This document shows positions 1 to 64,000 of a stretch of DNA of 64,000 nucleotides, one piece after another. The position numbers and the translations under genes are program-made. The DNA is from a virus, in the IMG/VR virus record IMGVR_UViG_3300006802_000089, positions 1-64,000 of that record; one strand, 5' to 3'. The notes below the pieces were generated by a model. That model was not told where the DNA came from and did no database searches. It saw only the letters and a program-made list of their open reading frames with translations. How positions within the stretch are numbered: position 1 is the first letter of the stretch; the number at the start of each line of letters is the position of its first letter.

Positions 1-398
1 AATGCTGCTCCTTGTGCTCCATATTGCAAAGTGCCATCCAATGTGTTTGATGATCCAAAGTTTTGATTAAGAGCTACAGATGATGTTGCAACAGACATTG
101 CTGTTGGATTCTTGTAAAAGTTTACTGCATACATAGTTGGTGTTCCGTTTGTTGTAGTAGCAGTAGTAAAAAAGTTTTCTACAATTAAAGGATCGGTTTC
201 GTTATGGCCATAAAAAAATATGGCACTTTCTGCAGCATTAGTTAATGTTACTAATGGAGTACCTAAAAAGTATGCATCTCCTTCTTCTGCAGAGTATTGA
301 AATATAGTTTCGTTAATTGAAGAAACTAGCAATCTGTTATCAGAACCTACTCCTGCTTTTGCTCCTTTTCCTTTTCCATCTAAAATTTGAAATCCCAT
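1..398 (-). CDS. Partial (runs off window) virion structural protein, fourth paralog of the ~198-aa tandem family
   Basis: Not in ORF track. Manual translation from ATG at 398: MGFQILDGKGKGAKAGVGSDNRLLVSS...YKNPT...NQNFGSS, sharing DGxG..V...R(L/A), NPT and NxGS motifs with the three neighbouring ORFs. Confidence 0.75.
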   Translation of the reverse strand, partial: MGFQILDGKGKGAKAGVGSDNRLLVSSINETIFQYSAEEGDAYFLGTPLVTLTNAAESAIFFYGHNETDPLIVENFFTTATTTNGTPTMYAVNFYKNPTAMSVATSSVALNQNFGSSNTLDGTLQYGAQGAA

Positions 399-409
399 GT
401 TTTATCCTT

Positions 410-1006
410 TTATACTGTACTTCTTAAATAAACTGCAGCTGCAAATTCCACATCAACACTGGTATTACCCGTACCAGGTGTTATTTCTATTCCAAGTGAT
501 GTTCCTTTAGGCAATACTATTGCACCTACTGAAATAGCAGCTCTGGTTGGCGATTGTGTAAATATACTTTCAACAACTTTTTCTCCATTTGTAAATGTAA
601 GTCCTTCTGCTCCTTTATAGGCATCGGTTGTTAATCCTTGTGATGAACCAAAGTTTCTGTTGACGCCAGGCATTTCCATATCTGTGGCACCACTAATTAT
701 AGTTCCTGTAGTTGGATTTCTTAACACTGTTACTAATACATCTACTCCACTTACGTTTGAGTTTCCAAACAAATAAAATAAAGTAGGTACTACTAAAGGT
801 AAGGATCCATTATTTTTCAAATAAAAAACTGCACTTTTATTTGCTGATGTTAAATTAATAACACCAGTATTAAAATTATAGCTTTCGCCTCTATCTGAAG
901 CTGCATCTACATCTGATTCGGATACAGCAAAAGTTCTTAATCGATTTAATGAATCAACTGCTGCTAAATATCCTGCGCCGGTACCGTCTTCTATTTCAAA
1001 TCCCAT
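410..1006 (-). CDS. Putative virion structural beta-sandwich protein (tandem paralog)
   Basis: 198 aa; DGTG..V...RL, LYLKNN-like, NPT.GT, PKGxS motifs shared with 1018..1617 and 1619..2215. Confidence 0.6.
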   Translation of the reverse strand: MGFEIEDGTGAGYLAAVDSLNRLRTFAVSESDVDAASDRGESYNFNTGVINLTSANKSAVFYLKNNGSLPLVVPTLFYLFGNSNVSGVDVLVTVLRNPTTGTIISGATDMEMPGVNRNFGSSQGLTTDAYKGAEGLTFTNGEKVVESIFTQSPTRAAISVGAIVLPKGTSLGIEITPGTGNTSVDVEFAAAVYLRSTV

Positions 1007-1017
1007 TGTTTATCCTT

Positions 1018-1617
1018 TTATTCTGCTCCTTCAACATCTGATTTAAATACTTGAAACCCGGTATAAATTTCTAAAGGTTCAGCTCCATTTGGTGTATATG
1101 TTACAGCTAATGAAGCACCTTTTGGTATTGCAAGATATACTGTGCCAAATGCTCTTGCTGAAGATCCTTGTGTTTGATATAATACAGGGGTTGGTTGTTG
1201 CCCGGTAATTGTGTAACCATCTCCACCTTTATATATATCAACATCTAATGTTTCGGAGCTACCTAACAATCTATTTTGAGTTTGTACTACACTTGCAGAA
1301 GCAATTAATGTACCTCCGGTTGGATTAACATATACAGCTGTTAATCCTTGTCTAGTTGGTGTACCTGCAGCATTATCTGTTCCAATAAACCATGCAGCTA
1401 CAACTAACGGAGCAGCTTCATTATTTTTTAAATACAATAAAGCACTTTCTCCTGAGCTACTAATTGGCAAGAATTCAGTGTTGATATTAAATGCTCTACC
1501 AGATACAACTGAATGTTCAATTTCTGTTTCATTTGTAGTTCGAGTAAATAATCTACCTTCATCATCTATTCGTGCTGAATAGCCTTTACCGGTTCCGTCT
1601 TGTATTGTTGTTGCCAT
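1018..1617 (-). CDS. Putative virion structural beta-sandwich protein (tandem paralog)
   Basis: 199 aa, same motif set as neighbours. Confidence 0.6.
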   Translation of the reverse strand: MATTIQDGTGKGYSARIDDEGRLFTRTTNETEIEHSVVSGRAFNINTEFLPISSSGESALLYLKNNEAAPLVVAAWFIGTDNAAGTPTRQGLTAVYVNPTGGTLIASASVVQTQNRLLGSSETLDVDIYKGGDGYTITGQQPTPVLYQTQGSSARAFGTVYLAIPKGASLAVTYTPNGAEPLEIYTGFQVFKSDVEGAE

Positions 1618-1618
1618 A

Positions 1619-2215
1619 TTATCCTTGTGTATCGTTATCGTACCACCAATGTGTTACTACTAATGCAGTTGCACTAGTGGTTCCTACGGGTGGGGTTAAT
1701 CTAAATCCTATACTTGTACCTTTAGGTAATCGTCTTCCTAATGGTAATATAATTCGGTCAATTGATTGTTTAATCTTTTGAGGTGCACCTGATCCATCTG
1801 TAAAAGTATCACCTTCAACACCTCTAAAATTATCTCCATTTGGTGTGTTTGCAGATCCGTGATTTGAATTTGAAACACCTGCAGGTACTGCATTATCAAT
1901 AATGGTTCCCGCTGTTGGATTTCTTAATACTTGAAACGTCCAGTCTTGATCAGATGAAGCACTAATAGCAGAACCTAAAATTAATACAGCTCTGTCTAAT
2001 ACAAAATCTCGGGTATCATCATTTTTTGTATATAATACAGCAGAAGCAGTAGGTCCTGTAAAAGTTACAGGGATAGAAGCAATTTGATAGCCATCTCCTG
2101 TTACAATTGCATTATCTTCTTCTGAGATTGTTACTGCTTGAACTAATGCTCGATTTAACCCTGTTACTCTTAATCGGTTTTTAGTTCCTGTTCCGTCTGT
2201 GATGTTTGTACTCAT
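1619..2215 (-). CDS. Putative virion structural beta-sandwich protein (tandem paralog)
   Basis: 198 aa, same motif set as neighbours. Confidence 0.6.
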   Translation of the reverse strand: MSTNITDGTGTKNRLRVTGLNRALVQAVTISEEDNAIVTGDGYQIASIPVTFTGPTASAVLYTKNDDTRDFVLDRAVLILGSAISASSDQDWTFQVLRNPTAGTIIDNAVPAGVSNSNHGSANTPNGDNFRGVEGDTFTDGSGAPQKIKQSIDRIILPLGRRLPKGTSIGFRLTPPVGTTSATALVVTHWWYDNDTQG

Positions 2216-2218
2216 ATA

Positions 2219-2425
2219 TTAATCCAATTCATCGTTTTCAAATATGTTGTCATCTATAGAAAAATCATTTTCATGTGCTTTATACATATTGTGTATGCGA
2301 TTCTGATGTAACACTTTTTTAGTTACAAGCAATTGATCTTCCAATAATATTCGTGTTTCTTCTAACTTCGCAGTTAAAGATTGAACATCGTCTTGATTTC
2401 CATCTAGTGTTATTACTTGTCCCAT
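2219..2425 (-). CDS. Small coiled-coil hypothetical protein
   Basis: 68 aa ORF filling the operon gap, ATATTTATA motif 6 nt upstream. Confidence 0.6.
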   Translation of the reverse strand: MGQVITLDGNQDDVQSLTAKLEETRILLEDQLLVTKKVLHQNRIHNMYKAHENDFSIDDNIFENDELD

Positions 2426-2448
2426 ATCTTATATAAATATGTTTGTTA

Positions 2449-2790
2449 TTATCTTTTCGCTAATAAATAAATAGACATTGTACCTTTTGTTGAAGTTACA
2501 AATACTACTCTTAAATATTTTGACATCCAATTCATTTGTTGTAAAGTGATATTACAATTAGAAGAAGTTAATGAAATATCTCCATTTTCTACATTATCCC
2601 AATTTGTACCATCTAAGCTTTGTTGAAGTTGTACTTCTGCAGTTCCTCCAAACCCAGTACAAGTAAACTGCACGGAAAATTTATTATAATCTGAAATATC
2701 AGAAGAAGTAAATGTACCCGATCCTGCTGATAAATCAAAGCTGGATGCTAAAGTTTCTTCAAATGCTAATAATTCTGGTATATATGCCAT
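2449..2790 (-). CDS. Small beta-sandwich structural protein
   Basis: 113 aa; VQLQQSLDGTNW and YLRV strands typical of small jelly-roll virion proteins. Confidence 0.5.
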   Translation of the reverse strand: MAYIPELLAFEETLASSFDLSAGSGTFTSSDISDYNKFSVQFTCTGFGGTAEVQLQQSLDGTNWDNVENGDISLTSSNCNITLQQMNWMSKYLRVVFVTSTKGTMSIYLLAKR

Positions 2791-2811
2791 AATGCTTCTT
2801 ATTAATAAATA

Positions 2812-3321
2812 TTACTCAATGTACCAATTTGATACTCCGTCATTGTACAATCCGATTGCCATATAATTTCTGTTCATAATAGCTGTTGCATCTCCGTCGA
2901 TTAAATCACTGCCTGATGCTATGATTGTAATGTTGTTAAGTGCCGCATTGCCTTCTTCATCTTTGAATCGTAAATCTCGTTCGCCTACATCAGATATTTT
3001 AGGTAATAACAATTGCACACTTCCGGTGTCTGTGTATCGAACTGCTAATCTGTAATCAGAATCCAATACACTTGCAGTAGCAGCAGTTATTCTTCTGGTA
3101 AATGTTGTTATTGATGCATCATATATTAATGACCCGGTAATTATTAAATCTCCACCGACATTTACATTGCCAGTAACATCTAAATAATCAAAAGAACCAG
3201 TACGTCCAAATATATCCGCACTCGAACTTATATCTCCACTTGCAGTAAGTGTAGTAGTTATATTTAATGAATTTAATGCAGCATCTGAACCGGATACTAC
3301 AACCTTTTTCCAATTGGGCAT
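2812..3321 (-). CDS. Short tail-fibre-like protein
   Basis: N-terminus MPNWKKVVVSGSDAALN paralogous to 3784..4500; C-terminal module LP...KDEEGNA..NNITI..SGSDLIDG...YNDGVSNW resembles fibre repeat modules. Confidence 0.6.
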   Translation of the reverse strand: MPNWKKVVVSGSDAALNSLNITTTLTASGDISSSADIFGRTGSFDYLDVTGNVNVGGDLIITGSLIYDASITTFTRRITAATASVLDSDYRLAVRYTDTGSVQLLLPKISDVGERDLRFKDEEGNAALNNITIIASGSDLIDGDATAIMNRNYMAIGLYNDGVSNWYIE

Positions 3322-3337
3322 AATTATATTCTTTTAA

Positions 3338-3399
3338 TATTGTGGTTAGATACATACACTTATGCCGTGTATATGCCTACTTCCTTGCGGCCAACAATA
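3338..3399 (-). ncRNA. Candidate structured 5'-UTR RNA (three-way junction)
   Basis: Minus strand: UAUUGUUGG/CCACAAUA closing stem, CC-GCAA-GG GNRA hairpin, GCAUAUACAC/GUGUGUAUGU stem; lies between the late motif (3410-3418) and the ATG at 3321. Confidence 0.5.
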
Positions 3400-3419
3400 A
3401 TCAATTTAATATAAATATG

Positions 3420-3569
3420 TTATTTTTTAGTTTTGGGCGGATTAGTTTTTTCTTGAATATCCGATTCTATTTTGGTTTGTAGTTGTGCTAAAAACTTGGC
3501 ATCGGCGCCTTTAATAGTTATAGAATCTAATGCAGCTCTAATTAATTGCAATTCTGATAATTCGTACAT
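3420..3569 (-). CDS. Small hypothetical protein (49 aa), possible fibre chaperone
   Basis: Not in track; MYELSELQLIRAALDSITIKGADAKFLAQLQTKIE...; weakly similar to the upstream ORF (TFQGKD vs TIKGAD). Confidence 0.55.
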   Translation of the reverse strand: MYELSELQLIRAALDSITIKGADAKFLAQLQTKIESDIQEKTNPPKTKK

Positions 3570-3575
3570 GATTTA

Positions 3576-3764
3576 TTATTTTTGGTATTGTTGTTGTAAC
3601 TTGTATACTATTCCGTAAACTGCTTCTATATCTTTGCCTTGAAACGTGGTATCTCTTACTAGTTTCAGAATATATGCAATTTCTTGTTGTGATAATTGTA
3701 TAGAATCTGCCATAACCGTTTGTTCAGTAACTTGTTTTGTTTGAATATTATCTCGTAACCCCAT
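3576..3764 (-). CDS. Small hypothetical protein (62 aa; start revised to ATG 3764), possible fibre chaperone
   Basis: The track's start at 3812 overlaps the upstream gene; ATG 3764 follows a TTGGAT-N17-TATAAT promoter. Confidence 0.6.
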   Translation of the reverse strand: MGLRDNIQTKQVTEQTVMADSIQLSQQEIAYILKLVRDTTFQGKDIEAVYGIVYKLQQQYQK

Positions 3765-3770
3765 AACTAT

Positions 3771-3799
3771 ATTATATAATTTTTTAAGCGTAAATCCAA
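3771..3799 (-). promoter_or_regulatory. Class II (sigma70-like) promoter TTGGAT-N17-TATAAT
   Basis: Exact boxes; same pattern recurs upstream of several non-structural genes. Confidence 0.6.
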
Positions 3800-4500
3800 A
3801 TTTCGCCGTCATCTGTATCTATGTGTATTGTACCAAAACCTGCGGAAGCTCCACCATATATCGGTGCTGCAGAAGCTGCTGTCTGTCCTGTTCCTGTTTG
3901 TACTGCTCCTACATACACATCTGGTGTGAACGTTGAACTGCCGGCATCAAATGAAGAAGTGAATCCCCATCTGTTAACAGAATTTTCATATGCAAATGCT
4001 TTACCTATGTTTTGAGTGTCTTGTTGCACAACAATACCACCATCACCTGCAGTAGTTGATCCAGATGCAAACAACACAAAACGGTCTGCTACAAGTAGGT
4101 TTTCAGAATTAGCAAAAGATGCGGTACCATTTACAGTTATATCTCCTTGGAAAACAGCATCATTAGTAACAGTAACAAGTGATCCGTTATCAGTAATACT
4201 TGTGTCAGCAAATGCATCGCCAGTCCATTTTGTTACGGTATTGGTTGTTAACGCAGCTGCTCCAGATACTGCTACTGTTGCAGTAGTGCTACCATCATAT
4301 GTAAATGAAGTTATACCTGTGCTATGCGTTAAATCTGGTAAATCTGCAGTACCTACTAAATTACCTTGGAATGATCCAGAAAATGAACCACTTAAACGAG
4401 TATCAGCAACTACACCTGATATTACCTGATTGGTATTAACTTCTAATGTGTTTAGTATCGCGTCTGATCCGGATACTATGACCTTTTTCCATTCTGCCAT
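3784..4500 (-). CDS. Tail fibre / fibre-attachment protein
   Basis: WKKVIVSGSDA N-terminus, SGSFSGSF repeat, GDITVNGT and DGGIVV fibre-like strands. Confidence 0.6.
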   Translation of the reverse strand: MAEWKKVIVSGSDAILNTLEVNTNQVISGVVADTRLSGSFSGSFQGNLVGTADLPDLTHSTGITSFTYDGSTTATVAVSGAAALTTNTVTKWTGDAFADTSITDNGSLVTVTNDAVFQGDITVNGTASFANSENLLVADRFVLFASGSTTAGDGGIVVQQDTQNIGKAFAYENSVNRWGFTSSFDAGSSTFTPDVYVGAVQTGTGQTAASAAPIYGGASAGFGTIHIDTDDGEIWIYA

Positions 4501-4534
4501 TTTTTCTTATTCTTTTTTATATAAATATATGCTA

Positions 4535-4951
4535 TTAGTCTAATCCTACAAAAAACGAAGTAGAAGTAAAATATATTCCTCCGTTTGGTGCTGCGCCTGT
4601 TAATTCTGTGCTAGATGTAGCTACAGTTATTACTCCGCTTTGACTAACAGTTAATATGTTGTTGTCTGATAAATTTTTTATTAAAAATACATCTGGTGCA
4701 TTGTTTTGTATGGTTACTGCTCCTGATGAACTAATTTTAAATAATTCAATACTAGCGCTAGATATTAAAAATATGTCTTGTGCGTCTTCTACACTTGCAG
4801 TTACCGAAGCAAATGATATTCTGGTTGCATCTGTGCCAATACCTGTTAATCCGGAACCGTCCCCGGTAAAACTTCCGGTAAAAGAACCAGTTATTGAATA
4901 TGATCCGGTTGGAAGCTGTTTTATATTAAAACGTCTTGACATTATGCCCAC
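4535..4951 (-). CDS. Tail-associated structural protein
   Basis: ITGSFTGSFTGDGSGLTGI fibre motif and internal repeat (DIFLI/DVFLI). Confidence 0.55.
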   Translation of the reverse strand: MGIMSRRFNIKQLPTGSYSITGSFTGSFTGDGSGLTGIGTDATRISFASVTASVEDAQDIFLISSASIELFKISSSGAVTIQNNAPDVFLIKNLSDNNILTVSQSGVITVATSSTELTGAAPNGGIYFTSTSFFVGLD

Positions 4952-6165
4952 CTTCCGTTAACTACGATGATAAAACTTGGATCCAATGTGAAACCTAATA
5001 TGTTTGTATCGAAAACTATAGTTTGAGGAGCAAAGTCTGTGGGTGTCCATGTGTATGCAGATTTATCTATATATTGACCGTTCAAATAAACATCAAATTC
5101 ATTTTTGGTTGCAGTAGTAGTAAGAGCCGGGTTAACGCCGGCTGCGGCAGGCACTGTTACTGTTGTAGTGCTTGTTACTGTTGCGTATTGATCTGTCAAG
5201 TTGGTTAAATAGTTTAATGTGTCTGCATTGATAGGTGTAGATGATCCGCCTCCAGATGCTATTACAGTGCCTCCGGAAAATATTTGTTGAGAAACTGCAA
5301 GTATAGAAGCCGGTACTGTGGTACTTTCAAACAATCCGCTACCTACATCTATAACTGTATCAAATCTAACCTTTTTAACTGAATACATTTTTTTCAAAGT
5401 GCTTCGACGAAATTCCTGTCCGTTTAACAGGGTGCCGTCAACTGTTATTGGCAGTGTAGCTCTGACTAATCTGTCTTCTCCTACTGTATTAACAGTTTCA
5501 TAATTAATACTGCCGTAATATGTTACAAAACGATTTTCTTCATTACCCCATGACATACGAGCATATGACATGAATTGATCTGTTAATTCGTTTATTTGTG
5601 TGGTAAAATCACACCACATCATTAAATCGTAGCTTACTGTTATGTATCTAGGAATATCAATAACTAGAAATTCTTGTGAATTCGCCGGCTCTGTTAATGG
5701 CATTGGCCATAATTGATCTTCGTACCTGTTTCTTTTGTTATATCGATTTCGATATACTCTTTTGTTGCCGGCAGCTTCTCTGTTTTGATCTAGATGTTTT
5801 AATGATTCTCTTTCTTGTACAGTTCCTCGTTTAATCATGATGAGTGGAGATTGAAGCATTCCTTTTTCATCACGTATGTATCCTAAACGTTGCACATTAT
5901 CCCATTTTTCGCCGTTCGCAAATATAACCGGGACATTTACAAGTTCTTTTTGAAACTTAATTTGCGGCCGAATCTCGTTGTCTATAAACCATTTTATTGC
6001 ATAATCAATATCATATATTGTTCGTTTAGGTGTACGAAATATATCATCATCTCGTCTCACTTGATCAGCTCTGTTTAAAATCTGATCAGGTCCTATTCCT
6101 TCAGTACGTATAGGAGATGGTTTATTAGTTTTACGATCGATATTTTGTCTGTTATATCTTGGCAT
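4942..6165 (-). CDS. Tail terminator / sheath stabiliser (T4 gp15-like) with C-terminal extension
   Basis: VPVIFA.GEKW, PLIMI, P.YITVSYDL, Q.NEL..Q motifs; follows neck genes in gp13-14-15 order. Confidence 0.6.
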   Translation of the reverse strand: MPRYNRQNIDRKTNKPSPIRTEGIGPDQILNRADQVRRDDDIFRTPKRTIYDIDYAIKWFIDNEIRPQIKFQKELVNVPVIFANGEKWDNVQRLGYIRDEKGMLQSPLIMIKRGTVQERESLKHLDQNREAAGNKRVYRNRYNKRNRYEDQLWPMPLTEPANSQEFLVIDIPRYITVSYDLMMWCDFTTQINELTDQFMSYARMSWGNEENRFVTYYGSINYETVNTVGEDRLVRATLPITVDGTLLNGQEFRRSTLKKMYSVKKVRFDTVIDVGSGLFESTTVPASILAVSQQIFSGGTVIASGGGSSTPINADTLNYLTNLTDQYATVTSTTTVTVPAAAGVNPALTTTATKNEFDVYLNGQYIDKSAYTWTPTDFAPQTIVFDTNILGFTLDPSFIIVVNGRWA

Positions 6166-6686
6166 TAATGTCCTTTATGTGCATATTTTTTGCCGTCACT
6201 TCCAAATCTTAAATTTCGTATTCCAATTGGCACTTGACGAGTTGCATGTGCATCAACTACTATAGAAACACTATATCCATGACTGCTACCGTTTGGCCAT
6301 GTCTCTGGATTCTTACCAGCAAAATACTGATTAGCATCTACATTGTCTAGTTCATAGTATTCGTTATCCCAGAAAATTACATCTCCGACTTCTGGATATA
6401 TATCAGCTCGAACTAATATATCTCTGGATATTGCAAACTGTGCCGTTCTGGTATAAGTATGTCCGTAATCGTCTTGAGATGCAGATTTACCTTCTTTAGT
6501 AATTAAACAAGGTAATAATATAGAATCATAAAAAGTTTTATTTTCAGATTCTCCGTACAAGTTGGATTCGCTTTGTTCAATGTTTAATTTATAAATTTCT
6601 ATTTCAGTGTCAATTACCGCATTCAATAATTCTGCGTTTATTGAAGCTAGAAACTTAGCATCACGATGTCCACCAAATAGAGCCAT
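6165..6686 (-). CDS. Neck / head-closure protein (T4 gp14-like)
   Basis: NLYGES, PEVGDVIFW..YYEL motifs; synteny. Confidence 0.65.
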   Translation of the reverse strand: MALFGGHRDAKFLASINAELLNAVIDTEIEIYKLNIEQSESNLYGESENKTFYDSILLPCLITKEGKSASQDDYGHTYTRTAQFAISRDILVRADIYPEVGDVIFWDNEYYELDNVDANQYFAGKNPETWPNGSSHGYSVSIVVDAHATRQVPIGIRNLRFGSDGKKYAHKGH

Positions 6687-6691
6687 ATGTT

Positions 6692-7915
6692 TTAACCAAT
6701 ATAAATTTTAACAGGTACTTTGCTTAATACTTCGAACATTGCATCATTTTCTGCTTTTTGTCTTTCAAGCATTGCCTGTTTAGTCATTTTATCTAAAAAT
6801 TCTCTTAGTTGTGAGATAAGTGCTTCTTTTTCAGAAGATGCTTGTGATAAAAGATCTGCGGCATTCAATTGAACTTCTGCATTAGGTATAGGTATTGATG
6901 AATATTTTCCTCGAATATTACCTAATATTTCTTTAGCAAGTGCCGCACCATATCTAAATATCCACGTACGCCCCATATCATTAATGTTACTGTATGTTTG
7001 ATAAGTATATGGTATATTTGATGCGTCACTTATAGAGCCGGCATTTGGGGCTGTATTGCCGAATAAAAGAGCATCTTTCACTTTTTCTTCTTCAAACAAG
7101 AATTCAAACCAAACTTTATCAAAATAAGGAGTAGCCTGAGTTCCTTGTGTTCCTGGAACTGGATATAATTTTAAATCGTCTCCGTGTATTTCAAAAGAAA
7201 AATGTGACTTTCTGATTCTGTCGTTGAATTCTATAGTTTGTATTCTAAGCAAATCCTGATGAATAGGCATCATCATGAAGTTAACACTTGGAGAAAATCC
7301 TCCAAAGTCAAACGCATCTAGTAAGCCTTGAGAACCTAATCCAGTTCCTACAAAAGGATCAAAATATCTGATTATAGCAGGAGGCACCGTGTGAAGAACT
7401 CTTTTTATTTCAATTGAACTTGTGTTTGAAAGAGTGATACCTAAACTTCGTTCTACTGTTTCTCGTATGCTATATGTTTGTTTTCCATCTACTACGTCTA
7501 TAGAAGCAGTATGCCATCTAACATTACCTCCAGAATCTGCTTCGGTTCCATATGCTTTTGAAAGTTTTGTTATGTATTGAAGCGACGTACCAACAACTTG
7601 ATTGGTTAATGATCCGCTCAATAAAAAATTAGATCCGGTAGGTACTCCTAATGTGTTTAGTAAATTATTAACAATGTTAATTTGATTGACTTGATTTGAA
7701 TATTCCATTACTGCTTGTTCGAAAGCTGTGTAAAAATTCAAATCAATCATTTCAACATCCATCGTAGGATATCCTACTGATTGTGCTGCAAAATCTGCAA
7801 ATCGATCTGCATGCTGTTGAAATAATGAGTCATTATCGAAAAAACCAAATGGAGTGTCACCTGGCGAAAATGATGATGATCCTGGCCATATTGGTTTATC
7901 TACACTGTAATCCAT
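6692..7915 (-). CDS. Neck / adaptor protein (T4 gp13-like)
   Basis: GYPTMDVEM, WIFRY..ALAKEILG.IRGKY, LN..DLL..A..EK motifs. Confidence 0.75.
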   Translation of the reverse strand: MDYSVDKPIWPGSSSFSPGDTPFGFFDNDSLFQQHADRFADFAAQSVGYPTMDVEMIDLNFYTAFEQAVMEYSNQVNQINIVNNLLNTLGVPTGSNFLLSGSLTNQVVGTSLQYITKLSKAYGTEADSGGNVRWHTASIDVVDGKQTYSIRETVERSLGITLSNTSSIEIKRVLHTVPPAIIRYFDPFVGTGLGSQGLLDAFDFGGFSPSVNFMMMPIHQDLLRIQTIEFNDRIRKSHFSFEIHGDDLKLYPVPGTQGTQATPYFDKVWFEFLFEEEKVKDALLFGNTAPNAGSISDASNIPYTYQTYSNINDMGRTWIFRYGAALAKEILGNIRGKYSSIPIPNAEVQLNAADLLSQASSEKEALISQLREFLDKMTKQAMLERQKAENDAMFEVLSKVPVKIYIG

Positions 7916-7938
7916 CAGTTCCCTTTTTTATATAAATA

Positions 7939-8604
7939 TTAGTAACCTTGAGATAATAGCCGTAGAATTTCATCTAATGATTCATGTCGATGATTATCTT
8001 TAAGAATTATTTCTGCAACATACTTGGATTCTTTTATTTTCGGCACTTCATGAACTGCTGAATCGTTGTGAAATTTTAAATCAATTTGATGTCGGTCGCC
8101 ACACAATATCATGATGCTTCGTTTACCTAATCTGGACAATACCATTTGAAGCTGTTGTTTGGTTAAATTTTGAAATTCATCTACTATGCATACTGCATCA
8201 TCAAACGTTCGGCCTCGGAAATGTGTTAATGAAACTAGTTCTATGTTTTCATTTTGTTCCATTTTTTCTAGCAGATCCGGTTTATTATAAACTTTGCGCA
8301 TGTTGCTACGTATTGGCACAAGCCATGGTTCCATTTTTTCATGTTCTGAACCTGGTAAGAATCCGTTATCTTCTGTAGATATAGTTGGACGTGTAATAAT
8401 AATTTTGTTAACTTCTCGTTTAAAAAACATATCAAGTGCTGTTTGAACTGCTAACAATGTTTTACCAGAACCTGCTTTGCCTAATATGAAATTAAACGGA
8501 TGTTGCAATATCAATGATTTTGCTTGTTTTTGCTCTTCCGAAAGTGTTAAATTGAATTTTACAGGGTTTTTGGGAGCTATCTTTTCTTTGTTTGTTACTG
8601 CCAT
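7939..8604 (-). CDS. phoH: PhoH-family ATPase
   Basis: GKAGSGKT Walker A, ITRP, GFLPG...EKMEPW, RGRTF, DEFQN, RLG, GD..QID, RH motifs. Confidence 0.92.
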   Translation of the reverse strand: MAVTNKEKIAPKNPVKFNLTLSEEQKQAKSLILQHPFNFILGKAGSGKTLLAVQTALDMFFKREVNKIIITRPTISTEDNGFLPGSEHEKMEPWLVPIRSNMRKVYNKPDLLEKMEQNENIELVSLTHFRGRTFDDAVCIVDEFQNLTKQQLQMVLSRLGKRSIMILCGDRHQIDLKFHNDSAVHEVPKIKESKYVAEIILKDNHRHESLDEILRLLSQGY

Positions 8605-8605
8605 G

Positions 8606-8881
8606 TTATGATAGTTTAGTAAGAGTTGATTCTAATAACTGCATTTCTCTTAATGTTTCAATTTTTCCAACACTCAATCTTTTTACTATTTTAAAAGATT
8701 CGCGCGGAGGATATGCTGTCATTATTTTTAGTGTAACTAGTTCCAAGTCGTCTCCGAGATCTTGTTCTATATGAACCATCACAACCATTCTGATCGCTCG
8801 TATACGATCTAAAACATCTACTAGTTTTCCGTTATAACGAATTCTGCATTGCATTGAATATTTATGTCTCGCTGCTGCCAT
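8606..8881 (-). CDS. Hypothetical protein
   Basis: 91-aa ORF directly after a late motif, packed against phoH. Confidence 0.55.
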   Translation of the reverse strand: MAAARHKYSMQCRIRYNGKLVDVLDRIRAIRMVVMVHIEQDLGDDLELVTLKIMTAYPPRESFKIVKRLSVGKIETLREMQLLESTLTKLS

Positions 8882-8912
8882 ATATATCTTTTAATATAAA
8901 TATCTAAACAGT

Positions 8913-8942
8913 AAGAAAGGGTGACCGAAGCCACCCTATCTT
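8913..8942 (-). terminator. Intrinsic terminator after major capsid gene, cUUCGg tetraloop
   Basis: Minus strand AAGAUAGGGUGGC-UUCG-GUCACCCUUUCUU. Confidence 0.85.
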
Positions 8943-8989
8943 TTCAATCTTTAATTTGTTAAATCGTTAACTAACTAATCAATTAACTA

Positions 8990-10663
8990 TTAAAGAGTCT
9001 CCAATCCTCTCACATATACTTTTCCGTAGAATTCTGGACGAACTACTTTTTTAGCATATCGTGTCATCACACCTTTTCTTGGAGTGAAGTTTACAGGATC
9101 ATAAACTAATGGAGTCATGATTAAAGGAACATATGGAGCAAATACCGCACCAGTTTCAAGGAACTGCGCACCTCTGAAGCCCATAAGTATAATGTTCTCT
9201 TTCATGTAAGGGTTTTTATAAACTGTGTATCTGTTATTGATAGCACCAATTTTTTGAACACCTGCAGCAAATTCCATTTTGTTACCGTCTGTGTCTGCAG
9301 CAAATCCTGGAATAGATTCCAAAATAGTTGCAACAGCTGGACTAGTTACCAAGAAGTTTGCGCCACCTCTTAAAGTTTTTTGGTGAATTCTGTTAGAAAC
9401 TTTTTGAAGTTTAGTTCCTAAAGTTTGGAACCATCCTCCTTGAGTGTTATAGAAACCACCAGTAGTAACAGATGTTTGATCGAAATTAGATCCGTTCCAA
9501 ATTTCGTTGTTTACTGCTGACCAATACTCAGTAGTTGGAGCTGCAGAAATCAACATGTCTAGAATCTCTAAATCGATTTCCATTGATACATACTCAGAAA
9601 GCATTGAAGTCAATTCTGCTTCAGCGTCAATTGAGTGGTAAGCGTTAAGGTCTTGAGCGAACTCAGGAGTCCATACAGCTTTCAATTTACGTGTTTTAGC
9701 AACAATTGGCTCTGATTGCATTTCCAAGTTAACTTCTGGAATGTCAATGTCTGTTCCATCATCAATACCAGTTCCAGCGCCAGATCCTTTGAATGGATTA
9801 GCATCTTCAAAATCACCTCTAGTAATATCAGTAGGTTGTTTGCTATAGTTAACATTTAATCCGCTGTTATCGATTGCAACTTGAATGTCACTAGCGATTG
9901 ATGCAGTTACTACAAATGATGCAGTATAAGAAGTGTCAATTACACTAAATGCTTGAACTGGTACAATCTCAGTTGATCCAGAAATAAGTGTAAAAGAACG
10001 TACAGCATATAAATCAGCATCTGTTGGTACTGGTACTGTTAATACAAACCAGTCTGCAGAGTTATTAGTATATGTACTATCAAAATTAACTGACGCAGAT
10101 GGTACTGCTGCTGGAGCTGCAGCTGAACCTGTAGATGCTCCTGCAGATACAGTAGCAGCAACGCCTGTTACATTCTTGATAGAATATCCAAATCTACCTG
10201 CTCCATAAAGACCGTCAGAAGCTTCATCAGCATTAGTAACACCGAATAAAGAGTCATCGGCACCTGGAGATGCAAAAGGATGTCCTGAAGGATTTGGATC
10301 TACATCTTTATTAAATCCAGGACGCTCTGTTCCATATTTAAAATCTAGGTAAAATACAAGACCTGATGGCAAATTCATTGGTTGTACAGAAACGAATTCT
10401 TTAGCTGCAAATTCAGCAAAAATTCTTCTTACCAATGGAAGTGCAACACCAGCCCACTCTTCAGAACCTTCTGCGGTTCCTGTAGCTGAAGCTTCTTTTA
10501 CCAATTGTCTTGCTTGGTTTTCAAGCAATTGAGCCATTCCGGCCATTTCAGTCTCAGAACGAAGTCCTTCTAAAAGACCTGTTCTTTGCCATTTTTGTAC
10601 TAGGGGCTTAGCTGCTACAGTTTGGTTTGGAGCTTTGCCGCCTAAAAGACTTTTCATGTCCAT
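8990..10663 (-). CDS. Major capsid protein (T4 gp23-like)
   Basis: PLVRR, VSVQPM..PSGLVF, AKTRKLKA.WTPEFAQDLNAYH..DAEAEL, FAPYVPL, DP.NFTP.KGVMTRY. Confidence 0.97.
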   Translation of the reverse strand: MDMKSLLGGKAPNQTVAAKPLVQKWQRTGLLEGLRSETEMAGMAQLLENQARQLVKEASATGTAEGSEEWAGVALPLVRRIFAEFAAKEFVSVQPMNLPSGLVFYLDFKYGTERPGFNKDVDPNPSGHPFASPGADDSLFGVTNADEASDGLYGAGRFGYSIKNVTGVAATVSAGASTGSAAAPAAVPSASVNFDSTYTNNSADWFVLTVPVPTDADLYAVRSFTLISGSTEIVPVQAFSVIDTSYTASFVVTASIASDIQVAIDNSGLNVNYSKQPTDITRGDFEDANPFKGSGAGTGIDDGTDIDIPEVNLEMQSEPIVAKTRKLKAVWTPEFAQDLNAYHSIDAEAELTSMLSEYVSMEIDLEILDMLISAAPTTEYWSAVNNEIWNGSNFDQTSVTTGGFYNTQGGWFQTLGTKLQKVSNRIHQKTLRGGANFLVTSPAVATILESIPGFAADTDGNKMEFAAGVQKIGAINNRYTVYKNPYMKENIILMGFRGAQFLETGAVFAPYVPLIMTPLVYDPVNFTPRKGVMTRYAKKVVRPEFYGKVYVRGLETL

Positions 10664-10693
10664 TTTTATTTTCTTTCTTTTTTGTTTTTAAAA

Positions 10694-11692
10694 TTAAATT
10701 AAACCTGCTAATTTCTTCCAACGATTTGCAAAAGCTGCGCTTTCAGAAATTATTTCTCGTTTTGGTGCTGTTGAAGCAGTAGGTTTAGAAGCATATGATT
10801 TAGATTCTTTTACTACTTTTTTCTTGTTCACCGGTTTTTTGAAGCTTTCGCTTAAGGTGCTAAATACCAATTTAACTTCTCTGGTGCTTGCTGCTCTGTC
10901 AAAGTTTTCAATAACTTTCATTTTTTGTGACTCATTAAGTTCAAAGTTACGGAACAACTTGTTAGTGTAAAGAAGTTTAGCGTTAAGAAGATTCACTTCA
11001 TTAATAGTATAACGAAGTTGTTTGATAACTGAATAAGCTTCATCTAACTCTTCTTTCATGTTATATGAACCTTCGTTAGTTTCTTCTTCTTCTTTGGCAT
11101 ATTTTTCGCCTTCATCTTCTTCTGCTAGAATCGATTCAATGATAGCATCAATATCTTCAGATACTAAATCCATTCCGGTACCATCTTCAGAAGCAACTTC
11201 CATCATATCTTCTTCTGCTTCTTCTTCCATCATACCTTCTTCTAACTCTGCGATGATTTCTTGCAATTCTAAATCTAGTTCAGAATCCATTTCTTCGTCG
11301 CCCATTTCTGGTTCCATGTCCATGTCATCCATTTCTGGTTCCATTTCGTCTTCGGGCGCTTGTTCAATATCACCTTCGTAATCATAAGTTCCATCGCTAT
11401 CGATGTCAATACCAACTCCAATAGAGGCAGGCATATCCATACCAGCCATGTCATCTGGCATATCGCCTAATTCTGCAGGAACTTCTTCTTCTTCGCCTGC
11501 TGCCATGTCTAACTCTGCAGTTGCTAATTCGTCTTCTTCGTCGTCAAGCTGCTCAGACAATTGTTTTCCTAGCATGCTTTGCAAACGATTTCCAAATGCT
11601 TCTTCAAGAGCTATTTTGGCATTTGCGATAGCAGTTTCTTTAACAGCTTTAGCATCAGCGATTGCTTCTTTTAGCAAATCTGTTTTTGCCAT
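10694..11692 (-). CDS. Prohead core scaffold protein (gp22-like)
   Basis: Very acidic coiled coil directly upstream of capsid gene; many (L/I)xE sites; C-terminal RWKKLAGL; AAGGAG SD. Confidence 0.8.
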   Translation of the reverse strand: MAKTDLLKEAIADAKAVKETAIANAKIALEEAFGNRLQSMLGKQLSEQLDDEEDELATAELDMAAGEEEEVPAELGDMPDDMAGMDMPASIGVGIDIDSDGTYDYEGDIEQAPEDEMEPEMDDMDMEPEMGDEEMDSELDLELQEIIAELEEGMMEEEAEEDMMEVASEDGTGMDLVSEDIDAIIESILAEEDEGEKYAKEEEETNEGSYNMKEELDEAYSVIKQLRYTINEVNLLNAKLLYTNKLFRNFELNESQKMKVIENFDRAASTREVKLVFSTLSESFKKPVNKKKVVKESKSYASKPTASTAPKREIISESAAFANRWKKLAGLI

Positions 11693-11831
11693 AGTTTGTT
11701 TCTCCTTAAATTTTTTTTGTGGAAATAAGATTATTTGAAATCTTAATAGAATATTTTTATTTGTTTGTAGACGCTATATAAAGGGTGATAGCGTATTCTA
11801 TAATAAATATAGCACCGAACTAAAAAACAGT

Positions 11832-11860
11832 AAAAAAGTCCTAACTTTTTTTGCTAGGAC
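11832..11860 (-). terminator. Intrinsic terminator after bS21 gene
   Basis: Minus strand GUCCUAGC-A7-GUUAGGAC-UUUUUU. Confidence 0.8.
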
Positions 11861-11882
11861 CAGTTTCAGGGTGTATTTGTGT

Positions 11883-12116
11883 CTATTGTTCTTTACTTCG
11901 GATGCGCTGTATGAATGCTGCTCTGCTTCGCTCTGCGCGTCTTGTAATGCTCGGTTTTGTAAACTCTGCACGTTCAAATGTTTGTTTTAATACTCCTGAT
12001 TTTTTAATTCGTCTTTTGAATTGTTTTAATGCGTAAGCAATATCTCCTTCAATAACCCGTACACCTAATCCGTTGCCTGGTAATGTGGTTTGATGTAATT
12101 TTTGTTTTTTATTCAT
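11883..12116 (-). CDS. rpsU: Phage-encoded 30S ribosomal protein bS21
   Basis: V.V..GDI..ALKQFKRRIKKSGVLK......F.KPS..RR...RAAFIQ matches the bS21 pattern. Confidence 0.9.
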   Translation of the reverse strand: MNKKQKLHQTTLPGNGLGVRVIEGDIAYALKQFKRRIKKSGVLKQTFERAEFTKPSITRRAERSRAAFIQRIRSKEQ

Positions 12117-12125
12117 ATGTGTATT

Positions 12126-12596
12126 TTATACGTTTCTGTTTGGTCGTAGCTGAGGATCTTGCATCACTTTGAATCGAAAATATCGTATTTCCGGTTTCTG
12201 TGAAAAGTATCCTTGAAGCTGTTGTGATTCTTTTGCTGGATCATCACCTAATCGAAAATAAAAATATCCTGCTCTGCGACTTTTAGATTTTCGATGCTTA
12301 ACCGGATATATTTTTTTCTTGATTGCAAATTGTTTGATTTCTTCTGCTACGTTGTCTGCCATTGCTGGGTCACGAAGCATGTATTGAACGCCTCCTTGAT
12401 AGTCTGTGATATTGTTGATGAGCTCTGCTTCTTCGAGTTCATTTTCACCCATCATTTGTTTTTGAATATCTGCGGTTTTTTCTAATTCTTTATTATAGAC
12501 TTTTAACGCTTCGATATCATCATCAGTTATTTTACTTCGTTCATTTTGTTCTCGAATGCCGAAGAATTCTTTATATGTATTTCGTTTCTTGCTCAT
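12126..12596 (-). CDS. Hypothetical head-region protein (start revised to ATG 12596)
   Basis: MSKKRNTYKEFFGIREQ; TAGGAT-N17-TATTAT promoter immediately upstream. Confidence 0.6.
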   Translation of the reverse strand: MSKKRNTYKEFFGIREQNERSKITDDDIEALKVYNKELEKTADIQKQMMGENELEEAELINNITDYQGGVQYMLRDPAMADNVAEEIKQFAIKKKIYPVKHRKSKSRRAGYFYFRLGDDPAKESQQLQGYFSQKPEIRYFRFKVMQDPQLRPNRNV

Positions 12597-12608
12597 TATC
12601 TCTTTTCT

Positions 12609-12637
12609 ATAATAATAAAAAAATTGCAAATATCCTA
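12609..12637 (-). promoter_or_regulatory. Class II promoter TAGGAT-N17-TATTAT for the 12596 ORF and bS21
   Basis: Matches class II consensus with 17-nt spacer. Confidence 0.45.
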
Positions 12638-12638
12638 A

Positions 12639-13055
12639 TTATTGTCCGTACAATCTTTCTAATTGATATCTTAAATCTTCATAACATCTTTTGGCGCGCG
12701 CTTCTGCTAAAGCAGCTTCTTGACAACTTTTGTCATATAGTTTTGCATCGTCGACAAGTCTTTTAACTTCTCGGCGAATCATTACCTGGTCGACATTTGA
12801 TCCTTCTGCTTCAGAAAGTTCTGTGGTTAATCGTTCTGCAATATCAACAACACGATTCACTTCGTTTGCCGATTCCTCATATTTTGAAGGGCCGCCATAC
12901 ATTTCATTACACCTATCTTCCATCATGCGCATGTATTCCACCAAATGCCGTTTTTCTTCTTCGGTTAGCGGAAGTTTCTGTTCTGCTTGTTGATTATCTA
13001 GAACATGTTTTTGTTCTTTGTATATTGATCGTACGTAATCTAAATTGCTTTTCAT
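12639..13055 (-). CDS. Hypothetical helical head-region protein
   Basis: 138 aa between protease and bS21. Confidence 0.6.
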   Translation of the reverse strand: MKSNLDYVRSIYKEQKHVLDNQQAEQKLPLTEEEKRHLVEYMRMMEDRCNEMYGGPSKYEESANEVNRVVDIAERLTTELSEAEGSNVDQVMIRREVKRLVDDAKLYDKSCQEAALAEARAKRCYEDLRYQLERLYGQ

Positions 13056-13068
13056 GTTATTTGTTTCT

Positions 13069-13707
13069 TTATATTCTGCATTTTCCGTCTTCGCATAAAA
13101 TAGAAGTTATAATTTCATGCACATGTTGATATTTGTTTGTTGGAGCTGCGTGTCCGGCACTTTCGAATTGAAATTGTCTTCCGCCTACTGGTGCAATAAA
13201 AGCTCCATGGGTTGAAGGATTGGATACTACATCCCAACAAATAAGTTCAAAATCAGGTTGAACTTCCATTAGTCCTTCTTTTAATTCTTTAACACTGCCT
13301 AAACCTCTTGAAGATATTCCTAATTTAATTCCTTCTTTAAACAATGATTTTAATATTTTTCCTGATGGTGTATCTAATACTTGTAAAGCTCCGCATAAAT
13401 CGTTGCCTTTCCACCAAATTTTTAAAATGTTATGTGACACATTATTCAGGTTAACAACTTGTGATTCTGGATGATCTAGTTCACCTAATGCTCTGTGTTG
13501 CTGAATGAATTCTCGATCATATTTTTTACATTCTCGTTCTAATATCTTTTTAGGATATACTCGTCCGTTTTGATTTTTAGCATCACATCTTTGCAACACA
13601 CCTTCTACTACGAATCCTCCAGGTACTCCGTAACGATCTCCGGTTGATTCATTCAATGTGTTTAACGGATTGAATGTTATAAAATCTTGTATAAGTTGTT
13701 TAGACAT
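13069..13707 (-). CDS. Prohead core protease (T4 gp21-like)
   Basis: KNQNGRVYP, ALGELDHP, VSH, LDTPSGKI, GISSRGLGS, D.V..PS motifs. Confidence 0.95.
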   Translation of the reverse strand: MSKQLIQDFITFNPLNTLNESTGDRYGVPGGFVVEGVLQRCDAKNQNGRVYPKKILERECKKYDREFIQQHRALGELDHPESQVVNLNNVSHNILKIWWKGNDLCGALQVLDTPSGKILKSLFKEGIKLGISSRGLGSVKELKEGLMEVQPDFELICWDVVSNPSTHGAFIAPVGGRQFQFESAGHAAPTNKYQHVHEIITSILCEDGKCRI

Positions 13708-13711
13708 AATG

Positions 13712-14266
13712 TTATTGATTTAGATTTCTAACTCTTTCTGCAATTGTTTTTAATTTGTTTGACATTTCTGTTAAAGCTTTAACCGCTGATTTATTAAAAG
13801 CTTCTCGTGTCATACCACTTTCAGATTTTAATCTGGTTGCATTATGAACAGCTTCTTCTATTTCACGTAATTTTTTATAAGCTTCTTTAATCGTACGATT
13901 CACTTTTGCTTCAGCCGACATTTTAGGATTTTCGGTAACATATTGTCCATATCCTTCGATAAGACGCTCATAACGTTTTTCCATTGCTTCAGCAACCTCA
14001 TTTTTCTTTAAGAAATACTTTCCTGTTACTGGAGCTACGCCAGCAGATGTAGACATTTCATCTACTTTTTCATGATATCCGTTTCCGTCACACTGTTCAC
14101 AACCTTTGCCTTCACATTCGGTGCATTGTTCTGCATTTTCTAAGGCATTAACCATTGGCTCTTCTTTATTTCCATCTCCATCAAAATCTAAATAATCAGG
14201 TTTTGCTTTTTCTGTTAATGGTACACGTTCAAATTTTCTTTTCATTTCCGTAATCAATTGTTTCAT
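13712..14266 (-). CDS. Head-region protein with EF-hand-like loop and CxxCxGxGCxxC motif
   Basis: PDYLDFDGDGNKEE; CTECEGKGCEQCDGNG; LITE/LTE/LIE sites. Confidence 0.6.
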   Translation of the reverse strand: MKQLITEMKRKFERVPLTEKAKPDYLDFDGDGNKEEPMVNALENAEQCTECEGKGCEQCDGNGYHEKVDEMSTSAGVAPVTGKYFLKKNEVAEAMEKRYERLIEGYGQYVTENPKMSAEAKVNRTIKEAYKKLREIEEAVHNATRLKSESGMTREAFNKSAVKALTEMSNKLKTIAERVRNLNQ

Positions 14267-15108
14267 TGGTGAACTCTGTTTAATTCGTCAACTAGGTCAA
14301 AATATCTTAGCAGTGATAATACATGAGACTCTTTTATAACTTTCATGTTTTCCACATTGCAAAGCATTTCTGCTAAATTTTCTATTTTTATACGAGCAAC
14401 ATCATCTTCAGTTTTTGAAACATGTTCTTTTAGTTGCTGTTTAATTTTTGGTATTTCCGTTTTAATATACCGTTTAAGAGAATCTGTATCATTAACGTGT
14501 GTTATGTATTGATTCAACAATTTTTTCTGAGCTTCTGACAGATTGGTGTATTTTGAATTAAACTTGTCTACCAACAATTTGTATGTTAATAATCGGGTAT
14601 CTTTGCTTTGTTTTCTGAATTCTTCGTATAATTCATCCGTTTCCGTTTTTTTAGCTATCATTGTGTGTTCTAGTATCACATCTTTGCATTTAGCAATTTG
14701 TTGAACGGTAGCTTGATCTGCATATTCAAACAACAGGTATGTAGAAGCTAAAACTTTGTAATTTGATATGCGAGCATTTGATAAAGAATCGAAAGAAAAA
14801 TTTTCTTGTATTTCTTTTACCAGATTGTATTTTTGTCTGCGCAATGTGCTTTGATTCAATTTGCGATAAGCTGCTTGAGCTTCTTTAATAAAATCTAACG
14901 CACGTGCTTCTGATTTGTGTTGTTCTTTGATAATTGAATTATACAAATTTAATTCTTTTGATAATTCCGTGTTTTTGCCGAAATATTTTTTTATAATATC
15001 TAATGCAATTGTTTTGTCAGAAGTTAGTGTTTCTGAAGTCAGTTTTCTAACTAACATTTCAAACAATATTCCGGTATTTTTGTACTTCGAATGTTTGAGT
15101 TTTTTCAT
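14263..15108 (-). CDS. Conserved head-assembly / prohead core protein
   Basis: 281-aa helical ORF between portal and protease (KHSKYKNTGILFE.L). Confidence 0.55.
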   Translation of the reverse strand: MKKLKHSKYKNTGILFEMLVRKLTSETLTSDKTIALDIIKKYFGKNTELSKELNLYNSIIKEQHKSEARALDFIKEAQAAYRKLNQSTLRRQKYNLVKEIQENFSFDSLSNARISNYKVLASTYLLFEYADQATVQQIAKCKDVILEHTMIAKKTETDELYEEFRKQSKDTRLLTYKLLVDKFNSKYTNLSEAQKKLLNQYITHVNDTDSLKRYIKTEIPKIKQQLKEHVSKTEDDVARIKIENLAEMLCNVENMKVIKESHVLSLLRYFDLVDELNRVHQ

Positions 15109-15155
15109 TTCTAGTATTCAGTTCTAGATTTATTTATATATAAATATTGTTACGC

Positions 15156-16994
15156 TTATAAAATATTGTTTTCATCTAGCAATGTTCCGCTATCTTCATC
15201 TTTTTTTGCTGACTCATACAGCATTTGATTTGCTAAACTTTTATTTTTCTTGTTTATTTTTTTCAATACATCAATATTTTCACGTCGCATATTATATGGA
15301 GAACTTGTGCTAGCTCGGCGACTGCCTCTTGGATCTGGTTGGAATGTTGTTCGTTGATTTTCCGGATCCATGTGTTGTTTGATTTGTTTGATACCCAGCG
15401 GATCCCATCCGAATGCATTCTTGTGTTGTCCAGATTTAATTCCTTCCGGCGGACGACCTCCTGGATCATCACTATCTGTACCCATATGCATTGAAGCTAA
15501 ATCATGAGGTGTTCCGTATGAAACTCCTGTTACCGTAGGATCATTTCCTTCTTGTTCAATTTGACTTTGACGGAATCTCAGTTTAAGATCTTCTATTACA
15601 TCGTTCCTTTCTTGCAACCATTGTTCTTCAGACATATTGAATATGTATTCGTATATGAATCTGTCTGAAACTAGTTTAGAATCTTTCATTGCGCCTGCTA
15701 ACTGAATTTTTTCATTCATGAGTGCAATTTTTTGTTGATCATAAATAATAGACGGAGCTGTTAATTCTAAATCAAAATTAACTAGATCTGCATCTTCATA
15801 TCCTTGAGTATATAAATGAACTATTGCTATTTTTGCAAGTTCTGATTCTATAATTTTTTGAATACGCTCAATAGTACGTGCAAAACGTATATCCATTGAT
15901 GCTAATGTGGATTTTCCTTCTACTCCTTCATCAAATCCTAAAAATGGTTTAGGTATTTTAAGAGCAGCCATCATTTTGTTTTTAACATATTCGATGTCAT
16001 CTATACCGGTAAATTCCATTCCCGGCAGTGAAGATATCTCAGTAGATGAATTTCCTCCTCGCACGGGTAAAAAATAATCTTCCAACATGTTGTTCAAGTT
16101 GAACTTCAAATTGTAATTACCTGTTCTTTGATCTACATATGGAACTTTTTTCATTTTGTTGATCATTTGTTCCATGAATGCATCAACTTCGTTAGGTGGT
16201 ATATTACCTATATCTACTTTGAATATTCTTTTTTCTGGAGCTCTCATTACACGATGAATAAGCATTGCATCTTCAAGCATTGTTAATTTTTGAAATTCTT
16301 GTCGTGCTCCTTCTAACATGGATCGGCCGTAAGGTAAGAAGTTAGAATCTGAAATTAATCTGAAATGTGCTATTTCAAACACATCATATTTTTCTTCTGG
16401 GTTAGAAACATGATGAAACTCTATTTCATAATCTCCAATATCTTCACGATATTCTTCCCAACGTTCCATTTCATAACTAGAAAATGGTCTAGCATTGATA
16501 ATACCTACTTCATCTGAAATATCTAGTTTTAAAAAGAAATCTCCGTATTTACACATATTTCGAATCCAAGGCCACAAGTTGAATTCTATGTTTAATACGT
16601 CATAAAACAGGTTGTTTAATATTTTTTGTATTCTGACATCTTCGGTTTTAATTGTTAAGATATCTCCGAACTGATTGGCTAATGTAGATTCATCGGCATA
16701 TATGTCTAATGCAGAACTGATAATAGGATCTTTATCCATCATTTCAAAATCAGTGTATAACTGCATTCTGTTTTGGTGCATATAATAATTTGAATCATAT
16801 CCACCCATACCTCCGACAGCATGACGATTAGTTCCATGCATTCTGGTGTATCTGTCGGCTATTTTGCTTCCTACTAAATTTCCGGATGATTGTAATCTGT
16901 TTGTGTCGACTACACGTAGTTTGTCTTTACCATACGCTCTTACGATAACGTTGGTACGAAACAGATTTCGTAATCTTCTTCTTAATGATGCCAT
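15156..16994 (-). CDS. Portal protein (T4 gp20-like)
   Basis: LEDAMLIHRVMRAPEKRIFKVDIGN.P, EDYFLPVRGG, I.SLPG, ALKIP, DIRF motifs. Confidence 0.95.
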   Translation of the reverse strand: MASLRRRLRNLFRTNVIVRAYGKDKLRVVDTNRLQSSGNLVGSKIADRYTRMHGTNRHAVGGMGGYDSNYYMHQNRMQLYTDFEMMDKDPIISSALDIYADESTLANQFGDILTIKTEDVRIQKILNNLFYDVLNIEFNLWPWIRNMCKYGDFFLKLDISDEVGIINARPFSSYEMERWEEYREDIGDYEIEFHHVSNPEEKYDVFEIAHFRLISDSNFLPYGRSMLEGARQEFQKLTMLEDAMLIHRVMRAPEKRIFKVDIGNIPPNEVDAFMEQMINKMKKVPYVDQRTGNYNLKFNLNNMLEDYFLPVRGGNSSTEISSLPGMEFTGIDDIEYVKNKMMAALKIPKPFLGFDEGVEGKSTLASMDIRFARTIERIQKIIESELAKIAIVHLYTQGYEDADLVNFDLELTAPSIIYDQQKIALMNEKIQLAGAMKDSKLVSDRFIYEYIFNMSEEQWLQERNDVIEDLKLRFRQSQIEQEGNDPTVTGVSYGTPHDLASMHMGTDSDDPGGRPPEGIKSGQHKNAFGWDPLGIKQIKQHMDPENQRTTFQPDPRGSRRASTSSPYNMRRENIDVLKKINKKNKSLANQMLYESAKKDEDSGTLLDENNIL

Positions 16995-17040
16995 ACTTGA
17001 TATTATTTTTATATAAATATAACTTAATAAAGATCAGCGG

Positions 17041-18620
17041 CTATTTTATTAACCAAGTTAAATCTTCATCTCCGTAACCGTTATTCCAACTCCATCCGGT
17101 GTCTTGTCTATTCATGCCGCTGGTTGAAATAATTCCATTTGTTCTTGTGAACTGAGAAATTGCTTTTTTATGCAATTCAATACCATGTTGTCTGAGTTTA
17201 ACGATGTATCTCTTAACCATAATCCGATACAAAAACTCATAACAAGGTCGTCATTATAACCTATTTCTGCTTGTGCTTTTCCGTTTTGCCATTTAAACAC
17301 AAACATTTCTTGTATTAATCTTTTACTTCGTATTTTAGGAGTTCCTTCTCTCATGTACATTTCAAGTGCAGATATCATCAATGGCCGAGTTCTGCTCGTG
17401 GTAGATACACCCGGAACCATTTTAGTTTTATCTTTTACGTCATATCCTTTCATGAGTTGCACTTCTAAATCTACATATCCATCATCTTTATACGTGTAAA
17501 ATAAATTTTCATAGTTTCGGTCTAGTGCTGGTTGTATTGCGGCCCAACCTATGTTTGCATTTTCAATTGCAAGTAACGCATTATTCCATTCTGTTGCAAC
17601 CGTTACCAACATGTTGCCGTATTCATTCGGAGGAAGTTTACCTTTATATTCTGCAACTTGAGTTACTGTTTCTACGTCAATAACATGAAACGCAGACCAG
17701 TCGGCACTATCACCTCGAGCAACGTCAGCTACTACTATATAATTTTTAGAATAATCCGGATACTCCCAAATCCAATAGCCGTTATCATATCCTCTTCTTT
17801 CTAATGGCTCTGAACATTCTTGTTCAAATCGTTGCAGTATAGCACCATCTATTACAGTGTGTCCGGAACTTACAAAGTCACAATCACATTCTTGTGCTGC
17901 TCCTCTTTCTCCTAAAAGTTGTGTTTGTTCATTTCTCCAGGTTTGATCTCGTTCCGGATGCACCGTCCAATGCAGTTTGATGTTATGCCATTGTGTTTGT
18001 GCATTAGTTTCTCCGTCAACCCATGTTTGATGAAACCAGTTACCGATACCGTTAGGAGTAGATAACACAATTGCACCACCACCAGTAGATAGGGTTGCTT
18101 GTGATGCTATCCATATTTCTTCAATGTTTCGAATGAATGCGGCCTCGTCTACTATTAGCAGTGATAAGGCTTCTGAACGTGCTCCTGTGGTTGCTGATGA
18201 TACTGCTTTGATTTGAGAACCATTTTTAAATTTCAGTGATAATTTGTTGTCTGCTTCGATAGTTCCTTTCAACCAACTCGGCAGATTGTCATGCATCACA
18301 CGAACCTTTGTAACAAGATTTTTTGCTACTTCTTGTGTGGTTGCGATAACTAGAGTATTGAAATCTTCATTGAACAACATGCTCCACAGAGCAAACCCGG
18401 CACTAAGAGTTGAAATACCTAACTGTCGAGACTTTAATATAACACTGTATCGGTTATCTCTTAATTCTTCTAGTACCTCTTCCTGAAATTCATACAGATT
18501 AAATTTAATCTTTCCTCGTTTAGGATGTTGGATAAAACAATAGTTACGCATGAAGAACACAGGATCTTTAGCACACCGAACATATTGCTCCTGGATAATC
18601 TGTTTTAAGTTTTTTGACAT
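17041..18620 (-). CDS. Terminase large subunit (T4 gp17-like); apparent 1-nt frameshift near the C-terminus at ~17198
   Basis: KSRQLGIST Walker A, LLIVDEAAF Walker B, STPNG, ADVARG and NDDLVM nuclease motifs. Main ORF is 17112..18620; the likely true tail is in the frame of 17041..17232. Confidence 0.93.
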
Positions 18621-18621
18621 A

Positions 18622-19002
18622 TTATTGTACTACTGCAACTATCATTTTGCCAGTAAACAGTGTTGCTGTTATGCCGGCAGTAAACCAGATTGCAGGATGT
18701 TGATACCATTTTTGTTGCAACAATTTTTCACGTTTAACGTATATTTCAATATTTTCTTCAAGTATTGCAATTTGTTTTGCGTGATATGATAGTTGCAATG
18801 AATCTAAATAATTAACCTGTTCTAGTTGAGATATAATCGTTTTCTGAGTGTTAATTATGTGTGTGTTAACTGAATCTATATAATACAATGAATCTAATGT
18901 TTCTGATATTGCATGTATTTCAGATTCAGTAAAACATGTGTCTGCTTGAGATGTTGCATTTAAACTGTTCAAGAAAAATATCGTATAGATGATATACTTC
19001 AT
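18622..19002 (-). CDS. Secreted/membrane protein, possible outer spanin component
   Basis: N-terminal signal peptide, coiled coil, C-terminal hydrophobic segment (WYQHPAIWFTAGITATLF); 4-nt overlap with upstream TM gene. Confidence 0.4.
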   Translation of the reverse strand: MKYIIYTIFFLNSLNATSQADTCFTESEIHAISETLDSLYYIDSVNTHIINTQKTIISQLEQVNYLDSLQLSYHAKQIAILEENIEIYVKREKLLQQKWYQHPAIWFTAGITATLFTGKMIVAVVQ

Positions 19003-19322
19003 TTGCGTTTAGTTTTATTTATGATATTTTGTTTGCTTTGAGCGGTAGTTCTTTTTTTACGAGGAGTATTTTTCTTTTTGGTTTCTAGATCTGCAACTTT
19101 CTTTTTGTTTGCAGTTGCTTTTTTCTTAACCGCTTCTTTTTCTTCTGTTACTCGTTCTATTTTACCTTTTAATTTGTTTATTTCCGCATTGTTATCTTTT
19201 AACTTCTCTTCAGTTTTTTCTAGTTTACGTTTACTAGATAATTTGAATACGGAAATAATCAGCATGAATAATCCTATTGCTACTGCAGTTATCACTTTCC
19301 AATATCGTTTAATCGTTTTCAT
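18999..19322 (-). CDS. Membrane-anchored coiled-coil protein, possible inner spanin
   Basis: N-terminal TM helix followed by Lys-rich coiled coil. Confidence 0.4.
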   Translation of the reverse strand: MKTIKRYWKVITAVAIGLFMLIISVFKLSSKRKLEKTEEKLKDNNAEINKLKGKIERVTEEKEAVKKKATANKKKVADLETKKKNTPRKKRTTAQSKQNIINKTKRK

Positions 19323-19968
19323 TTGGTTTAGTCCTTTTGTCTAATTCTTGTAAAAATTCTTTTTTATATTCGTCAAATCCTTTTTGCACTTTTTCTTCGA
19401 ACTCTTCTGCAGTCATATGTGCTTGTATGTCTTCGGTTAATCCGTCAGAATTAACTACAACTTTAGATGCTTCGGTATAAGCTTTTTTAAGCATTTCTAC
19501 ATCTTTCTCTGCATCACGAAGCCATGAAAGTGCATTTGCTCGAACTTTGGCTTTTGCATATTCTTGATACTTGCCTTCTTTTTTGAGTTCATGCTCCATT
19601 TCTATGGTACAATCAAAACACATTCCGTTAGCTTTACGCATTGTTTCATCTAATGGATGTGGTTTTAAGCAAGTGCATGTGTCTTTTCGACAGTTTGGAA
19701 AAGATCTGATATAATCACGTGCTTGTTGCAACGCATCGGAATTTTTTGATTTTCGTATGCGAAATCCGTCTCGTTGTTCTACAATGGTAACTAGTCCTGT
19801 AACTGGATCTGTTTCTTCCCAGATATCTCCAACTGCATGAGTTTCTGCTTTTTTGGCTGCGGATTTTGCGTCTGAAAATCCTATGCTTTTTTTGGTTTGA
19901 AACTTGTGGGTGCCATCAATCATTTGTTGAATGGCTTTGATGTTTTGTAACTTGTTCTTTTTTGCCAT
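19309..19968 (-). CDS. Hypothetical protein with Cys cluster (C...C, GMCFDC)
   Basis: 219-aa ORF. Confidence 0.6.
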   Translation of the reverse strand: MAKKNKLQNIKAIQQMIDGTHKFQTKKSIGFSDAKSAAKKAETHAVGDIWEETDPVTGLVTIVEQRDGFRIRKSKNSDALQQARDYIRSFPNCRKDTCTCLKPHPLDETMRKANGMCFDCTIEMEHELKKEGKYQEYAKAKVRANALSWLRDAEKDVEMLKKAYTEASKVVVNSDGLTEDIQAHMTAEEFEEKVQKGFDEYKKEFLQELDKRTKPNEND

Positions 19969-19983
19969 ATATTGTTTTGTTAT

Positions 19984-20883
19984 TTACGCCATATCTTCTG
20001 CAGAGCTTGGATCTACATTTATTTGTTTATTGCTAAACAATCCGTTATTCTGCATCCATATGATAATATCTCTTCTCATATCAGTCTTACTAACTTCTTC
20101 ACCAGTTTTAGCTTCAATTTGTTGTATTGTATTTTTTAAAATATTTAACATTACAGCTGTTGCTTTTTCTTCTGGTTGTGGTTGATTAATTAATCGACTG
20201 ATTAATAACTCTTGGAATTGTGCAACAGGTCCTTTTTCTGCTTGTAATTGAGCATCAGGATCTCCTGCTTCACCGGTTTCAGTGCCATCTAGTGTTGGTG
20301 CATCTGCTGGAGCTTCTGGAGTTGGTGCATCTGCTGGTGTTGGTGTTTCTGGTGTTGTTGCGGCTGCGGGTGCTTCTGGAGCTGCAGTTGGTTCGGGAAT
20401 CGGCTCTGGTGCAGGTTCTGCTGCTACTGGCTCTTCTTCTGTTTCTTCTGCTTGTTCTCGAATCATGATTGCAATTTTTCTGCGAACATATTCTCTGATT
20501 AATCGTTCTTTATTTGATTCAGACAAACGATTTACTCGCTCTTGCAATTTTTCTTCATTTTCTGGCTTTACCATGCTATTAGTAATTGCGCCATGATCGA
20601 TTCGTTCTAATTTTTCCAAGAATCCGTCAGTATCTTCAATCTGAAGTTTGTCAAACAATTTTCTTGCATGCTCTGCAGAATATTCTCCTTCTTCTATTTT
20701 TTTGTATAAACGATCTTTGATTTCTGGTACCATGTTTTCTATGTTGTCAATGACATTAGTAGCATATTTTCTAGGTACATTTGGTTGAACGCCTTTTACA
20801 CCACCAGGAACCATGTTAGGGGCATCTTCTGCTGTGTAATCCTTCATGTCTTTGCGTGTTTCTGCTTTCAGTGACTTTGCCAT
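19984..20883 (-). CDS. Pro/Ala/Glu-rich putative internal head protein (true start may be ~20924 across a frameshift)
   Basis: LQE, LSE, LIRE, MIREQ sites; PAPEP linker; late motif upstream. Confidence 0.55.
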   Translation of the reverse strand: MAKSLKAETRKDMKDYTAEDAPNMVPGGVKGVQPNVPRKYATNVIDNIENMVPEIKDRLYKKIEEGEYSAEHARKLFDKLQIEDTDGFLEKLERIDHGAITNSMVKPENEEKLQERVNRLSESNKERLIREYVRRKIAIMIREQAEETEEEPVAAEPAPEPIPEPTAAPEAPAAATTPETPTPADAPTPEAPADAPTLDGTETGEAGDPDAQLQAEKGPVAQFQELLISRLINQPQPEEKATAVMLNILKNTIQQIEAKTGEEVSKTDMRRDIIIWMQNNGLFSNKQINVDPSSAEDMA

Positions 20884-20951
20884 GTCTTTTGATGCTTTGT
20901 AGTTGCTCTTATGTTTTCAGCCATCTTTTTTCTTTATTTTATATATAAATA

Positions 20952-22970
20952 TTACCTACTGTATTTATAGGCTCCTAAAAGTTGATTTACTGGTGCAAAT
21001 GATCCGGTTAATTTGTATGTGTTTCCTCCGTATGTGAACACGATACCTTCTAACGGAACAATTTTTTCGAATCCTCCTAATGCTTCTATTCTGCTTAAAT
21101 GTTTTTGTAACAAATCCAAATGTTTTATATCATTGCTGGATTTCAACATGTTGATTGCTGCAGTTAGCTCTGAACGTATATCCTGAACTGCTTTGTCTGG
21201 ATTAACTGCTAAGAAGTTTTTGACATTCTGAAGTATGAGTGCTCCTAGTTTTAAAAAGATACTTTCGAATGGTTGTATGTTTTCATATTGTATCTTTTTT
21301 AGTTCTGCAGGATTATCCGTTTGAATTACCCATTCTTTGAATGCTTCATTATCAATTGACTTTGTTAGTGCTGTTTTGTTTAATGATTTGTCTGCTATAG
21401 ACCATCTGCGAACAAGTGCATTAACTATGTCTTCTGGAACATCGGCTCCTAACTCTTTTGCTTTAGCTTCAATCAATTCTTTCCACCAGGATCTGTGATA
21501 TTCAAAAACTAAATCAGTTTCTGCTAATCCGTAACGTGTTCTGAGTTGATCAACTTCTTTGAATAACGCATCTTGATAATCTTCAAATTGATCTACTTGT
21601 CCTAGTTTTAATTCGCGAGGTGGTATAATTTGAAATGTTTTTTGCAGATGAGCATTTGCATCTTGTATTGCTCTTTGCAGTTCAGATCCACCTGGCATAT
21701 CAGTCATTACTTCATTTCCGTCGGCATCATATTCTACCAGATTATGAAATTGTAGAACCGCAGTTTCATATGCAATAACATTTTTAGTTTCTGGATATAT
21801 GATTTCCATGTTAGCATACACAGATCCGTTTTTAAATATTTCATTTAAACGAGCTTCGCCTAGTTTCGAAAGTGCTGCATTTAAATCTTGACCGGCTTCT
21901 CGAAATGCATCAGATATAGCACCACGTCCTGCAAATTTTTCTGCTAATGCTTCTGCTGATAAAGGATTTTTTCTTTCTCCCTTATTACGTGCAAATCCTA
22001 CTTGTCCGTCTTTGTATGTTACAAATATGTTTTGTCCGTCTGTTTTTTCAGTTACTGCTTGTTCTACGTCTAATCGTCCTGTTAATCCTCGTGCTATAAT
22101 TTCTTTCATGTCGTTGAAAGTTAAATCATAACGATCATAAGGATGATTCATATGTCCACCTAATCCTCCTTCATTCAAAGGAACGCCGAAAATAGTTTTG
22201 CTAAAATTTCCAAAATCATAAACAAATTCTTTGCCACTGTTTTTATTTAAGAATCCTCTTAATTTTTTAATTTTTTTGGCATGAGCCTGTGTTTGTTTTT
22301 TAGTTGGGTATCCTCCACCCATTACTTCATTAACATCTTCTTCAAGTTGTTGTTTCCACCAATTCACAGAAAACAAAGTTTCTGTAATATCTGTTTCTGG
22401 TGTTTCGGGTGTGTCAAATATCTGCCAAACATTTTTTACATAAGCTTCATCATATTGTGGATATTGTTGTGCGAATTTTTCGTAATTTCCAGATGCAATT
22501 GCTTCACGTGCTGCGGTGGCAGAAATAGGTTTACCATTGCTTGTTAACGGATCTACCATCACATTGAGTTCTTCTGCATTGATATCTGCAGGTATTTTAC
22601 GTCCGTTTTTATCTCCAATTTGCTGATATTTTTCTACGTTGCTTATGAATCCTTTTACTCGAACATAGTCGTTATCTTTGTTAGATGCAGCCAATGCATA
22701 TGATCCGCCTGGCGCATTAAACAAGTATTCATATGCTGACAATATTGGACTTGGATATGGAGTTGGTTGTATTTCAATTTTAGAATTATCATTCAGCAAT
22801 CTGAAAATATCTATGCTGTTTTCTCTAGTTACTCCTGGTCTTGAATTAGGCCCTATCAGCATGATCACTTTGCTTACTGCCGGATGATTGGCATACTGAT
22901 TTGCAAGATGCATATGAGCTCCGGTGATAGGCTTGAACCCTCCAGGAAATAAAACAGTTACGTTGTTCAT
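20952..22970 (-). CDS. Cytidylyltransferase-like (HIGH) domain fused to ATP-dependent ligase-like nucleotidyltransferase domain
   Basis: N-terminal FPGGFKPITGAH and ISAT..R; C-terminal EKTDGQN (motif I), EGIVF (IV), YKLTG (V). Confidence 0.7.
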   Translation of the reverse strand: MNNVTVLFPGGFKPITGAHMHLANQYANHPAVSKVIMLIGPNSRPGVTRENSIDIFRLLNDNSKIEIQPTPYPSPILSAYEYLFNAPGGSYALAASNKDNDYVRVKGFISNVEKYQQIGDKNGRKIPADINAEELNVMVDPLTSNGKPISATAAREAIASGNYEKFAQQYPQYDEAYVKNVWQIFDTPETPETDITETLFSVNWWKQQLEEDVNEVMGGGYPTKKQTQAHAKKIKKLRGFLNKNSGKEFVYDFGNFSKTIFGVPLNEGGLGGHMNHPYDRYDLTFNDMKEIIARGLTGRLDVEQAVTEKTDGQNIFVTYKDGQVGFARNKGERKNPLSAEALAEKFAGRGAISDAFREAGQDLNAALSKLGEARLNEIFKNGSVYANMEIIYPETKNVIAYETAVLQFHNLVEYDADGNEVMTDMPGGSELQRAIQDANAHLQKTFQIIPPRELKLGQVDQFEDYQDALFKEVDQLRTRYGLAETDLVFEYHRSWWKELIEAKAKELGADVPEDIVNALVRRWSIADKSLNKTALTKSIDNEAFKEWVIQTDNPAELKKIQYENIQPFESIFLKLGALILQNVKNFLAVNPDKAVQDIRSELTAAINMLKSSNDIKHLDLLQKHLSRIEALGGFEKIVPLEGIVFTYGGNTYKLTGSFAPVNQLLGAYKYSR

Positions 22971-23001
22971 TCGTTTTCTTTATATATAAATATTGTTATA
23001 A

Positions 23002-25584
23002 TTATAATTGCGCAAACTTTCTACCGGTAGTTATTGCTAGATCTTGTATTCTAAAATTAACGCCTGAAGATGCACTTAGTGCTAATCGATATCTAGATAA
23101 TCCTCCGGATCCTATAACAGATCCTGTAATTTGTCCGGTAAACGTAGCATTTAAACTAGCTCCTCCATGTCTTACTTTAAACGCTTCATAATATTGTAAA
23201 GCACTCCATGTACCATATCCAGTACTATTTTCTACTCCGATTAAAACACTTCCAGTTCCCGGTCCTAATGAAAGATTAAATGCGGAATCAATCCTCATTA
23301 CATCTTCACCATTTAAAATTTTTGTAAAAAATATTTCTCCTACATCAGATTGAGTTCCGGTTACTGAAAATATGCTACCCGTTGCATATATATGACGTCC
23401 AACATTGTATCCGTCTGCATATCCGGTTGCTGTATCTAACATTACAAGTCCATTAGTAGAATCTACTGCCATAAAAGCAGATGCGGTTACATCGCCGGCC
23501 GGCGTTAAATGAAATCCACTTCCGGATATTTCAATGTTTCCTCCACTACCAGATATAAATACTGTGTTAGGATCTCCCAGAAAGAAATTTTGTGTTGCAA
23601 CATACAATTCATCGTCAGACGTAGAATATCGAAAATAGCTGGATGTATTTAAAAATAATTCTAATCCTACACCGCTGTATGGTATTCCGCCTTTCGTGTT
23701 GAATCCTGGCAAGGCACTTCCGCTCCATAGCAAGAATCCTGGATCTCCAACTTCAAATCCACTATATCCTAGTGATCTAACAAATCCTGTGTCGGTTAAT
23801 CCGCTGATTGCGATACCCGATTCCAATGTGTTTGCAACATACAAAGAACCGGTAATCATGGAATAATCGCCGTCTATGTATCTGTTGCCTCCTTGCCAAG
23901 TTAAATTGTTTTTGTAACTGATCAGTTTGCTACGTTCGCCGGCAACGTTGTAATATTCTATTTTAAAAGAAAGCTGATTACCTGATTTGTGTTTGGTTGG
24001 TATTTCGGTTCTAAATCTAGTATAATTTGGTGTATAACCAGGATCGTTGTCTGTTGTGGTTCTGATATCAGAAAAATACCATTCTCCAGCTTCTATAACA
24101 AATAGCAATACTCCGTTGCCGTTTCGATCTGCACGGAAATAAAAAGTTTGATCGTCTATTCGTTGAGATTCAGATCGTATTTCTAATTCGCCAATTGGTT
24201 TTCCAACTTTAACTGGTAATTCCTGATTATAATAGTCTGCGGTAGCATAATTAAATGCACTACCACTCATGTAAGCATATACTTTTGGATTCTGATTGTT
24301 ACTTGTTGCATTGCGAAATGCTCGAGCGTCAAATGTAACTTTGTATTGAGAATCTGCAATAAATTTTCCTGCTACAGATGAAGAAACTTGTAACACATAC
24401 ACATCGTTTTTTCTGGGTATATTTACTGCAGGTACAACTCTTATTGAATTATTTAATGATCCGATATTTCTGGCTAATGCAGGTGCAGTAGTTTCAGTAC
24501 GTCCTAAGTATGTATGACTTTCCCAATATGTGTCTATAGTAGCTTGATCTACAATTGAACCTATATTAACATATGGATCTACACTTGAAGTTGAAGGAAC
24601 AAATATTTGTGTTTCTTCTAATGCTATATCATTTACTAATTCATATGTTCCTACAGTGCCTTTTCCAGAAGCATACACTTTGATTTGACTTACGTCTCCC
24701 GATGCAGGGTCTAATCCTTCTATTTCTACATATGCAAATGATTCAGAATTTTGTGTTGGTGTATACGTCGGAGTAGCTTCATAATCGATAGTATATGCAG
24801 ATGGTCCGAAACTATTGTATGTGTGCGAAAATATGCTTTGACTCGAAAATACTGTGTAAGCAGAAGTTAATTCTATTGCAGTCGACGATAACACTTTTTT
24901 AATAGTGCTGGTATAAGTATTATTGCTTATCGAGTATCTGGGTGTAGGAGATGGATTGTTTGGCGAAGCAACTGTGAGTGTGCCTCCTACCATATCTCCG
25001 GTAAATGTTCCTCCGTCTACTACTATCACAGGAGTAAAATTTTGATTGGTAAATGTTATGGTTCCTGCAGAATATGTTGGAAATTGACCGGATGTATATG
25101 TTCGATTCAGTTGTACACCTACTTGTTCCGAAATACGTATAGTAGGTTCTGTTTCGAATATTATTTCTGAAACATTAGCAATAGTTGGATTAACTGCTAT
25201 GCTTCTGGTCCATTTAACGTTTGGTTTATTGCGCCATTCTGCAGGAACATTTCGAAGTGTGCTTAGTAGTGTTACTGTTGCATCGCCTGGAGAAGTATCT
25301 TCATAAATATAAATTACTATGACACGTGCTTTGTCTTCATCTATATAATTTGCAAGTATTTCAGAATATATAGGATCGCCGTTATAATCTAAAACTTCAA
25401 CTGATATCAAAGAATTAGGCTGAAGAACGTTTTCTCGTCCTCTGAATTTTATAACGTTTTTTCCTGCAGTTAATCTTTCCGGAAATTCTGTTATAACAAA
25501 AACATCGGGTGACGTTAAGCTGTTGTCGGTTTGAAATGTGGGAGTATTAATAAATCCTCTGTAAACTGCAGTTTTCTGTTGCAT
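23002..25584 (-). CDS. Large beta-rich tail/baseplate structural protein
   Basis: 860 aa, Thr/Ser/Gly-rich, FISGSGGNIEIS fibre motif, late motif upstream. Confidence 0.55.
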   Translation of the reverse strand: MQQKTAVYRGFINTPTFQTDNSLTSPDVFVITEFPERLTAGKNVIKFRGRENVLQPNSLISVEVLDYNGDPIYSEILANYIDEDKARVIVIYIYEDTSPGDATVTLLSTLRNVPAEWRNKPNVKWTRSIAVNPTIANVSEIIFETEPTIRISEQVGVQLNRTYTSGQFPTYSAGTITFTNQNFTPVIVVDGGTFTGDMVGGTLTVASPNNPSPTPRYSISNNTYTSTIKKVLSSTAIELTSAYTVFSSQSIFSHTYNSFGPSAYTIDYEATPTYTPTQNSESFAYVEIEGLDPASGDVSQIKVYASGKGTVGTYELVNDIALEETQIFVPSTSSVDPYVNIGSIVDQATIDTYWESHTYLGRTETTAPALARNIGSLNNSIRVVPAVNIPRKNDVYVLQVSSSVAGKFIADSQYKVTFDARAFRNATSNNQNPKVYAYMSGSAFNYATADYYNQELPVKVGKPIGELEIRSESQRIDDQTFYFRADRNGNGVLLFVIEAGEWYFSDIRTTTDNDPGYTPNYTRFRTEIPTKHKSGNQLSFKIEYYNVAGERSKLISYKNNLTWQGGNRYIDGDYSMITGSLYVANTLESGIAISGLTDTGFVRSLGYSGFEVGDPGFLLWSGSALPGFNTKGGIPYSGVGLELFLNTSSYFRYSTSDDELYVATQNFFLGDPNTVFISGSGGNIEISGSGFHLTPAGDVTASAFMAVDSTNGLVMLDTATGYADGYNVGRHIYATGSIFSVTGTQSDVGEIFFTKILNGEDVMRIDSAFNLSLGPGTGSVLIGVENSTGYGTWSALQYYEAFKVRHGGASLNATFTGQITGSVIGSGGLSRYRLALSASSGVNFRIQDLAITTGRKFAQL

Positions 25585-25610
25585 CTTATACTTGCATTTT
25601 TATATAAATA

Positions 25611-28600
25611 TCAAGTATGTAATATATGGCTGAATCCATCAATCTTGTTAACTTCTAACAGATTGTCTACCATATCTCGCATAGAATCTACATGAGAAAT
25701 AATAATAGAGAAATCAAATTTGGTTCTGAGATATTCAAACAAATTGATAACTGATGATATGTGTTCTGCATCCAAACTACCCCATCCTTCATCAATTGCA
25801 ATGAAATTTGGACGTGGCAGAGCTGAAACATTGATAAGACCGATGCGAATCGCTAGGCTTGAAATAAATCTTTCCATTCCACTGCTTAATTCTAACGGCC
25901 AAGTGTTTTGTTCATCATAAATAATATATCCGTTGATATTTTTACCATCCGTATGCAACACTATGTTAAAATCTACTATCTGATCCAATACATTGTTTAT
26001 TTCAGATTCAATTTTTGGAATTGCCATAGCAACTAAATCATATGGAACACCGTTTCGACTAACTGATTTTAAATAGTATTCAAACGCGCGATATTCCGTT
26101 TCCAATATTTTATACTTTTCAAGTTGTTCTAATGCATGTTTCTTTTTGGTTCGAGCAACTTCTATCTCTCCATGCTTAGCTTTTATCTGATTAGCAATAG
26201 TTTTTAATTGAGTGTTTTTAGTTTCAATTTCAGATTTTATGCTTTGAATCTGTTCGTCTATACGCGCGTTAGTTTCAATAGCCGTTTTATTTTTATGAAA
26301 TTGTTCTTGACGTTCATTGCATGTTTCCAATTCAGATTCTTTGGTTTGTAAATCATTTTCTATGATTTGCAGTTGCAATTCTTCTCGTTCTTTTTGTTGT
26401 TTCAATGTAGCAATCTCAGAATGTATGGATTCGGCTGTTTGTAGATCTTCAACATGTTGTTGCAATGCATCAATTGAATCTTGTTGAGTGTTTAATGTGG
26501 TTGTTAGTTCTTGTAATAAACGTTGATCCGCTCCAATTTCACTCTGGGCTTTGTATGCATCTTGAACAAAAACGTTAGATCTGCAGTACTTGCAATCGGG
26601 GTCATATTCATGTTGCGATAAATGTTTGATCTTTTTTTGTTTCGTCTCAATCTCTCTGTTAACATGTTTAATTTTCGTACTTGTTTCATTGTGTTGTTCC
26701 TGCACTTGTTGATATGCTTTTGACTGTGCTGTTAAAAAATTAACATCGAATGTTGCATATTCTGTTTGTTTTGTTTTTATGCTATTGCCGTATGTTTCAA
26801 TAGTTGTTTCTTTTTTAGTAATCTGATCTTGTAATGATTCTATGTTTTCAATCAATCCGTTTTCAGTTTCTTCTAGTTTTTTAATACTAGGGCCTTCATA
26901 CGTAGTAGGCAGTTTGGATTCGATCAGTTCTAATATTTTGTTTTGTAAATCATTTCTTTGCTCAGAATGTATAGACTCTGAAGCTTCGCATGAAATGATA
27001 ACATCTTTGTTTTGATTTATTATGTTTTCTGACTGTGTTATTATTTCAGCAAAGTCCGTTTTCTTGTATTCTCGTAATTTTCCTGCAGTTTCTTTGATGT
27101 CGTCATTTGCTAACTGATATATTTGTTCAAACACAGTTATATCTAAAAACTGAGACAATAAATCTTTTCTTTCTCGCTGAGACTTGTCAATAAAGTTGTT
27201 GCTGTCTGATTGCAATGAAAATGCAGTTAATATAAAATCGTCATATGTTCCAAGATATTTTCTGATATTTTTATTTGTTTCACTGCGCTCTTCTCCGTTT
27301 AAATTTTCTGCATCAGTATAAAAATTAACATTCACTTTAACGTGTCCGTTTTTTTGTTTTATGCCTTCACGTTGTATGGTGTATTCCGTGTTGTTGATTG
27401 AAAATTTAAATTCTCCTCGAAACCCAGATTTCTGTGTGTTTAACACTTCTCCTGCTTTGCCTGTTTTGCTGCACTTGTCAAATATAGTGTATGTTATTGC
27501 ATCTAATAAACTGGATTTTCCTGATGTGTTTGGTGCAAATAATCCGGTTACATCAGATATTTTTGTGAAGTCAATTGAATTATTTTCTCCGTATGAAAAC
27601 ATGTTTTCAAACTCAAATGATATCGGAGTCCATGTGACGTGTCTAACAGATTCTAGTGCCGGTAATTTGCTGTTGATTGTTCGATTGATATGTCTAACTG
27701 CATCTAGTTCTTCAGCGGTAATATCCGGACTATTGTTTTGCAAATAATCAGTTATCAAGGTGTTTTGATATTCAACATCTCGCACATTTCCTATGCTAAT
27801 ATTTGCAGATCCGTTAGCAGTATTCGCACTGTTGCTGCGTTGAATTGAAATGTCTTGTACTTGATATTTTGAACGCAGAGTTGTTATGAATTTCTTCATG
27901 TCTGCGGCATCTGTATTGTTGAATTTAACTCGTACGCGTGGTTTATTTGGCATACGTTTTGGTGCTGCAGTTATGCTTGTTCCTTCTGTTTCAAACGTAA
28001 CATAACCGTAATCATTATGTATCTGCATGAAGTCGGCTGTTCTGTTTGCCAAGTCCCATCTGAGTATTCCGTGATCCAAAGACTCTCCGTGATTTTGTTG
28101 TATGAGTGACCCTGGATATTTGATTAATGGTTTTTTGACTCCTTCGGCTACGTGATATGTTTGCAACGTTTGATCTGCTTTATGAATATCTCCAAGCAAA
28201 ACCAAATCATGTCCGTCAAATATATCTGTTTTTACATGTTCATTGGATATTTCATATCCTATATCAGTTTTAGCAGAATGCACTGCCCCGTGATGCAATG
28301 CAATTTTATATTTATCAGATTTAATGTCGGCAGCTTTAATGTAATGTTCTGGTGCTACGTCTACTGCCATGTGATTGAACAACACGTTTCCTATTTCATA
28401 TACTGCATTTTCTTTTATGAAATGCACATTAGGATTTTGCAACATGTCCAACACCGGGGACAATGCATCTATTCGGTGCATGTTGTTCAGATTCATGTCA
28501 TGATTACCTAGTATAACTATGGTAGGTATAGTAAACATGTTGAAAAATTCAGTTAGCATTTGTATGAGTTCTGGACTCATATCCAATTTGCTGTGAACTA

Positions 28601-28778
28601 TATCCCCGGTAATCACACAACAACTTGTATCAGTTGCGTGCTGTGAAATTTCTATCATCATGTTTTCGAATACTTCTCGATATTCACGATGTCGTTTAAG
28701 TGTGCGGATATGCACATCACTTATATGAAATATATCCGATATTGTTTCTATTCCAATATCTAAACGTTTTATTTCCAT
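25611..28778 (-). CDS. Fused Mre11/SbcD nuclease and Rad50/SbcC ATPase (gp47-gp46-like)
   Basis: SDVH, GDIVH, GNHD, HHG, GDIH phosphoesterase motifs; APNTSGKS Walker A, CKYC zinc hook, SSGME signature, IDEGWGSLD Walker B, ISH. Confidence 0.92.
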   Translation of the reverse strand: MEIKRLDIGIETISDIFHISDVHIRTLKRHREYREVFENMMIEISQHATDTSCCVITGDIVHSKLDMSPELIQMLTEFFNMFTIPTIVILGNHDMNLNNMHRIDALSPVLDMLQNPNVHFIKENAVYEIGNVLFNHMAVDVAPEHYIKAADIKSDKYKIALHHGAVHSAKTDIGYEISNEHVKTDIFDGHDLVLLGDIHKADQTLQTYHVAEGVKKPLIKYPGSLIQQNHGESLDHGILRWDLANRTADFMQIHNDYGYVTFETEGTSITAAPKRMPNKPRVRVKFNNTDAADMKKFITTLRSKYQVQDISIQRSNSANTANGSANISIGNVRDVEYQNTLITDYLQNNSPDITAEELDAVRHINRTINSKLPALESVRHVTWTPISFEFENMFSYGENNSIDFTKISDVTGLFAPNTSGKSSLLDAITYTIFDKCSKTGKAGEVLNTQKSGFRGEFKFSINNTEYTIQREGIKQKNGHVKVNVNFYTDAENLNGEERSETNKNIRKYLGTYDDFILTAFSLQSDSNNFIDKSQRERKDLLSQFLDITVFEQIYQLANDDIKETAGKLREYKKTDFAEIITQSENIINQNKDVIISCEASESIHSEQRNDLQNKILELIESKLPTTYEGPSIKKLEETENGLIENIESLQDQITKKETTIETYGNSIKTKQTEYATFDVNFLTAQSKAYQQVQEQHNETSTKIKHVNREIETKQKKIKHLSQHEYDPDCKYCRSNVFVQDAYKAQSEIGADQRLLQELTTTLNTQQDSIDALQQHVEDLQTAESIHSEIATLKQQKEREELQLQIIENDLQTKESELETCNERQEQFHKNKTAIETNARIDEQIQSIKSEIETKNTQLKTIANQIKAKHGEIEVARTKKKHALEQLEKYKILETEYRAFEYYLKSVSRNGVPYDLVAMAIPKIESEINNVLDQIVDFNIVLHTDGKNINGYIIYDEQNTWPLELSSGMERFISSLAIRIGLINVSALPRPNFIAIDEGWGSLDAEHISSVINLFEYLRTKFDFSIIISHVDSMRDMVDNLLEVNKIDGFSHILHT

Positions 28779-29710
28779 AAAATACCCATCTGGTAATTAA
28801 TCATCGACTGAAACGTTAATTTGTCGGTTTCTGCGATTCGTTTCGTTATTTCTTCAAAACCTAACTCCGAAGCATCTTGTTCTTGTAAAGCTACAAAATA
28901 CACATTTAATCCTTCTTTCATGAATGTGTCAGCAATATCCAACGCATTGCGAATGGCATCACTATCCAAACAAATGTATATGTCTTGAACTCTTTTTTCT
29001 ATTAATTTTTTTCTTAGTGCCGGTTGTATTATTTTGCCGAACAGCGGCAGTGCATTTCTTTTTATTGCAATTGCATCAAAAGCTCCTTCACACAGTACCA
29101 CCGGCTCATTCCAATTGATCATCATTTCAAAACCTATTATGTCTTTTGACACTTTTGGATTCTTGTGTTTCTGCCAATCTGCCTGATAAAAAGCTCGACT
29201 AACAAAATAATTTAGTTGTCCGTCGGCATCATAGCTTGGAATAATTATTTTGCCGGAATATGCTCCTTCTTCACAATACCCAATACGATATCTGATAATA
29301 TCAAACACAGAAACGTTTCTGGATTTTAAATATGAAATAGCATTGCGATAATCCGGAGTATTCTTAGTTACCCAAAGTGGACGATATTCTGCCGGCAGTT
29401 GTAATATTTCTTTCTGAGTAACACTGTCGGTGTTTCGGAATTTAGATATTTTAATTATACGTTCTAATTCTTCGAACCTTTGTTTTGGCAGTTTTAATCT
29501 GGTAAACAAACTGTGAATACTACGACCTTTTTCATCAGAAATCCAACAGTGCCAAGCATTTTCTCCTTTGCTGGTAGTTTTAATATTGATTTCTAATTTT
29601 GGTTTGTAATGTGATTTGAACGGAGAAAAGAATGCTATGTTATCGCCTGAGGTTGTTTTACCTTTACCTAGAACAGATTCCAATAACTGTAGTAATCTTT
29701 GGTTTGCCAT
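28769..29710 (-). CDS. DNA primase (TOPRIM)
   Basis: YLKSR, IGYC, IIIP, R, K.KNP, CEGAFDA, LDSDA, DASE motifs; degenerate N-terminal Zn-binding domain. Confidence 0.88.
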   Translation of the reverse strand: MANQRLLQLLESVLGKGKTTSGDNIAFFSPFKSHYKPKLEINIKTTSKGENAWHCWISDEKGRSIHSLFTRLKLPKQRFEELERIIKISKFRNTDSVTQKEILQLPAEYRPLWVTKNTPDYRNAISYLKSRNVSVFDIIRYRIGYCEEGAYSGKIIIPSYDADGQLNYFVSRAFYQADWQKHKNPKVSKDIIGFEMMINWNEPVVLCEGAFDAIAIKRNALPLFGKIIQPALRKKLIEKRVQDIYICLDSDAIRNALDIADTFMKEGLNVYFVALQEQDASELGFEEITKRIAETDKLTFQSMINYQMGILWK

Positions 29711-29716
29711 ATTAAT

Positions 29717-29744
29717 ATTATAAGAAAAATACTGAAGTATCCAA
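29717..29744 (-). promoter_or_regulatory. Class II promoter TTGGAT-N16-TATAAT, 6 nt before primase ATG
   Basis: Direct sequence match. Confidence 0.6.
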
Positions 29745-29914
29745 AGTATATGGCTTTGATATAATTAATATATAATATATGTCAGACACAAACATTTCAT
29801 TAATGGTCTAACGATTTCATTTATTAAATAAATTTAATTTCATTCAATCAGTTAAATTAATTAACTTTCATTAATTACAAATAAAATAGTAATTTAAATT
29901 TTAAAATCCAACCT

Positions 29915-30394
29915 TTATGCAAAAAACTTTTTCGGATTGTTTGCCGTTTCGCCTTGTTTCACACATTCCGATAACCATGCATCAGGTATCTGTTTTTTTG
30001 CTACATGCATGATACCCAGCTTGTTTGCATAAGCTTCATAAGTAGTTTTGCTGTTTTTTGATATGCGTTGATTAGGATTCTGAAACACCATGCGTATGTC
30101 TATTCCCGGATTAGAAGTCAAAACATGTTTCATTTTTTTGCGATCTGCTACGGTCCAACGACCCTTTGTTTCCACATACATGATTTCGCCGTTGCGTTTG
30201 GTAAATACAAAGTCTGGAGTGTATTTGTGTTTGGTTTCTGGTACTGTATAATTCAGTGTTTCTGTTTCATAATTTAATGGATATGCAGCTTCGGTTATTT
30301 GTTCTGACACTGATAATTCTAGTCCAGACTTGTAACCATGTTTATATGCAGCTTGTCGTGTTTTACTTGTGGTATTCCAATGATTTTTTCGCAT
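29915..30394 (-). CDS. Endonuclease, T7 endonuclease I-like (PD-(D/E)xK junction resolvase)
   Basis: YKSGLE, YE, YTPDF, VETKGRW...DRKK, DIRMVFQ, KTTY motifs. Confidence 0.88.
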   Translation of the reverse strand: MRKNHWNTTSKTRQAAYKHGYKSGLELSVSEQITEAAYPLNYETETLNYTVPETKHKYTPDFVFTKRNGEIMYVETKGRWTVADRKKMKHVLTSNPGIDIRMVFQNPNQRISKNSKTTYEAYANKLGIMHVAKKQIPDAWLSECVKQGETANNPKKFFA

Positions 30395-30408
30395 AACTTA
30401 ATTTTAAT

Positions 30409-31569
30409 TTACATATAGTCCCATGTTATTTCAATTTCTTTTGATGTTAACGTAGGATTTTCTTCAGTACCTGATTTAATAAGAATAAATGGAAATTTTA
30501 TGGTACCTTGATTATCGGTTGTAATTAAATCTTCAACATGTTCATAAACTTTGTCGACAGTTACTCGATTCAATGCTGTAATTTTCGATAATTTTGCCGT
30601 TTCACTAACATTTACACCCATACCTTGTTTTTCGAAAAATTCAACATATGAAGTTGTCAAAAAATCCGCAGCACCAATTTCATCATCGCCGTTTATCCAT
30701 CTATCAGCTCTCTTCCATAACGGATCCCAACTTTTAAACTCGCTAAAATAAAATTCTGCATCATCATCTAGTAATTCTTTTAGTTGCTTGCAAATAGTAT
30801 ATATTTTCGAATTAAATGCAATCTGTTTATCATAATTTTTACTAGTAATACCCAATGTTTCTATAGTAGGCAAATTGTTCTTTAATGAAATTGTATAATC
30901 ACCACCATCTTTAAATCCGGCTTGATCAAAAAACATATTCCAACTGTTATTATCTTCAGTAAATATTAATTGTGTTGTTCCGGCTGAATTATCTGCAGCT
31001 TCCGAATCATCTTTTTTGTCAGTAACAGCGGTTCCTGCTGTATTTGAAACATGTATGTGATTTTCATGTCGATCTGACTCGTTGTCACCACTTTTGTACC
31101 ATAATACAGATTTAGGATTATTTGAGTTTTCTACATTGTGGGTGTACCCCATGCCACTTAGTTGTTTTTGTAATCTATCTCCTAATAGTTTAAATTTATC
31201 TGGGTTTGACTTATACGTGTATCCGTTAAATGTTGCAATATCAACGGCTGCTCCTGGAGTACGAAAATGTCTTGAGTTATCCGTATGTGGACCTTTAGTT
31301 GTGCTATTGATTACTAACTTCATAGATAGAGCAGATGCAGCTAATTCCAAATCTGCCATAAGTTTTGGATTAACATTAGTATCTAAACCAGATGCAAATT
31401 CAACACTCCATTTCGGTGCAGATGTATCGTCAGTTGTATCGTCAGATGTAGTTGTAGTGTCAGATGTAGTTGTAGTATCAGATGTAGTTGTATCTTCATC
31501 GCTCCAAACATCCACTTCTTCGTCTTGTTCTAGTAATAAATTTTTTAATAATAATTGTTTATGTTTCAT
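30409..31569 (-). CDS. Zinc metallopeptidase-like (M15/LAS) protein, possible virion muralytic enzyme
   Basis: SRH...GAAVDI and HENHIHVS motifs; N-terminal LLKNLLLEQ and Thr-rich linker. Confidence 0.6.
   Translation of the reverse strand: MKHKQLLLKNLLLEQDEEVDVWSDEDTTTSDTTTTSDTTTTSDDTTDDTSAPKWSVEFASGLDTNVNPKLMADLELAASALSMKLVINSTTKGPHTDNSRHFRTPGAAVDIATFNGYTYKSNPDKFKLLGDRLQKQLSGMGYTHNVENSNNPKSVLWYKSGDNESDRHENHIHVSNTAGTAVTDKKDDSEAADNSAGTTQLIFTEDNNSWNMFFDQAGFKDGGDYTISLKNNLPTIETLGITSKNYDKQIAFNSKIYTICKQLKELLDDDAEFYFSEFKSWDPLWKRADRWINGDDEIGAADFLTTSYVEFFEKQGMGVNVSETAKLSKITALNRVTVDKVYEHVEDLITTDNQGTIKFPFILIKSGTEENPTLTSKEIEITWDYM
31442..31495. repeat. 3 x 18-bp tandem repeat (DTTTTS linker)
   Basis: tcagatgtagttgta(gtg/gta/tct) x3. 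Confidence 0.9.
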
Positions 31570-31580
31570 ATTTTTATATG

Positions 31581-33134
31581 TTATAGTTTGTTTAAAATTG
31601 TCAATGGTTTAGTTTTACCGTCGGCTCTTTGGAAATAAAATTTATTATCAGCTGGATTTAAAATAATTTTTTCATATTTATTCTCCGCCTCTGTGGCCCC
31701 TTTTTTCTGTAAAAATCTTAATTCTTTAGTAGTTGGATCTAATGTTATACGAGCTTTATAATCGTCGGAGTCAACCGCTTCTTTTGCGTTTGCTAACATG
31801 TCTAAATACACTGCATCGGACCAAGTACCATCATCCTTTTTCAGGAACTCTTTTCCGCTGATATAATACTTAGAATATTCTAATTTTACATTTCCTTGTG
31901 CATCAACCATTGCTATTGGGCCGGATAGCTTCTCATTTGCATTGTAAAATTGTATATTTCCACTGCCATCATCATCCCACCACTGCGTTTTCCGTTCTAT
32001 CCCATTCACATAGTTAGTTTTTCGATACACGGATCCATTTTTATTAAAACCAATTTCTTCGCCTTCTTTTTTGTCATTCACATAGTAGCGCTTTTTGAAA
32101 ACAGTGCCATCCGAATGGTACTCTATTTCTTCACCTTCTCGTTTTCCATCTACATAATTTCTAATAAATTCTTCTTGTCCAGATGCATAATACTCTATTT
32201 CTTCACCTTGTAGTATACCATCTACATAGTTTCTGACTGCTTTTTTTGTTTCATTCGAGTAATAATCTGTTTCTATACCTTCTCGTTTACCATTCTTAAC
32301 ATTGGTTTTCCTGATAATCGTTCCATGCTCACCACGTGTATATGCTGTACCGTTAAATAATTCATCATTTAATTTTAACGTGCCGTCTTCGTCAGTAAGA
32401 TCTGACATTGCAACTACTTTATCTTCTGCATCTATAGGTTTTAAACGATTTACAATAGCAACTTGTATTTTCGACAATAACGTCTTAATGTCTTGTTCAA
32501 GAAGTTCAATTTCTTTTATGCGTTCATCATATGATTGTTTAGTCATGAACAAAGAAGATCCGATTACAAATTCATTGGATCTCGGACGCATTCCAGATTT
32601 AGTTTTTACAGCAACCTGTACAGTTTCAAACGTTTGTACATAACTCTGCCATCCTTGCTGTAGCGCTGCATTCTGTTGTTCATATGACTGTATTGTTTGT
32701 GCGTCGACATCTCGTGTTCCATTTTCAGCATAGTATGCTATATCAGCTTGCAATTGCTTTTGTTGAGTAATTAACGTGTTATATGCCGCTAAAATTGATT
32801 CTGCTGCCGGAATAATAATAACATCTATTTTTCTGTCGGTAAATGGAACTGTTGCTATGTATACATATGTTCCGTCTGCATACTCGCCGGATGTACCATA
32901 CGTTTCATTGTCTTTTATCGAAGCGATATTTTGCTGCATCGTGCGATTTTTCTGAAATATAGTAAATCCTTGAATATCAATATAATTAACGTTGTATACA
33001 TCTGCATATTTTTTTTGTTTATTAAGCAGTTGTGTAGATTCCCATCCGGTTAGTTTATATTTTTCGGTGCCTCCTTGCTCAAATAAATTTTCAAGAATTA
33101 TTTGTTCTAACAATATATTATTATCAAATTTCAT
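31581..33134 (-). CDS. MORN-variant repeat protein
   Basis: About five 24-aa repeats, e.g. NYVDGKREGEEIEYHSDG; N-terminal ILLEQIILENLFEQ. Confidence 0.75.
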   Translation of the reverse strand: MKFDNNILLEQIILENLFEQGGTEKYKLTGWESTQLLNKQKKYADVYNVNYIDIQGFTIFQKNRTMQQNIASIKDNETYGTSGEYADGTYVYIATVPFTDRKIDVIIIPAAESILAAYNTLITQQKQLQADIAYYAENGTRDVDAQTIQSYEQQNAALQQGWQSYVQTFETVQVAVKTKSGMRPRSNEFVIGSSLFMTKQSYDERIKEIELLEQDIKTLLSKIQVAIVNRLKPIDAEDKVVAMSDLTDEDGTLKLNDELFNGTAYTRGEHGTIIRKTNVKNGKREGIETDYYSNETKKAVRNYVDGILQGEEIEYYASGQEEFIRNYVDGKREGEEIEYHSDGTVFKKRYYVNDKKEGEEIGFNKNGSVYRKTNYVNGIERKTQWWDDDGSGNIQFYNANEKLSGPIAMVDAQGNVKLEYSKYYISGKEFLKKDDGTWSDAVYLDMLANAKEAVDSDDYKARITLDPTTKELRFLQKKGATEAENKYEKIILNPADNKFYFQRADGKTKPLTILNKL

Positions 33135-33156
33135 CGTGTATCTTTATATATAAATA

Positions 33157-33699
33157 TTACCAATCTATCATCACTAAATTACCATTCCATGTCATTATGT
33201 TGTCTGGACGAAAGTCTATATCTAATTCAAATTCCGGCACACCTGTTTTCTGCACATCTGATTCCAATGCATTAACAAAATTAATAATTTTCACGTCCGT
33301 ATCTGCAACCACATCCGTTTTAGCAAAATCAAAAACGCTCTGCTCTCCGCCGGTATCTCTTTGCCAACGTTTATATGCATTAAAAAACTGATCAAGTTGT
33401 TGTCGCATAGAACCAGGTAAATCCGAAGCTCGACTCATTATATACATGCGCTGATTGTCATTATAGTAAACAGGAATAAAAGTTGAAAATTCTGCGTGTC
33501 GACCAGTTATAATTTCAGCAACACGGAATTCATCTAGTTCTGTAGTTATTTTAAACAGATAGTCTGTTCCGTTAATTTCATAGATACGACCATTGTCTCC
33601 TTTATTAAAAAACTTGAATTGTTTTTCTTTGATTAAATCCAATAATCGTTCTATCTCACTTTCCGGAGTTTCACGTAATATGTGTGACATTCGTATCAT
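33157..33699 (-). CDS. Protein-kinase-like fold protein with N-terminal MIRMSHILRE peptide
   Basis: KGDNGRIY Gly loop, LFKIT Lys, DE helix Glu, DFRPDN catalytic loop, IDW metal-binding motif. Confidence 0.7.
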   Translation of the reverse strand: MIRMSHILRETPESEIERLLDLIKEKQFKFFNKGDNGRIYEINGTDYLFKITTELDEFRVAEIITGRHAEFSTFIPVYYNDNQRMYIMSRASDLPGSMRQQLDQFFNAYKRWQRDTGGEQSVFDFAKTDVVADTDVKIINFVNALESDVQKTGVPEFELDIDFRPDNIMTWNGNLVMIDW

Positions 33700-35321
33700 A
33701 AGTTAGGCAAATCCTTATCTAAATCTACACGAACTAAAAAGTTGATATCAACATCTTCTCGTTTTTTAATTGGTTGTGCTAGTTTTGCAACAGCAATCAT
33801 TTCATTGCGATCATTATATAAACCTATAGTTGTGATGTATGGTTGAAAATCACTACCAGTTGCAAACGAAGCTATAGTAATGTCATCGTCTAGCAGTGTA
33901 GTAGGATTAGAAGAAACGTTTAAAGAACCTCTCGGAGCTCGTACAATTACTCCTAACTCGTAAATCGTCATGGTACTTTTGTAACTTGCGGTGTAAGCCG
34001 AATCTAAAACATAACGATATCGATAATCTATGCTAGATAAAACTGCTATTCCTTGTTTTTCAAAAACATTGCCAACATGATTGGTTTGAATGAATCCCAT
34101 GGTAGACTCATTACGATCATTTAATGCACTTATATTGCTAGTTGTAAGTGACTGGTTAAATATTCTAATTTCATCCAGATATCCGGTTAAATTAAAACTA
34201 TTACTGTTATAACCACCAATATACACATCATCTGTGTTATTTATAAAAGCACTTGCCGATAATGGATTAGAAACAGGTGTTAACAGACTGCTTGTTACTA
34301 CACTTTCCAACGCACCATCCAAATACAACTGCAAATAACTACCAGATTTATTCAGAACAACATGAGTCCAATCTGTTACTGTAACAGAACTAGTTACTTG
34401 TGCGATAAAATTAGAAGCACCTGCGGCACTTGCTACGATTTGATTGCTACCACTTAATTCTATTTTGAACGGATACTGTGTGATAGATCCTGATGCTGCT
34501 TTACCGATTATGAGCTGATTGTCTGATCCAGCATTAGAAGCTGAAACAAACAAAGATACTGCATAATTGTTATCTCGATCATACAATCCCGGTACCGTTT
34601 TTCTGATATATCCGCTGCCATTAAAATATGCAGATAATCCTATACTTTCAGATAATCCTGTGTTAGTAGGAACTCCGTTAGCAAATGTTAATCCGGATAT
34701 TTCATAATCAATTCTGCTAGTATCAAAATATTCATTGAATCCTTCGTAATATTTAACGCCAGATACTATAGATGCAGTATCATAAGCAACATCATATAAA
34801 TTGCCATATCTGTCAGCTTGTATGTTAAAATCTGCAACTCCGAATCCATATATACCCGATCCATAAACTGCAGCTCCATATACTCCAGCAGTTAAAAAAT
34901 CTCCTTGTATATTAAAAGAAGCTGGTTTTATTCCTTCGCCTATTCTTGGTTGTGGAATTGAAAAAACAGATGCAGATTTAAACAATATCTTTGTAGTTCG
35001 TTCTGCATTGTTTTGTCCGAAAGTATTGTATGGCTCGTCTGCTCTTCGATAAAATAAATGATCTAAAGAATCGTATATAATAAACTGATAAGATCCATTT
35101 GGGTTAGTAGCATCATTAAACGGCACACTACTGCTTATTGCTGGTAATCCATCTACATGTATCGCACGTAAAGGAGTTACATAACTTGAATCACTACCAG
35201 AATAAAAAGTCCAAGTACGATATGCCTTAAACGGATTAACAGTAACATCCGATTGCCGTACTCGATTATACGGCGTTGCAAATGTTCTGTCAATTGTTTC
35301 TAATAGATTTATTGTAGACAT
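33696..35321 (-). CDS. LamG/concanavalin-domain tail/baseplate protein
   Basis: WTHVVL...LYLDG...YIGG...GYLDEIRIFN LamG pattern; C-terminal YITTIGLYN..EMIAVAKL. Confidence 0.75.
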   Translation of the reverse strand: MSTINLLETIDRTFATPYNRVRQSDVTVNPFKAYRTWTFYSGSDSSYVTPLRAIHVDGLPAISSSVPFNDATNPNGSYQFIIYDSLDHLFYRRADEPYNTFGQNNAERTTKILFKSASVFSIPQPRIGEGIKPASFNIQGDFLTAGVYGAAVYGSGIYGFGVADFNIQADRYGNLYDVAYDTASIVSGVKYYEGFNEYFDTSRIDYEISGLTFANGVPTNTGLSESIGLSAYFNGSGYIRKTVPGLYDRDNNYAVSLFVSASNAGSDNQLIIGKAASGSITQYPFKIELSGSNQIVASAAGASNFIAQVTSSVTVTDWTHVVLNKSGSYLQLYLDGALESVVTSSLLTPVSNPLSASAFINNTDDVYIGGYNSNSFNLTGYLDEIRIFNQSLTTSNISALNDRNESTMGFIQTNHVGNVFEKQGIAVLSSIDYRYRYVLDSAYTASYKSTMTIYELGVIVRAPRGSLNVSSNPTTLLDDDITIASFATGSDFQPYITTIGLYNDRNEMIAVAKLAQPIKKREDVDINFLVRVDLDKDLPNL

Positions 35322-35324
35322 AGT

Positions 35325-35361
35325 AAAAACCCGTTACACTTTATTATAAATATAACGGGTT
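35325..35361 (-). terminator. Terminator-like hairpin with a late-promoter motif in its loop
   Basis: Minus strand AACCCGTTA-tatttataataaagtg-TAACGGGTT-TTT. Confidence 0.65.
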
Positions 35362-35381
35362 CAAATTGTGATGTTATTTTT

Positions 35382-36533
35382 TTAGTAATCTAATTTAACA
35401 CGAATCAATTGCTCTCTTGCAAAGTTTTTAAGAAGTGGCTTACTCATTTTTGCAACTGCTAACAATTCATTTTTCTCATTATACAATCCTACGGTTGTGA
35501 TATAAGATTGCGGATTTCCGATAAATGTGCTTTGCGCAAGTAATCCGTCAGAACCGGTTGTGTAAGAAGGATTGTTTGAGAAATTGTACTGGCCGTTTTT
35601 AACTCGTACAAAATAATTAGCACTAGTTATTTGTTGTGAATTTCGAGCTTGGAATCCGGTTGCAGAACCAGAAATAGAATGGAACAATGCAAAATGATTG
35701 CTACCTTCTGAATCTGACGTTGTATTAGTACTGAAATTCAATTGTTGATCCAACATTTTTCCGTCTAACACCATTACTCCATAATCTGGATAAAATAATC
35801 CGTAATAAACCGGAGCTGATGCATTAAAGACACCATTAGCTAATGAGCCAGATACAATATTATATACACGTCCAGATACTCCTACCGTTGCACTAGCAAT
35901 TGACGAGTCATCGATCAATGTAATAGATCCGCTATCTGCAGTTACTGTTACAGAACCAGTAGCATTTGTATCTCGTACGTCAATACCTATTAATGGTAAT
36001 TCAAAGTTTCCTTCATCTAATCTTTCTTTTACTCTGTTACGTTTAACATTGATAACATAGATTGAATCAGTACTACCAGATCCTGCAGTAACAAATCTAG
36101 ATGCTCCTTTTTCTAGTAGTAAATTTTTATATTGTGCATAAATTGCTTTTGACGCTGGATTTTCTTCTGTTCCTAAATCAGATGATCCAGATCCTAATGC
36201 ATGACCATATGCTGCAGCAAATTGAACTGCAGAACCATCGCTGCTAGGAGCATCATCGTAAATGTCGACATAATAACGTCGTTGTGATGTTGTCTGGGCC
36301 GAAGCTGTAAAAAATGTTGTTAAACTACCTACATTGCCTGACCATAATCCTGCAGTCACTGTTTGTTTGCTGTTAGTAACTACGTCATCGGGAGAAAATA
36401 CAGTATATGTATCTGTAGATACTTGTGATGCTAATAAATCAGCTAACGAATTAGTGTTTGTTATTATATTATTAGGATCGGCTATTCGGCCTTGTCTAGG
36501 AAGTTGTTTTAATTTTGAAATCAATGTTTTCAT
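35382..36533 (-). CDS. Tail/baseplate structural protein
   Basis: C-terminal YITTVGLYN..ELLAVAKMSKPL.K, paralogous to 33696..35321. Confidence 0.6.
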   Translation of the reverse strand: MKTLISKLKQLPRQGRIADPNNIITNTNSLADLLASQVSTDTYTVFSPDDVVTNSKQTVTAGLWSGNVGSLTTFFTASAQTTSQRRYYVDIYDDAPSSDGSAVQFAAAYGHALGSGSSDLGTEENPASKAIYAQYKNLLLEKGASRFVTAGSGSTDSIYVINVKRNRVKERLDEGNFELPLIGIDVRDTNATGSVTVTADSGSITLIDDSSIASATVGVSGRVYNIVSGSLANGVFNASAPVYYGLFYPDYGVMVLDGKMLDQQLNFSTNTTSDSEGSNHFALFHSISGSATGFQARNSQQITSANYFVRVKNGQYNFSNNPSYTTGSDGLLAQSTFIGNPQSYITTVGLYNEKNELLAVAKMSKPLLKNFAREQLIRVKLDY

Positions 36534-36555
36534 ATTTTATTTATTTTTATACGTC

Positions 36556-37191
36556 TTAACTTTGTACAGTAACAACTGTTGCTGGGTTAATCACTAAATT
36601 AATAGTAGCAGAACCTCCGGTTTCATTACCTATTATAGTAATAGTAGTAGTTTTAGTAGTATTTACTTGTTTTCCAGTTACTTTAAATGCAAATCCTACT
36701 AATGCAACACTTTGTGCATCCTGATTAACACCCAATTGTGTCGGAGCAATGTTTCCTGCTACTGGTTGGGTTACTTCTAATGTTGCTATGCTAGAATTTC
36801 CTAGAATTGCAGTATAACCAAAATTAACATTTCCATTCAATGTTGTATTAGGCGTAATATCCGCGGTAGCATTTGGGTTTAATACTATACTAGGGTTACC
36901 AACACTAACAACAGGAATATACGTGCTTTGTTTCGGTAGTGTAATAAGTTTATATCGAAGAGCTTGTGTTTCATCAGGAACAGCTTCAGTAATAGGCATA
37001 TTCTCTATCAAAGTACCGTAATAGTCAGTACCTAACGGATGTTCCGGATTCCATAAATTATAATCAACTTCATCATCCCCTAATGCAAATTGCACTATGT
37101 TAAAAGATCCATCTCCTCGTGACAGAAGTTCTCTTCCTTTTAATGTTAAAATAGCATCTACCGTAATAGAACTGTTATCTAAATATCCCAT
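36556..37191 (-). CDS. Tail/baseplate structural protein
   Basis: AILTLKGRELL...FALGDDE N-terminus resembling tail-collar domains; late motif upstream. Confidence 0.6.
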   Translation of the reverse strand: MGYLDNSSITVDAILTLKGRELLSRGDGSFNIVQFALGDDEVDYNLWNPEHPLGTDYYGTLIENMPITEAVPDETQALRYKLITLPKQSTYIPVVSVGNPSIVLNPNATADITPNTTLNGNVNFGYTAILGNSSIATLEVTQPVAGNIAPTQLGVNQDAQSVALVGFAFKVTGKQVNTTKTTTITIIGNETGGSATINLVINPATVVTVQS

Positions 37192-37241
37192 ATTCTTTTC
37201 TTTTTATATAAATATATACATGTTTAATTTATTGATTCATA

Positions 37242-40200
37242 TTAACTAGCGCTAGTAGCAGGTCCAGAATTACTAAAGTTTCCTGTAGTCTGATTATTAG
37301 TAACATTTATAACCTGATTAGGATTTGTAATAGTAGTTTCAACCGGTGGTCCGCCGTCTATGGTATCTTCCGAAGGTATATTAATATCCGGACTCGTTAC
37401 TTGTGTTCCATCGTAAAATGAATTATTCATACCATCAGGTAAATAATCTTGTGTATCTGCTGGATTTCCTGCAGGATCTTCAGAATATTCTGATGGAGTA
37501 GATGATTGTGCCGGTGGTATATAAGGTTCATTCGTATTTAATGCATCTTCAATAGCTTCAATCAATCCGTCTATATCTTCATACTCTCCTGATAATGAAT
37601 CATCATTAATCACATTTATAACACCATCTAAATCTTCATACTCGCCTGAAACGTTAGTTCCATCATCTGTTAAATCAATTTCAGCTTCATACGTAAATGT
37701 TTCACGTTCTATAGTAGGTAAAGCAGTGTCTTTGCTACGTTCTAGCAAATTAGGTTGAACTAGAATACCTGTTAAACGATCTACGCGGGCTGGTAATAGC
37801 TGATTTAATTGTTGAAAGAACGATAAATCATACAAAGTGAATATGCTAATATACGCATTAATATCATTGCTTTGTTCGTATTTCTTCCAGTAATCTACTG
37901 CAAATTGTGTTAAACGAGGATATGAATATTGTTCAGTATTTCCCGGATCTCCGATATAATCATCTAACACAGTAAATCCTAATTGTGCAATGATATCTTC
38001 ATCTATCATTGTTTGTGGAGAAAAATATACTCCTAGTTTTTTACTGTCTATCGGCGCATCATCCGTAGTGCTACGTGTTGCTCTGGTTATTACATCTAAA
38101 CTTCCAACTAGTTCATTATCCGTTAAACGTATTTTGTTGTCATCATAAGTGCCGGCAGCAATTGATATGCCATCATAATAATATGTTTCTTCTAAAGAGT
38201 CATAAGGAGTGTCAGTGCTCCAACCTGCAAAAGAAGCCGATATTCCAGACAGATTAGGTTCTACTCCAGATAAACTTGCAGTATCAGTATGATTGATTTT
38301 TTGTGATAACGGAGTTCTGAATACTAATTCATCATATGCATCCGTATTACCGTCATATGCAGCAGGAGCTTTAGTATGATTTTCAAATGGATCATCTTGT
38401 AATGATGTGTTCCATAATCTTAATTCTTGCACTTGTCCTTGCAAACGAACAGCTCCTGTGCTAGTTCCTCCTATTACCAATGTTCCTGGGTCTGTGATAG
38501 ATGCGGTAGCACTTGCAGAAGTTTCTGCAACAATTTTTCCGTATTTAGAACGTTTTGCTACTACTTCTAACAAACTTCCATTTGTTCTTAGAACCGTGTT
38601 CAACCAACCGCCATCAAACATTTCAATTGCAGCCGACGCAGTTCCGTTAATAAGTATGCTACCATATGTGCCGCTCTGGAAATCTATAGTTACATCATTG
38701 CCGTCAATTGTATACAAATGCATAGTTCCTGGCAGTGTTGGATTTTCTAAAACGTCATCTGTACGGAAACGAAGTTCTACACTGTTAACAGTTTCGTCAT
38801 AATTTACAGTTACTGTTCCTGCAGCATTATTAATTAAATCTAATGCATAATCAAAATTTAATTTTTCATACACAGGTCGCCGTGTGTTTCTTGGACCTCC
38901 ATATTCTTTAATAGTTATAAGAGTTTGTGGTATTCCGTAACATGCTAATAAAGATTGTATGCTTCGTTTAGTACCTTTAGATTTAAGTAATCCAGGAATA
39001 TTATTTACGATTCGACGCCATGTTGAAAATGTTAAATCTTGTGTAGGTGTTCCGGTACCGGTAACAGAATTTGAACCGGTATTTGGAGTTCCTGCCTCGT
39101 CTGTTCCGAGCAAATAACTCCAAAGTTCTTCTCCTTGTTTACCATCAATCAGATTCCATCCAAACTGTTTTGCTACTGAATATAATAATTCATTTGGCAT
39201 ACCAAGTTTAGGATTTTCTTCTCGTTCATGTATTTTAGACATATAATTAATATACGTGTAAAGTATATCATAATGTTGTCCTAACATGTTAACAAATGTA
39301 ATACCATTAACGTTTAATTCATTGAATCTGATATGTTCCGGCAATGCAGTTGCTAATGCATTTTCATTGAATGAATCATAATCTTGTGCGTATGATATTA
39401 AAGAATTGTACCATTCTGTAAATTGACTGCTAGATACTGCTGCTAATGTATAAGGCTTCGAAGAATTAGTTTTCGGAGCTGGCGCAATATAACTTCCGGT
39501 AACTTGTGGTACTGTTGCATTTGGTCTTGGATATGGATTACTGTAATATACCGATGATGACTCATAGTATAAAAACTTTTCAAAATTATCAAATCCACTA
39601 ATTACAGCTGTTCGTTCTGATTCAAAATCAGATGCATTAGTTGTAGCTACACTTCCACTCAATTGAGATACAGCTGCAGCTTGCGATGTATAAAATTCTA
39701 ATAATTCTAATTTGTATTTGAAATTTTCAACTCGTTCAGTTGCTGAACTATAAAATATAAAATTATTAAAATCAGTGTAATCAATATTCAGTTTAACACC
39801 TTGTAAACTTCCAGAAAAATATGCATCTATAATTTGTTGAGAAGTCTGTAATCCAGATCCTAAAATTTGTGTCCAGTTTCGGTATTCTGTAGGTGTAGAT
39901 AAATTAGCATCTGATATCGCATCCCAATTGGGTCCTGCTAACTGATTAAAGGTAACAACTTGTGACTCCGGACGAATTGATATCTTGTCAATATATGGCT
40001 GTTTTCGTTCTTCCACTACCCATAAACGGAAATCTTTTTCAATTTCATCATCTAACGGGTCAAACAATTTCACATATAAAAATTCTCCTACTACAACACT
40101 GTTAACAAAATGTGCTATTTTATTACGGCTGAAGTTTAATAAGAATGTTCGATGCGGAAATGGAGTTTGAAAAAATCCAACTGAATCACTTACATTGGTT

Positions 40201-40709
40201 TGTGCATTTGAATTTTGAAATTGTTCTGCGAAATCTGCCAATTGTTGCAATGCATTAGTATTAGTTGCATCAATCAACCGAAGTTTTAATTCCGTGCGAT
40301 CTGGAGATATATCTTCTATTTTTAAATATTGTTCGTCATAACTACCAATTAAATTCTTGAAGAAGTTTAATGCAATTCGATAATTACCAAGATTAACTCC
40401 TAAAGATTCAAATTGTTGATATATATCAATTGAAACAGGTTGATTCAGTGTAATCTGTGTGCCGGTAGAATCAAAATATGAATTAGTAGGCACATGTTGT
40501 ACTTGATGATTACCAGTTATCCAAGTTTCTCCGGAATATATATGAAGTTCTGTACGATAATCGGTATTTTGCAATGCTACTCCAGAATCTCCGGTATAGC
40601 TATAATAGTTAGTTTCAAATAAATTTAACAGTGTTTGTGGATATCGTTGAGCAGATACCGCACCTTGTGCTGCTAAAATTTGTTCGATATTTTTATATTG
40701 TGATAACAT
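37242..40709 (-). CDS. Large baseplate wedge-like protein with LamG-like segment
   Basis: LPEHI, LL.SKGTKRSI..LL..YG wedge-like motifs; GQVQELRLW LamG-like strand. Confidence 0.6.
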   Translation of the reverse strand: MLSQYKNIEQILAAQGAVSAQRYPQTLLNLFETNYYSYTGDSGVALQNTDYRTELHIYSGETWITGNHQVQHVPTNSYFDSTGTQITLNQPVSIDIYQQFESLGVNLGNYRIALNFFKNLIGSYDEQYLKIEDISPDRTELKLRLIDATNTNALQQLADFAEQFQNSNAQTNVSDSVGFFQTPFPHRTFLLNFSRNKIAHFVNSVVVGEFLYVKLFDPLDDEIEKDFRLWVVEERKQPYIDKISIRPESQVVTFNQLAGPNWDAISDANLSTPTEYRNWTQILGSGLQTSQQIIDAYFSGSLQGVKLNIDYTDFNNFIFYSSATERVENFKYKLELLEFYTSQAAAVSQLSGSVATTNASDFESERTAVISGFDNFEKFLYYESSSVYYSNPYPRPNATVPQVTGSYIAPAPKTNSSKPYTLAAVSSSQFTEWYNSLISYAQDYDSFNENALATALPEHIRFNELNVNGITFVNMLGQHYDILYTYINYMSKIHEREENPKLGMPNELLYSVAKQFGWNLIDGKQGEELWSYLLGTDEAGTPNTGSNSVTGTGTPTQDLTFSTWRRIVNNIPGLLKSKGTKRSIQSLLACYGIPQTLITIKEYGGPRNTRRPVYEKLNFDYALDLINNAAGTVTVNYDETVNSVELRFRTDDVLENPTLPGTMHLYTIDGNDVTIDFQSGTYGSILINGTASAAIEMFDGGWLNTVLRTNGSLLEVVAKRSKYGKIVAETSASATASITDPGTLVIGGTSTGAVRLQGQVQELRLWNTSLQDDPFENHTKAPAAYDGNTDAYDELVFRTPLSQKINHTDTASLSGVEPNLSGISASFAGWSTDTPYDSLEETYYYDGISIAAGTYDDNKIRLTDNELVGSLDVITRATRSTTDDAPIDSKKLGVYFSPQTMIDEDIIAQLGFTVLDDYIGDPGNTEQYSYPRLTQFAVDYWKKYEQSNDINAYISIFTLYDLSFFQQLNQLLPARVDRLTGILVQPNLLERSKDTALPTIERETFTYEAEIDLTDDGTNVSGEYEDLDGVINVINDDSLSGEYEDIDGLIEAIEDALNTNEPYIPPAQSSTPSEYSEDPAGNPADTQDYLPDGMNNSFYDGTQVTSPDINIPSEDTIDGGPPVETTITNPNQVINVTNNQTTGNFSNSGPATSAS

Positions 40710-41710
40710 TAATTTCCTACTTGTCCACCTTGATTTCCTCCACCAGGATTACTAGGAGGTGTTCCGCCGGTTGTCCCTACGGTTGGAGTAGATGAAGTGT
40801 TATTAGAATTAGGCGGAGTTGTTCCTGTTGCAAAAGTATTATTATCGACTTGAATTGATCCTGTAAATCCTCCAAATAATTCGATATTTTGAGTAGCATC
40901 TGTAGTTGACCAAGTAGTAAATTCACGTAATATAACATGATCAGCTACGCCAGCATCATATACTCCAGCTAAAGCTGCAATTTGAAAACTGTCTGTAGAT
41001 TCAAAATTAGAATTTGGAATTGTTACATCAAAATATGTTTCCCTGATTGTTCCTTCGTCTACCGATACAAAATTATTATCGGGACTTATTTCTATAAATT
41101 CTCCATTTACAAATTGTGTAGATCCATTACGTTTTAGTATAAAAAATCGTATTCCACTCGAAGAATTCGAATTTGAACTATTTACATATCGGTGTCTAAT
41201 TCGTCCTTGCATTCTTAAGTCGTTACCACTTTGTTTTATTACATCAGAAATATAATATTGATTAGTAAAAACTTGCGGTAAGCCTTGTTGTACTATATCC
41301 ATTAATATACCAGTTGAAATTTGTTCAGATTCAATTGTATAATTAGCACTCGGAACATATTGTGCTGTTATAGGATCTATAATATCATCCAAATTGAATT
41401 CAATATCTGGTACCGCAATATTTTTTGCAGCAAATTTAAAGTATTTAAAACGAGTATCAATGTTACGTACTACACTACGATTAACATAAAACAATGACAT
41501 TGCTTCTAATACTAAATTCTGATTGTCTTCCGATCCTTGATTTATTATGATGTTGCCATTATCATCGCGTTCTACAAAATCTGCATTATTAGATTGATAT
41601 GTCAATCCGTTATCAACATAAGGTTGTGCTGCCGGCGGATATGGCTGTTGAGTTGGAGCAACATTTCCTCCGGGTGTTATAATAGGTGGTAAATTTGTAG
41701 ATGCTGGCAT
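40709..41710 (-). CDS. Structural protein with Pro/Thr/Gly-rich termini
   Basis: 333 aa within baseplate operon. Confidence 0.5.
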   Translation of the reverse strand: MPASTNLPPIITPGGNVAPTQQPYPPAAQPYVDNGLTYQSNNADFVERDDNGNIIINQGSEDNQNLVLEAMSLFYVNRSVVRNIDTRFKYFKFAAKNIAVPDIEFNLDDIIDPITAQYVPSANYTIESEQISTGILMDIVQQGLPQVFTNQYYISDVIKQSGNDLRMQGRIRHRYVNSSNSNSSSGIRFFILKRNGSTQFVNGEFIEISPDNNFVSVDEGTIRETYFDVTIPNSNFESTDSFQIAALAGVYDAGVADHVILREFTTWSTTDATQNIELFGGFTGSIQVDNNTFATGTTPPNSNNTSSTPTVGTTGGTPPSNPGGGNQGGQVGN

Positions 41711-42864
41711 TATCTAATAACTTTAAAATAATATTCATCGTCAATGCGTTGTTCAGTGAATCCATCTACAATTTTAAATTCTAAACGATAATATCGCTCA
41801 GGCATAAAACTATTCATGTCAATGTAAATGAAGTTACTTGTTTCATCGCAACTAACTTTATTATAAATATTATCAAAAGGAATTATGACTTCATCTGTGT
41901 TAGCATCCAATATAGAGTAATATGTAGTCGTTGGAAAACGTTTTACCGTTTGCAAAGGATATAAATTTGTAGGAGATTTTCTTGGATATCTGTCTCGGCC
42001 GTACAATCTAACTTTTACTATATCCGTATCTCGGTATTCTGCTTTGAGTTTAGTATACATTGAAAATGATTCTAAATCTACTTCTGGCAAAGTGTTATCA
42101 TAAGTAGAATTGTCCCAATACATCACAAGTTTAGGCACATATATAGTATGTGTTTCTCGACTAAAAAATCTGATATATCCTTGTTTGTTGTTATCTGCTT
42201 CATCTGCCTCAGAAAATTTAAGCAAAAATCCGTTGTTTTCTACTTCATTTAAATTAGAGCCAGATATCCACAAACGAACAGCTTCTGTAACATCCATGTT
42301 AATATCTGTTGGACGATATAAAAATGATTCTGATTCATCCAAACCCGGCTGATAAAAATATGAACTATTAAAAGAAGATGTATTAAATATACCAGATCCG
42401 CTCTGATACAACCAACTACCTCCTTCTCCAGATCCAGATATATAAAGACTTGTTCCGGGTATATTGATTTGCTGCGAACTAGATATCCATGCAGATCCAC
42501 TGAGTGGTTGGTCCCACGCAATACCGTTTGTTACTATTGGATTAGAATTTTCAAATCCGGTACCATTAATCCATTCTTGTCCAACTACTAATGCATCAAT
42601 AGTATAATCTGCCGGTAAATTTTTTGCATGTGTTGTAAATAATTGTAAAACAAATTTACACTGATTAATATCTGCACTATACTTTGATAAAGCCGCTGTT
42701 ATTTCAGACATATCAAATTTTACAACAGATCTAGATTTTTCTAATGTTTCTCCATCTGTTGCTAAGCGCTTACCTACTTCTAGTATTTCATCTATACCGG
42801 TATTACGGGTTGGTGATGATTCATATAAAGTAGCATCTGATTCTGCGTAAAATATTCTAAACAT
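41710..42864 (-). CDS. Baseplate-region beta-sandwich protein (DNRLRE-like)
   Basis: DATLYE..P..NTG.DEILEV, RS...FD, DVT..V..W, NNGFLLK, FFSRE...PKL. Confidence 0.55.
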   Translation of the reverse strand: MFRIFYAESDATLYESSPTRNTGIDEILEVGKRLATDGETLEKSRSVVKFDMSEITAALSKYSADINQCKFVLQLFTTHAKNLPADYTIDALVVGQEWINGTGFENSNPIVTNGIAWDQPLSGSAWISSSQQINIPGTSLYISGSGEGGSWLYQSGSGIFNTSSFNSSYFYQPGLDESESFLYRPTDINMDVTEAVRLWISGSNLNEVENNGFLLKFSEADEADNNKQGYIRFFSRETHTIYVPKLVMYWDNSTYDNTLPEVDLESFSMYTKLKAEYRDTDIVKVRLYGRDRYPRKSPTNLYPLQTVKRFPTTTYYSILDANTDEVIIPFDNIYNKVSCDETSNFIYIDMNSFMPERYYRLEFKIVDGFTEQRIDDEYYFKVIR

Positions 42865-42874
42865 GTTTTATCTT

Positions 42875-43330
42875 TTATAAAGAACCAGTTCCTAAACTGA
42901 TTTGTAAACAACTTCCACTACGCCATAATTGTCCGTTAACGCCTGGATCAGTCGTAGGTAAAGACGCAGTATAAAATAATATAGTTCCATTTGCTATGAA
43001 TGTTTCTGATACATCTAATCGATTAATCGAAGCGCTTGTTGCAGTAACGGAAGATCCGCTCATATATGATGCAGAAATTGCATTAGCAACATAGCTAGCA
43101 GTTTGAGCTGTTTCTACGTAACTTGCAGTTTGCGATAATGTAACATAACTTGCAGTGTCAGCAGTACCTGTTAAATTGCCAATTAAACTTCCAGTAATAT
43201 TTAAAGATCCAGAAATACTTATATCTTGCAATGTATTTCCAGTTAATACGTCATATAAATCAGAAACAAAACTTGCTGAAATTAATCCACCATTCACAAT
43301 TTGTGAACGATTATCGTCTAATACGCCCAT
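42875..43330 (-). CDS. Short fibre-like protein with TASYV repeats
   Basis: 9-aa repeats (A.TASYV) x4; LPTTDP...GQLW C-terminus. Confidence 0.6.
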   Translation of the reverse strand: MGVLDDNRSQIVNGGLISASFVSDLYDVLTGNTLQDISISGSLNITGSLIGNLTGTADTASYVTLSQTASYVETAQTASYVANAISASYMSGSSVTATSASINRLDVSETFIANGTILFYTASLPTTDPGVNGQLWRSGSCLQISLGTGSL

Positions 43331-43360
43331 GATATATTCTTTTTAATATAAATATAAGCC

Positions 43361-45244
43361 CTAGTAATTTACTACTCGGCCTTTTATATCTGAATTTGGG
43401 AATTTGATTTCAAAAATACTTGGATCCAATGATGGATATACTATACCGTTACGTGTCGACGCAGTTAAATCATATTGATTTCCAGAATATCCTTGATCAG
43501 AGTCATATTTGTTATCCATGATTACACTAACAACGTTTTGAACTCCTTTTGTTGCTCCGATAAGATTAACAACTTCTGATTTTATAATCGGTTGATTTAT
43601 CTGCCAACGATCTATATTAAAATAATCTTTTAAATTTGCAACACAATCTAATAAAACGGAATTACTATTATAATTAGGCAGTACTGTAATTTCAAAATCC
43701 AAAGCAATATTAATAACAAATGCATCTTTAATATTGATAGCATCCGTTAAAATACGATAATAACCTAAATAAGTTTGTAAGTTTTCTTTTACTGCCTGAT
43801 TCAAGTTCACTAGTTGTTTGTTAGAATTATATCCTAACAGATACAAATTCATTGCAAACGGATTAGGACTATTTTCTTCTATAACTTGCTGTTGAGTTAA
43901 TTGATCATCTGGGACTATGTATGCTTTAGCAACACTTCCGAATTTAGCTGGCATTGAATAACATCTAACAACATAATCTTCTATAGTTACAGATCTATTC
44001 TGTGTTGCAAAATTTGTAACGGCATTAGTTTTAATATCAATGATACTTTCTCGAGACTTAGCTCCAACAGCAGGAGTTGCATTATTTACAGAAAGTGTTC
44101 TTTTTACAAAATTTAAAACTGAAGAAGAAACTCCTGTTGCATTAACATTGTCTACGTATTCAACAAAATCTACTTGCGTTAACGTGTTAGTAGGAACATT
44201 ATCAGTTATTCCATTTCCAATAGTATATGTAACCGTTAACGTGGTGTTAGACGGTGCTTGTCCATATGCTCTCGTATATAAAAAATTAGATGGATCGATA
44301 TCAACATCAATTGGTCTACGGAAGCCGGCTAATCCATTTCCTACATTGTCGGCATTTGGAATAATTTCTTCATCATTATTATCTGATATGCCTGCTCCGA
44401 ATTGTAATTCAGTTTTATTATCACTTCTTAAACGTGTAACATATCGTTTAGCAGTTTTACGAAGTTTTAAGAGTTTAGGAACATTTCCTCGATACTGACT
44501 CAATACCGGATCATTTTCTACAATATTTTCAATTTCTTCAAATATAGTATCTTGTCCTAAATAAGGTACCTGATACCAATTATCTCCATCTGATTCTTCA
44601 ACACTTATAATATCAATAACATTAGTTTCAGGCAAAACTACTTTGTCATATGGTAACGGATCATTAAAAGTATATTCAGATGTTTTTACTTCCCCGGATA
44701 CAGCTTGTACTTGTTTTTTTAATAAATAATATGTTGGTAAATTAGTAGTTTCATCAGATTCATACACAGTAACTTCAGTAGTATTATTTGATCCAGATGC
44801 AGAAAAGTCTATAGTATCTAATGTTCTGAATTGTGCCGAACCATTATTTTGTTTGATACGCATTCCTGGTTTAACATTTAACGCATATGTATAATCAGGA
44901 CGAACATCAGCTCCTGTACCTATAGCCGGGACAAGTTGAAATACATCCAAGGTAACATAAGCAGGAACTGAATTTTTTACGTTATATCCTAATGCTTTTG
45001 ATAATTCATAAACATTTGCACGTTCTGTTGCTTGTTGTATGATAGATTCTTTTAGATTAGTATCCGCATAATATGAAAGAACATCTCCAACATATGCAGC
45101 CATTTCTAAAAATATTGATCCTGGCGATGCATCACTAAAATCGGTATAATCATTAGGAAAATACTGTTTAGTAAAATTTATAAGATTCTGTTTGAATTGA
45201 GCGAAATCTTTTCCTAGGTAAGATATATCTTTTTTTATTTCCAT
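43361..45244 (-). CDS. Baseplate wedge protein (T4 gp6 / J-like)
   Basis: KDF..FK..L...., AYVGDVLSYY.D, A..LGY, FGAG, TQNR.VT.EDY motifs. Confidence 0.88.
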   Translation of the reverse strand: MEIKKDISYLGKDFAQFKQNLINFTKQYFPNDYTDFSDASPGSIFLEMAAYVGDVLSYYADTNLKESIIQQATERANVYELSKALGYNVKNSVPAYVTLDVFQLVPAIGTGADVRPDYTYALNVKPGMRIKQNNGSAQFRTLDTIDFSASGSNNTTEVTVYESDETTNLPTYYLLKKQVQAVSGEVKTSEYTFNDPLPYDKVVLPETNVIDIISVEESDGDNWYQVPYLGQDTIFEEIENIVENDPVLSQYRGNVPKLLKLRKTAKRYVTRLRSDNKTELQFGAGISDNNDEEIIPNADNVGNGLAGFRRPIDVDIDPSNFLYTRAYGQAPSNTTLTVTYTIGNGITDNVPTNTLTQVDFVEYVDNVNATGVSSSVLNFVKRTLSVNNATPAVGAKSRESIIDIKTNAVTNFATQNRSVTIEDYVVRCYSMPAKFGSVAKAYIVPDDQLTQQQVIEENSPNPFAMNLYLLGYNSNKQLVNLNQAVKENLQTYLGYYRILTDAINIKDAFVINIALDFEITVLPNYNSNSVLLDCVANLKDYFNIDRWQINQPIIKSEVVNLIGATKGVQNVVSVIMDNKYDSDQGYSGNQYDLTASTRNGIVYPSLDPSIFEIKFPNSDIKGRVVNY

Positions 45245-45246
45245 GA

Positions 45247-45699
45247 TTATTCTATATTAACTACACCACTTTCATCAGCCGTTACAGTTACCGTGTCTGT
45301 TTTCAAAGATCCGTTAATTCCAAACGTAATTGATATTTTAACGTTATGTGGTAAATTCGGATCATCTTCTGCAGTTACAATATCAAATTGTTGTATTTCG
45401 ATATAAGGTAGCCAAAACGAAATTTCATCTGTTATTAATGTTTCAATTTCTTGTTTTAAATCAGATACATTTGGTTCAAATACTAAATTTAATAATAATG
45501 TACCAAAATTCACATTATGTAGTCGTTCGCCTTTTCTAGTTAATAATAAATTTTTTAAATTATCACGGGCTTGATCAATTGATAAGTAATTCAAATCAAA
45601 TACACCAGGATTATTAAAAATTAATTTAACTCCTAATGCAATTTCTGAAACAACTGAATTTTCAGATTCTTGTTGATTTGATATTATCTGATATGCCAT
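45247..45699 (-). CDS. Baseplate protein (gp25-like)
   Basis: NLKNLLLTRKGER....FG..L..LVFEP...I..WLP. Confidence 0.88.
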   Translation of the reverse strand: MAYQIISNQQESENSVVSEIALGVKLIFNNPGVFDLNYLSIDQARDNLKNLLLTRKGERLHNVNFGTLLLNLVFEPNVSDLKQEIETLITDEISFWLPYIEIQQFDIVTAEDDPNLPHNVKISITFGINGSLKTDTVTVTADESGVVNIE

Positions 45700-46199
45700 T
45701 ATTTACCTTTTTTCTTGTCTATTGCTTTCATCAGCGCTGAATAATCTCTGGTGATAGCTTTTGCAACTGCAGGATCTACTTGCATGTTTTTACCAGTTTC
45801 TGGATCCTGCATAACAGCTGGTGCTGCCATGTTAGATTGCATTCCCATTTTTCTGGCCGCGCCGAAATTCATTGCATCTGCAGAAGTCATTGTGATATCT
45901 TCTGTCATTAATTCTGCATAAGAATTCATTGTTAATGGTGTTTCTTCACGAAGTGAATCGGTATCGTTTAGAATGCTAGAAAATTTATTTTCTTTAAAAT
46001 TTACTTTGCGTTTAGGTTTTGTTGGTTTCGGAATAACCGGATTAGACAGTTGTTTATTACTAATAACATCCGTTTTCATTTCATTGATAGTTGATTGTAA
46101 CCCTTCTTGTAGTATTTCAGACAGTTCTTCTTTAATTACTTTACGAACTTCTTCGGCTACTACTTGTTTTAAAACTGAAATTAATTTTGATTGACTCAT
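45699..46199 (-). CDS. Hypothetical protein
   Basis: VVAEEVRKVIKEEL, ILNDT, TRDYSALMKA; late motif upstream. Confidence 0.6.
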   Translation of the reverse strand: MSQSKLISVLKQVVAEEVRKVIKEELSEILQEGLQSTINEMKTDVISNKQLSNPVIPKPTKPKRKVNFKENKFSSILNDTDSLREETPLTMNSYAELMTEDITMTSADAMNFGAARKMGMQSNMAAPAVMQDPETGKNMQVDPAVAKAITRDYSALMKAIDKKKGK

Positions 46200-46244
46200 A
46201 ATTACTTTTTTTATATATAAATATTAATATGTACGATTTATAGG

Positions 46245-47087
46245 TTAAGTCCAAGAGCCATTAGTTGGCTTAGGTCCGAATAATTGATTTGTTTGGGTAT
46301 CTATGTAAAAGTCACCTGCTGTTCCAATTGTATTTAATGGAGATCCTTGTCCGGTTAAAACATTGGTAGGTAGTTCTACCAAATTGTTAATAACATCAAA
46401 TCCTCCATCTATTAATTCTACTATTTCTTGATACCTAGCATCTAAATCTTCGTCAGACACATTTAGTTCCGTGTAGAATGTGCTTGGAAATTGTTCTAAT
46501 AATTCTTCTGCAGTTGGAGGCGTTACTAATGTTACATCAATAGTATCATTTCCTGATAAATTGTTTAAGAAATCATTAACACGATCTGCAGATTCATTGC
46601 ATAAATTATTTAGGAATTGTTGTGCTTGTGCAGCAGATGTTAAAATTGTAGGAAACAATGCTAATAAACGATCGAATATACTAAGCAATATATTAGCAAC
46701 CGTTAATGAATTTTGAGCTAATTGTGCGTTAGATTCTCCGGCACTTTGAGCGGCTCCATTAGTAGGAGTTACTAGAGTTGCTGCTAATGCAGCGGCTTGT
46801 CCAACTCTTGCTAATATTTTTAAAACATTCACTACCGTAGATAAAACTGCAATTAAATCATTTATCTTTTCCAAAAAATTTAATAACGCTTCCAGTTTAT
46901 TACGTAATTCTCGTACGTCTGCATCGTCGCAAGATACATTGGTAGGGATATTTTCTAACAGATTAGGAATTTGAATTGCTCCTAATTGTTGTAAAGTTCC
47001 GATATACTTGTTAAGTAACGGAAGCAAACGTTCAGCAATTAAAACCGGAGGCGCAGCAATTTGATTGATAGGAAATGGAGATGCCAT
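46245..47087 (-). CDS. Helical baseplate-region protein
   Basis: Long amphipathic helices; C-terminal G.AGDFYIDT..NQLFGPK motif seen in fibre proteins. Confidence 0.5.
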   Translation of the reverse strand: MASPFPINQIAAPPVLIAERLLPLLNKYIGTLQQLGAIQIPNLLENIPTNVSCDDADVRELRNKLEALLNFLEKINDLIAVLSTVVNVLKILARVGQAAALAATLVTPTNGAAQSAGESNAQLAQNSLTVANILLSIFDRLLALFPTILTSAAQAQQFLNNLCNESADRVNDFLNNLSGNDTIDVTLVTPPTAEELLEQFPSTFYTELNVSDEDLDARYQEIVELIDGGFDVINNLVELPTNVLTGQGSPLNTIGTAGDFYIDTQTNQLFGPKPTNGSWT

Positions 47088-47089
47088 AA

Positions 47090-48088
47090 TTATTCAGTTC
47101 GTTTATCTTGTTGAATCTTAGGATTAAGAATGTTATTTAATTTACCAGAAGCTTCTAGTAAACTAATCTGATCTACTGCAGATGTTATAAGTGTGTTATC
47201 TGCAGATTTAAATCCAGATGTTAATACATTTAATATATTATTTAATACATCATGTAATTCTGTAGAATATATTCCATCTTCCTTGTTTATATCAGTACCA
47301 AATACTACTTTGGCTGTGTTTAACTCAATGTTATTAGGTGCATTAATCGTTACACTATCAGTTTTTGCGTTTAAATTGATTCGGTCTGCAACGCCTATAA
47401 ATTGTGATTGATACCCGTTTTCTTGTTTTAATGATTTAGTAACGGTATATCCGGATATTTCTTGCGTGCTAGTTAAATATATTGAAGAATAATCTGAGTT
47501 TGGATTTTCTGTAATAAACTGACTGTTAGTATTGTTTTTAGTATTTGAAATTATTATTATAGGATCTCCGTCAGATCCATTTTTATTTCTCCAACCCGGT
47601 TGTTTCGAAAAAGTTGTATCCTGTGTTTTCAATGTGCTGCCAAATCGAATTCGATTACCCCATCTTCCTTGAATTATTCGATCACCGGGATATGGCTGTA
47701 ATGTTGATATACTTTTTTCTGATATCCGTTTTTGCCAAGCTGTTGATAGTTCTTTGCCTACCGAATTATTTGTTTTATATGTAACTCCTGGTAATAAATT
47801 ATTATTAACAGTTGTTTGTATTGAATATGTAGTTAAAAAATACCAATCATATCTTCTTGTGCTAGTATTAGATTCTTGTCTAAGTCCTTTGAATATTAAA
47901 ACATGTTCTCCGGGTATTGGTATTACTAAATCGTGTATATTTGCTGGACGGACATTTTCATACACTCTAACATTAACATCGGATATAGTTCTAACAGTAA
48001 TTCTCAATTCATCTGATTCATTATTATTAGAATCATTAAAAGCATTACTAGTGTTTAAAACTTCAGCAATTTTTAATTTAGTTATCAT
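47090..48088 (-). CDS. Baseplate hub/spike protein (gp5/gpV-like)
   Basis: N-terminal OB-like P..GE.V, PYPGD.IIQGRWGN.IRF, C-terminal beta-helix-like strands. Confidence 0.55.
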   Translation of the reverse strand: MITKLKIAEVLNTSNAFNDSNNNESDELRITVRTISDVNVRVYENVRPANIHDLVIPIPGEHVLIFKGLRQESNTSTRRYDWYFLTTYSIQTTVNNNLLPGVTYKTNNSVGKELSTAWQKRISEKSISTLQPYPGDRIIQGRWGNRIRFGSTLKTQDTTFSKQPGWRNKNGSDGDPIIIISNTKNNTNSQFITENPNSDYSSIYLTSTQEISGYTVTKSLKQENGYQSQFIGVADRINLNAKTDSVTINAPNNIELNTAKVVFGTDINKEDGIYSTELHDVLNNILNVLTSGFKSADNTLITSAVDQISLLEASGKLNNILNPKIQQDKRTE

Positions 48089-48521
48089 CTGACTTAGATA
48101 CCTTGTTTTTAACTTGATCTACTCGCGATTGCATATTACGCTCTTCGTCATCAATACGTTTTATTTCTTCTATTTCATCTTCTAATTCCGTAACATAGTT
48201 TTGTTCAGCAATAGCTAAAAGTTGTTTCTTTTCTTCATCACTCATTAATCCGTCTGCACCAGAAATAGTTTGTTTGGTAGAAATATAACGCTGCGTAATT
48301 GCCGCTAATTTAATCAGATGATCATCGTTCTTAACAGATATATCCAGATATTCTTTGATAAGTGGAACAATGATAGTAGCATCAGATGCATTCTTGATTA
48401 AAGGTTGCAACTGTGCTATCATTTGGCTGATTTGCCGATCTTTCTTTTTGGAATTATGGTATATGTCGGACATCAAGTCCGAGAAAGAAGTATCCTTGAA
48501 TAGTTTGTCATCTTTATCCAT
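48078..48521 (-). CDS. Helical protein, possible terminase small subunit
   Basis: 147 aa; size and helical pattern reminiscent of gp16; late motif upstream; weak evidence. Confidence 0.3.
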   Translation of the reverse strand: MDKDDKLFKDTSFSDLMSDIYHNSKKKDRQISQMIAQLQPLIKNASDATIIVPLIKEYLDISVKNDDHLIKLAAITQRYISTKQTISGADGLMSDEEKKQLLAIAEQNYVTELEDEIEEIKRIDDEERNMQSRVDQVKNKVSKSDDN

Positions 48522-48542
48522 AACGCTTTTTAATAATAAATA

Positions 48543-49253
48543 TCAAAAAGGCAATTTCATGAACTCTGATTGTTGATACTCTTCGAATTTGTCTTCATAT
48601 AATCGTTTGATGGTTTTCATTACTCTGGTAATGTAGGTGGTTTGTGCTGGTTCTAGTTTAGCACGTTCCCGTATCAATATGTATAAAGACTTTTTGTTGT
48701 ATTCTTCTATATTTTCACGATTTTCAAAAAAGTGTAAAACTGAATCTGCTACATGAATATCTAATGACGAACTAAATATATAATTCAAATTGCGATAACA
48801 ATAATCTACAAATTCGTCCATAAACACTCGCAAATTGTCTTGCATTTCATCATTATCAATTTCAGTCATGACGTTTCGTTGTTCATCTAAATCGAATTCT
48901 TCTGCTTTTTGTTTTATTTTTTTATATGCTTTTGAATTCTCTGCAATCAGATAGTTCCATGATGTTCTGGTGTAATAAGAATAAGCTTTACCAGATTCCG
49001 GATTGAATTTATCTAAACGAGCAGTTAAATACGTAACTAAATCTGTTTGCAAATCAGAAAACGTAGAATCGATATAGTCAGGTTTCATTTTGTTAATTAA
49101 ATTTTCCGCAAGTTTCATGAATGCAGGAAATATGAATCTGCGATATACTCGTTCTTTAAGAACTGGTCTTTCTTCTAGTTGATTGTATGCTACGATTGCT
49201 GCCTGTGTGATGGATGTAAAATAATTATTACTTTTCTTCCTCTTGCGTCCCAT
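48543..49253 (-). CDS. Phage sigma factor (T4 gp55-like late sigma)
   Basis: NYF, KLAENLI, DL..D, KFNPE.GKAYSYYT region-2-like pattern. Confidence 0.75.
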   Translation of the reverse strand: MGRKRKKSNNYFTSITQAAIVAYNQLEERPVLKERVYRRFIFPAFMKLAENLINKMKPDYIDSTFSDLQTDLVTYLTARLDKFNPESGKAYSYYTRTSWNYLIAENSKAYKKIKQKAEEFDLDEQRNVMTEIDNDEMQDNLRVFMDEFVDYCYRNLNYIFSSSLDIHVADSVLHFFENRENIEEYNKKSLYILIRERAKLEPAQTTYITRVMKTIKRLYEDKFEEYQQSEFMKLPF

Positions 49254-49527
49254 TGAATTCTTCGTTTAAATTGTCTATTACTTCTTTTAATAATTGAAAT
49301 GTTGTGCCTGCTTCATCTTCTTTTTCAAATGCACCGAGTCGATCAATTCGCTTCATGTTGCGATGTGCTTCATCAATCATTCTGTACATATATTCAGAAA
49401 GCTGTTCTACTTCATCGGTATAATCTACCTGGTCTGCTAGTAGTCCTGCTAGCACATAAGCTCGATAAGCAAAGTATGCAGCAGCGCCTAATCCTAGCAT
49501 ACAAAGTATTGTTAGTGATATAATCAT
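49228..49527 (-). CDS. Single-pass membrane protein
   Basis: N-terminal TM helix, GAFE..DE.G..F motif. Confidence 0.6.
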   Translation of the reverse strand: MIISLTILCMLGLGAAAYFAYRAYVLAGLLADQVDYTDEVEQLSEYMYRMIDEAHRNMKRIDRLGAFEKEDEAGTTFQLLKEVIDNLNEEFNGTQEEEK

Positions 49528-49529
49528 GA

Positions 49530-50300
49530 TTAATCTTCGTTAAATGAACCGAATATATCTGCGATTGATTTTCCCATATCCGGATTATTTTCTGCTAAAT
49601 TCTTTATAGCATTAGTTTTAGTTTCTTTTGATTTAGGAGCAACTACTTTTGGACTCTGATTGTTTCTCCATCTTTCAAATTCAATTTGTGCTGCCATGTG
49701 GTCTGCATGATGCAATAGCACTGGCAAATTAGTTTTTAATTTAGCCTGAGCACTTCTGGCAACAAAATACGGTTTATTTGCATCGTCATACATTCCGTCG
49801 TGTATTTTTATAGCTTGATATTCCGTCCAAGACATAGGAACATTGTATTTATGCAACAAGAAAATAGAAAGATCTGGAACCATTGTGAAAGGAATGTTTT
49901 CATTGTGTTTGTACATTCGTCCCATGTTTTTTCTGTGCCAATCCGAAGTTTCTACCTGATACACTTCATTGCCATCTCCTGGAAATCCTACTTTGCCTAA
50001 GTCATGATGCATTGCTGCGAAGAGCATTTCCTGCACAGTATATCCAGACATATCCGATCCCATATCTTGCCATGATTCATAAAGTTTTTCTGCACAATCC
50101 ATTACACGAAGCACGTGGTCTACATAACCGCCTGCAAAAGCATTATGATAATGTGCTATACTAGATGCCGGCATCATCATCATTCGATCTTCGAATTCAT
50201 CATACATTCGATTCAATTGTTCCGATCTGGAATCAAACAATGAATTAACACGGTCTCTGTAAATATCCCAATTTAATTTTATTTTTTCTGCTTCTAACAT
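49530..50300 (-). CDS. HD-domain phosphohydrolase
   Basis: PAS...HNAF.GG.VDH, HHDLGK, HDG, HHAD motifs. Confidence 0.88.
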   Translation of the reverse strand: MLEAEKIKLNWDIYRDRVNSLFDSRSEQLNRMYDEFEDRMMMMPASSIAHYHNAFAGGYVDHVLRVMDCAEKLYESWQDMGSDMSGYTVQEMLFAAMHHDLGKVGFPGDGNEVYQVETSDWHRKNMGRMYKHNENIPFTMVPDLSIFLLHKYNVPMSWTEYQAIKIHDGMYDDANKPYFVARSAQAKLKTNLPVLLHHADHMAAQIEFERWRNNQSPKVVAPKSKETKTNAIKNLAENNPDMGKSIADIFGSFNED

Positions 50301-50319
50301 TTATAACTTTTTTTTATAT

Positions 50320-50348
50320 ATTATAAGTAATTATTTGCGTTCTTCCAA
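50320..50348 (-). promoter_or_regulatory. Class II promoter TTGGAA-N17-TATAAT (HD / membrane protein / sigma operon)
   Basis: Direct sequence match. Confidence 0.6.
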
Positions 50349-50498
50349 TCGTTGTCCTTCTGCAAGTTTATGTGTGCATCTGAAACAAGTAACTTTGACT
50401 GAATTCACATCACATCGTTCTACCAATGTGTTGCAATACTTACAATTTAGTGAGTGGAAATTTCCTCCACTGCCTTTTCTGAAACTCTTTTTTCTCAT
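50331..50498 (-). CDS. Small zinc-ribbon protein (55 aa)
   Basis: Not in track; MRKKSFRKGSGGNFHSLNCKYC...VTCFRC...; fills the gap in operon orientation. Confidence 0.65.
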   Translation of the reverse strand: MRKKSFRKGSGGNFHSLNCKYCNTLVERCDVNSVKVTCFRCTHKLAEGQRLEERK

Positions 50499-50503
50499 GT
50501 ATT

Positions 50504-51466
50504 TTATTTTTTACGTTTTGCTGATCTCCACACATTGTGTAATGAGTGTGGTTTGAAAGGTTTTGTATCTGTTTCTGGTTTAGCAGGAGATTCCTGAGTC
50601 GGGGCTTCAACCCTCTCGGCTTTACTCTCCTCAGATTTTGAATCTCCTTGAGCTGCTTCCGGAGCAGTATCATGTTTTGTTCGGGTAGCAAGTAATTTGT
50701 TTGCAGATACCAGCAACATTACGGCTAACGGATCAAACACTATTATAAATAATAATATAAACCAATTCACTACCAGATCCATGGATTTGCCAGTAATACC
50801 AGAAACATAGGTTAACGGTCCTAACTCTGCAGCTGCTTCATTGTTTATTTGAATGTCAAGTATTTTCATTTCAATTGCACTAACCGAATCTGCTGCAGCA
50901 ATTTCTGAATCTGCTAACTGATCTCTTCTGGCAATCTGAGAATCCAATTGTGCCTGCAACACTTTTCTGGTGGCCGTGCTGGTAGTGGTTATTCTGTTTC
51001 CGTCTCGGTCTATGTAGCTTATAACGTTGTTTGATAGCCCTTTAGTTAATTCTGATATATTAGCATTCAGTGATTCTTTTTCAGCTTGTATAGCATTTAA
51101 ATTGGTTGTGTATCTTTGTTTTTTCAGATCTAAAACCGATATTTCACTGTCCATTGCATTCATTTTGTATGCAGTATCTTGATATGAAGAAACCAAGAAT
51201 CCGTATATACCCAGACTGGTAATTGCCATAAGTATGACCATTGCGGCAGTTAAATAAGTTTTAGCAAACCAATTGATAGTACGCCATCGTGCATGCAAAT
51301 AAGAAGCTGTAACTAGTTTAGATGCTTCAAGTATCGAAGCCATAAATATTACCGCAGTTGCTTGAGATGAAAATAACTTGCTTAGTCCAAATATACTATA
51401 ATACGCTGCGGTTGCTGCCAAAGATAATGCTGACAGCAGCATTATGTACGGTAACATCCGTTTCAT
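50504..51466 (-). CDS. Multi-pass membrane coiled-coil protein
   Basis: Three N-terminal TM segments, LE..KLV, SLGIYGFL, coiled coil, GPL.Y, IIVFDPLA TM. Confidence 0.75.
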   Translation of the reverse strand: MKRMLPYIMLLSALSLAATAAYYSIFGLSKLFSSQATAVIFMASILEASKLVTASYLHARWRTINWFAKTYLTAAMVILMAITSLGIYGFLVSSYQDTAYKMNAMDSEISVLDLKKQRYTTNLNAIQAEKESLNANISELTKGLSNNVISYIDRDGNRITTTSTATRKVLQAQLDSQIARRDQLADSEIAAADSVSAIEMKILDIQINNEAAAELGPLTYVSGITGKSMDLVVNWFILLFIIVFDPLAVMLLVSANKLLATRTKHDTAPEAAQGDSKSEESKAERVEAPTQESPAKPETDTKPFKPHSLHNVWRSAKRKK

Positions 51467-51470
51467 GTGA

Positions 51471-51650
51471 TTACTCCCGATCGACGAAATACTTTGCCGA
51501 CTCTATTTTTTTAAGAGCTCTGGCCAGATTATCTAACGTAGATCTTTTGTCTATTTTTCCTTCCGTAAGCATCTTTCCGACATTTCTTACGATTTCGTGT
51601 GCCTCTGTGAGGTCATCTGTAACTTTTGCTTTGTATCTGTAATACGCCAT
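51471..51650 (-). CDS. Small hypothetical protein (59 aa)
   Basis: Not in track; MAYYRYKAKVTDDLTEAHEIVRNVG...FVDRE fills the gap. Confidence 0.6.
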   Translation of the reverse strand: MAYYRYKAKVTDDLTEAHEIVRNVGKMLTEGKIDKRSTLDNLARALKKIESAKYFVDRE

Positions 51651-51668
51651 AATTTATTTGGTTTTTTA

Positions 51669-52217
51669 TTAATTTACTGATATAGTTACATCAAAATTAG
51701 AATGTCTATCTGCAGTGCTAATTGTTTTAACTGAGATTAAATATCCGTTTTCTGAATGTATTTCTTTAACTTCAAAATGAGTAGCATATGGTTCATGAAA
51801 TTTAATATAACCTACATATACTCCATCACTGTTATGCATTTTGATTTCATAATTTGAATTTTCTCCTGCCCAACAAATACCACTTGATGTTGTGCTACAA
51901 GTAGTAATTACATCATGGTTTAAAGTACACCATTGAGGATTAATCACTACATCTTTAATACATTGCTCATAATCAGAACTTTTTTGCACATGAATTGAAT
52001 CATCTAAATCACTGTTTCTGAATGCTTGGGCATCTAATGAAATTGTTGCTTGCAATGAAGCAGAACTTCCTTTTCTCCAATCACCTACACTGTTGTTTGG
52101 TGCTACTAGGTGTACTAATACTGCTATAGATATTAATAATACCCAAGTAGATTTTTTACTAAATAAGTTTTTAACTCGTTCTAATAAACTTTTAATTTTT
52201 GCAACTGTTGTTTTCAT
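51669..52217 (-). CDS. Membrane-anchored exported hypothetical protein
   Basis: TM helix near N-terminus, four Cys; late motif upstream. Confidence 0.6.
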   Translation of the reverse strand: MKTTVAKIKSLLERVKNLFSKKSTWVLLISIAVLVHLVAPNNSVGDWRKGSSASLQATISLDAQAFRNSDLDDSIHVQKSSDYEQCIKDVVINPQWCTLNHDVITTCSTTSSGICWAGENSNYEIKMHNSDGVYVGYIKFHEPYATHFEVKEIHSENGYLISVKTISTADRHSNFDVTISVN

Positions 52218-52249
52218 ATTTGTTTCTTTTTTAATTTAATATAAATATG

Positions 52250-53269
52250 TTATACTAGTATTTGCTGCTGGCAACATTCGACACCAATCTGTTGCAGTGT
52301 TAATTCTTTTGCCTTAGCTTCAACCTCGATGTCTAAGTCGTCAACACCATATGTGTTAGGTAGATCGACAATATAGTCGGAATGAGCCTGCTCTTTGATC
52401 TTGGTGAATGCCTTGTATTCTTTGTGAAATGTAGGCCAATCAGCAATATTGTCCATGCTGATGCCGTTATGCTCGAACATTCGCTCGATAAGCAGTTGCT
52501 GTTCGCGTCTGCGAGACTCACTGTAATGAGTGCACTGAGTAACACCGTGCTTAGTCCATGTCTCACGTGCCATGAAGAATGCCTCCTGCTCGGATATGTC
52601 GCCGGTATTGAAAGTGTGATGCCAATAGTCAAACGTAATAGGAATATCGGTATGCACATGCACCATCTCATACAATTCACGCACAGAATACAAAGAAGCC
52701 TTGTCGTCATTCTCTAGCACAAGACGTGCACGTAAGCCGTCAGACAATCGTGAATAGTTTTGAAGCCATCGTGCAATAGTGCCGGACTTGTCGCCGTATG
52801 CTGCGCCTACATGAATATTGATAAGATTGTCAAAACTAGGAGCATAACCCATAAGGTCAAACATTTCGCTGTGTCGTTCGAGACCTATGATGCTGTTGTC
52901 GACAACATCGGCCTTAGGCGAACCTAGTATGTGAAATGGACCTGGGTGTGTAGTTAGACGATGACCATGCGCGCGAGCAAAGTCGCCGGCAGCACGAAGA
53001 TGATGTGTAATTTCATCTAGGCCAGGTAAATCTGTTAGCTCGTAATGATTCCAACGTGGAAATATCTCGGAACCGATGCGAAACAATCGTATGCCTTGCT
53101 GTTCGTTCCACTGCAGTATAGGAAGCAAATCTTTTGCATTTTGCAGAGATATGTCAGATGCTAACTGCATACCACCTTGTCGAAATTTGCGATCAATCAT
53201 GGTGCGACCGGTGCGGATGCCCTGCTTGCCGAGCTGCATGTTGATACAACAATAACCAAATCTAATCAT
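52250..53269 (-). CDS. uvsE: UV DNA damage endonuclease (UvsE/UVDE)
   Basis: IRFGYCCIN, LFRIGS, RLTTHP, NIHVG, LVLENDD, FDYWHH, HYSE, AHSDY, EAKAKE motifs. Confidence 0.93.
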   Translation of the reverse strand: MIRFGYCCINMQLGKQGIRTGRTMIDRKFRQGGMQLASDISLQNAKDLLPILQWNEQQGIRLFRIGSEIFPRWNHYELTDLPGLDEITHHLRAAGDFARAHGHRLTTHPGPFHILGSPKADVVDNSIIGLERHSEMFDLMGYAPSFDNLINIHVGAAYGDKSGTIARWLQNYSRLSDGLRARLVLENDDKASLYSVRELYEMVHVHTDIPITFDYWHHTFNTGDISEQEAFFMARETWTKHGVTQCTHYSESRRREQQLLIERMFEHNGISMDNIADWPTFHKEYKAFTKIKEQAHSDYIVDLPNTYGVDDLDIEVEAKAKELTLQQIGVECCQQQILV

Positions 53270-53283
53270 AGTATTTTTTTATT

Positions 53284-53312
53284 AATATAAGTAAAATTTT
53301 TCAAAAATCCTA
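53284..53312 (-). promoter_or_regulatory. Class II promoter TAGGAT-N17-TATATT (uvsE)
   Basis: Direct sequence match. Confidence 0.55.
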
Positions 53313-53336
53313 ATAACGATGTTTTTTAATTTTCGT

Positions 53337-53345
53337 ATATTTATA
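53337..53345 (+). promoter_or_regulatory. Class I (late) motif ATATTTATA on plus strand
   Basis: Orientation flips with the plus-strand gene at 53368. Confidence 0.65.
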
Positions 53346-53367
53346 ATAAATAAAATAGAATGTATAC

Positions 53368-54609
53368 ATGATACGGTTAAAACATTTATTAATTGAACAA
53401 ACACGTGTTTCTCCAACTACTTACAACACTGTGTCTATTGAAACAACGATGCAAACTTTGACAAGGGACATTGCTAATTATAATCCTAATACTGGTTATA
53501 TTGCAATAACCAATGGTAATCTATGGCTAGCAACACAACGATCTAATTCTTTAAGAGATTTATTATTGCAGCCAGAAACACAAGAGAGTATTGGTATTAC
53601 AAGACCCATAAACCCTAATTGGATCCGAATCCAGCCACCTACAGTACAAGGAGAAGGCCAAGCCAATCAGAAAGTTGTAGGAACATTACAAGCTAGATTA
53701 TTTCGTCCGGAGGAAAGACAAGAAGAATATCCGTATCAAATCAATTATGAATGGCATGAAATAAATAATGTTCCTCATATCCTTGTTACAAAACAAGGAT
53801 TAGGTGCACCTCAACCGCATAATGTTAATAAAACAGGAGCTAATAGTGAATTGGATGTCAATAAAGATACTGCTGTGTATAATAAAATGAAACAATTCCA
53901 AAACAAAATTCCGGAAAATAATACGAAGATCTTAAGAGCTCTTTCAGGAGCCGGAACAGCACAAGGCCCAGTTTACACGGATACTACATGGGGTATCATG
54001 ATACCAGTACCTCAGGATCTTTATAAATATGTTGCAAAACAAGGAACATTTATATATTTTACAGAAGAACAAAAAGATAGTTATATTAAAACTAAAGATA
54101 TGATAACAAAATATGTAGATAATACAGGAATTAGAACAGGTGAAAACTATACTGATTTTACTCAGGTTCGTGGCAGTGGAGATACTCAGTTTGGAAACAC
54201 AACGGGTAGGTCTGCAACTGCATGGGACAAACAAGGAAATTATAATAATAGTTCACAAGTAAACGTTGTATCATATGATAAATCTACAACTGGTAATGTT
54301 CCTGGCCAGGTTATATCTGGCAAAGAGGAAAAATGGGAAACATTGGATGTTATTAACTTAGATGAAAATTATTTTATAGCAAACATGATAAGTTTGAAGC
54401 CGGATACATATAATACTATATTTGCAAATATAAAAAATATATTAGCAAACAAATTTGAACAAGAACAACTAGCATTCGTAGATTTAGCAGTTACAATACA
54501 AGGATTTGCATCAACAGCCCGTGCTACTAACAGATTATCCGGTGGTCTCACAACTCCTGATCATGATTACGGCGGCCGCGTGCCAGCAAATCTTTGGATA
54601 TATAGGTAA
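53368..54609 (+). CDS. Putative packaged protein (MIRLKHLLIE) with OmpA-C-like segments in permuted order
   Basis: NLWLATQRSNSLRDLL near N-terminus; VTIQGFAS near C-terminus. Confidence 0.55.
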   Translation: MIRLKHLLIEQTRVSPTTYNTVSIETTMQTLTRDIANYNPNTGYIAITNGNLWLATQRSNSLRDLLLQPETQESIGITRPINPNWIRIQPPTVQGEGQANQKVVGTLQARLFRPEERQEEYPYQINYEWHEINNVPHILVTKQGLGAPQPHNVNKTGANSELDVNKDTAVYNKMKQFQNKIPENNTKILRALSGAGTAQGPVYTDTTWGIMIPVPQDLYKYVAKQGTFIYFTEEQKDSYIKTKDMITKYVDNTGIRTGENYTDFTQVRGSGDTQFGNTTGRSATAWDKQGNYNNSSQVNVVSYDKSTTGNVPGQVISGKEEKWETLDVINLDENYFIANMISLKPDTYNTIFANIKNILANKFEQEQLAFVDLAVTIQGFASTARATNRLSGGLTTPDHDYGGRVPANLWIYR

Positions 54610-54631
54610 ATACTTAATTCTGTTAAAATTA

Positions 54632-55195
54632 TTAATCAAAAATCGCGGTATAATAATCTTCCCACTCAGTGTAAAAATTTTTTCGGCCAACATAAGATCT
54701 AAACGCAAATCCGGTACCGATATATTTGTTGTTAGGATCTAAAAGTGCATCTCTGTGAGCATCTGATGTCATCCATTGTCGTACATGTAACTCGGCATTA
54801 TGTTTTACCCGCGTTAGAAAATTTCCATTTCCATAAGTAATTACTTCATCCATTCCGTTACCAGAATGTTGATATTTGTTTTTACTCATCCATACCGAAT
54901 GACGTTGAGCTTCTTTCATGAAATCGTCACGAGGAATAAGTGCATTCAATCCTCGTTTCGTTCTTTCATAATTAATGAAACGAATCATGATTTCTCTGTA
55001 TGTTTCGATGTGTTGAAGATTTAACTCTGCAACACTGTCTGCGTATAATAAATCAGACAAATCAACTTCATGATAAGTATCACATAAACTATCTAATAAT
55101 TCAAGATGTACTTGTCTTAAAGAATCTCTATACTTAGTTTGGGAATGTGATAAAGTAACAATCGTTACGGCTAGTATTACTAATAACTTTTTCAT
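54632..55195 (-). CDS. Secreted CAP/SCP-domain protein
   Basis: Signal peptide; INYER..RGL..L, AQRHS.WM, H, E, WMTS..HR..LL, IG.G. Confidence 0.85.
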   Translation of the reverse strand: MKKLLVILAVTIVTLSHSQTKYRDSLRQVHLELLDSLCDTYHEVDLSDLLYADSVAELNLQHIETYREIMIRFINYERTKRGLNALIPRDDFMKEAQRHSVWMSKNKYQHSGNGMDEVITYGNGNFLTRVKHNAELHVRQWMTSDAHRDALLDPNNKYIGTGFAFRSYVGRKNFYTEWEDYYTAIFD

Positions 55196-55234
55196 GGCTT
55201 TAATTTTTAATTTGTTAACTATTTAATTTTATAT

Positions 55235-55263
55235 ATTATATGTAATATTTTTCACAAATCCAA
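55235..55263 (-). promoter_or_regulatory. Class II promoter TTGGAT-N17-TATAAT (CAP gene)
   Basis: Direct sequence match. Confidence 0.6.
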
Positions 55264-55287
55264 ATATCACTGAAATTAAAAACGAAT

Positions 55288-55296
55288 ATATTTATA
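55288..55296 (+). promoter_or_regulatory. Class I (late) motif ATATTTATA, 4 nt before ATG
   Basis: Plus-strand orientation matching gene 55301. Confidence 0.65.
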
Positions 55297-55300
55297 TTAA

Positions 55301-56749
55301 ATGATTAGATTAGCCGATATACTGAAAGAATCCGAATATGCTCATTACCGCAATCTGCGTTACGGATTAACGGAACAAGAAGAAGGCAATTGGTTTACTA
55401 ACTGGATAAAAGACGCTGGCCAAGAATATGTTAAATATAAAAAAGCTGAAACTGAAGCACATATGGAACTGGCTCGTAAACTATACGAATATCGACATGG
55501 CCTTTTAGATATAGCAGAAATAGCAACTCTTTTCTGGCCTCCGGTATCTGCAGCAATAGGTGCCGCTCATGCTGGACTATATTTTTATGAAGGCGATCCT
55601 GAAATGGGTGTTTTATATTTAGTATTTGCTGGAATGACAGGACTTCCTCCTGCACCAATTAAATGGCTAGCTAAATATATAAAAGCTCTTAAAACCGGCG
55701 ATCAAGTCGTAGCAAAAAGTATTGAACAGGGACTAGGACAAACTGAAAAAAAAGCATTAGAAAAAATGTCTGAAATGGGTGCAAGAAAATCAGGAGAAGA
55801 GGTAGTAAAATGGACATCAAAAGGCCTGGCTCAAAACGCTGATTTTTTTGCTAGAGAGGCATTTAGCAATCAAATAGGCAAATTTGCATCTAAATTGCCA
55901 GCACAATCATTAAAACCATCATATGGTCGAGTAGTATTAAATATACTCAAATATATATTCAGATACGCAGGGAAATTTTTGCTCGGTGGATCTAAGTTTG
56001 TCGGCACACTATATGTATTTCATCATATTTTAAAAGTGTATCATTGGTTATGGGAAACGTATTATTACGTCGGACAGAGTCCAGAAGAATTTAGTAAAGA
56101 ATTAGGATTAGACAACACAATAAATTGGGATTCAGCAGATCCAATATTAAAACAAGTGATTACTGGTGAGTCTACTGAAAAAAATACTATTAAATTATCA
56201 AGTTTAATATCAGAAAACTCAAATATGCCTGATTTCCTAGGAAAAATATTCGATGCAGTCGAAGATTGGTCATCACAATTAGATGAAACGTCAAACTCAA
56301 TTATTGAACTAATGACAACTAAATCAGAGTTGTCTGACAATGAAATTAAATCGATAGCTAAGACTATACTAAGTAAACACATGGATATGAGCAATGCGCC
56401 TAGAAAAAAACGAGCATATATAGATTCTGGTGATGTTACTCAGTCTGTAGCTGCAACTGATCCAAATGCAAAACAAGCTGCAGCTGCATTATACAAGTCC
56501 ATGAAAGGCTTAGGCACCGACGAAACATTGTTGTTTAAAACTTTACAAGACATGATAGATAATCCAACTTGGGGATATCAAGCAGTTGTCGAATTTAATA
56601 GTAACTCAAAATACAATGAGGGTGATGATTTAAAATCCTGGTTAGAAGGTGATTTATCATTTGGATCAGAACGAAAAGCATTGGAAATGCTTGATCAGAT
56701 CATGAATACTGCTAATAATACTAGTAACTCCGGCGGTGGTGGATGGTAA
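55301..56749 (+). CDS. Putative packaged protein: targeting peptide, pre-toxin-TG-like hydrophobic segment, C-terminal annexin repeat
   Basis: MIRLADILKE; HGLLDIA...LYFYEGD; AAALYKSMKGLGTDETLL...DLKSWLEGDLS. Confidence 0.65.
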   Translation: MIRLADILKESEYAHYRNLRYGLTEQEEGNWFTNWIKDAGQEYVKYKKAETEAHMELARKLYEYRHGLLDIAEIATLFWPPVSAAIGAAHAGLYFYEGDPEMGVLYLVFAGMTGLPPAPIKWLAKYIKALKTGDQVVAKSIEQGLGQTEKKALEKMSEMGARKSGEEVVKWTSKGLAQNADFFAREAFSNQIGKFASKLPAQSLKPSYGRVVLNILKYIFRYAGKFLLGGSKFVGTLYVFHHILKVYHWLWETYYYVGQSPEEFSKELGLDNTINWDSADPILKQVITGESTEKNTIKLSSLISENSNMPDFLGKIFDAVEDWSSQLDETSNSIIELMTTKSELSDNEIKSIAKTILSKHMDMSNAPRKKRAYIDSGDVTQSVAATDPNAKQAAAALYKSMKGLGTDETLLFKTLQDMIDNPTWGYQAVVEFNSNSKYNEGDDLKSWLEGDLSFGSERKALEMLDQIMNTANNTSNSGGGGW

Positions 56750-56768
56750 AATATAAATAATAAAAATT

Positions 56769-58343
56769 ATGATACGATTAAAAAGAATACTAGAACAAAA
56801 ATCTTCATATAGTAACATTGATAAGTTAGATAAAAATTTCGAAATTAAATTATCAAGCTTGATATCAGAACAAATCACAGATACAAATCAAGCCGGTAAA
56901 ACAGTAGACGCAGCTGCGGCAGATTTACACGATTCAATGGATTGGCTGGGAACAGACGAAGACTTATTATTCGCTACTTTAAAAGCAATGGCTGATGAAC
57001 CGGCTTGGGGTCAACAAGTTATCGATCGATTTAATAGTGCTGAGAAATACAGTGAAGGTGATGATTTGAATGATTGGTTGGATGGAGATTTGTCTGGCAA
57101 TGATTTGACAAAAGCAAAGGCGTATATAAAGACCATCGAAGCTGTATCGTCCGATCAACAAGAATCGAAATCGATTGATGAAAAATTAATGCTAGAAATA
57201 AGAGAAAACGCACAACAGCTTTATGGAGCTCCATCTGAAGATTTAGCGGACCAGATATTCGGTTGGCTTTGGTGGGAGAATGGATTAAAGATATTAGGAG
57301 TTTTAACAATTGCGCTGGCTGCAGGTGCTGGCCTGGAGAGGCTGGGGGTGGACCTGAAAAACACTGCCCTAGGTAAGGGTGTTAAAAAGTTACTTGCAAT
57401 ACCGGGATGGATTTTTAAAAAAGCATGGATTAGTGGAGTGTCATGGCCCTTATTCCGAGGTGTTTTAAGAATTCCTTCAAAATATATGCCATGGCTGATC
57501 AAATTTTCAAGTAAAACATTTCAACGAAACTGGATTAAAGAATCGTTATTAAAACCATTTCGCAATGTTATGAATAAATACGAAAAAGAATCCTATGAAC
57601 ATACAAAAATAAAAACATGGATAGACAATATTTCAGTTGCCTTAGATAAAGAATCTGATACTGTAGATGCATTAGTAACCAGTGTATATAATAAACTAAA
57701 AACATCTGCTTATGAAGTATTATATAATCTACGCAATGGAAAGATGTCGCAGTACGCCACCCTGCCGGCCAGCATGGAAGCGGGTTTTGTAGAAATTTTA
57801 GGAGATTTATATCGAATAGATCCAGCAAGATTTGGTAAATCATTTGCAGAAGAGATGATGACAAAATTAGAAGTCACAGCTGAAAGTCGTTCTAAAATTT
57901 TAGCTGAATTAGAAAAGTTTTATCCAAAAGTTGAAAAAGAATCGGAAACAATAATTCGAGCGTACAAAGAATTGCCTACGGCAGTAAAAGAATTACCAGG
58001 ATATGAAAATATATATAACAGATATTCTAACAAAATAGCAAATGCTGAAGAAACAATTGAATTATTATATAATAATATAAAAACTGGAAATTTAGGGCCT
58101 GGTTCCGGACTTCCAAATTACTTTAATCGAATTGCTAACTCGATCGAGCGGCCGTCGACAACCAATCCATCCAAATGGTATAATGAGTTTGGTCAATATT
58201 CTGATAACGTTCGTATTCAAATAGGTTGGGATCCTATTAAACAACGGCCGTTTGACCACGCTGTGAAAAGATTTCAAAACGAGATGAACCGAGATCAGAT
58301 GTTATGGGATCTTAACAATACCATGAAATCAGCTATTAAATAA
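56769..58343 (+). CDS. Putative packaged protein: targeting peptide, annexin repeat, TM segment
   Basis: MIRLKRILEQ; AADLHDSMDWLGTDEDLL...DLNDWLDGDLSG; ILGVLTIALAAGAGL. Confidence 0.65.
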   Translation: MIRLKRILEQKSSYSNIDKLDKNFEIKLSSLISEQITDTNQAGKTVDAAAADLHDSMDWLGTDEDLLFATLKAMADEPAWGQQVIDRFNSAEKYSEGDDLNDWLDGDLSGNDLTKAKAYIKTIEAVSSDQQESKSIDEKLMLEIRENAQQLYGAPSEDLADQIFGWLWWENGLKILGVLTIALAAGAGLERLGVDLKNTALGKGVKKLLAIPGWIFKKAWISGVSWPLFRGVLRIPSKYMPWLIKFSSKTFQRNWIKESLLKPFRNVMNKYEKESYEHTKIKTWIDNISVALDKESDTVDALVTSVYNKLKTSAYEVLYNLRNGKMSQYATLPASMEAGFVEILGDLYRIDPARFGKSFAEEMMTKLEVTAESRSKILAELEKFYPKVEKESETIIRAYKELPTAVKELPGYENIYNRYSNKIANAEETIELLYNNIKTGNLGPGSGLPNYFNRIANSIERPSTTNPSKWYNEFGQYSDNVRIQIGWDPIKQRPFDHAVKRFQNEMNRDQMLWDLNNTMKSAIK

Positions 58344-58348
58344 ATTTA

Positions 58349-58900
58349 TTATTTCTTAACAAATCCGTTCAAAAAGTCTTTTTGCCGTTGAACTGCTTGA
58401 TCTAATTCGGTATTTTTTCGTTTAACAGATTTTGATTTTTTCTTAGTGTCATTTGAAGTGCTGCGGTTAGCAGCATTTTTTGTGGCATCAGATTTTCTTG
58501 ATGTGCTAGTTGTATTTGAGCGGTCATTGCTATTAGAATCTGATCTAACGCCTGTTGTTTGAGTTGGTATGCTATCAGTTGTCCTTCTGGACTCTGCATG
58601 TATTGTTCTATCCGCAGTTTCTGGTTTAACTCCTCGGCGGACCGTTTCTGATTCGAGTAGGATACCGTAGTCTGCGTGTTCCGACTTGTAATCACCGATT
58701 TGAATGCCGCACGTATACGTGAAACCAGCTGCTTTAATTTTGTAACGAACATGTTCATGTGTTTTATATGTTTCTACTAGTTCTCCACGAATAAATTCGC
58801 CTAACCAAGTCATACACACAAAATCTCCAGGATTGAATTGTGGTTTTTTGAATTTTGCCTGTATGTACTTAGGAACTTCTTGTTTTTTCTTTTTTGCCAT
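58349..58900 (-). CDS. Hypothetical protein (SH3-like N-terminus, Ser/Thr/Lys-rich tail)
   Basis: PQFNPGDFV...G.LV...RYKI pattern. Confidence 0.55.
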   Translation of the reverse strand: MAKKKKQEVPKYIQAKFKKPQFNPGDFVCMTWLGEFIRGELVETYKTHEHVRYKIKAAGFTYTCGIQIGDYKSEHADYGILLESETVRRGVKPETADRTIHAESRRTTDSIPTQTTGVRSDSNSNDRSNTTSTSRKSDATKNAANRSTSNDTKKKSKSVKRKNTELDQAVQRQKDFLNGFVKK

Positions 58901-58901
58901 A

Positions 58902-59387
58902 TCAATTAGGACATAAAACCGGATTGATACCGATTATGCTATAAACTCGTAGATATTTAGTTAATTTGTCTTTGCGAAACACTTTTTCGGTGTTTAAATC
59001 TCTGCTCAAGATATATCCGTTATCAAAGAAATTGTATACTATGTGACGTAAAGCCTTCAAGCTATTAGATTCCAATAAAACTTGTTCTTCATCTATCAGT
59101 ATGTCTACTCGTTTATGAGTTTCGGGTATATCTTCCGATTCAACTTCAAAATACCCTCGTTCTGAATCATCGTCATCGTCTGGATCTTCTTCTAAATTTT
59201 TAGTTAATTCATCAAAGAAGTCTCCTAGTATTTGCGAAAAGCCATCTTTCTGGATGGCATCATGTGATTCGAATATATCTGCTAGATATTGAAATTTTTC
59301 TGCCGGACTATGTTTCAACATGCTTTGGTATTCTTTTTTGCTAACCTTGATATGTTGAAAAACATTTTTCATTGCATTATACTTCAT
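58902..59387 (-). CDS. Hypothetical protein
   Basis: 161-aa ORF in operon. Confidence 0.6.
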   Translation of the reverse strand: MKYNAMKNVFQHIKVSKKEYQSMLKHSPAEKFQYLADIFESHDAIQKDGFSQILGDFFDELTKNLEEDPDDDDDSERGYFEVESEDIPETHKRVDILIDEEQVLLESNSLKALRHIVYNFFDNGYILSRDLNTEKVFRKDKLTKYLRVYSIIGINPVLCPN

Positions 59388-59544
59388 CTGTTACGGTATA
59401 TAGTTTCATGAATTCATTTACGTGCAGATTCTTAATTTTCGCAAAATGTTCTGCTGCTTCGTAAATATTGAAAGCTTTGCATTTTGCTATGATTTCCTTC
59501 GAAGAATCATTGCTAGCATAAAAGCCGAATACTATCTTGTCCAT
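59377..59544 (-). CDS. Small hypothetical protein (55 aa)
   Basis: Not in track; MDKIVFGFYASNDSSKEII...EAAEHFAKIKNL...EFMKLYTV. Confidence 0.65.
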   Translation of the reverse strand: MDKIVFGFYASNDSSKEIIAKCKAFNIYEAAEHFAKIKNLHVNEFMKLYTVTDEV

Positions 59545-59547
59545 TTA

Positions 59548-59925
59548 TTATAAATATAATCCAAGTTGGTACTTCCTCTGAATGCTGGTGATAGTATCTT
59601 CTATAGTTTCATATAATCGATTCAATTCCGTTACATTTAAACGAACATATTTTGACTTAAGTTTGATCTCATGTTCATTCATAGGCAATTGCACTGCCTC
59701 TGCAATAGATGTTTTTAAAACGGTTTGCATGAAAGATAAATCACGCATAGTAACTTCTTCTCGTTGTCCTGCTACTATCAATGTTCCAATCACCGTAGAT
59801 TGTGGATTTTCTAAAAAATTCTTTTCTAGTATATCCTTGAATTCGAAATCAATTTCTGCCCAAGTATTGCCATATTTCTCTCGATATTTATCAGATATAG
59901 CCCAAGGTTGGTTTACGCTGTTCAT
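59548..59925 (-). CDS. Hypothetical protein
   Basis: 125-aa ORF. Confidence 0.6.
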   Translation of the reverse strand: MNSVNQPWAISDKYREKYGNTWAEIDFEFKDILEKNFLENPQSTVIGTLIVAGQREEVTMRDLSFMQTVLKTSIAEAVQLPMNEHEIKLKSKYVRLNVTELNRLYETIEDTITSIQRKYQLGLYL

Positions 59926-60014
59926 ATTTGTATTTATTTTATTCGTTTTTGTTTGATTATTGTGTTCATATAACTTATTAGGTAGTTAGATCAGACGTTG
60001 TTATAAGTGCGGTA

Positions 60015-60287
60015 TTACCTAGTATACGGTAATTGTTCATTTTCTAACAATTCGTCATACGGTATCGTGCATTGTATTTCTCCGCTATCTATTAGCATCT
60101 TAGTTAGATTGCGATCTATAAAAATTCGATTGGATCTTGCAGTGTTCACACAAGTTACACATGACCTGGATTCTAATAGCACATCATAATATGCATTTTT
60201 ATGAATTAGAAACTTTTTGATAACTACTCCTACTTCGTTTTTACCTTCGTTATTAACGATAACCATATTTCCTTCTTTGTATGCCAT
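60015..60287 (-). CDS. SH3-like hypothetical protein
   Basis: YKEG..V....VGVVI.....YYDVLLE. Confidence 0.55.
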   Translation of the reverse strand: MAYKEGNMVIVNNEGKNEVGVVIKKFLIHKNAYYDVLLESRSCVTCVNTARSNRIFIDRNLTKMLIDSGEIQCTIPYDELLENEQLPYTR

Positions 60288-60496
60288 TATTCGATAATTT
60301 TAATGATTTTACTTTGTGTAACTCCTTTAACTTCGTAATCAAACCGATAACCTGCAAAGTCTTTTATTACTTTTGATTCTGCTTCTGTAACAGATAGTGC
60401 TTCTACCAAATATGTTTCGGTAATTTTCTTTTCTTTTACTCCTTTTGGAGTATCAATCTCGTCGATTAATTGTACTTTTGCAACATAATATGCCAT
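60287..60496 (-). CDS. DUF4494-like protein (Bacteroidota-type)
   Basis: YY.AKV...KK.TE.YLVEALSVTEAE...EV..V..SKI pattern. Confidence 0.75.
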   Translation of the reverse strand: MAYYVAKVQLIDEIDTPKGVKEKKITETYLVEALSVTEAESKVIKDFAGYRFDYEVKGVTQSKIIKIIE

Positions 60497-60520
60497 AACC
60501 TTTAAAATTTATTTAGTTTC

Positions 60521-60556
60521 TATAAATAATATAGAAAATTTACAGGAAATATCCAA
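60521..60556 (-). promoter_or_regulatory. Tandem class II (TTGGAT-N17-TATATT) and class I (TATTTATA) promoters
   Basis: Direct sequence match to both consensuses. Confidence 0.55.
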
Positions 60557-60564
60557 TCGAATAA

Positions 60565-61524
60565 CTATTTTTTAACAAGATTTTTCAATCTGTTCTGACT
60601 TCGATAAAAAGTATAAGATCTTAATATTTGATTTGGAGTTAAACCAAAATTATGTGCTAAATTATCTAGTATATCTGCTACTAGGTGCTCTTTATCTAGC
60701 GTATTATATATTTTACCACTTAAATTTTTAATAATTTTTTCTAACAATGTTAAATATCCACCAGGTAACCGATTTAACACTCTAGATTTTGCAACTCGAC
60801 CTGAAAATGTTTCATTTCCACGTTGTTCATTAATTATTTTTTGTGCTACTTTTACTGTTTCTCGAAGAATTTGTGGATATGTATATTGCATATGCACATA
60901 ATCATCAGTTTCCATTATCAAAGTACCATCTTTACGGAAAGATTCTTCAGGACCTTCATCAGGTATATCTGCTCCTTCTTCTGGAACTTCGGCTCCTATA
61001 GGTTCTGCGCCTGGTTCTCCTCCGGTATCCGGAGCTGGTTCTGGTGCTCCTCCTCCTCCAGTATCTAAATCTGCGGTAGTCATTCCTCCTCCTCCGGTAA
61101 AATCAGAGCCGCCACCGGTATCCATTGCTCCTCCGCCGGCGCTAGCATCTGCACTTTCTTCTCCGTCTGTGCTAAAAGCAGCTAAATCTTCGGTAGGTAC
61201 ATTGCATTTTATAGTATAATCTGTATTTCTGCTGTAACCAGTATAAGGAACTATACTAATTACTTTGGCTCGTAACAACTGGGTTAATACGTCAGTAGTT
61301 AAATTATACATTGCACCACTTCTGTTTATGAATTCTTGTATGCCGGCTGGCGATAATGAATATAGTATGCCTAATGATTGATTCTGTGTTTTTCCAAACT
61401 GTCCTAAAAACTTTTGTTGTTCTGGAGTATATACCGATTCTTTCCCGGTAATTTCAATTTCTTTACTGGTATTTTCTGCCTCTGCTAGAATTTCATTCAA
61501 TATTTCTTCGAATAACTCTCTCAT
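60565..61524 (-). CDS. Putative internal head protein with Gly/Pro/acidic linker
   Basis: ILNEILAE, LIMET, ILRET, IINEQ sites. Confidence 0.55.
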   Translation of the reverse strand: MRELFEEILNEILAEAENTSKEIEITGKESVYTPEQQKFLGQFGKTQNQSLGILYSLSPAGIQEFINRSGAMYNLTTDVLTQLLRAKVISIVPYTGYSRNTDYTIKCNVPTEDLAAFSTDGEESADASAGGGAMDTGGGSDFTGGGGMTTADLDTGGGGAPEPAPDTGGEPGAEPIGAEVPEEGADIPDEGPEESFRKDGTLIMETDDYVHMQYTYPQILRETVKVAQKIINEQRGNETFSGRVAKSRVLNRLPGGYLTLLEKIIKNLSGKIYNTLDKEHLVADILDNLAHNFGLTPNQILRSYTFYRSQNRLKNLVKK

Positions 61525-61715
61525 ATATCTTTTGCTTCATTTAAACATGCAGTACGATAATTTCCAGATAATTTTTTTAATTCTAAAATAGATTTTCTCG
61601 CACGACTACCTGCAGCTTTCACACGTTTATTGTAAAAACGAGTATGATTTTCTTCAAAAGTTTCCCAAAGCTGTTTCATTTGTGTGTATAATTCTTGTGA
61701 ATCCATATCAATCAT
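61521..61715 (-). CDS. Histone H1-like (Hc1-type) small DNA-binding protein
   Basis: KAAGSRARKS.LELKKL...YR motif. Confidence 0.7.
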   Translation of the reverse strand: MIDMDSQELYTQMKQLWETFEENHTRFYNKRVKAAGSRARKSILELKKLSGNYRTACLNEAKDI

Positions 61716-61917
61716 TTAAAATTGCGTTTCTTTCTAAATCTACATGTGCAGATGCAATACGTTCTGCTAATGTTATATAGGGCTGAAATGTAATTATTTC
61801 TAATCCGCTACTAAGTTTTACCGTAGTAGAATTATTATTGTTACAAAGATATACTATATGTTCCGTGTTTACCATGTATTGGTATCCGTCTTCGTCAGTT
61901 ATTTGTATGAGCTTCAT
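61708..61917 (-). CDS. FlbD-like small beta protein
   Basis: I.IT...G....VN.EHI.Y.....T.V.LSSG pattern. Confidence 0.5.
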   Translation of the reverse strand: MKLIQITDEDGYQYMVNTEHIVYLCNNNNSTTVKLSSGLEIITFQPYITLAERIASAHVDLERNAILND

Positions 61918-61940
61918 ATATAAACATTTAATCTAATATT

Positions 61941-62366
61941 TTATGCACTAGCAGACCGGTTAGGATTCATTGGATCATATGGACCGGAAACGGTGCTAGG
62001 ATCAATTTCTATGTCAGTACCTGTTGGTCTAGATGATGCATCTGCATCAGATCCTTCTAATTCGGCTCTATTGATAGTAGCACCAGGCAACTGATCTAGT
62101 TCTTTTACTAGTCCTTCTAGATATGATTGTGAAGCTCTACCATGTTTCAACCAATCTAATATCTGAAACCAAGTTTTTGTACTACCTCCAGATGTATATG
62201 TAAAATCTACTGGAAATACTTCTTTGTTATTTTTCATCCAATCTATAATTTTTACATAATGTAATTGATTTGCTGTAGCTTCTTTGATAATTCGTTTGGC
62301 TCTAGCAATTTCTTCAGCTATAATCTGCTGGTGTCTAGGATTGGTTAAATCTAATAGTTTTATCAT
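61941..62366 (-). CDS. Hypothetical protein, possible packaged protein
   Basis: MIKLLDL..., IIAEE, RIIKEA sites. Confidence 0.55.
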   Translation of the reverse strand: MIKLLDLTNPRHQQIIAEEIARAKRIIKEATANQLHYVKIIDWMKNNKEVFPVDFTYTSGGSTKTWFQILDWLKHGRASQSYLEGLVKELDQLPGATINRAELEGSDADASSRPTGTDIEIDPSTVSGPYDPMNPNRSASA

Positions 62367-62725
62367 TTTAAATTTTCTAGTTTATATATTGTACTATAAA
62401 TTAATTCAATTACTCCATCATATAAATTTTGTAAATATGAATCTTCTGGCAATTTATTGTATGCTTTTTCTGAAAACAATGCTAATCCTTTGAAATAATT
62501 AACAATATTTTTATCTCCGTAATTTTCAAATTTTGCCGGCGCAGTATAATTCATTAATATGCCATGCTTACCTTGGTACGCTTCGACAATTGCATCTATC
62601 ATATCAACTATACCTTCATAATAACCTTGTAATGCTACATGTTCGGCATAAGATTTTGTTTGCAAATGATAAATATGTGCTTGTGTTCTACTTGCAAACA
62701 ATGTAGATATAAATTTTTCTATCAT
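62363..62725 (-). CDS. Ferritin/Dps-like four-helix protein (DUF5856-like)
   Basis: QAHIYHLQT.SYAEH.AL..YY......D..VEAYQG, YKL motifs. Confidence 0.75.
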   Translation of the reverse strand: MIEKFISTLFASRTQAHIYHLQTKSYAEHVALQGYYEGIVDMIDAIVEAYQGKHGILMNYTAPAKFENYGDKNIVNYFKGLALFSEKAYNKLPEDSYLQNLYDGVIELIYSTIYKLENLK

Positions 62726-62757
62726 GATTAATATTCTTTATTATAAATATATGTATA

Positions 62758-62922
62758 TTAGTTTTCTGGTACTGTTATAACAATTTCATTGTCTTTGCGT
62801 TTTAGTTTGAAATCACTAGGTATTAATCGTTCAAGATATTCTTGGTAATACTGATTTCGATCGAACCTTGGTTTCTCAGATTTTTTCTTTTTTTCGGATA
62901 TTATGTCTCGTAAACTAATCAT
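62758..62922 (-). CDS. Small protein (54 aa) with MISLRDIISE peptide
   Basis: Not in track; ATGA overlap with stop of 62919..63221. Confidence 0.65.
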   Translation of the reverse strand: MISLRDIISEKKKKSEKPRFDRNQYYQEYLERLIPSDFKLKRKDNEIVITVPEN

Positions 62923-63221
62923 GTAATATTCTGATAATCTAAGTAACGTTCAATGAATTTATATGCTTGTGCGGTATCAAACAGTTTATGTCGATATTTT
63001 AAATAGCCTATGAATTCCTCCGGAGAATCTGAATTGTTTCTCATACTCATTAAAGTGTCATAACGATTCCATGCAGTTATGTCTTCATTATCTACTAAAT
63101 CATCAAGTTGATTTTCTAACCATTCTTCATAGTTACCTAGTATGGTTTCAAAATTATCACGAACCAAATCGACCACATCTTCATGTGCTGTTTCTGTCAA
63201 TATGTCTCGTAATCGTATCAT
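62919..63221 (-). CDS. Putative packaged protein (MIRLRDILTE)
   Basis: 100 aa; late motif 4 nt upstream. Confidence 0.6.
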   Translation of the reverse strand: MIRLRDILTETAHEDVVDLVRDNFETILGNYEEWLENQLDDLVDNEDITAWNRYDTLMSMRNNSDSPEEFIGYLKYRHKLFDTAQAYKFIERYLDYQNIT

Positions 63222-63236
63222 TTAATATAAATATGA

Positions 63237-63992
63237 TTACATGTTAGGATCGCCAGGTGTATCTATTCCATCGGTAGTGAATTTGACATCGATTGGTTTA
63301 CCTATCGTGCTTTTGCTAGGTACAGGAACGTTGCCTTGCATTATCGGATTAGATTGTGCTTGCAAATCAAACAATACAAACTTACCATGTTTAGTAAAAC
63401 CTACGTTACCTCCATGGGCTTCGCTGAAATTTATATTCATAGCACGCACATCTTGTAACACTTTTTGTCGTTGATCAATTATAGTATTTAACTGATTGTA
63501 CACATCTTGTGTTATGCTATTTTTAGAAAGATCATAATCAATCGATCTTCGAAGATCACTGTCCGGCCGCGATGACGAAAAATACATATATTTAATTCCA
63601 TCCCATGCATCTTGCATTTCTGATGTTAACGGAGTTACGCGATCCATGTATATAGCATATATATGATTATATATAGTTTGAATATCGTTTGAATCTTCAC
63701 TAGGAAGACGAAATGCGGCTAAAGGTCTCACACTATATATATTAATCAGATGTGGACGTCTGGCTCTTTTTGATATTCGAGCAGCTAATGCAGCTTCGTT
63801 CTGATCTGCGGTAAATTTAATTACTTTGCCTCGCTGAGTAGCAATTGCTTGTCCATAATATCCGCCTCCTAGCCATTCTGCCGGCGAATCTGCAAATTGA
63901 TCAAATATCATCTTCAGTGTTTCTGGCTGTCTTAATTCACCATACACTTTGGTCAAGTTCGTTTCATTCAATATTTGTTTAAGTAGTATCAT
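63237..63992 (-). CDS. Protein-kinase-like fold protein with MILLKQILNE peptide
   Basis: LGGGYYG Gly loop, VIKFT, NE, EAHGGN loop, FDL motif. Confidence 0.65.
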   Translation of the reverse strand: MILLKQILNETNLTKVYGELRQPETLKMIFDQFADSPAEWLGGGYYGQAIATQRGKVIKFTADQNEAALAARISKRARRPHLINIYSVRPLAAFRLPSEDSNDIQTIYNHIYAIYMDRVTPLTSEMQDAWDGIKYMYFSSSRPDSDLRRSIDYDLSKNSITQDVYNQLNTIIDQRQKVLQDVRAMNINFSEAHGGNVGFTKHGKFVLFDLQAQSNPIMQGNVPVPSKSTIGKPIDVKFTTDGIDTPGDPNM

Positions 63993-64000
63993 ATTGATTT

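Follow-up and report, generated by a model that had tools for sequence, protein, structure and literature searches.

A ten-residue N-terminal leader resembling the T4 capsid-targeting sequence on mostly unrelated late proteins of an uncultured T4-like phage

A shared N-terminal leader in a T4-like myovirus

The window analyzed here, a stretch of 64,000 nucleotides, belongs to a contig (G000) that covers part of the genome of an uncultured T4-like myovirus; gp23, gp20 and a prohead protease of the S77 (gp21) type are encoded on it. A set of its proteins shares a ten-residue N-terminal leader, which is probably the counterpart in this lineage of the T4 capsid-targeting sequence (CTS) and would serve in packaging, cleavage and injection. 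Since the tag is built like the T4 CTS, the roughly ten late proteins that bear it, most of them unrelated to each other, are probably packaged in the virion and delivered together with the DNA.

Six genes in the window encode an N-terminus of the form M-I-x-(L/M)-x-x-(I/L)-(I/L)-x-E, in which Glu is the tenth residue, and in gene 56769 the Glu is at residue 9. An earlier note on this DNA had listed seven such N-termini (MIRMSHILRE, MIRLKHLLIE, MIRLADILKE, MIRLKRILE, MISLRDIISE, MIRLRDILTE and MILLKQILNE) and had placed Glu at exactly position 10 in six of them; all seven were found exactly, 56769 being the one whose Glu is not at position 10. Genes are named here, as in that note, by their low coordinate, which for minus-strand genes is the stop end of the ORF. 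Three more carriers follow on the same contig shortly after the window ends, with the leaders MISLKHIIE (63999-64697), MIKLKRILTE (64713-65474) and M-H-MRLTSLITE (66031-66570). We summarize the leader as M-I-(R/K/S)-L-x-x-(I/L)-(I/L)-x-E, in which positions 4, 7, 8 and 10 are conserved.

When the fixed pattern [ILV]x[ILM]xx[ILV][ILV]xE was placed directly after Met1, it matched the N-terminus of 7 of the 102 ORFs of the contig against 0.02 expected (P about 5e-16), the expectation being taken from 5 internal matches in 22,132 internal positions. This pattern was composed after inspection of the data, and its replication in complete relatives is the fair test. The scan of genome and relatives with a motif built from these N-termini, which had been proposed earlier, gave 6 N-terminal matches in the complete relative G001, with 2 more at likely true starts, and 8 in the complete relative G002, where about 0.02 were expected in each. 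The shared leader is a real feature, far above chance. The looser variants that had been suggested fared differently from each other: those of 30409 and 31581 match the pattern at an offset, while 60565 and 61941 contain generic (I/L)(I/L)xE sites only and were rejected as clear members.

Late expression and selection on the peptide

The late motif ATATTTATA, of which one copy lies at 55288-55296 on the plus strand, stands in gene orientation ahead of structural genes, and further copies near leader genes are found at 53337-53345 (plus strand), 63226-63234 and 33149-33157 (both minus strand). The motif is enriched in front of leader genes: 15 of 25 have it within 45 nt, whereas among the remaining 718 genes 117 do (odds ratio 7.7, P 1.8e-6). 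Leader genes of G000 that have no late motif of their own lie directly behind late-motif genes on the same strand.

In four leader genes (55301, 62919, 63999 and 64713) only 4 nt separate the end of the late motif from the ATG, which may leave their mRNAs with hardly any 5' leader, and in the 62.7-66.6 kb array the cassette joints unite tail, promoter and leader. Both observations would suit a likeness driven by nucleic acid, in which a start element of late mRNAs, which might be leaderless, or a joint for recombination between cassettes is conserved and the peptide is a by-product. We consider this very improbable, because the codons of every conserved leader residue vary synonymously (Ile2 is ATA, ATT or ATC, Arg3 is CGN or AGA, and Leu4 and Leu8 use five codons each), which indicates that selection acts on the peptide rather than on the DNA. 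In addition, copies of the tail differ in their DNA at synonymous positions, the spacing from motif to gene is 5, 17 or 23 nt with some leader genes having no promoter of their own, and the peptide motif is also found inside proteins.

Distribution of the leader and turnover of its bodies

Of 120 matches to the DNA pattern of the leader in viral contigs, 84 are clean gene starts, compared with 4 of 120 matches in bacterial and archaeal genomes, two of these four belonging to a phage family; the leader is phage-specific. Among 24 larger leader-bearing IMG/VR contigs, 14 have an S77 protease, including every one estimated to be at least 45% complete and both complete genomes, a link that is partly a clade effect in that any typical T4-like gene would co-occur. 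Other S77 phages (T4, HTVC008M) have other leaders or none of this kind. Flavobacterium phage immuto (NC_055915) has leader ORFs at 24569-24994 and 103366-103806. Neither isolates nor papers yielded a virion proteome for any phage that bears the leader.

The leader ORFs of the relatives represent at least 45 body families, whose domains include Zeta_toxin, which begins at residue 11 of the leader protein, two lysozyme types, a weak NT5C match and an ADP-ribosyltransferase that aligns with T4 Alt at YRG...FVSTSL. One leader-body domain is present without the leader in small podophages and HTVC008M. The leader is a separable add-on to varied bodies. Some bodies resemble ordinary metabolic or lysis enzymes (NT5C-like, lysozymes), and a role as virion cargo is not required for these.

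Bodies are hypervariable between close relatives. The relative G001 has a capsid protein 76% identical to that of the contig and is syntenic with it, and it has an ortholog of only one leader protein of the contig, 33157, carrying a leader set of its own instead. When we compared the bodies of the contig with each other, 55301 and 56769 were found to share a domain (E 2e-19), 63237 and 64713 were paralogs (E 1e-19), and 33157 was remotely related to this last pair, while the remaining leader bodies of the contig showed no mutual similarity. The earlier description of the carriers as unrelated proteins thus applies to most bodies and fails for these. Such relationships are what one would expect if the leader proteins were diverged paralogs that had retained an ancestral N-terminus, which is nevertheless the least probable of the explanations considered here: most bodies have no detectable similarity, the 45 or more families in relatives include unrelated Pfam domains, and within families the termini are invariant at a body identity of 29-35%, as in the family of 63237, where both leader and tail are invariant.

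Leader proteins of the window

The protein of 33157-33699 (minus strand, 180 aa, leader MIRMSHILRE at 33670-33699) has a minimal kinase-like body and belongs to a family of 12 members in which M1, I2, R3, L8 and E10 are invariant. Its best Foldseek matches are all kinase folds (e.g. APH, NleH and OspG), with weak E-values of 7e-3 to 6e-2. The protein of 63237-63992 (minus strand, 251 aa, leader MILLKQILNE at 63963-63992) is kinase-like by motif. Of the cargo labels given earlier, the kinase fold is therefore moderately supported, in 33157 by Foldseek and in 63237 by motif.

The 413-aa protein of 53368-54609 (plus strand, leader MIRLKHLLIE at 53368-53397), whose late motif lies 23 nt upstream, gave no match in a fold search of its body, and its distant homologs bear a different leader form, MKQNLLNE. 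The protein of 55301-56749 (plus strand, 482 aa, leader MIRLADILKE at 55301-55330) continues after the leader with a hydrophobic middle, two internal leader-like sites, ILKQVITGE (56144-56170) and IKLSSLISE (56189-56215), and an annexin-like module. In the protein of 56769-58343 (plus strand, 524 aa, MIRLKRILE at 56769-56795), a second site, IKLSSLISE (56844-56870), is followed at residues 49-111 by a segment that weakly suggests an annexin repeat (annexin IV, E 0.002), for which Pfam gave no match. The OmpA-like label found no support in the analysis.

The remaining carriers are small. The 54-aa protein of 62758-62922 (minus strand, leader MISLRDIISE at 62893-62922), whose start overlaps the stop of the preceding gene, is basic with a mature pI of 9.6, whereas most mature leader bodies are acidic (pI 4.2-6.9). 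The 100-aa protein of 62919-63221 (minus strand) has its leader, MIRLRDILTE, at 63192-63221.

Two neighboring genes contain the offset sites. In the 386-aa protein of 30409-31569 (minus strand), LLLKNLLLE occupies residues 6-14 (31528-31554), and a by-eye SRH...D / HxH pattern of the body, without database support, would possibly fit a cell-wall peptidase. In the 517-aa protein of 31581-33134 (minus strand), ILLEQIILE occupies residues 7-15 (33090-33116), and MORN-type repeats are present below the Pfam threshold.

Prohead protease, scaffold and comparison with the T4 system

The gp21 homolog reported at 13069 was recovered as Pfam Peptidase_S77 with an E-value of 2.6e-33 (13069-13707, minus strand), and it has a conserved L-x-E of its own near the N-terminus (LNE, residues 18-20). 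The scaffold (gp22-like) protein (10694-11692, minus strand) contains an internal site, LELQEIIAE followed by LEE (11246-11272), with counterparts at the equivalent place in three relatives amid a poorly conserved acidic region. The (I/L)(I/L)xE and LE(G/E) site is at the equivalent position in 4 of 4 genomes compared, and the full strict pattern in 3 of 4. Without this conservation the scaffold site would be weak evidence, since L/I-x-E is short and about 3-4 internal pattern matches per proteome are expected from amino-acid composition. The C-terminal motif of the scaffold, ...LAG(L/I), is also the end of one leader protein in G002. In the major capsid protein (gp23 family; 8990-10663, minus strand), GLLE, QLLE and LVKE sites within the N-terminal 57 residues or so precede the conserved mature core.

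The T4 CTS, which the gp21 prohead protease cuts off, is present on IPI, IPII, IPIII, Alt and gp24 (Mullaney and Black 1996, reviewed in PMC9026906, PMC3012670, PMC5694885). In IPIII, targeting depends on residues 4 and 7 and processing on residues 8 and 10; the cut by gp21 falls after L/I-x-E (PMC9026906). Like the leader, the T4 CTS comprises about 10 residues at the extreme N-terminus, is hydrophobic at 4, 7 and 8, has Glu at 10 and ends in L/I-x-E, and it is likewise common to unrelated, fast-turning-over proteins. Both phages have an S77 protease, a gp22-like scaffold and a gp23 capsid protein. An Alt-like ADP-ribosyltransferase bears the leader in a relative, and the cargo turnover between G000 and G001 is comparable to that of T-even IP loci. 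When the generic pattern M..h..hh.E was run on T4, it retrieved IPII, IPIII, gp24 (MAKINELLRE) and Alt (MELITELFDE). The earlier note had proposed capsid targeting by a different address code. Of this proposal, the analysis upholds a phage-specific, peptide-level N-terminal signal on diverse late proteins, the presence of a gp21-type protease and a leader that ends in the gp21 motif. The code, however, is not really a different one, being laid out like the T4 CTS.

Several differences from T4 were also observed. First, the consensus MIRLKxILxE differs from MKTYQEFIAE, MELITELFDE and MAKINELLRE. Second, there are 10-12 carriers per genome compared with about five in T4. Third, the leader bodies are mostly acidic enzymes or uncharacterised, whereas T4 internal proteins are small, basic and DNA-associated; Alt and CTS-fused foreign proteins are, however, packaged in T4 too. 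Finally, two carriers have internal double sites, and a C-terminal tag is added on a subset.

Based on this likeness, we suggest that the leader proteins would be made late in infection and docked onto the scaffold core during prohead formation by the hydrophobic face of the leader (residues 2, 4 and 7). The S77 protease would then cut after (I/L)-x-E at residues 8-10, as it would cut the scaffold and the propeptide of the capsid protein, and the mature bodies would remain in the head and exit with the DNA at the next infection. The internal site copies in 55301 and 56769 would divide these proteins into separate modules. The kinds of enzyme that bear the leader suggest a possible role in host takeover or anti-defence.

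A removable propeptide without capsid addressing seems rather improbable; it would be a zymogen lock or a stability tag by which toxic enzymes stay inactive until late, to act then in the producing cell. Many bodies are enzymes that could be toxic (zeta-toxin-like, ADP-ribosyltransferase, wall hydrolases), and in the zeta-toxin family the leader directly adjoins the catalytic domain. However, ten residues are few for a lock, and the leader is also on the 54- and 100-aa proteins and on bodies without enzyme features. Moreover, T4 gp21 is a zymogen built into the prohead core and active there (PMC9026906, PMC5694885), so that cleavage by its homolog would place the substrate in the prohead.

Other phages offer partial parallels. 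In phiKZ, 201phi2-1 and SPN3US, head-internal ejection or inner-body proteins are cut after Glu by the gp21-related protease gp175/gp245, and their propeptides, with multiple sites, are thought to target the prohead (PMC5694885, PMC7411985, PMC10052503). As in the leader system, paralogs there have conserved N-termini and diverged bodies, but those propeptides are mostly longer than 100 residues with S/A/G-x-E, while the leader is short, of T4 length, and hydrophobic at P3. Phage P1 is not T4-like and packages by an ordered Dar and Hdf set rather than by one short leader and an S77 protease. Its Dar anti-restriction proteins are reported to be packaged in the head and delivered with the DNA against host defence (PMC9024508, PMC12810830).

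A coupled C-terminal tag

A subset of leader proteins has an additional C-terminal tag, GIDTPxxPxM, which in 63237 reads GIDTPGDPNM (63240-63269). The tag is tightly coupled to the leader, which shows that the proteins of this subset have one or more signals besides the leader. This coupling would agree with the leader being a recognition tag for another phage or host factor, such as a modifying enzyme, a chaperone or a membrane or secretion route, unrelated to capsid loading, and the lysozyme and peptidase-like bodies would fit an export route. We regard such a function as unlikely. The hydrophobicity of the leader is too low for a Sec, Tat or SAR signal, and its pattern hardly ever begins a bacterial gene. 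RiPP-like radical-SAM systems also place one short N-terminal peptide on many unrelated proteins, but the leader, unlike theirs, ends in a protease motif with a matching site in the scaffold. No SPASM-type maturase was found in the complete relatives, where the sole radical-SAM gene (270 aa, no SPASM part) is QueE-like, of the deazaguanine DNA-modification pathway. The conserved positions fit the T4 CTS, and the end is always hydrophobic-x-Glu, both of which favor the capsid-targeting reading. As an example of a chaperone candidate, phage GroEL/ES is present in Flavobacterium phage immuto.

The source phage and its head genes

The contig that contains the window (G000) is a 74.4-kb IMG/VR contig with an estimated completeness of 44%, and the window comprises its first 64 kb. 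We identified on it a gp23-family major capsid protein (8990-10663, minus strand; Pfam Gp23, E 2.9e-75), a gp20-type portal (15156-16994; Pfam Portal_T4, E 1.5e-68) and a T4-type large terminase (17112-18620). The prohead protease (13069-13707, minus strand) is an S77 enzyme of the gp21 family; its Pfam Peptidase_S77 match (E 2.6e-33) confirms the gp21 homolog that the earlier note had placed there. A scaffold-like protein is located between the protease gene and the capsid gene. The closest isolates are Flavobacterium phage vB_FspM_immuto (NC_055915; capsid protein 54% identical), Microcystis phage Mel-JY01 and Rhodothermus phage RM378. Based on the head-gene set and these isolates, we conclude that the source phage is a distant T4-like myovirus, with a genome of probably about 160-170 kb.

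A shared N-terminal leader

Seven window proteins, named here by coordinate (33157, 53368, 55301, 56769, 62758, 62919 and 63237), had been singled out for their similar first ten residues, and each N-terminus quoted was found as written, the coordinates of minus-strand genes being the stop ends of the ORFs. The contig has three further members shortly past the window end (63999-64697, 64713-65474 and 66031-66570), and the shared leader reads M-I-(R/K/S)-L-x-x-(I/L)-(I/L)-x-E. Six window proteins and 64713 have hydrophobic residues at exactly positions 4, 7 and 8 and Glu at position 10, while 56769 and 63999 carry Glu at residue 9 instead. When the fixed pattern [ILV]x[ILM]xx[ILV][ILV]xE was required directly behind Met1, 7 of the 102 ORFs in G000 matched; internally it occurs at 5 of 22,132 positions, from which 0.02 N-terminal matches are expected. 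The five internal matches are found in the scaffold (one), near the N-termini of 30409 and 31581 (two), and in 55301 and 56769 (one each, IKLSSLISE in both). Since the pattern was composed after the data had been seen, it was run unchanged on two complete relatives as replication. G001 (159.6 kb with terminal repeats) gave six exact matches and two more at likely true starts, and G002 (176 kb) gave eight, with about 0.02 expected in each. Phage immuto has two to three leader ORFs, among them 24569-24994 (MIKLIDLLTE) and 103366-103806 (MISIYNILKE) of NC_055915. No description of the leader was found in the literature searched.

Late motif and selection on the peptide

The motif ATATTTATA is present in 27 copies on the contig, nearly all of them in gene orientation with a structural gene beginning a few to 25 nt downstream, a position from which we infer a putative late promoter. 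Several leader genes had been thought to sit behind this motif, and across four genomes TATTTAT was indeed located within 45 nt upstream of 15 of 25 leader genes, compared with 117 of 718 other genes (odds ratio 7.7, P 1.8e-6). The leader genes of G000 that lack a motif of their own lie directly behind late-motif genes on the same strand. The early-type array of small ORFs at 67-74 kb of G000, beyond the window (67900-73100), contains neither a leader gene nor a late motif. Paralog subfamilies occur within this array, such as 68212, 71780 and 72391 (E 1e-14 to 1e-22).

A DNA-level element as the explanation of the leader is contradicted by the synonymous codons at the conserved residues: Ile2 is encoded by ATA, ATT or ATC, Arg3 by CGA, CGG, CGT or AGA, and Leu4 and Leu8 by five codons each. 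The distance from the motif to the leader gene is 5, 17 or 23 nt, or the gene has no promoter of its own. Based on this codon variety and variable promoter spacing, we conclude that selection acts on the peptide.

Only 4 nt separate the end of the late motif TATTTATA from the ATG (TATTTATATTAAATG) in four leader genes and in 59377-59544; such motifs lie at 55288-55303 (plus strand) and 63219-63234 (minus strand) in the window and at 64695-64710 and 65472-65487 of G000. At T4 late promoters, transcription starts 6-7 nt downstream. With the same start, little or no 5' leader would remain on these mRNAs.

Distribution in viral and cellular genomes

A degenerate DNA pattern encoding M-I-(R/S)-L-x-x-I-(L/F)-x-E was run on IMG/VR and on 596 Gb of bacterial and archaeal genomes. 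It occurs at 118 or more IMG/VR loci, and among the matches listed 109 of 120 begin an ORF that is 50 aa or longer, while 84 of 120 are clean gene starts. In the bacterial and archaeal genomes, 17 of the 120 matches listed fall within an ORF of this length and four are clean starts, two of which belong to a phage family. Based on the matches listed, the pattern is nearly absent from bacterial gene starts, and the leader is not a host sorting signal. The neighbourhood of the viral matches holds additional leader ORFs outside the reach of the DNA pattern (MIKL..., MILL...), and, when grouped by body (the part behind the leader), the leader ORFs of the IMG/VR loci make up at least 45 unrelated families. 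No relatives of the 64713 locus were found in IMG/VR, and homologous proteins of 64713 number three only. By tblastn, neither 33157 nor P0011, which is a distant homolog of 53368 from metagenomes, has a homolog in isolate phages; therefore, no published virion proteome can be linked to these proteins.

Comparison with the T4 capsid-targeting sequence

T4 gp21 cleaves after L/I-x-E, and in the targeting sequence of IPIII residues 4 and 7 serve targeting and residues 8 and 10 serve processing (PMC9026906). These four positions are the ones conserved in the leader. As a positive control, the generic pattern M..h..hh.E was applied to T4 N-termini and recovered IPII, IPIII, gp24 (MAKINELLRE) and Alt (MELITELFDE). 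The earlier note had proposed an address code different from that of T4. The shared leader is real, but based on the shared positions and the T4 control we read it as a dialect of the T4 code rather than a separate one. Homologs of 53368 in other metagenomes start with yet another dialect, MKQNLLNE, which likewise ends in hydrophobic-x-Glu. In T4 itself, the hypothetical 54-aa protein gp61.1 (NC_000866, 18966-19130, gene 61.1) starts with MKTFKEFIKE, close to the capsid-targeting sequence MKTYQEFIAE of IPII and IPIII.

The S77 protease is present in 14 of 24 larger leader-bearing contigs, including every contig with an estimated completeness of 45% or more and the two complete genomes, while the ten without it are fragments of an estimated 8-40% completeness. 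This co-occurrence is partly a clade effect, and therefore substrate evidence was sought. The acidic middle of the scaffold (10694-11692, minus strand, in the window) is poorly conserved among G000, G001, G002 and immuto, yet one island is kept in each, namely LELQEIIAE-LEE, LNIESIIRE-LEG, LEEILRE-LEE and IDINELLAE-LEG, respectively. Leader-like (I/L)(I/L)xE followed by LE is therein found in four of four genomes, and the full strict pattern in three of four. In addition, GLLE, QLLE and LVKE occur in the N-terminal region of the capsid protein, ahead of the conserved mature core. As the motif is short, we regard these hydrophobic-x-Glu sites in the scaffold and capsid proteins as supportive, not decisive, signs of candidate protease substrates. 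The scaffolds of all four phages also end in (W/L/M)(K/Q)(K/R/Q)LAG(L/I), and G002 82462-84195 and 168019-169308 have the same scaffold-type ending, one of the two bearing the leader; this common LAG(L/I) ending may be a shell- or core-binding tail.

Two other readings of the leader were considered. A tag read by another enzyme, of the radical-SAM type, was set aside, the only radical-SAM gene of the complete relatives being QueE-like. A propeptide cleaved without any targeting function is hard to separate from targeting proper; the T4 protease works within the prohead, so that cleavage would itself imply co-location. Based on these comparisons, we suggest that the leader is probably a T4-type capsid-targeting and protease-processing signal. 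The concept has been known from T4 since the 1990s; what is new here is the breadth, the consensus and an unexpected C-terminal tag, not the principle. If the leader works as in T4, it would be a ten-residue "signal peptide" for proteins that are carried in the head and delivered together with the DNA by widespread aquatic T4-like phages, and it might offer a packaging handle for engineering these phages.

Proteins behind the leader

The leader had been described as shared by unrelated proteins, and this was largely borne out by all-against-all BLAST, an ortholog table and the IMG/VR body families. Such diversity of bodies contradicts the view that the leader is a leftover of simple paralogy. 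G001 shares synteny with G000, and their capsid proteins are 76% identical, but its leader genes are its own; of the G000 set, only 33157 has an ortholog there. The differing sets in syntenic genomes resemble the T-even internal-protein loci, for which the same turnover behaviour has been described (PMC3012670, PMC9026906). The mature bodies are mostly acidic (pI 4.2-6.9, 90-515 residues), the exception being 62758 (44 mature residues, pI 9.6), which alone fits T4 IPI-III in the narrow sense of small, basic, DNA-associated proteins. The leader proteins show no sequence similarity to the T4 internal proteins.

For the leader proteins of G000, no usable match came from Pfam, PHROGs or NCBIfam. 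The leader is nearly invariant across the 12 members of the 33157 family, which conserves GDNGR(V/I)Y, F-K-I-T, D-x-x-x-D-N and a terminal (L/M/V)(I/V)DW, of which the Asp and Trp are invariant. The top Foldseek matches of its AF2 model (pLDDT 67) are all kinases (APH, NleH, OspG), with weak E-values of 7e-3 or weaker; NleH and OspG are minimal effector kinases. The paralogs 63237 and 64713 have kinase-like motifs and a remote profile match to this family. Residues 49-111 of 56769 form a single annexin-like repeat (annexin IV, E 0.002, phmmer against PDB sequences), and neither 55301 nor 56769 has an annexin match in Pfam at E 0.01. These two proteins (55301-58343, plus strand) resemble module permutations of one another: the annexin-like module behind a double leader site is C-terminal in 55301 and N-terminal in 56769, and a hydrophobic module is on the opposite side in each. 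The OmpA-like label of the earlier note was not upheld, as no leader protein matched Pfam or PHROGs and the AF2 model of 53368 (pLDDT 64) had no PDB fold match. An ART-like assignment of 63999 was likewise unsupported; ESM Atlas and PDB sequence searches were empty for 63999 and 64713. By eye, SRHFRTPGAAVD ... HENHIH in the body of 30409-31569 (minus strand) is similar to the H-x(n)-D / H-x-H pattern known from cell-wall peptidases of the LAS type (M15-like), for which Pfam, NCBIfam and PDB sequences gave no match.

In the relatives, the leader bodies include a zeta-toxin domain beginning at residue 11, an ADP-ribosyltransferase aligning with T4 Alt at YRG...FVSTSL, lysozymes of two kinds and a weak NT5C match. 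One body domain is found leaderless in small podophages and pelagiphage HTVC008M; therefore, the leader is a separable add-on. Injection of the leader proteins, and a role in host takeover or anti-defence, would be a plausible extrapolation. If the leader works as in T4, the payload could be listed from sequence alone, and would include kinase-like proteins, enzymes of the zeta-toxin-like and ADP-ribosylating kinds, wall hydrolases and many unknowns. In the conflict between phage and host, such a payload is the part that is hardest to access, and new anti-defence proteins are likely to be found in it.

A C-terminal tag on a subset of leader proteins

Four G000 proteins, 63237 (tag at 63240-63269, minus strand) and the three just past the window (63999-64697, 64713-65474 and 66031-66570), end in G-I-D-T-P-x-x-P-x-M-stop. 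The extended consensus, (K/P)YD(A/W)SGIDTP(G/N)(D/N)PxM, is found on proteins of differing bodies, and in the 63237 family both termini are invariant around a body of 29-35% identity. When IMG/VR was scanned with the tail DNA pattern alone, independently of the leader, 43 distinct ORFs were obtained. The N-terminus was available for 35 of them, and 32 bear a strict (30) or near (2) leader.

The tail lacks Glu and is therefore not a site of the gp21 type. The nearest precedent is T4 Alt, which is processed at both ends (PMC9026906). We give a rather low probability to a two-signal sorting code, in which the leader would direct loading into the head and the tag would mark a subset of the cargo for a second step, either portal docking for ordered first ejection or binding to a host target after injection. 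If this were true, the two tags would make it possible to list, from sequence only, the effectors that a large, uncultured, aquatic group of T4-like phages injects.

Tandem paralogs near the fibre-like genes

At 410-2215 (minus strand), three tandem paralogs of about 198 aa (mutual E 1e-33 to 9e-16) begin with M-x-x-x-I-x-DGTG and adjoin fibre-like genes; they probably form a variable set that serves receptor binding or decoration.

Follow-up and report, generated by a model that had tools for sequence, protein, structure and literature searches.

Two adjacent genes of an uncultured phage, here called P1 and P2 (Table 1), raise the question of what annexin repeats are doing in a bacterial virus. 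Annexins are regarded as eukaryotic proteins of membrane repair and trafficking, with a few bacterial outliers and their repeat known chiefly from animals and plants; their five-helix module binds acidic phospholipid head groups via Ca2+ held by a K-G-x-G-T loop and a capping Asp or Glu. A type II Ca2+ site reads (M/L)-K-G-x-G-T, with the acidic cap 38 residues further on. The window analysed here is a stretch of 64,000 nt from a 74-kb fragment, a phage contig with an estimated completeness of 44%, whose host probably belongs to the Bacteroidota, most likely the Flavobacteriia. A preliminary description of this locus had considered both products to be injected membrane-binding proteins that might seal or remodel the puncture site, exclude superinfection or counter membrane-acting defences: the annexin identity has held, and injection is plausible, being argued here from a T4-type leader that ends in L/I-x-E, a gp21 homologue and a promoter-like motif that structural genes also use.

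Table 1. Coordinates in the window of P1, P2 and the associated features.
Feature	Position (nt)	Strand	Description
gp21-type prohead serine protease	13069..13707	-	Pfam Peptidase_S77, 115.6 bits; PHROG 207 (head maturation protease), E 3.9e-55
Third ORF with the common leader	53368..54609	+	413 aa; leader MIRLKHLLIE; no family match
Promoter-like motif ATATTTATAT	55288..55297	+	directly upstream of P1
P1	55301..56749	+	482 aa ORF: leader, conserved N-terminal block, hydrophobic hairpin, linker, one C-terminal annexin repeat
P1 leader MIRLADILKE	55301..55330	+	hydrophobic at positions 1, 4, 7 and 8; Glu at 10
P1 SEYAHYRNLRYGLTEQ, aa 11-26	55331..55378	+	from alignment A1
P1 putative membrane hairpin, aa 67-123	55499..55669	+	two hydrophobic helices with an invariant EGD loop between them; conserved columns in A1
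P1 IKLSSLISE, aa 297-305	56189..56215	+	L/I-x-E site at its end
P1 annexin repeat, aa 388-470	56462..56710	+	M-K-G-L-G-T loop; six-residue insertion DNPTWG; capping Asp in WLEGDLS
P2	56769..58343	+	524 aa ORF: leader, IKLSSLISE, N-terminal annexin repeat, transmembrane-like helix, orphan C-terminal region
P2 leader MIRLKRILE	56769..56795	+	I-L-E site at positions 7-9
P2 IKLSSLISE, aa 26-34	56844..56870	+	same motif as P1 aa 297-305
P2 annexin repeat, aa 45-125	56901..57143	+	M-D-W-L-G-T loop; capping Asp in WLDGDLSG
P2 WLWWENGLKILGVLTIALAAGAGLERLGVDL, aa 166-196	57264..57356	+	most hydrophobic segment of P2, followed by a Trp/Lys-rich stretch

The strings on which the annexin assignment had been based are present in both proteins: residues 393-453 of P1 read AAAALYKSMKGLGTDETLL...DLKSWLEGDLS, and residues 49-110 of P2 read AAADLHDSMDWLGTDEDLL...DLNDWLDGDLSG. 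A profile built from the two modules and nine relatives (A2) detects a single repeat in P1 and a single one in P2, with no further copy in the 74-kb fragment, whereas the canonical eukaryotic annexin core has four (or eight). The Pfam Annexin model (PF00191, gathering cut-off 25 bits), which had been put forward as a check, stays below threshold on P1 (15 bits, E 0.027, residues 393-415 only) and is silent on P2; A2, however, retrieves only annexins from the PDB (76 of 76 matches), with an i-E down to 1.2e-12 for a single repeat across roughly 70 residues, and aligns the GD(L)SG of the modules to the capping Asp in GDTSG of annexin repeats. Searched directly against the PDB (phmmer), the last 115 residues of P1 gave 70 matches, all of them annexins (best whole-chain E 7.8e-14, best single-repeat i-E 0.012), and the first 144 residues of P2 matched annexin IV (E 0.002). 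In a set of 1.84 billion representative proteins, the nearest relatives identified by phmmer reach 48-380 bits with PF00191, well over the cut-off.

The predicted structure agrees with the profile. AlphaFold models the P1 module as an annexin fold (pLDDT 86.9) with five main helices (residues 388-401, 408-420, 422-434, 444-451 and 454-476), corresponding in this predicted, not solved, structure to the five-helix (A-E) annexin fold; a single-sequence model of whole P1, with a mean pLDDT of 43, is usable for the annexin part only. The best 50 Foldseek matches of the module model in the PDB are all annexins (probability 0.99-1.00), with an rmsd of 2.1-3 Å over 76-82 residues, and their E-values of only about 0.04 reflect the shortness of the domain. 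The likeness covers the whole repeat and goes far beyond chance. With profile and predicted fold in accord, the annexin identity claimed for both proteins is well supported, and their modules are almost certainly true annexin repeats.

The P1 loop keeps K-G-x-G-T and the capping Asp, but the cap sits 44 residues past the loop, not 38, because of the six-residue insertion, while in P2 the first Gly of the loop is replaced by Trp and the capping Asp is kept. We consider it likely that the modules bind membrane or lipid. The two are 59% identical over 68 residues without gaps (E 5e-20), and at the nucleotide level 62% identical overall and 43% identical at third codon positions, which marks them as an old duplication under purifying selection. 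A complex prediction for the two modules scored 0.00, which speaks neither for nor against their pairing.

The hydrophobic segments and the common N-terminal peptide noted before are likewise real in both proteins. The P1 hairpin is moderately hydrophobic (Kyte-Doolittle 19-residue maximum 1.39), while the homologues P0002 and P0003 reach transmembrane-grade values (2.0-2.15) at the same position. The homologues of P1 form three metagenomic clusters that carry the leader and the hairpin core without the annexin module, and C-terminal modules are swapped freely among them. The block SEYAHYRNLRYGLTEQ is nearly invariant across all four family members (14 of 16 positions; alignment A1), and its C-terminal end forms a second L-x-E site (LTE). 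In P2, WLWWENGLKILGVLTIALAAGAGLERLGVDL has a maximum of 1.56 and the apolar core comprises 17 residues. No homologue was found for P2 as a whole or for its residues 130-524; P0142 resembles it in the annexin repeat and in overall architecture, and in nothing more. The motif IKLSSLISE is common to P1 and P2 only. Both proteins (55-60 kDa) are net acidic, with 54 Lys+Arg against 63 Asp+Glu in P1 and 69 against 74 in P2. PHROGs contained no family for P1, P2 or the third ORF, and the non-annexin parts returned from the ESM Atlas only matches with scores below 0.9 and TM below 0.5, none of them a lead.

The leader, MIRLxxILxE, of about ten residues, is common to at least ten unrelated ORFs, many of them without hydrophobic segments. 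Its copies use different synonymous codons (AGA/CGA/CGG; TTA/CTT/CTG), which implies that selection acts on the peptide, and a strict DNA pattern of it gave five matches compared to none in the control. It is short, charged and amphipathic, and is not a signal peptide. Seven other leader-bearing ORFs matched no Pfam family, and the leader pattern had no match in Flavobacterium phage immuto. The ORF at 31581-33134, which has a looser leader, showed a sub-threshold Pfam match to MORN_2 only. In the T4 capsid-targeting sequence, MKTYQEFIAE, residues 4 and 7 target the protein and residues 8 and 10 direct cleavage by gp21 (PMC9026906); the leader described here has the same layout, hydrophobic at positions 1, 4, 7 and 8 with Glu at 10. 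The phage also has a T4-type head module, with homologues of gp23 (Gp23, 254 bits) and gp20 (Portal_T4, 232 bits), and its gp21-type protease is a candidate for the enzyme that removes the leader. Taken as a prohead-targeting and processing signal, a reading that we slightly favour, the leader would direct P1 and P2 to the assembling head.

The window holds 17 perfect copies of the promoter-like motif ATATTTATAT, where 1.4 would be expected; every one is intergenic, lies on the coding strand and stands upstream of a gene, among them fibre, portal and baseplate genes. Three further copies lie upstream of leader-bearing ORFs past the window end, and the third ORF is preceded by a copy with one mismatch (53337-53346), while the array of small ORFs at 66.7-74.4 kb has none. 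The motif precedes P1, structural genes and other leader genes and is missing from that array, which points to co-regulation, although it is not exclusive to structural genes, as nuclease and repair genes have it too. A scan of 53200-58600 for sigma-70 promoters and terminators gave nothing above chance.

Based on these features, P1 and P2 may be modular membrane-directed proteins that are loaded into the head, processed by the protease and act on the host membrane after ejection, the reading that we prefer, though at slightly under an even chance. They would be made along with the structural genes, brought into the prohead core by the leader, and trimmed by the gp21-like protease after L/I-x-E sites, that of the leader and perhaps also that of IKLSSLISE. 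They would then exit the head together with the DNA, the annexin repeat docking them on the phospholipid surface of the host envelope and the hydrophobic helices inserting at or near the site of DNA entry. Ejection and action at the host membrane are, taken on their own, a tentative suggestion, and the fullest version, in which a probable Bacteroidota T4-like phage stores both proteins in its head, injects them, and lets their annexin repeats dock via envelope Ca2+ and acidic lipids, seems rather doubtful. Several observations count against this proposal: the size and net acidic charge of both proteins, where the known internal proteins of T4 are small, basic and soluble, the moderate hydrophobicity of the P1 hairpin, the Trp in the P2 loop, the 44-residue spacing in P1 and the sub-threshold Pfam results, as well as the position of the structural block on the strand opposite to P1, P2 and the third ORF, the CAP-domain and UvdE genes next to these three, and the occurrence of ATATTTATAT at nuclease and repair genes. 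In addition, membrane-type helices should tend to insert into the membrane of the producing cell itself, which is a further point against it.

A different role for the same parts is that of membrane tethers for head assembly. P1 and P2 would then stay in the producing cell, with hairpin and annexin repeat on the inner leaflet of the inner membrane and the leaders gripping the scaffolding core or the portal, so holding the prohead until the gp21-like protease cuts after the L/I-x-E sites and frees it. T4 proheads do begin on the inner membrane, via gp20 and the viral chaperone gp40 (PMC9958956), and a tether would explain why transmembrane-grade helices stand alongside a core-targeting leader, besides being compatible with the gp20 and gp21 homologues and the common promoter-like motif. 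Nevertheless, searches of Pfam, PHROGs and the ESM Atlas found no similarity to known assembly chaperones, the freely swapped C-terminal modules of the P1 homologues are more in keeping with accessory cargo than with a core factor of assembly, and no homologue is detectable in the closest cultured relative or in any other GenBank phage record. We regard a tethering role as unlikely.

Equally improbable, in our judgement, is that P1 and P2 are ordinary membrane proteins of the infected cell, serving superinfection exclusion, lysis timing or the countering of a membrane-acting defence, with a leader that has nothing to do with capsid loading. Both proteins combine hydrophobic helices with a lipid-binding-type module, and the short proteins closest to them are single-repeat annexins of bacteria that carry a membrane anchor at the N-terminus. 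The surroundings also look accessory: the three plus-strand leader genes adjoin genes for a secreted CAP-domain protein and for UvdE, away from the strand of the structural block. It counts against such a role that the leader fits the T4 capsid-targeting layout position by position, with a gp21 cleavage motif at its end, that it is also carried by many unrelated ORFs devoid of hydrophobic segments, and that P1 has the promoter-like motif of structural genes rather than the arrangement of the small-ORF array. Finally, an annexin likeness that arose by chance or convergently in a short helical motif, with no common fold or function, could accommodate the Pfam results and the modest Foldseek E-values, but is close to refuted by the exclusively annexin matches in the PDB at the single-repeat i-E obtained with A2, by relatives that clear the Pfam model widely and by the confident five-helix model.

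In a survey of the kind suggested in the preliminary description, three annexin queries found no module among 50,697 GenBank phage records, and four uncultured viral contigs were positive. GenBank phages showed no similarity to the DNA of 53000-59000 and no match to residues 1-383 of P1; IMG/VR yielded no relatives to queries with P1, P2 or alignment A1, and metagenome contigs scanned with A1 and a DNA pattern of the conserved N-terminal block gave no match. In one of the four positive contigs (L002) two annexin ORFs lie inside a cluster of leader-sharing ORFs, whose leader, MK(I/V/L)TKSQLKQIIKEE, is carried by one of the two; this independent recurrence of an annexin pair, in an unrelated phage, hints that two single repeats work together. 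Other viral annexin ORFs have transmembrane segments or a peptidoglycan-binding domain, and no gp21 or gp23 homologues were found in the other annexin-bearing viral contigs, fragments that are 36-83% complete, so that this absence carries no weight. A fold search of BFVD returned a single plausible viral annexin-like fold (A0A6J5RF64, probability 0.95). The combination of a membrane-inserting phage protein, an annexin repeat and a T4-type head-loading leader was not found described in the literature.

The annexin repeat appears here as an exchangeable module of phage proteins resembling head-loaded cargo, and the two repeats add data on the spread of annexins among bacteria and their viruses. 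Being single, they would also be small and tractable objects for defining the minimal lipid and Ca2+ requirements of an annexin. If P1 and P2 are ejected, capsid-targeting cargo would widen from small soluble inhibitors to membrane proteins, giving a view of how a myovirus handles the cytoplasmic membrane at DNA entry, which is poorly understood in T4-like phages; if they are both injected and docked, they would form a hitherto unknown class of membrane effectors delivered by ejection, with the first functional annexin module of any bacterial virus.

Among known systems, gp14, gp15 and gp16 of T7 are ejection proteins that enter the host envelope and are arranged as a defined core stack. They share with the proposal made for P1 and P2 the notion of proteins kept in the head that exit alongside the DNA and become inserted in membranes of the host, although the T7 proteins are not known to have an annexin module or a T4-type leader, and we know of no sequence or fold relation between them and P1 or P2. 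The T4 capsid-targeting system likewise places one leader on unrelated proteins and likewise includes a gp21-type protease that recognises L/I-x-E (PMC9026906, PMC3012670), but the letters of its leader differ from MIRLxxILxE, and its internal proteins are small, basic and soluble, a description that does not fit P1 and P2: both are large, have a net acidic charge and contain membrane-type helices besides a lipid-binding-type module. Bacterial annexins include single repeats, transmembrane fusions and, in flavobacteria, paired neighbouring short genes, and the survey that reported them has no mention of phages (Kodavali et al. 2014, PMC3894181). Their single repeats resemble those described here in the five-helix repeat of about 70 residues, the (M)-K-G-x-G-T loop (altered in P2), the acidic cap and the frequent hydrophobic or Trp residue in the loop (PMC3894181), while P1 and P2 differ from them in being phage-encoded proteins of 480-520 residues, below the Pfam cut-off, with an insertion D-N/E-P-x-W-G between helices B and C and with the repeat joined to a leader of the capsid-targeting type as well as to a hairpin or an orphan domain.

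The virus record is linear (74,397 bp, the window being its first 64 kb) and its completeness was estimated at 44% by CheckV. The minus strand carries almost all genes and the plus strand only three, two of which encode the annexin-repeat proteins P1 and P2. The head module of the phage is of T4 type (Gp23, Portal_T4 and a Peptidase_S77 prohead protease), and the nearest capsid protein, at 54% identity, is that of Flavobacterium phage vB_FspM_immuto. Two minus-strand neighbours are also tabulated, of which the CAP-domain protein has a signal-peptide-like N-terminus and lies between two leader-bearing ORFs.

Features of the P1/P2 locus and of the P1 protein
Feature	Position (nt)	Strand	Residues	Remarks
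UV damage endonuclease UvdE homologue	52250-53269	-		Pfam 195 bits; copy of ATATTTATAT upstream
Third plus-strand ORF	53368-54609	+		Leader-bearing
CAP (cysteine-rich secretory protein) domain protein	54632-55195	-	187 aa	Pfam E 4e-11
ATATTTATAT copy	55288-55297			Immediately before P1
P1	55301-56749	+	482 aa	
P1 leader			aa 1-10	
P1 near-invariant block SEYAHYRNLRYGLTEQ	55331-55378		aa 11-26	14/16 positions kept in all three metagenomic homologue clusters
P1 two hydrophobic helices			aa 67-123	Invariant EGD loop between
P1 long helical linker				Includes IKLSSLISE (aa 297-305)
P1 annexin repeat			aa 388-470	Last element, after linker
P2	56769-58343	+	524 aa	Starts 19 nt past P1

The annexin-like strings quoted in the preliminary description were found at residues 393-453 of P1 and 49-110 of P2. 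The two modules are 59% identical over 68 residues without gaps (E 5e-20), and their DNA is 62% identical (68%, 75% and 43% at codon positions 1, 2 and 3), which points to an ancient duplication maintained by protein-level selection. When all ORFs of the 74-kb fragment were searched with a profile, one repeat was found in each of the two proteins and none in any other ORF. The Pfam Annexin model (PF00191), proposed earlier as a check, matched P1 over 23 residues only (15 bits, below the cut-off of 25) and gave no score for P2, and by itself would reject annexin identity; the other profile and structure checks were positive. In a phmmer search of all PDB chains, the last 115 residues of P1 matched annexins in 70 of 70 cases and the N-terminus of P2 matched annexin IV (E 0.002). 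Among 1.84 billion representative proteins phmmer found 156 relatives, ten of which were scanned: Pfam Annexin recognises nine, of which eight exceed its cut-off (33-380 bits), short single-repeat proteins included. When the two phage modules were aligned with nine short relatives, the resulting profile likewise matched annexins in PDB (76/76; top single-repeat i-E 1.2e-12). The AlphaFold2 model based on this alignment has five main helices (pLDDT 86.9), and its best 50 Foldseek matches in PDB were all annexins (probability 0.99-1.00, 2.1-3 Å over 76-82 residues), the short domain limiting E-values to about 0.04. All tests besides Pfam's own model agree that the modules, judged by sequence and predicted fold, are annexin repeats, and they leave next to no room for a chance resemblance.

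An annexin type II Ca2+ site consists of an (M/L)-K-G-x-G-T loop and an Asp or Glu 38 residues on. The P1 loop reads M-K-G-L-G-T, and in HMMER alignments WLEGDLS of P1 falls on I-K-G-D-T-S-G in repeat 4 or 8 of annexins. The cap Asp thus appears to be kept; it lies 44 residues downstream of the loop, as helix B is followed by a six-residue insertion (DNPTWG) common to P1, P2 and P0142, a protein whose likeness to P2 is confined to the annexin repeat and the overall layout. In P2 the cap is kept and the loop reads M-D-W-L-G-T; with Trp replacing the first Gly, the putative site may be weakened or used in direct membrane insertion.

Outside the repeat, homologues of P1 keep the leader and the hydrophobic hairpin (hydropathy 2.0-2.15, transmembrane-grade), while their C-terminal parts differ and lack the annexin repeat, which argues for a swappable accessory module. 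Residues 11-26 of P1 are conserved far more strongly than the remaining protein, over which homologues are 22-37% identical; this could be due to function or recent recombination. In P2 the order is reversed: the leader and IKLSSLISE (aa 26-34) come first, then the annexin repeat, an apolar core of 17 residues (hydropathy 1.56), a Trp/Lys-rich stretch and an orphan C-terminal region. Both proteins are Trp-rich (12 Trp in P1, 15 in P2).

The leader, M-I-(R/K/S/L)-L-x-x-I-(L/I)-x-E, opens ten or more ORFs that are unrelated in sequence, and its strict DNA pattern has five matches in this genome versus none in a reversed control. Its copies vary in Arg (AGA/CGA/CGG) and Leu (TTA/CTT/CTG/TTG) codons, so it is conserved as a peptide and not as RNA. 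Internal proteins of T4 carry their loading signal for the prohead core in the first ten residues (MKTYQEFIAE), of which 4 and 7 set targeting and 8 and 10 direct gp21 cleavage (PMC9026906), which occurs after L/I-x-E (PMC9026906; PMC3012670). The phage leader has the layout of this signal, being hydrophobic at positions 1, 4, 7 and 8 with Glu at 10, and we infer that it serves in prohead loading and cleavage. Further L/I-x-E sites occur as LTE (P1 aa 23-25) and within IKLSSLISE of both proteins, so mature P1 and P2 may be shorter still. A C-terminal GIDTP-x(3-4)-M tail, absent from P1 and P2, is common to the leader-bearing ORFs 63237-63992, 63999-64697 and 64713-65474 (window 62919-63992 and 10-1485 of L005, a stretch covering parts beyond the window). 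By analogy with T4 Alt, whose two ends are both processed, this tail may serve as an additional signal for processing or targeting.

The promoter-like motif ATATTTATAT, which includes the T4 late box TATAAATA in reverse complement, occurs in 17 exact copies in the window against 1.4 expected, and in 20 in the 74-kb fragment (window 2431-63234 and L005 712-2606), the three further copies lying upstream of leader-bearing ORFs. All copies are intergenic and on the coding strand, and the small-ORF array (66.7-74.4 kb) has none. The motif precedes fibre, portal, baseplate and other genes; as nuclease and repair genes have it upstream too, the class it marks is non-early and not confined to structural genes.

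A survey of phage annexins, also proposed earlier, found the module in none of 50,697 GenBank phage records (tblastn, three queries) and on four uncultured viral contigs of IMG/VR; no PHROG family matched, BFVD held one plausible viral annexin-like fold, and our literature search found no paper on phage annexins. The first contig (L001, estimated 83% complete) has five successive small ORFs at 8441-11034, all of which have a membrane anchor at the N-terminus; three in a row carry one annexin repeat, two of these above the Pfam cut-off. On L003 (148-2385), a 745-aa protein carries both PG_binding_1 (69 bits) and two Annexin repeats (47.5 bits), which connects the annexin modules of phages with the cell envelope. 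The L004 protein, 541 aa long, has two repeats as well as a transmembrane segment. Many ORFs around it (2609-18535) start with (I/K)(K/R)SF(S/T/N)(E/D)(F/Y), which may be another leader family. On L002, annexin ORFs of 565 and 250 aa lie within an ORF cluster with its own leader, MK(I/V/L)TKSQLKQIIKEE, present on the 250-aa ORF; a single-repeat annexin pair among leader-bearing genes thus also occurs in an unrelated viral contig. In this different phage (6760-17539), at least six ORFs start with MK(I/V/L)(T/S)K.QL.QIIKEE and three with M(Q/K)(K/L/T)LFE(N/S)WR, a family that differs from the P1/P2 leader and whose cluster includes both annexin ORFs. Bacterial annexins, present in many phyla according to a pattern-limited genome scan, were described in 2014, among them membrane-anchored single repeats and adjacent flavobacterial gene pairs (PMC3894181).

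The preliminary description took P1 and P2 for injected membrane binders, a reading supported in part: the annexin part is borne out by profile and predicted fold, and injection is plausible from sequence features. The best-supported reading, which we hold tentatively at somewhat under even chances, is that the leader would load both proteins into the prohead core, a gp21-like protease would trim them, and they would leave the head along with the DNA; the annexin repeat, with Ca2+, would then dock them on acidic lipids, letting their hydrophobic helices enter the membrane close to where the DNA comes in. Its main difficulty is that proteins with helices of transmembrane type would be expected to lodge in the membrane of the cell that makes them, which leads to an unlikely alternative, that P1 and P2 are membrane tethers whose leaders hold the growing core until the protease cuts the proteins off; T4 proheads do begin on the inner membrane (PMC9958956). 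About as improbable is that they are ordinary membrane proteins of the infected cell and the leader serves another role, given that the leader layout is exactly T4-like and many ORFs without hydrophobic segments carry it. Annexin repeats and capsid-targeting leaders are each of already known kinds; new is their combination on membrane-inserting phage proteins, as a pair that recurs in the unrelated contig L002.
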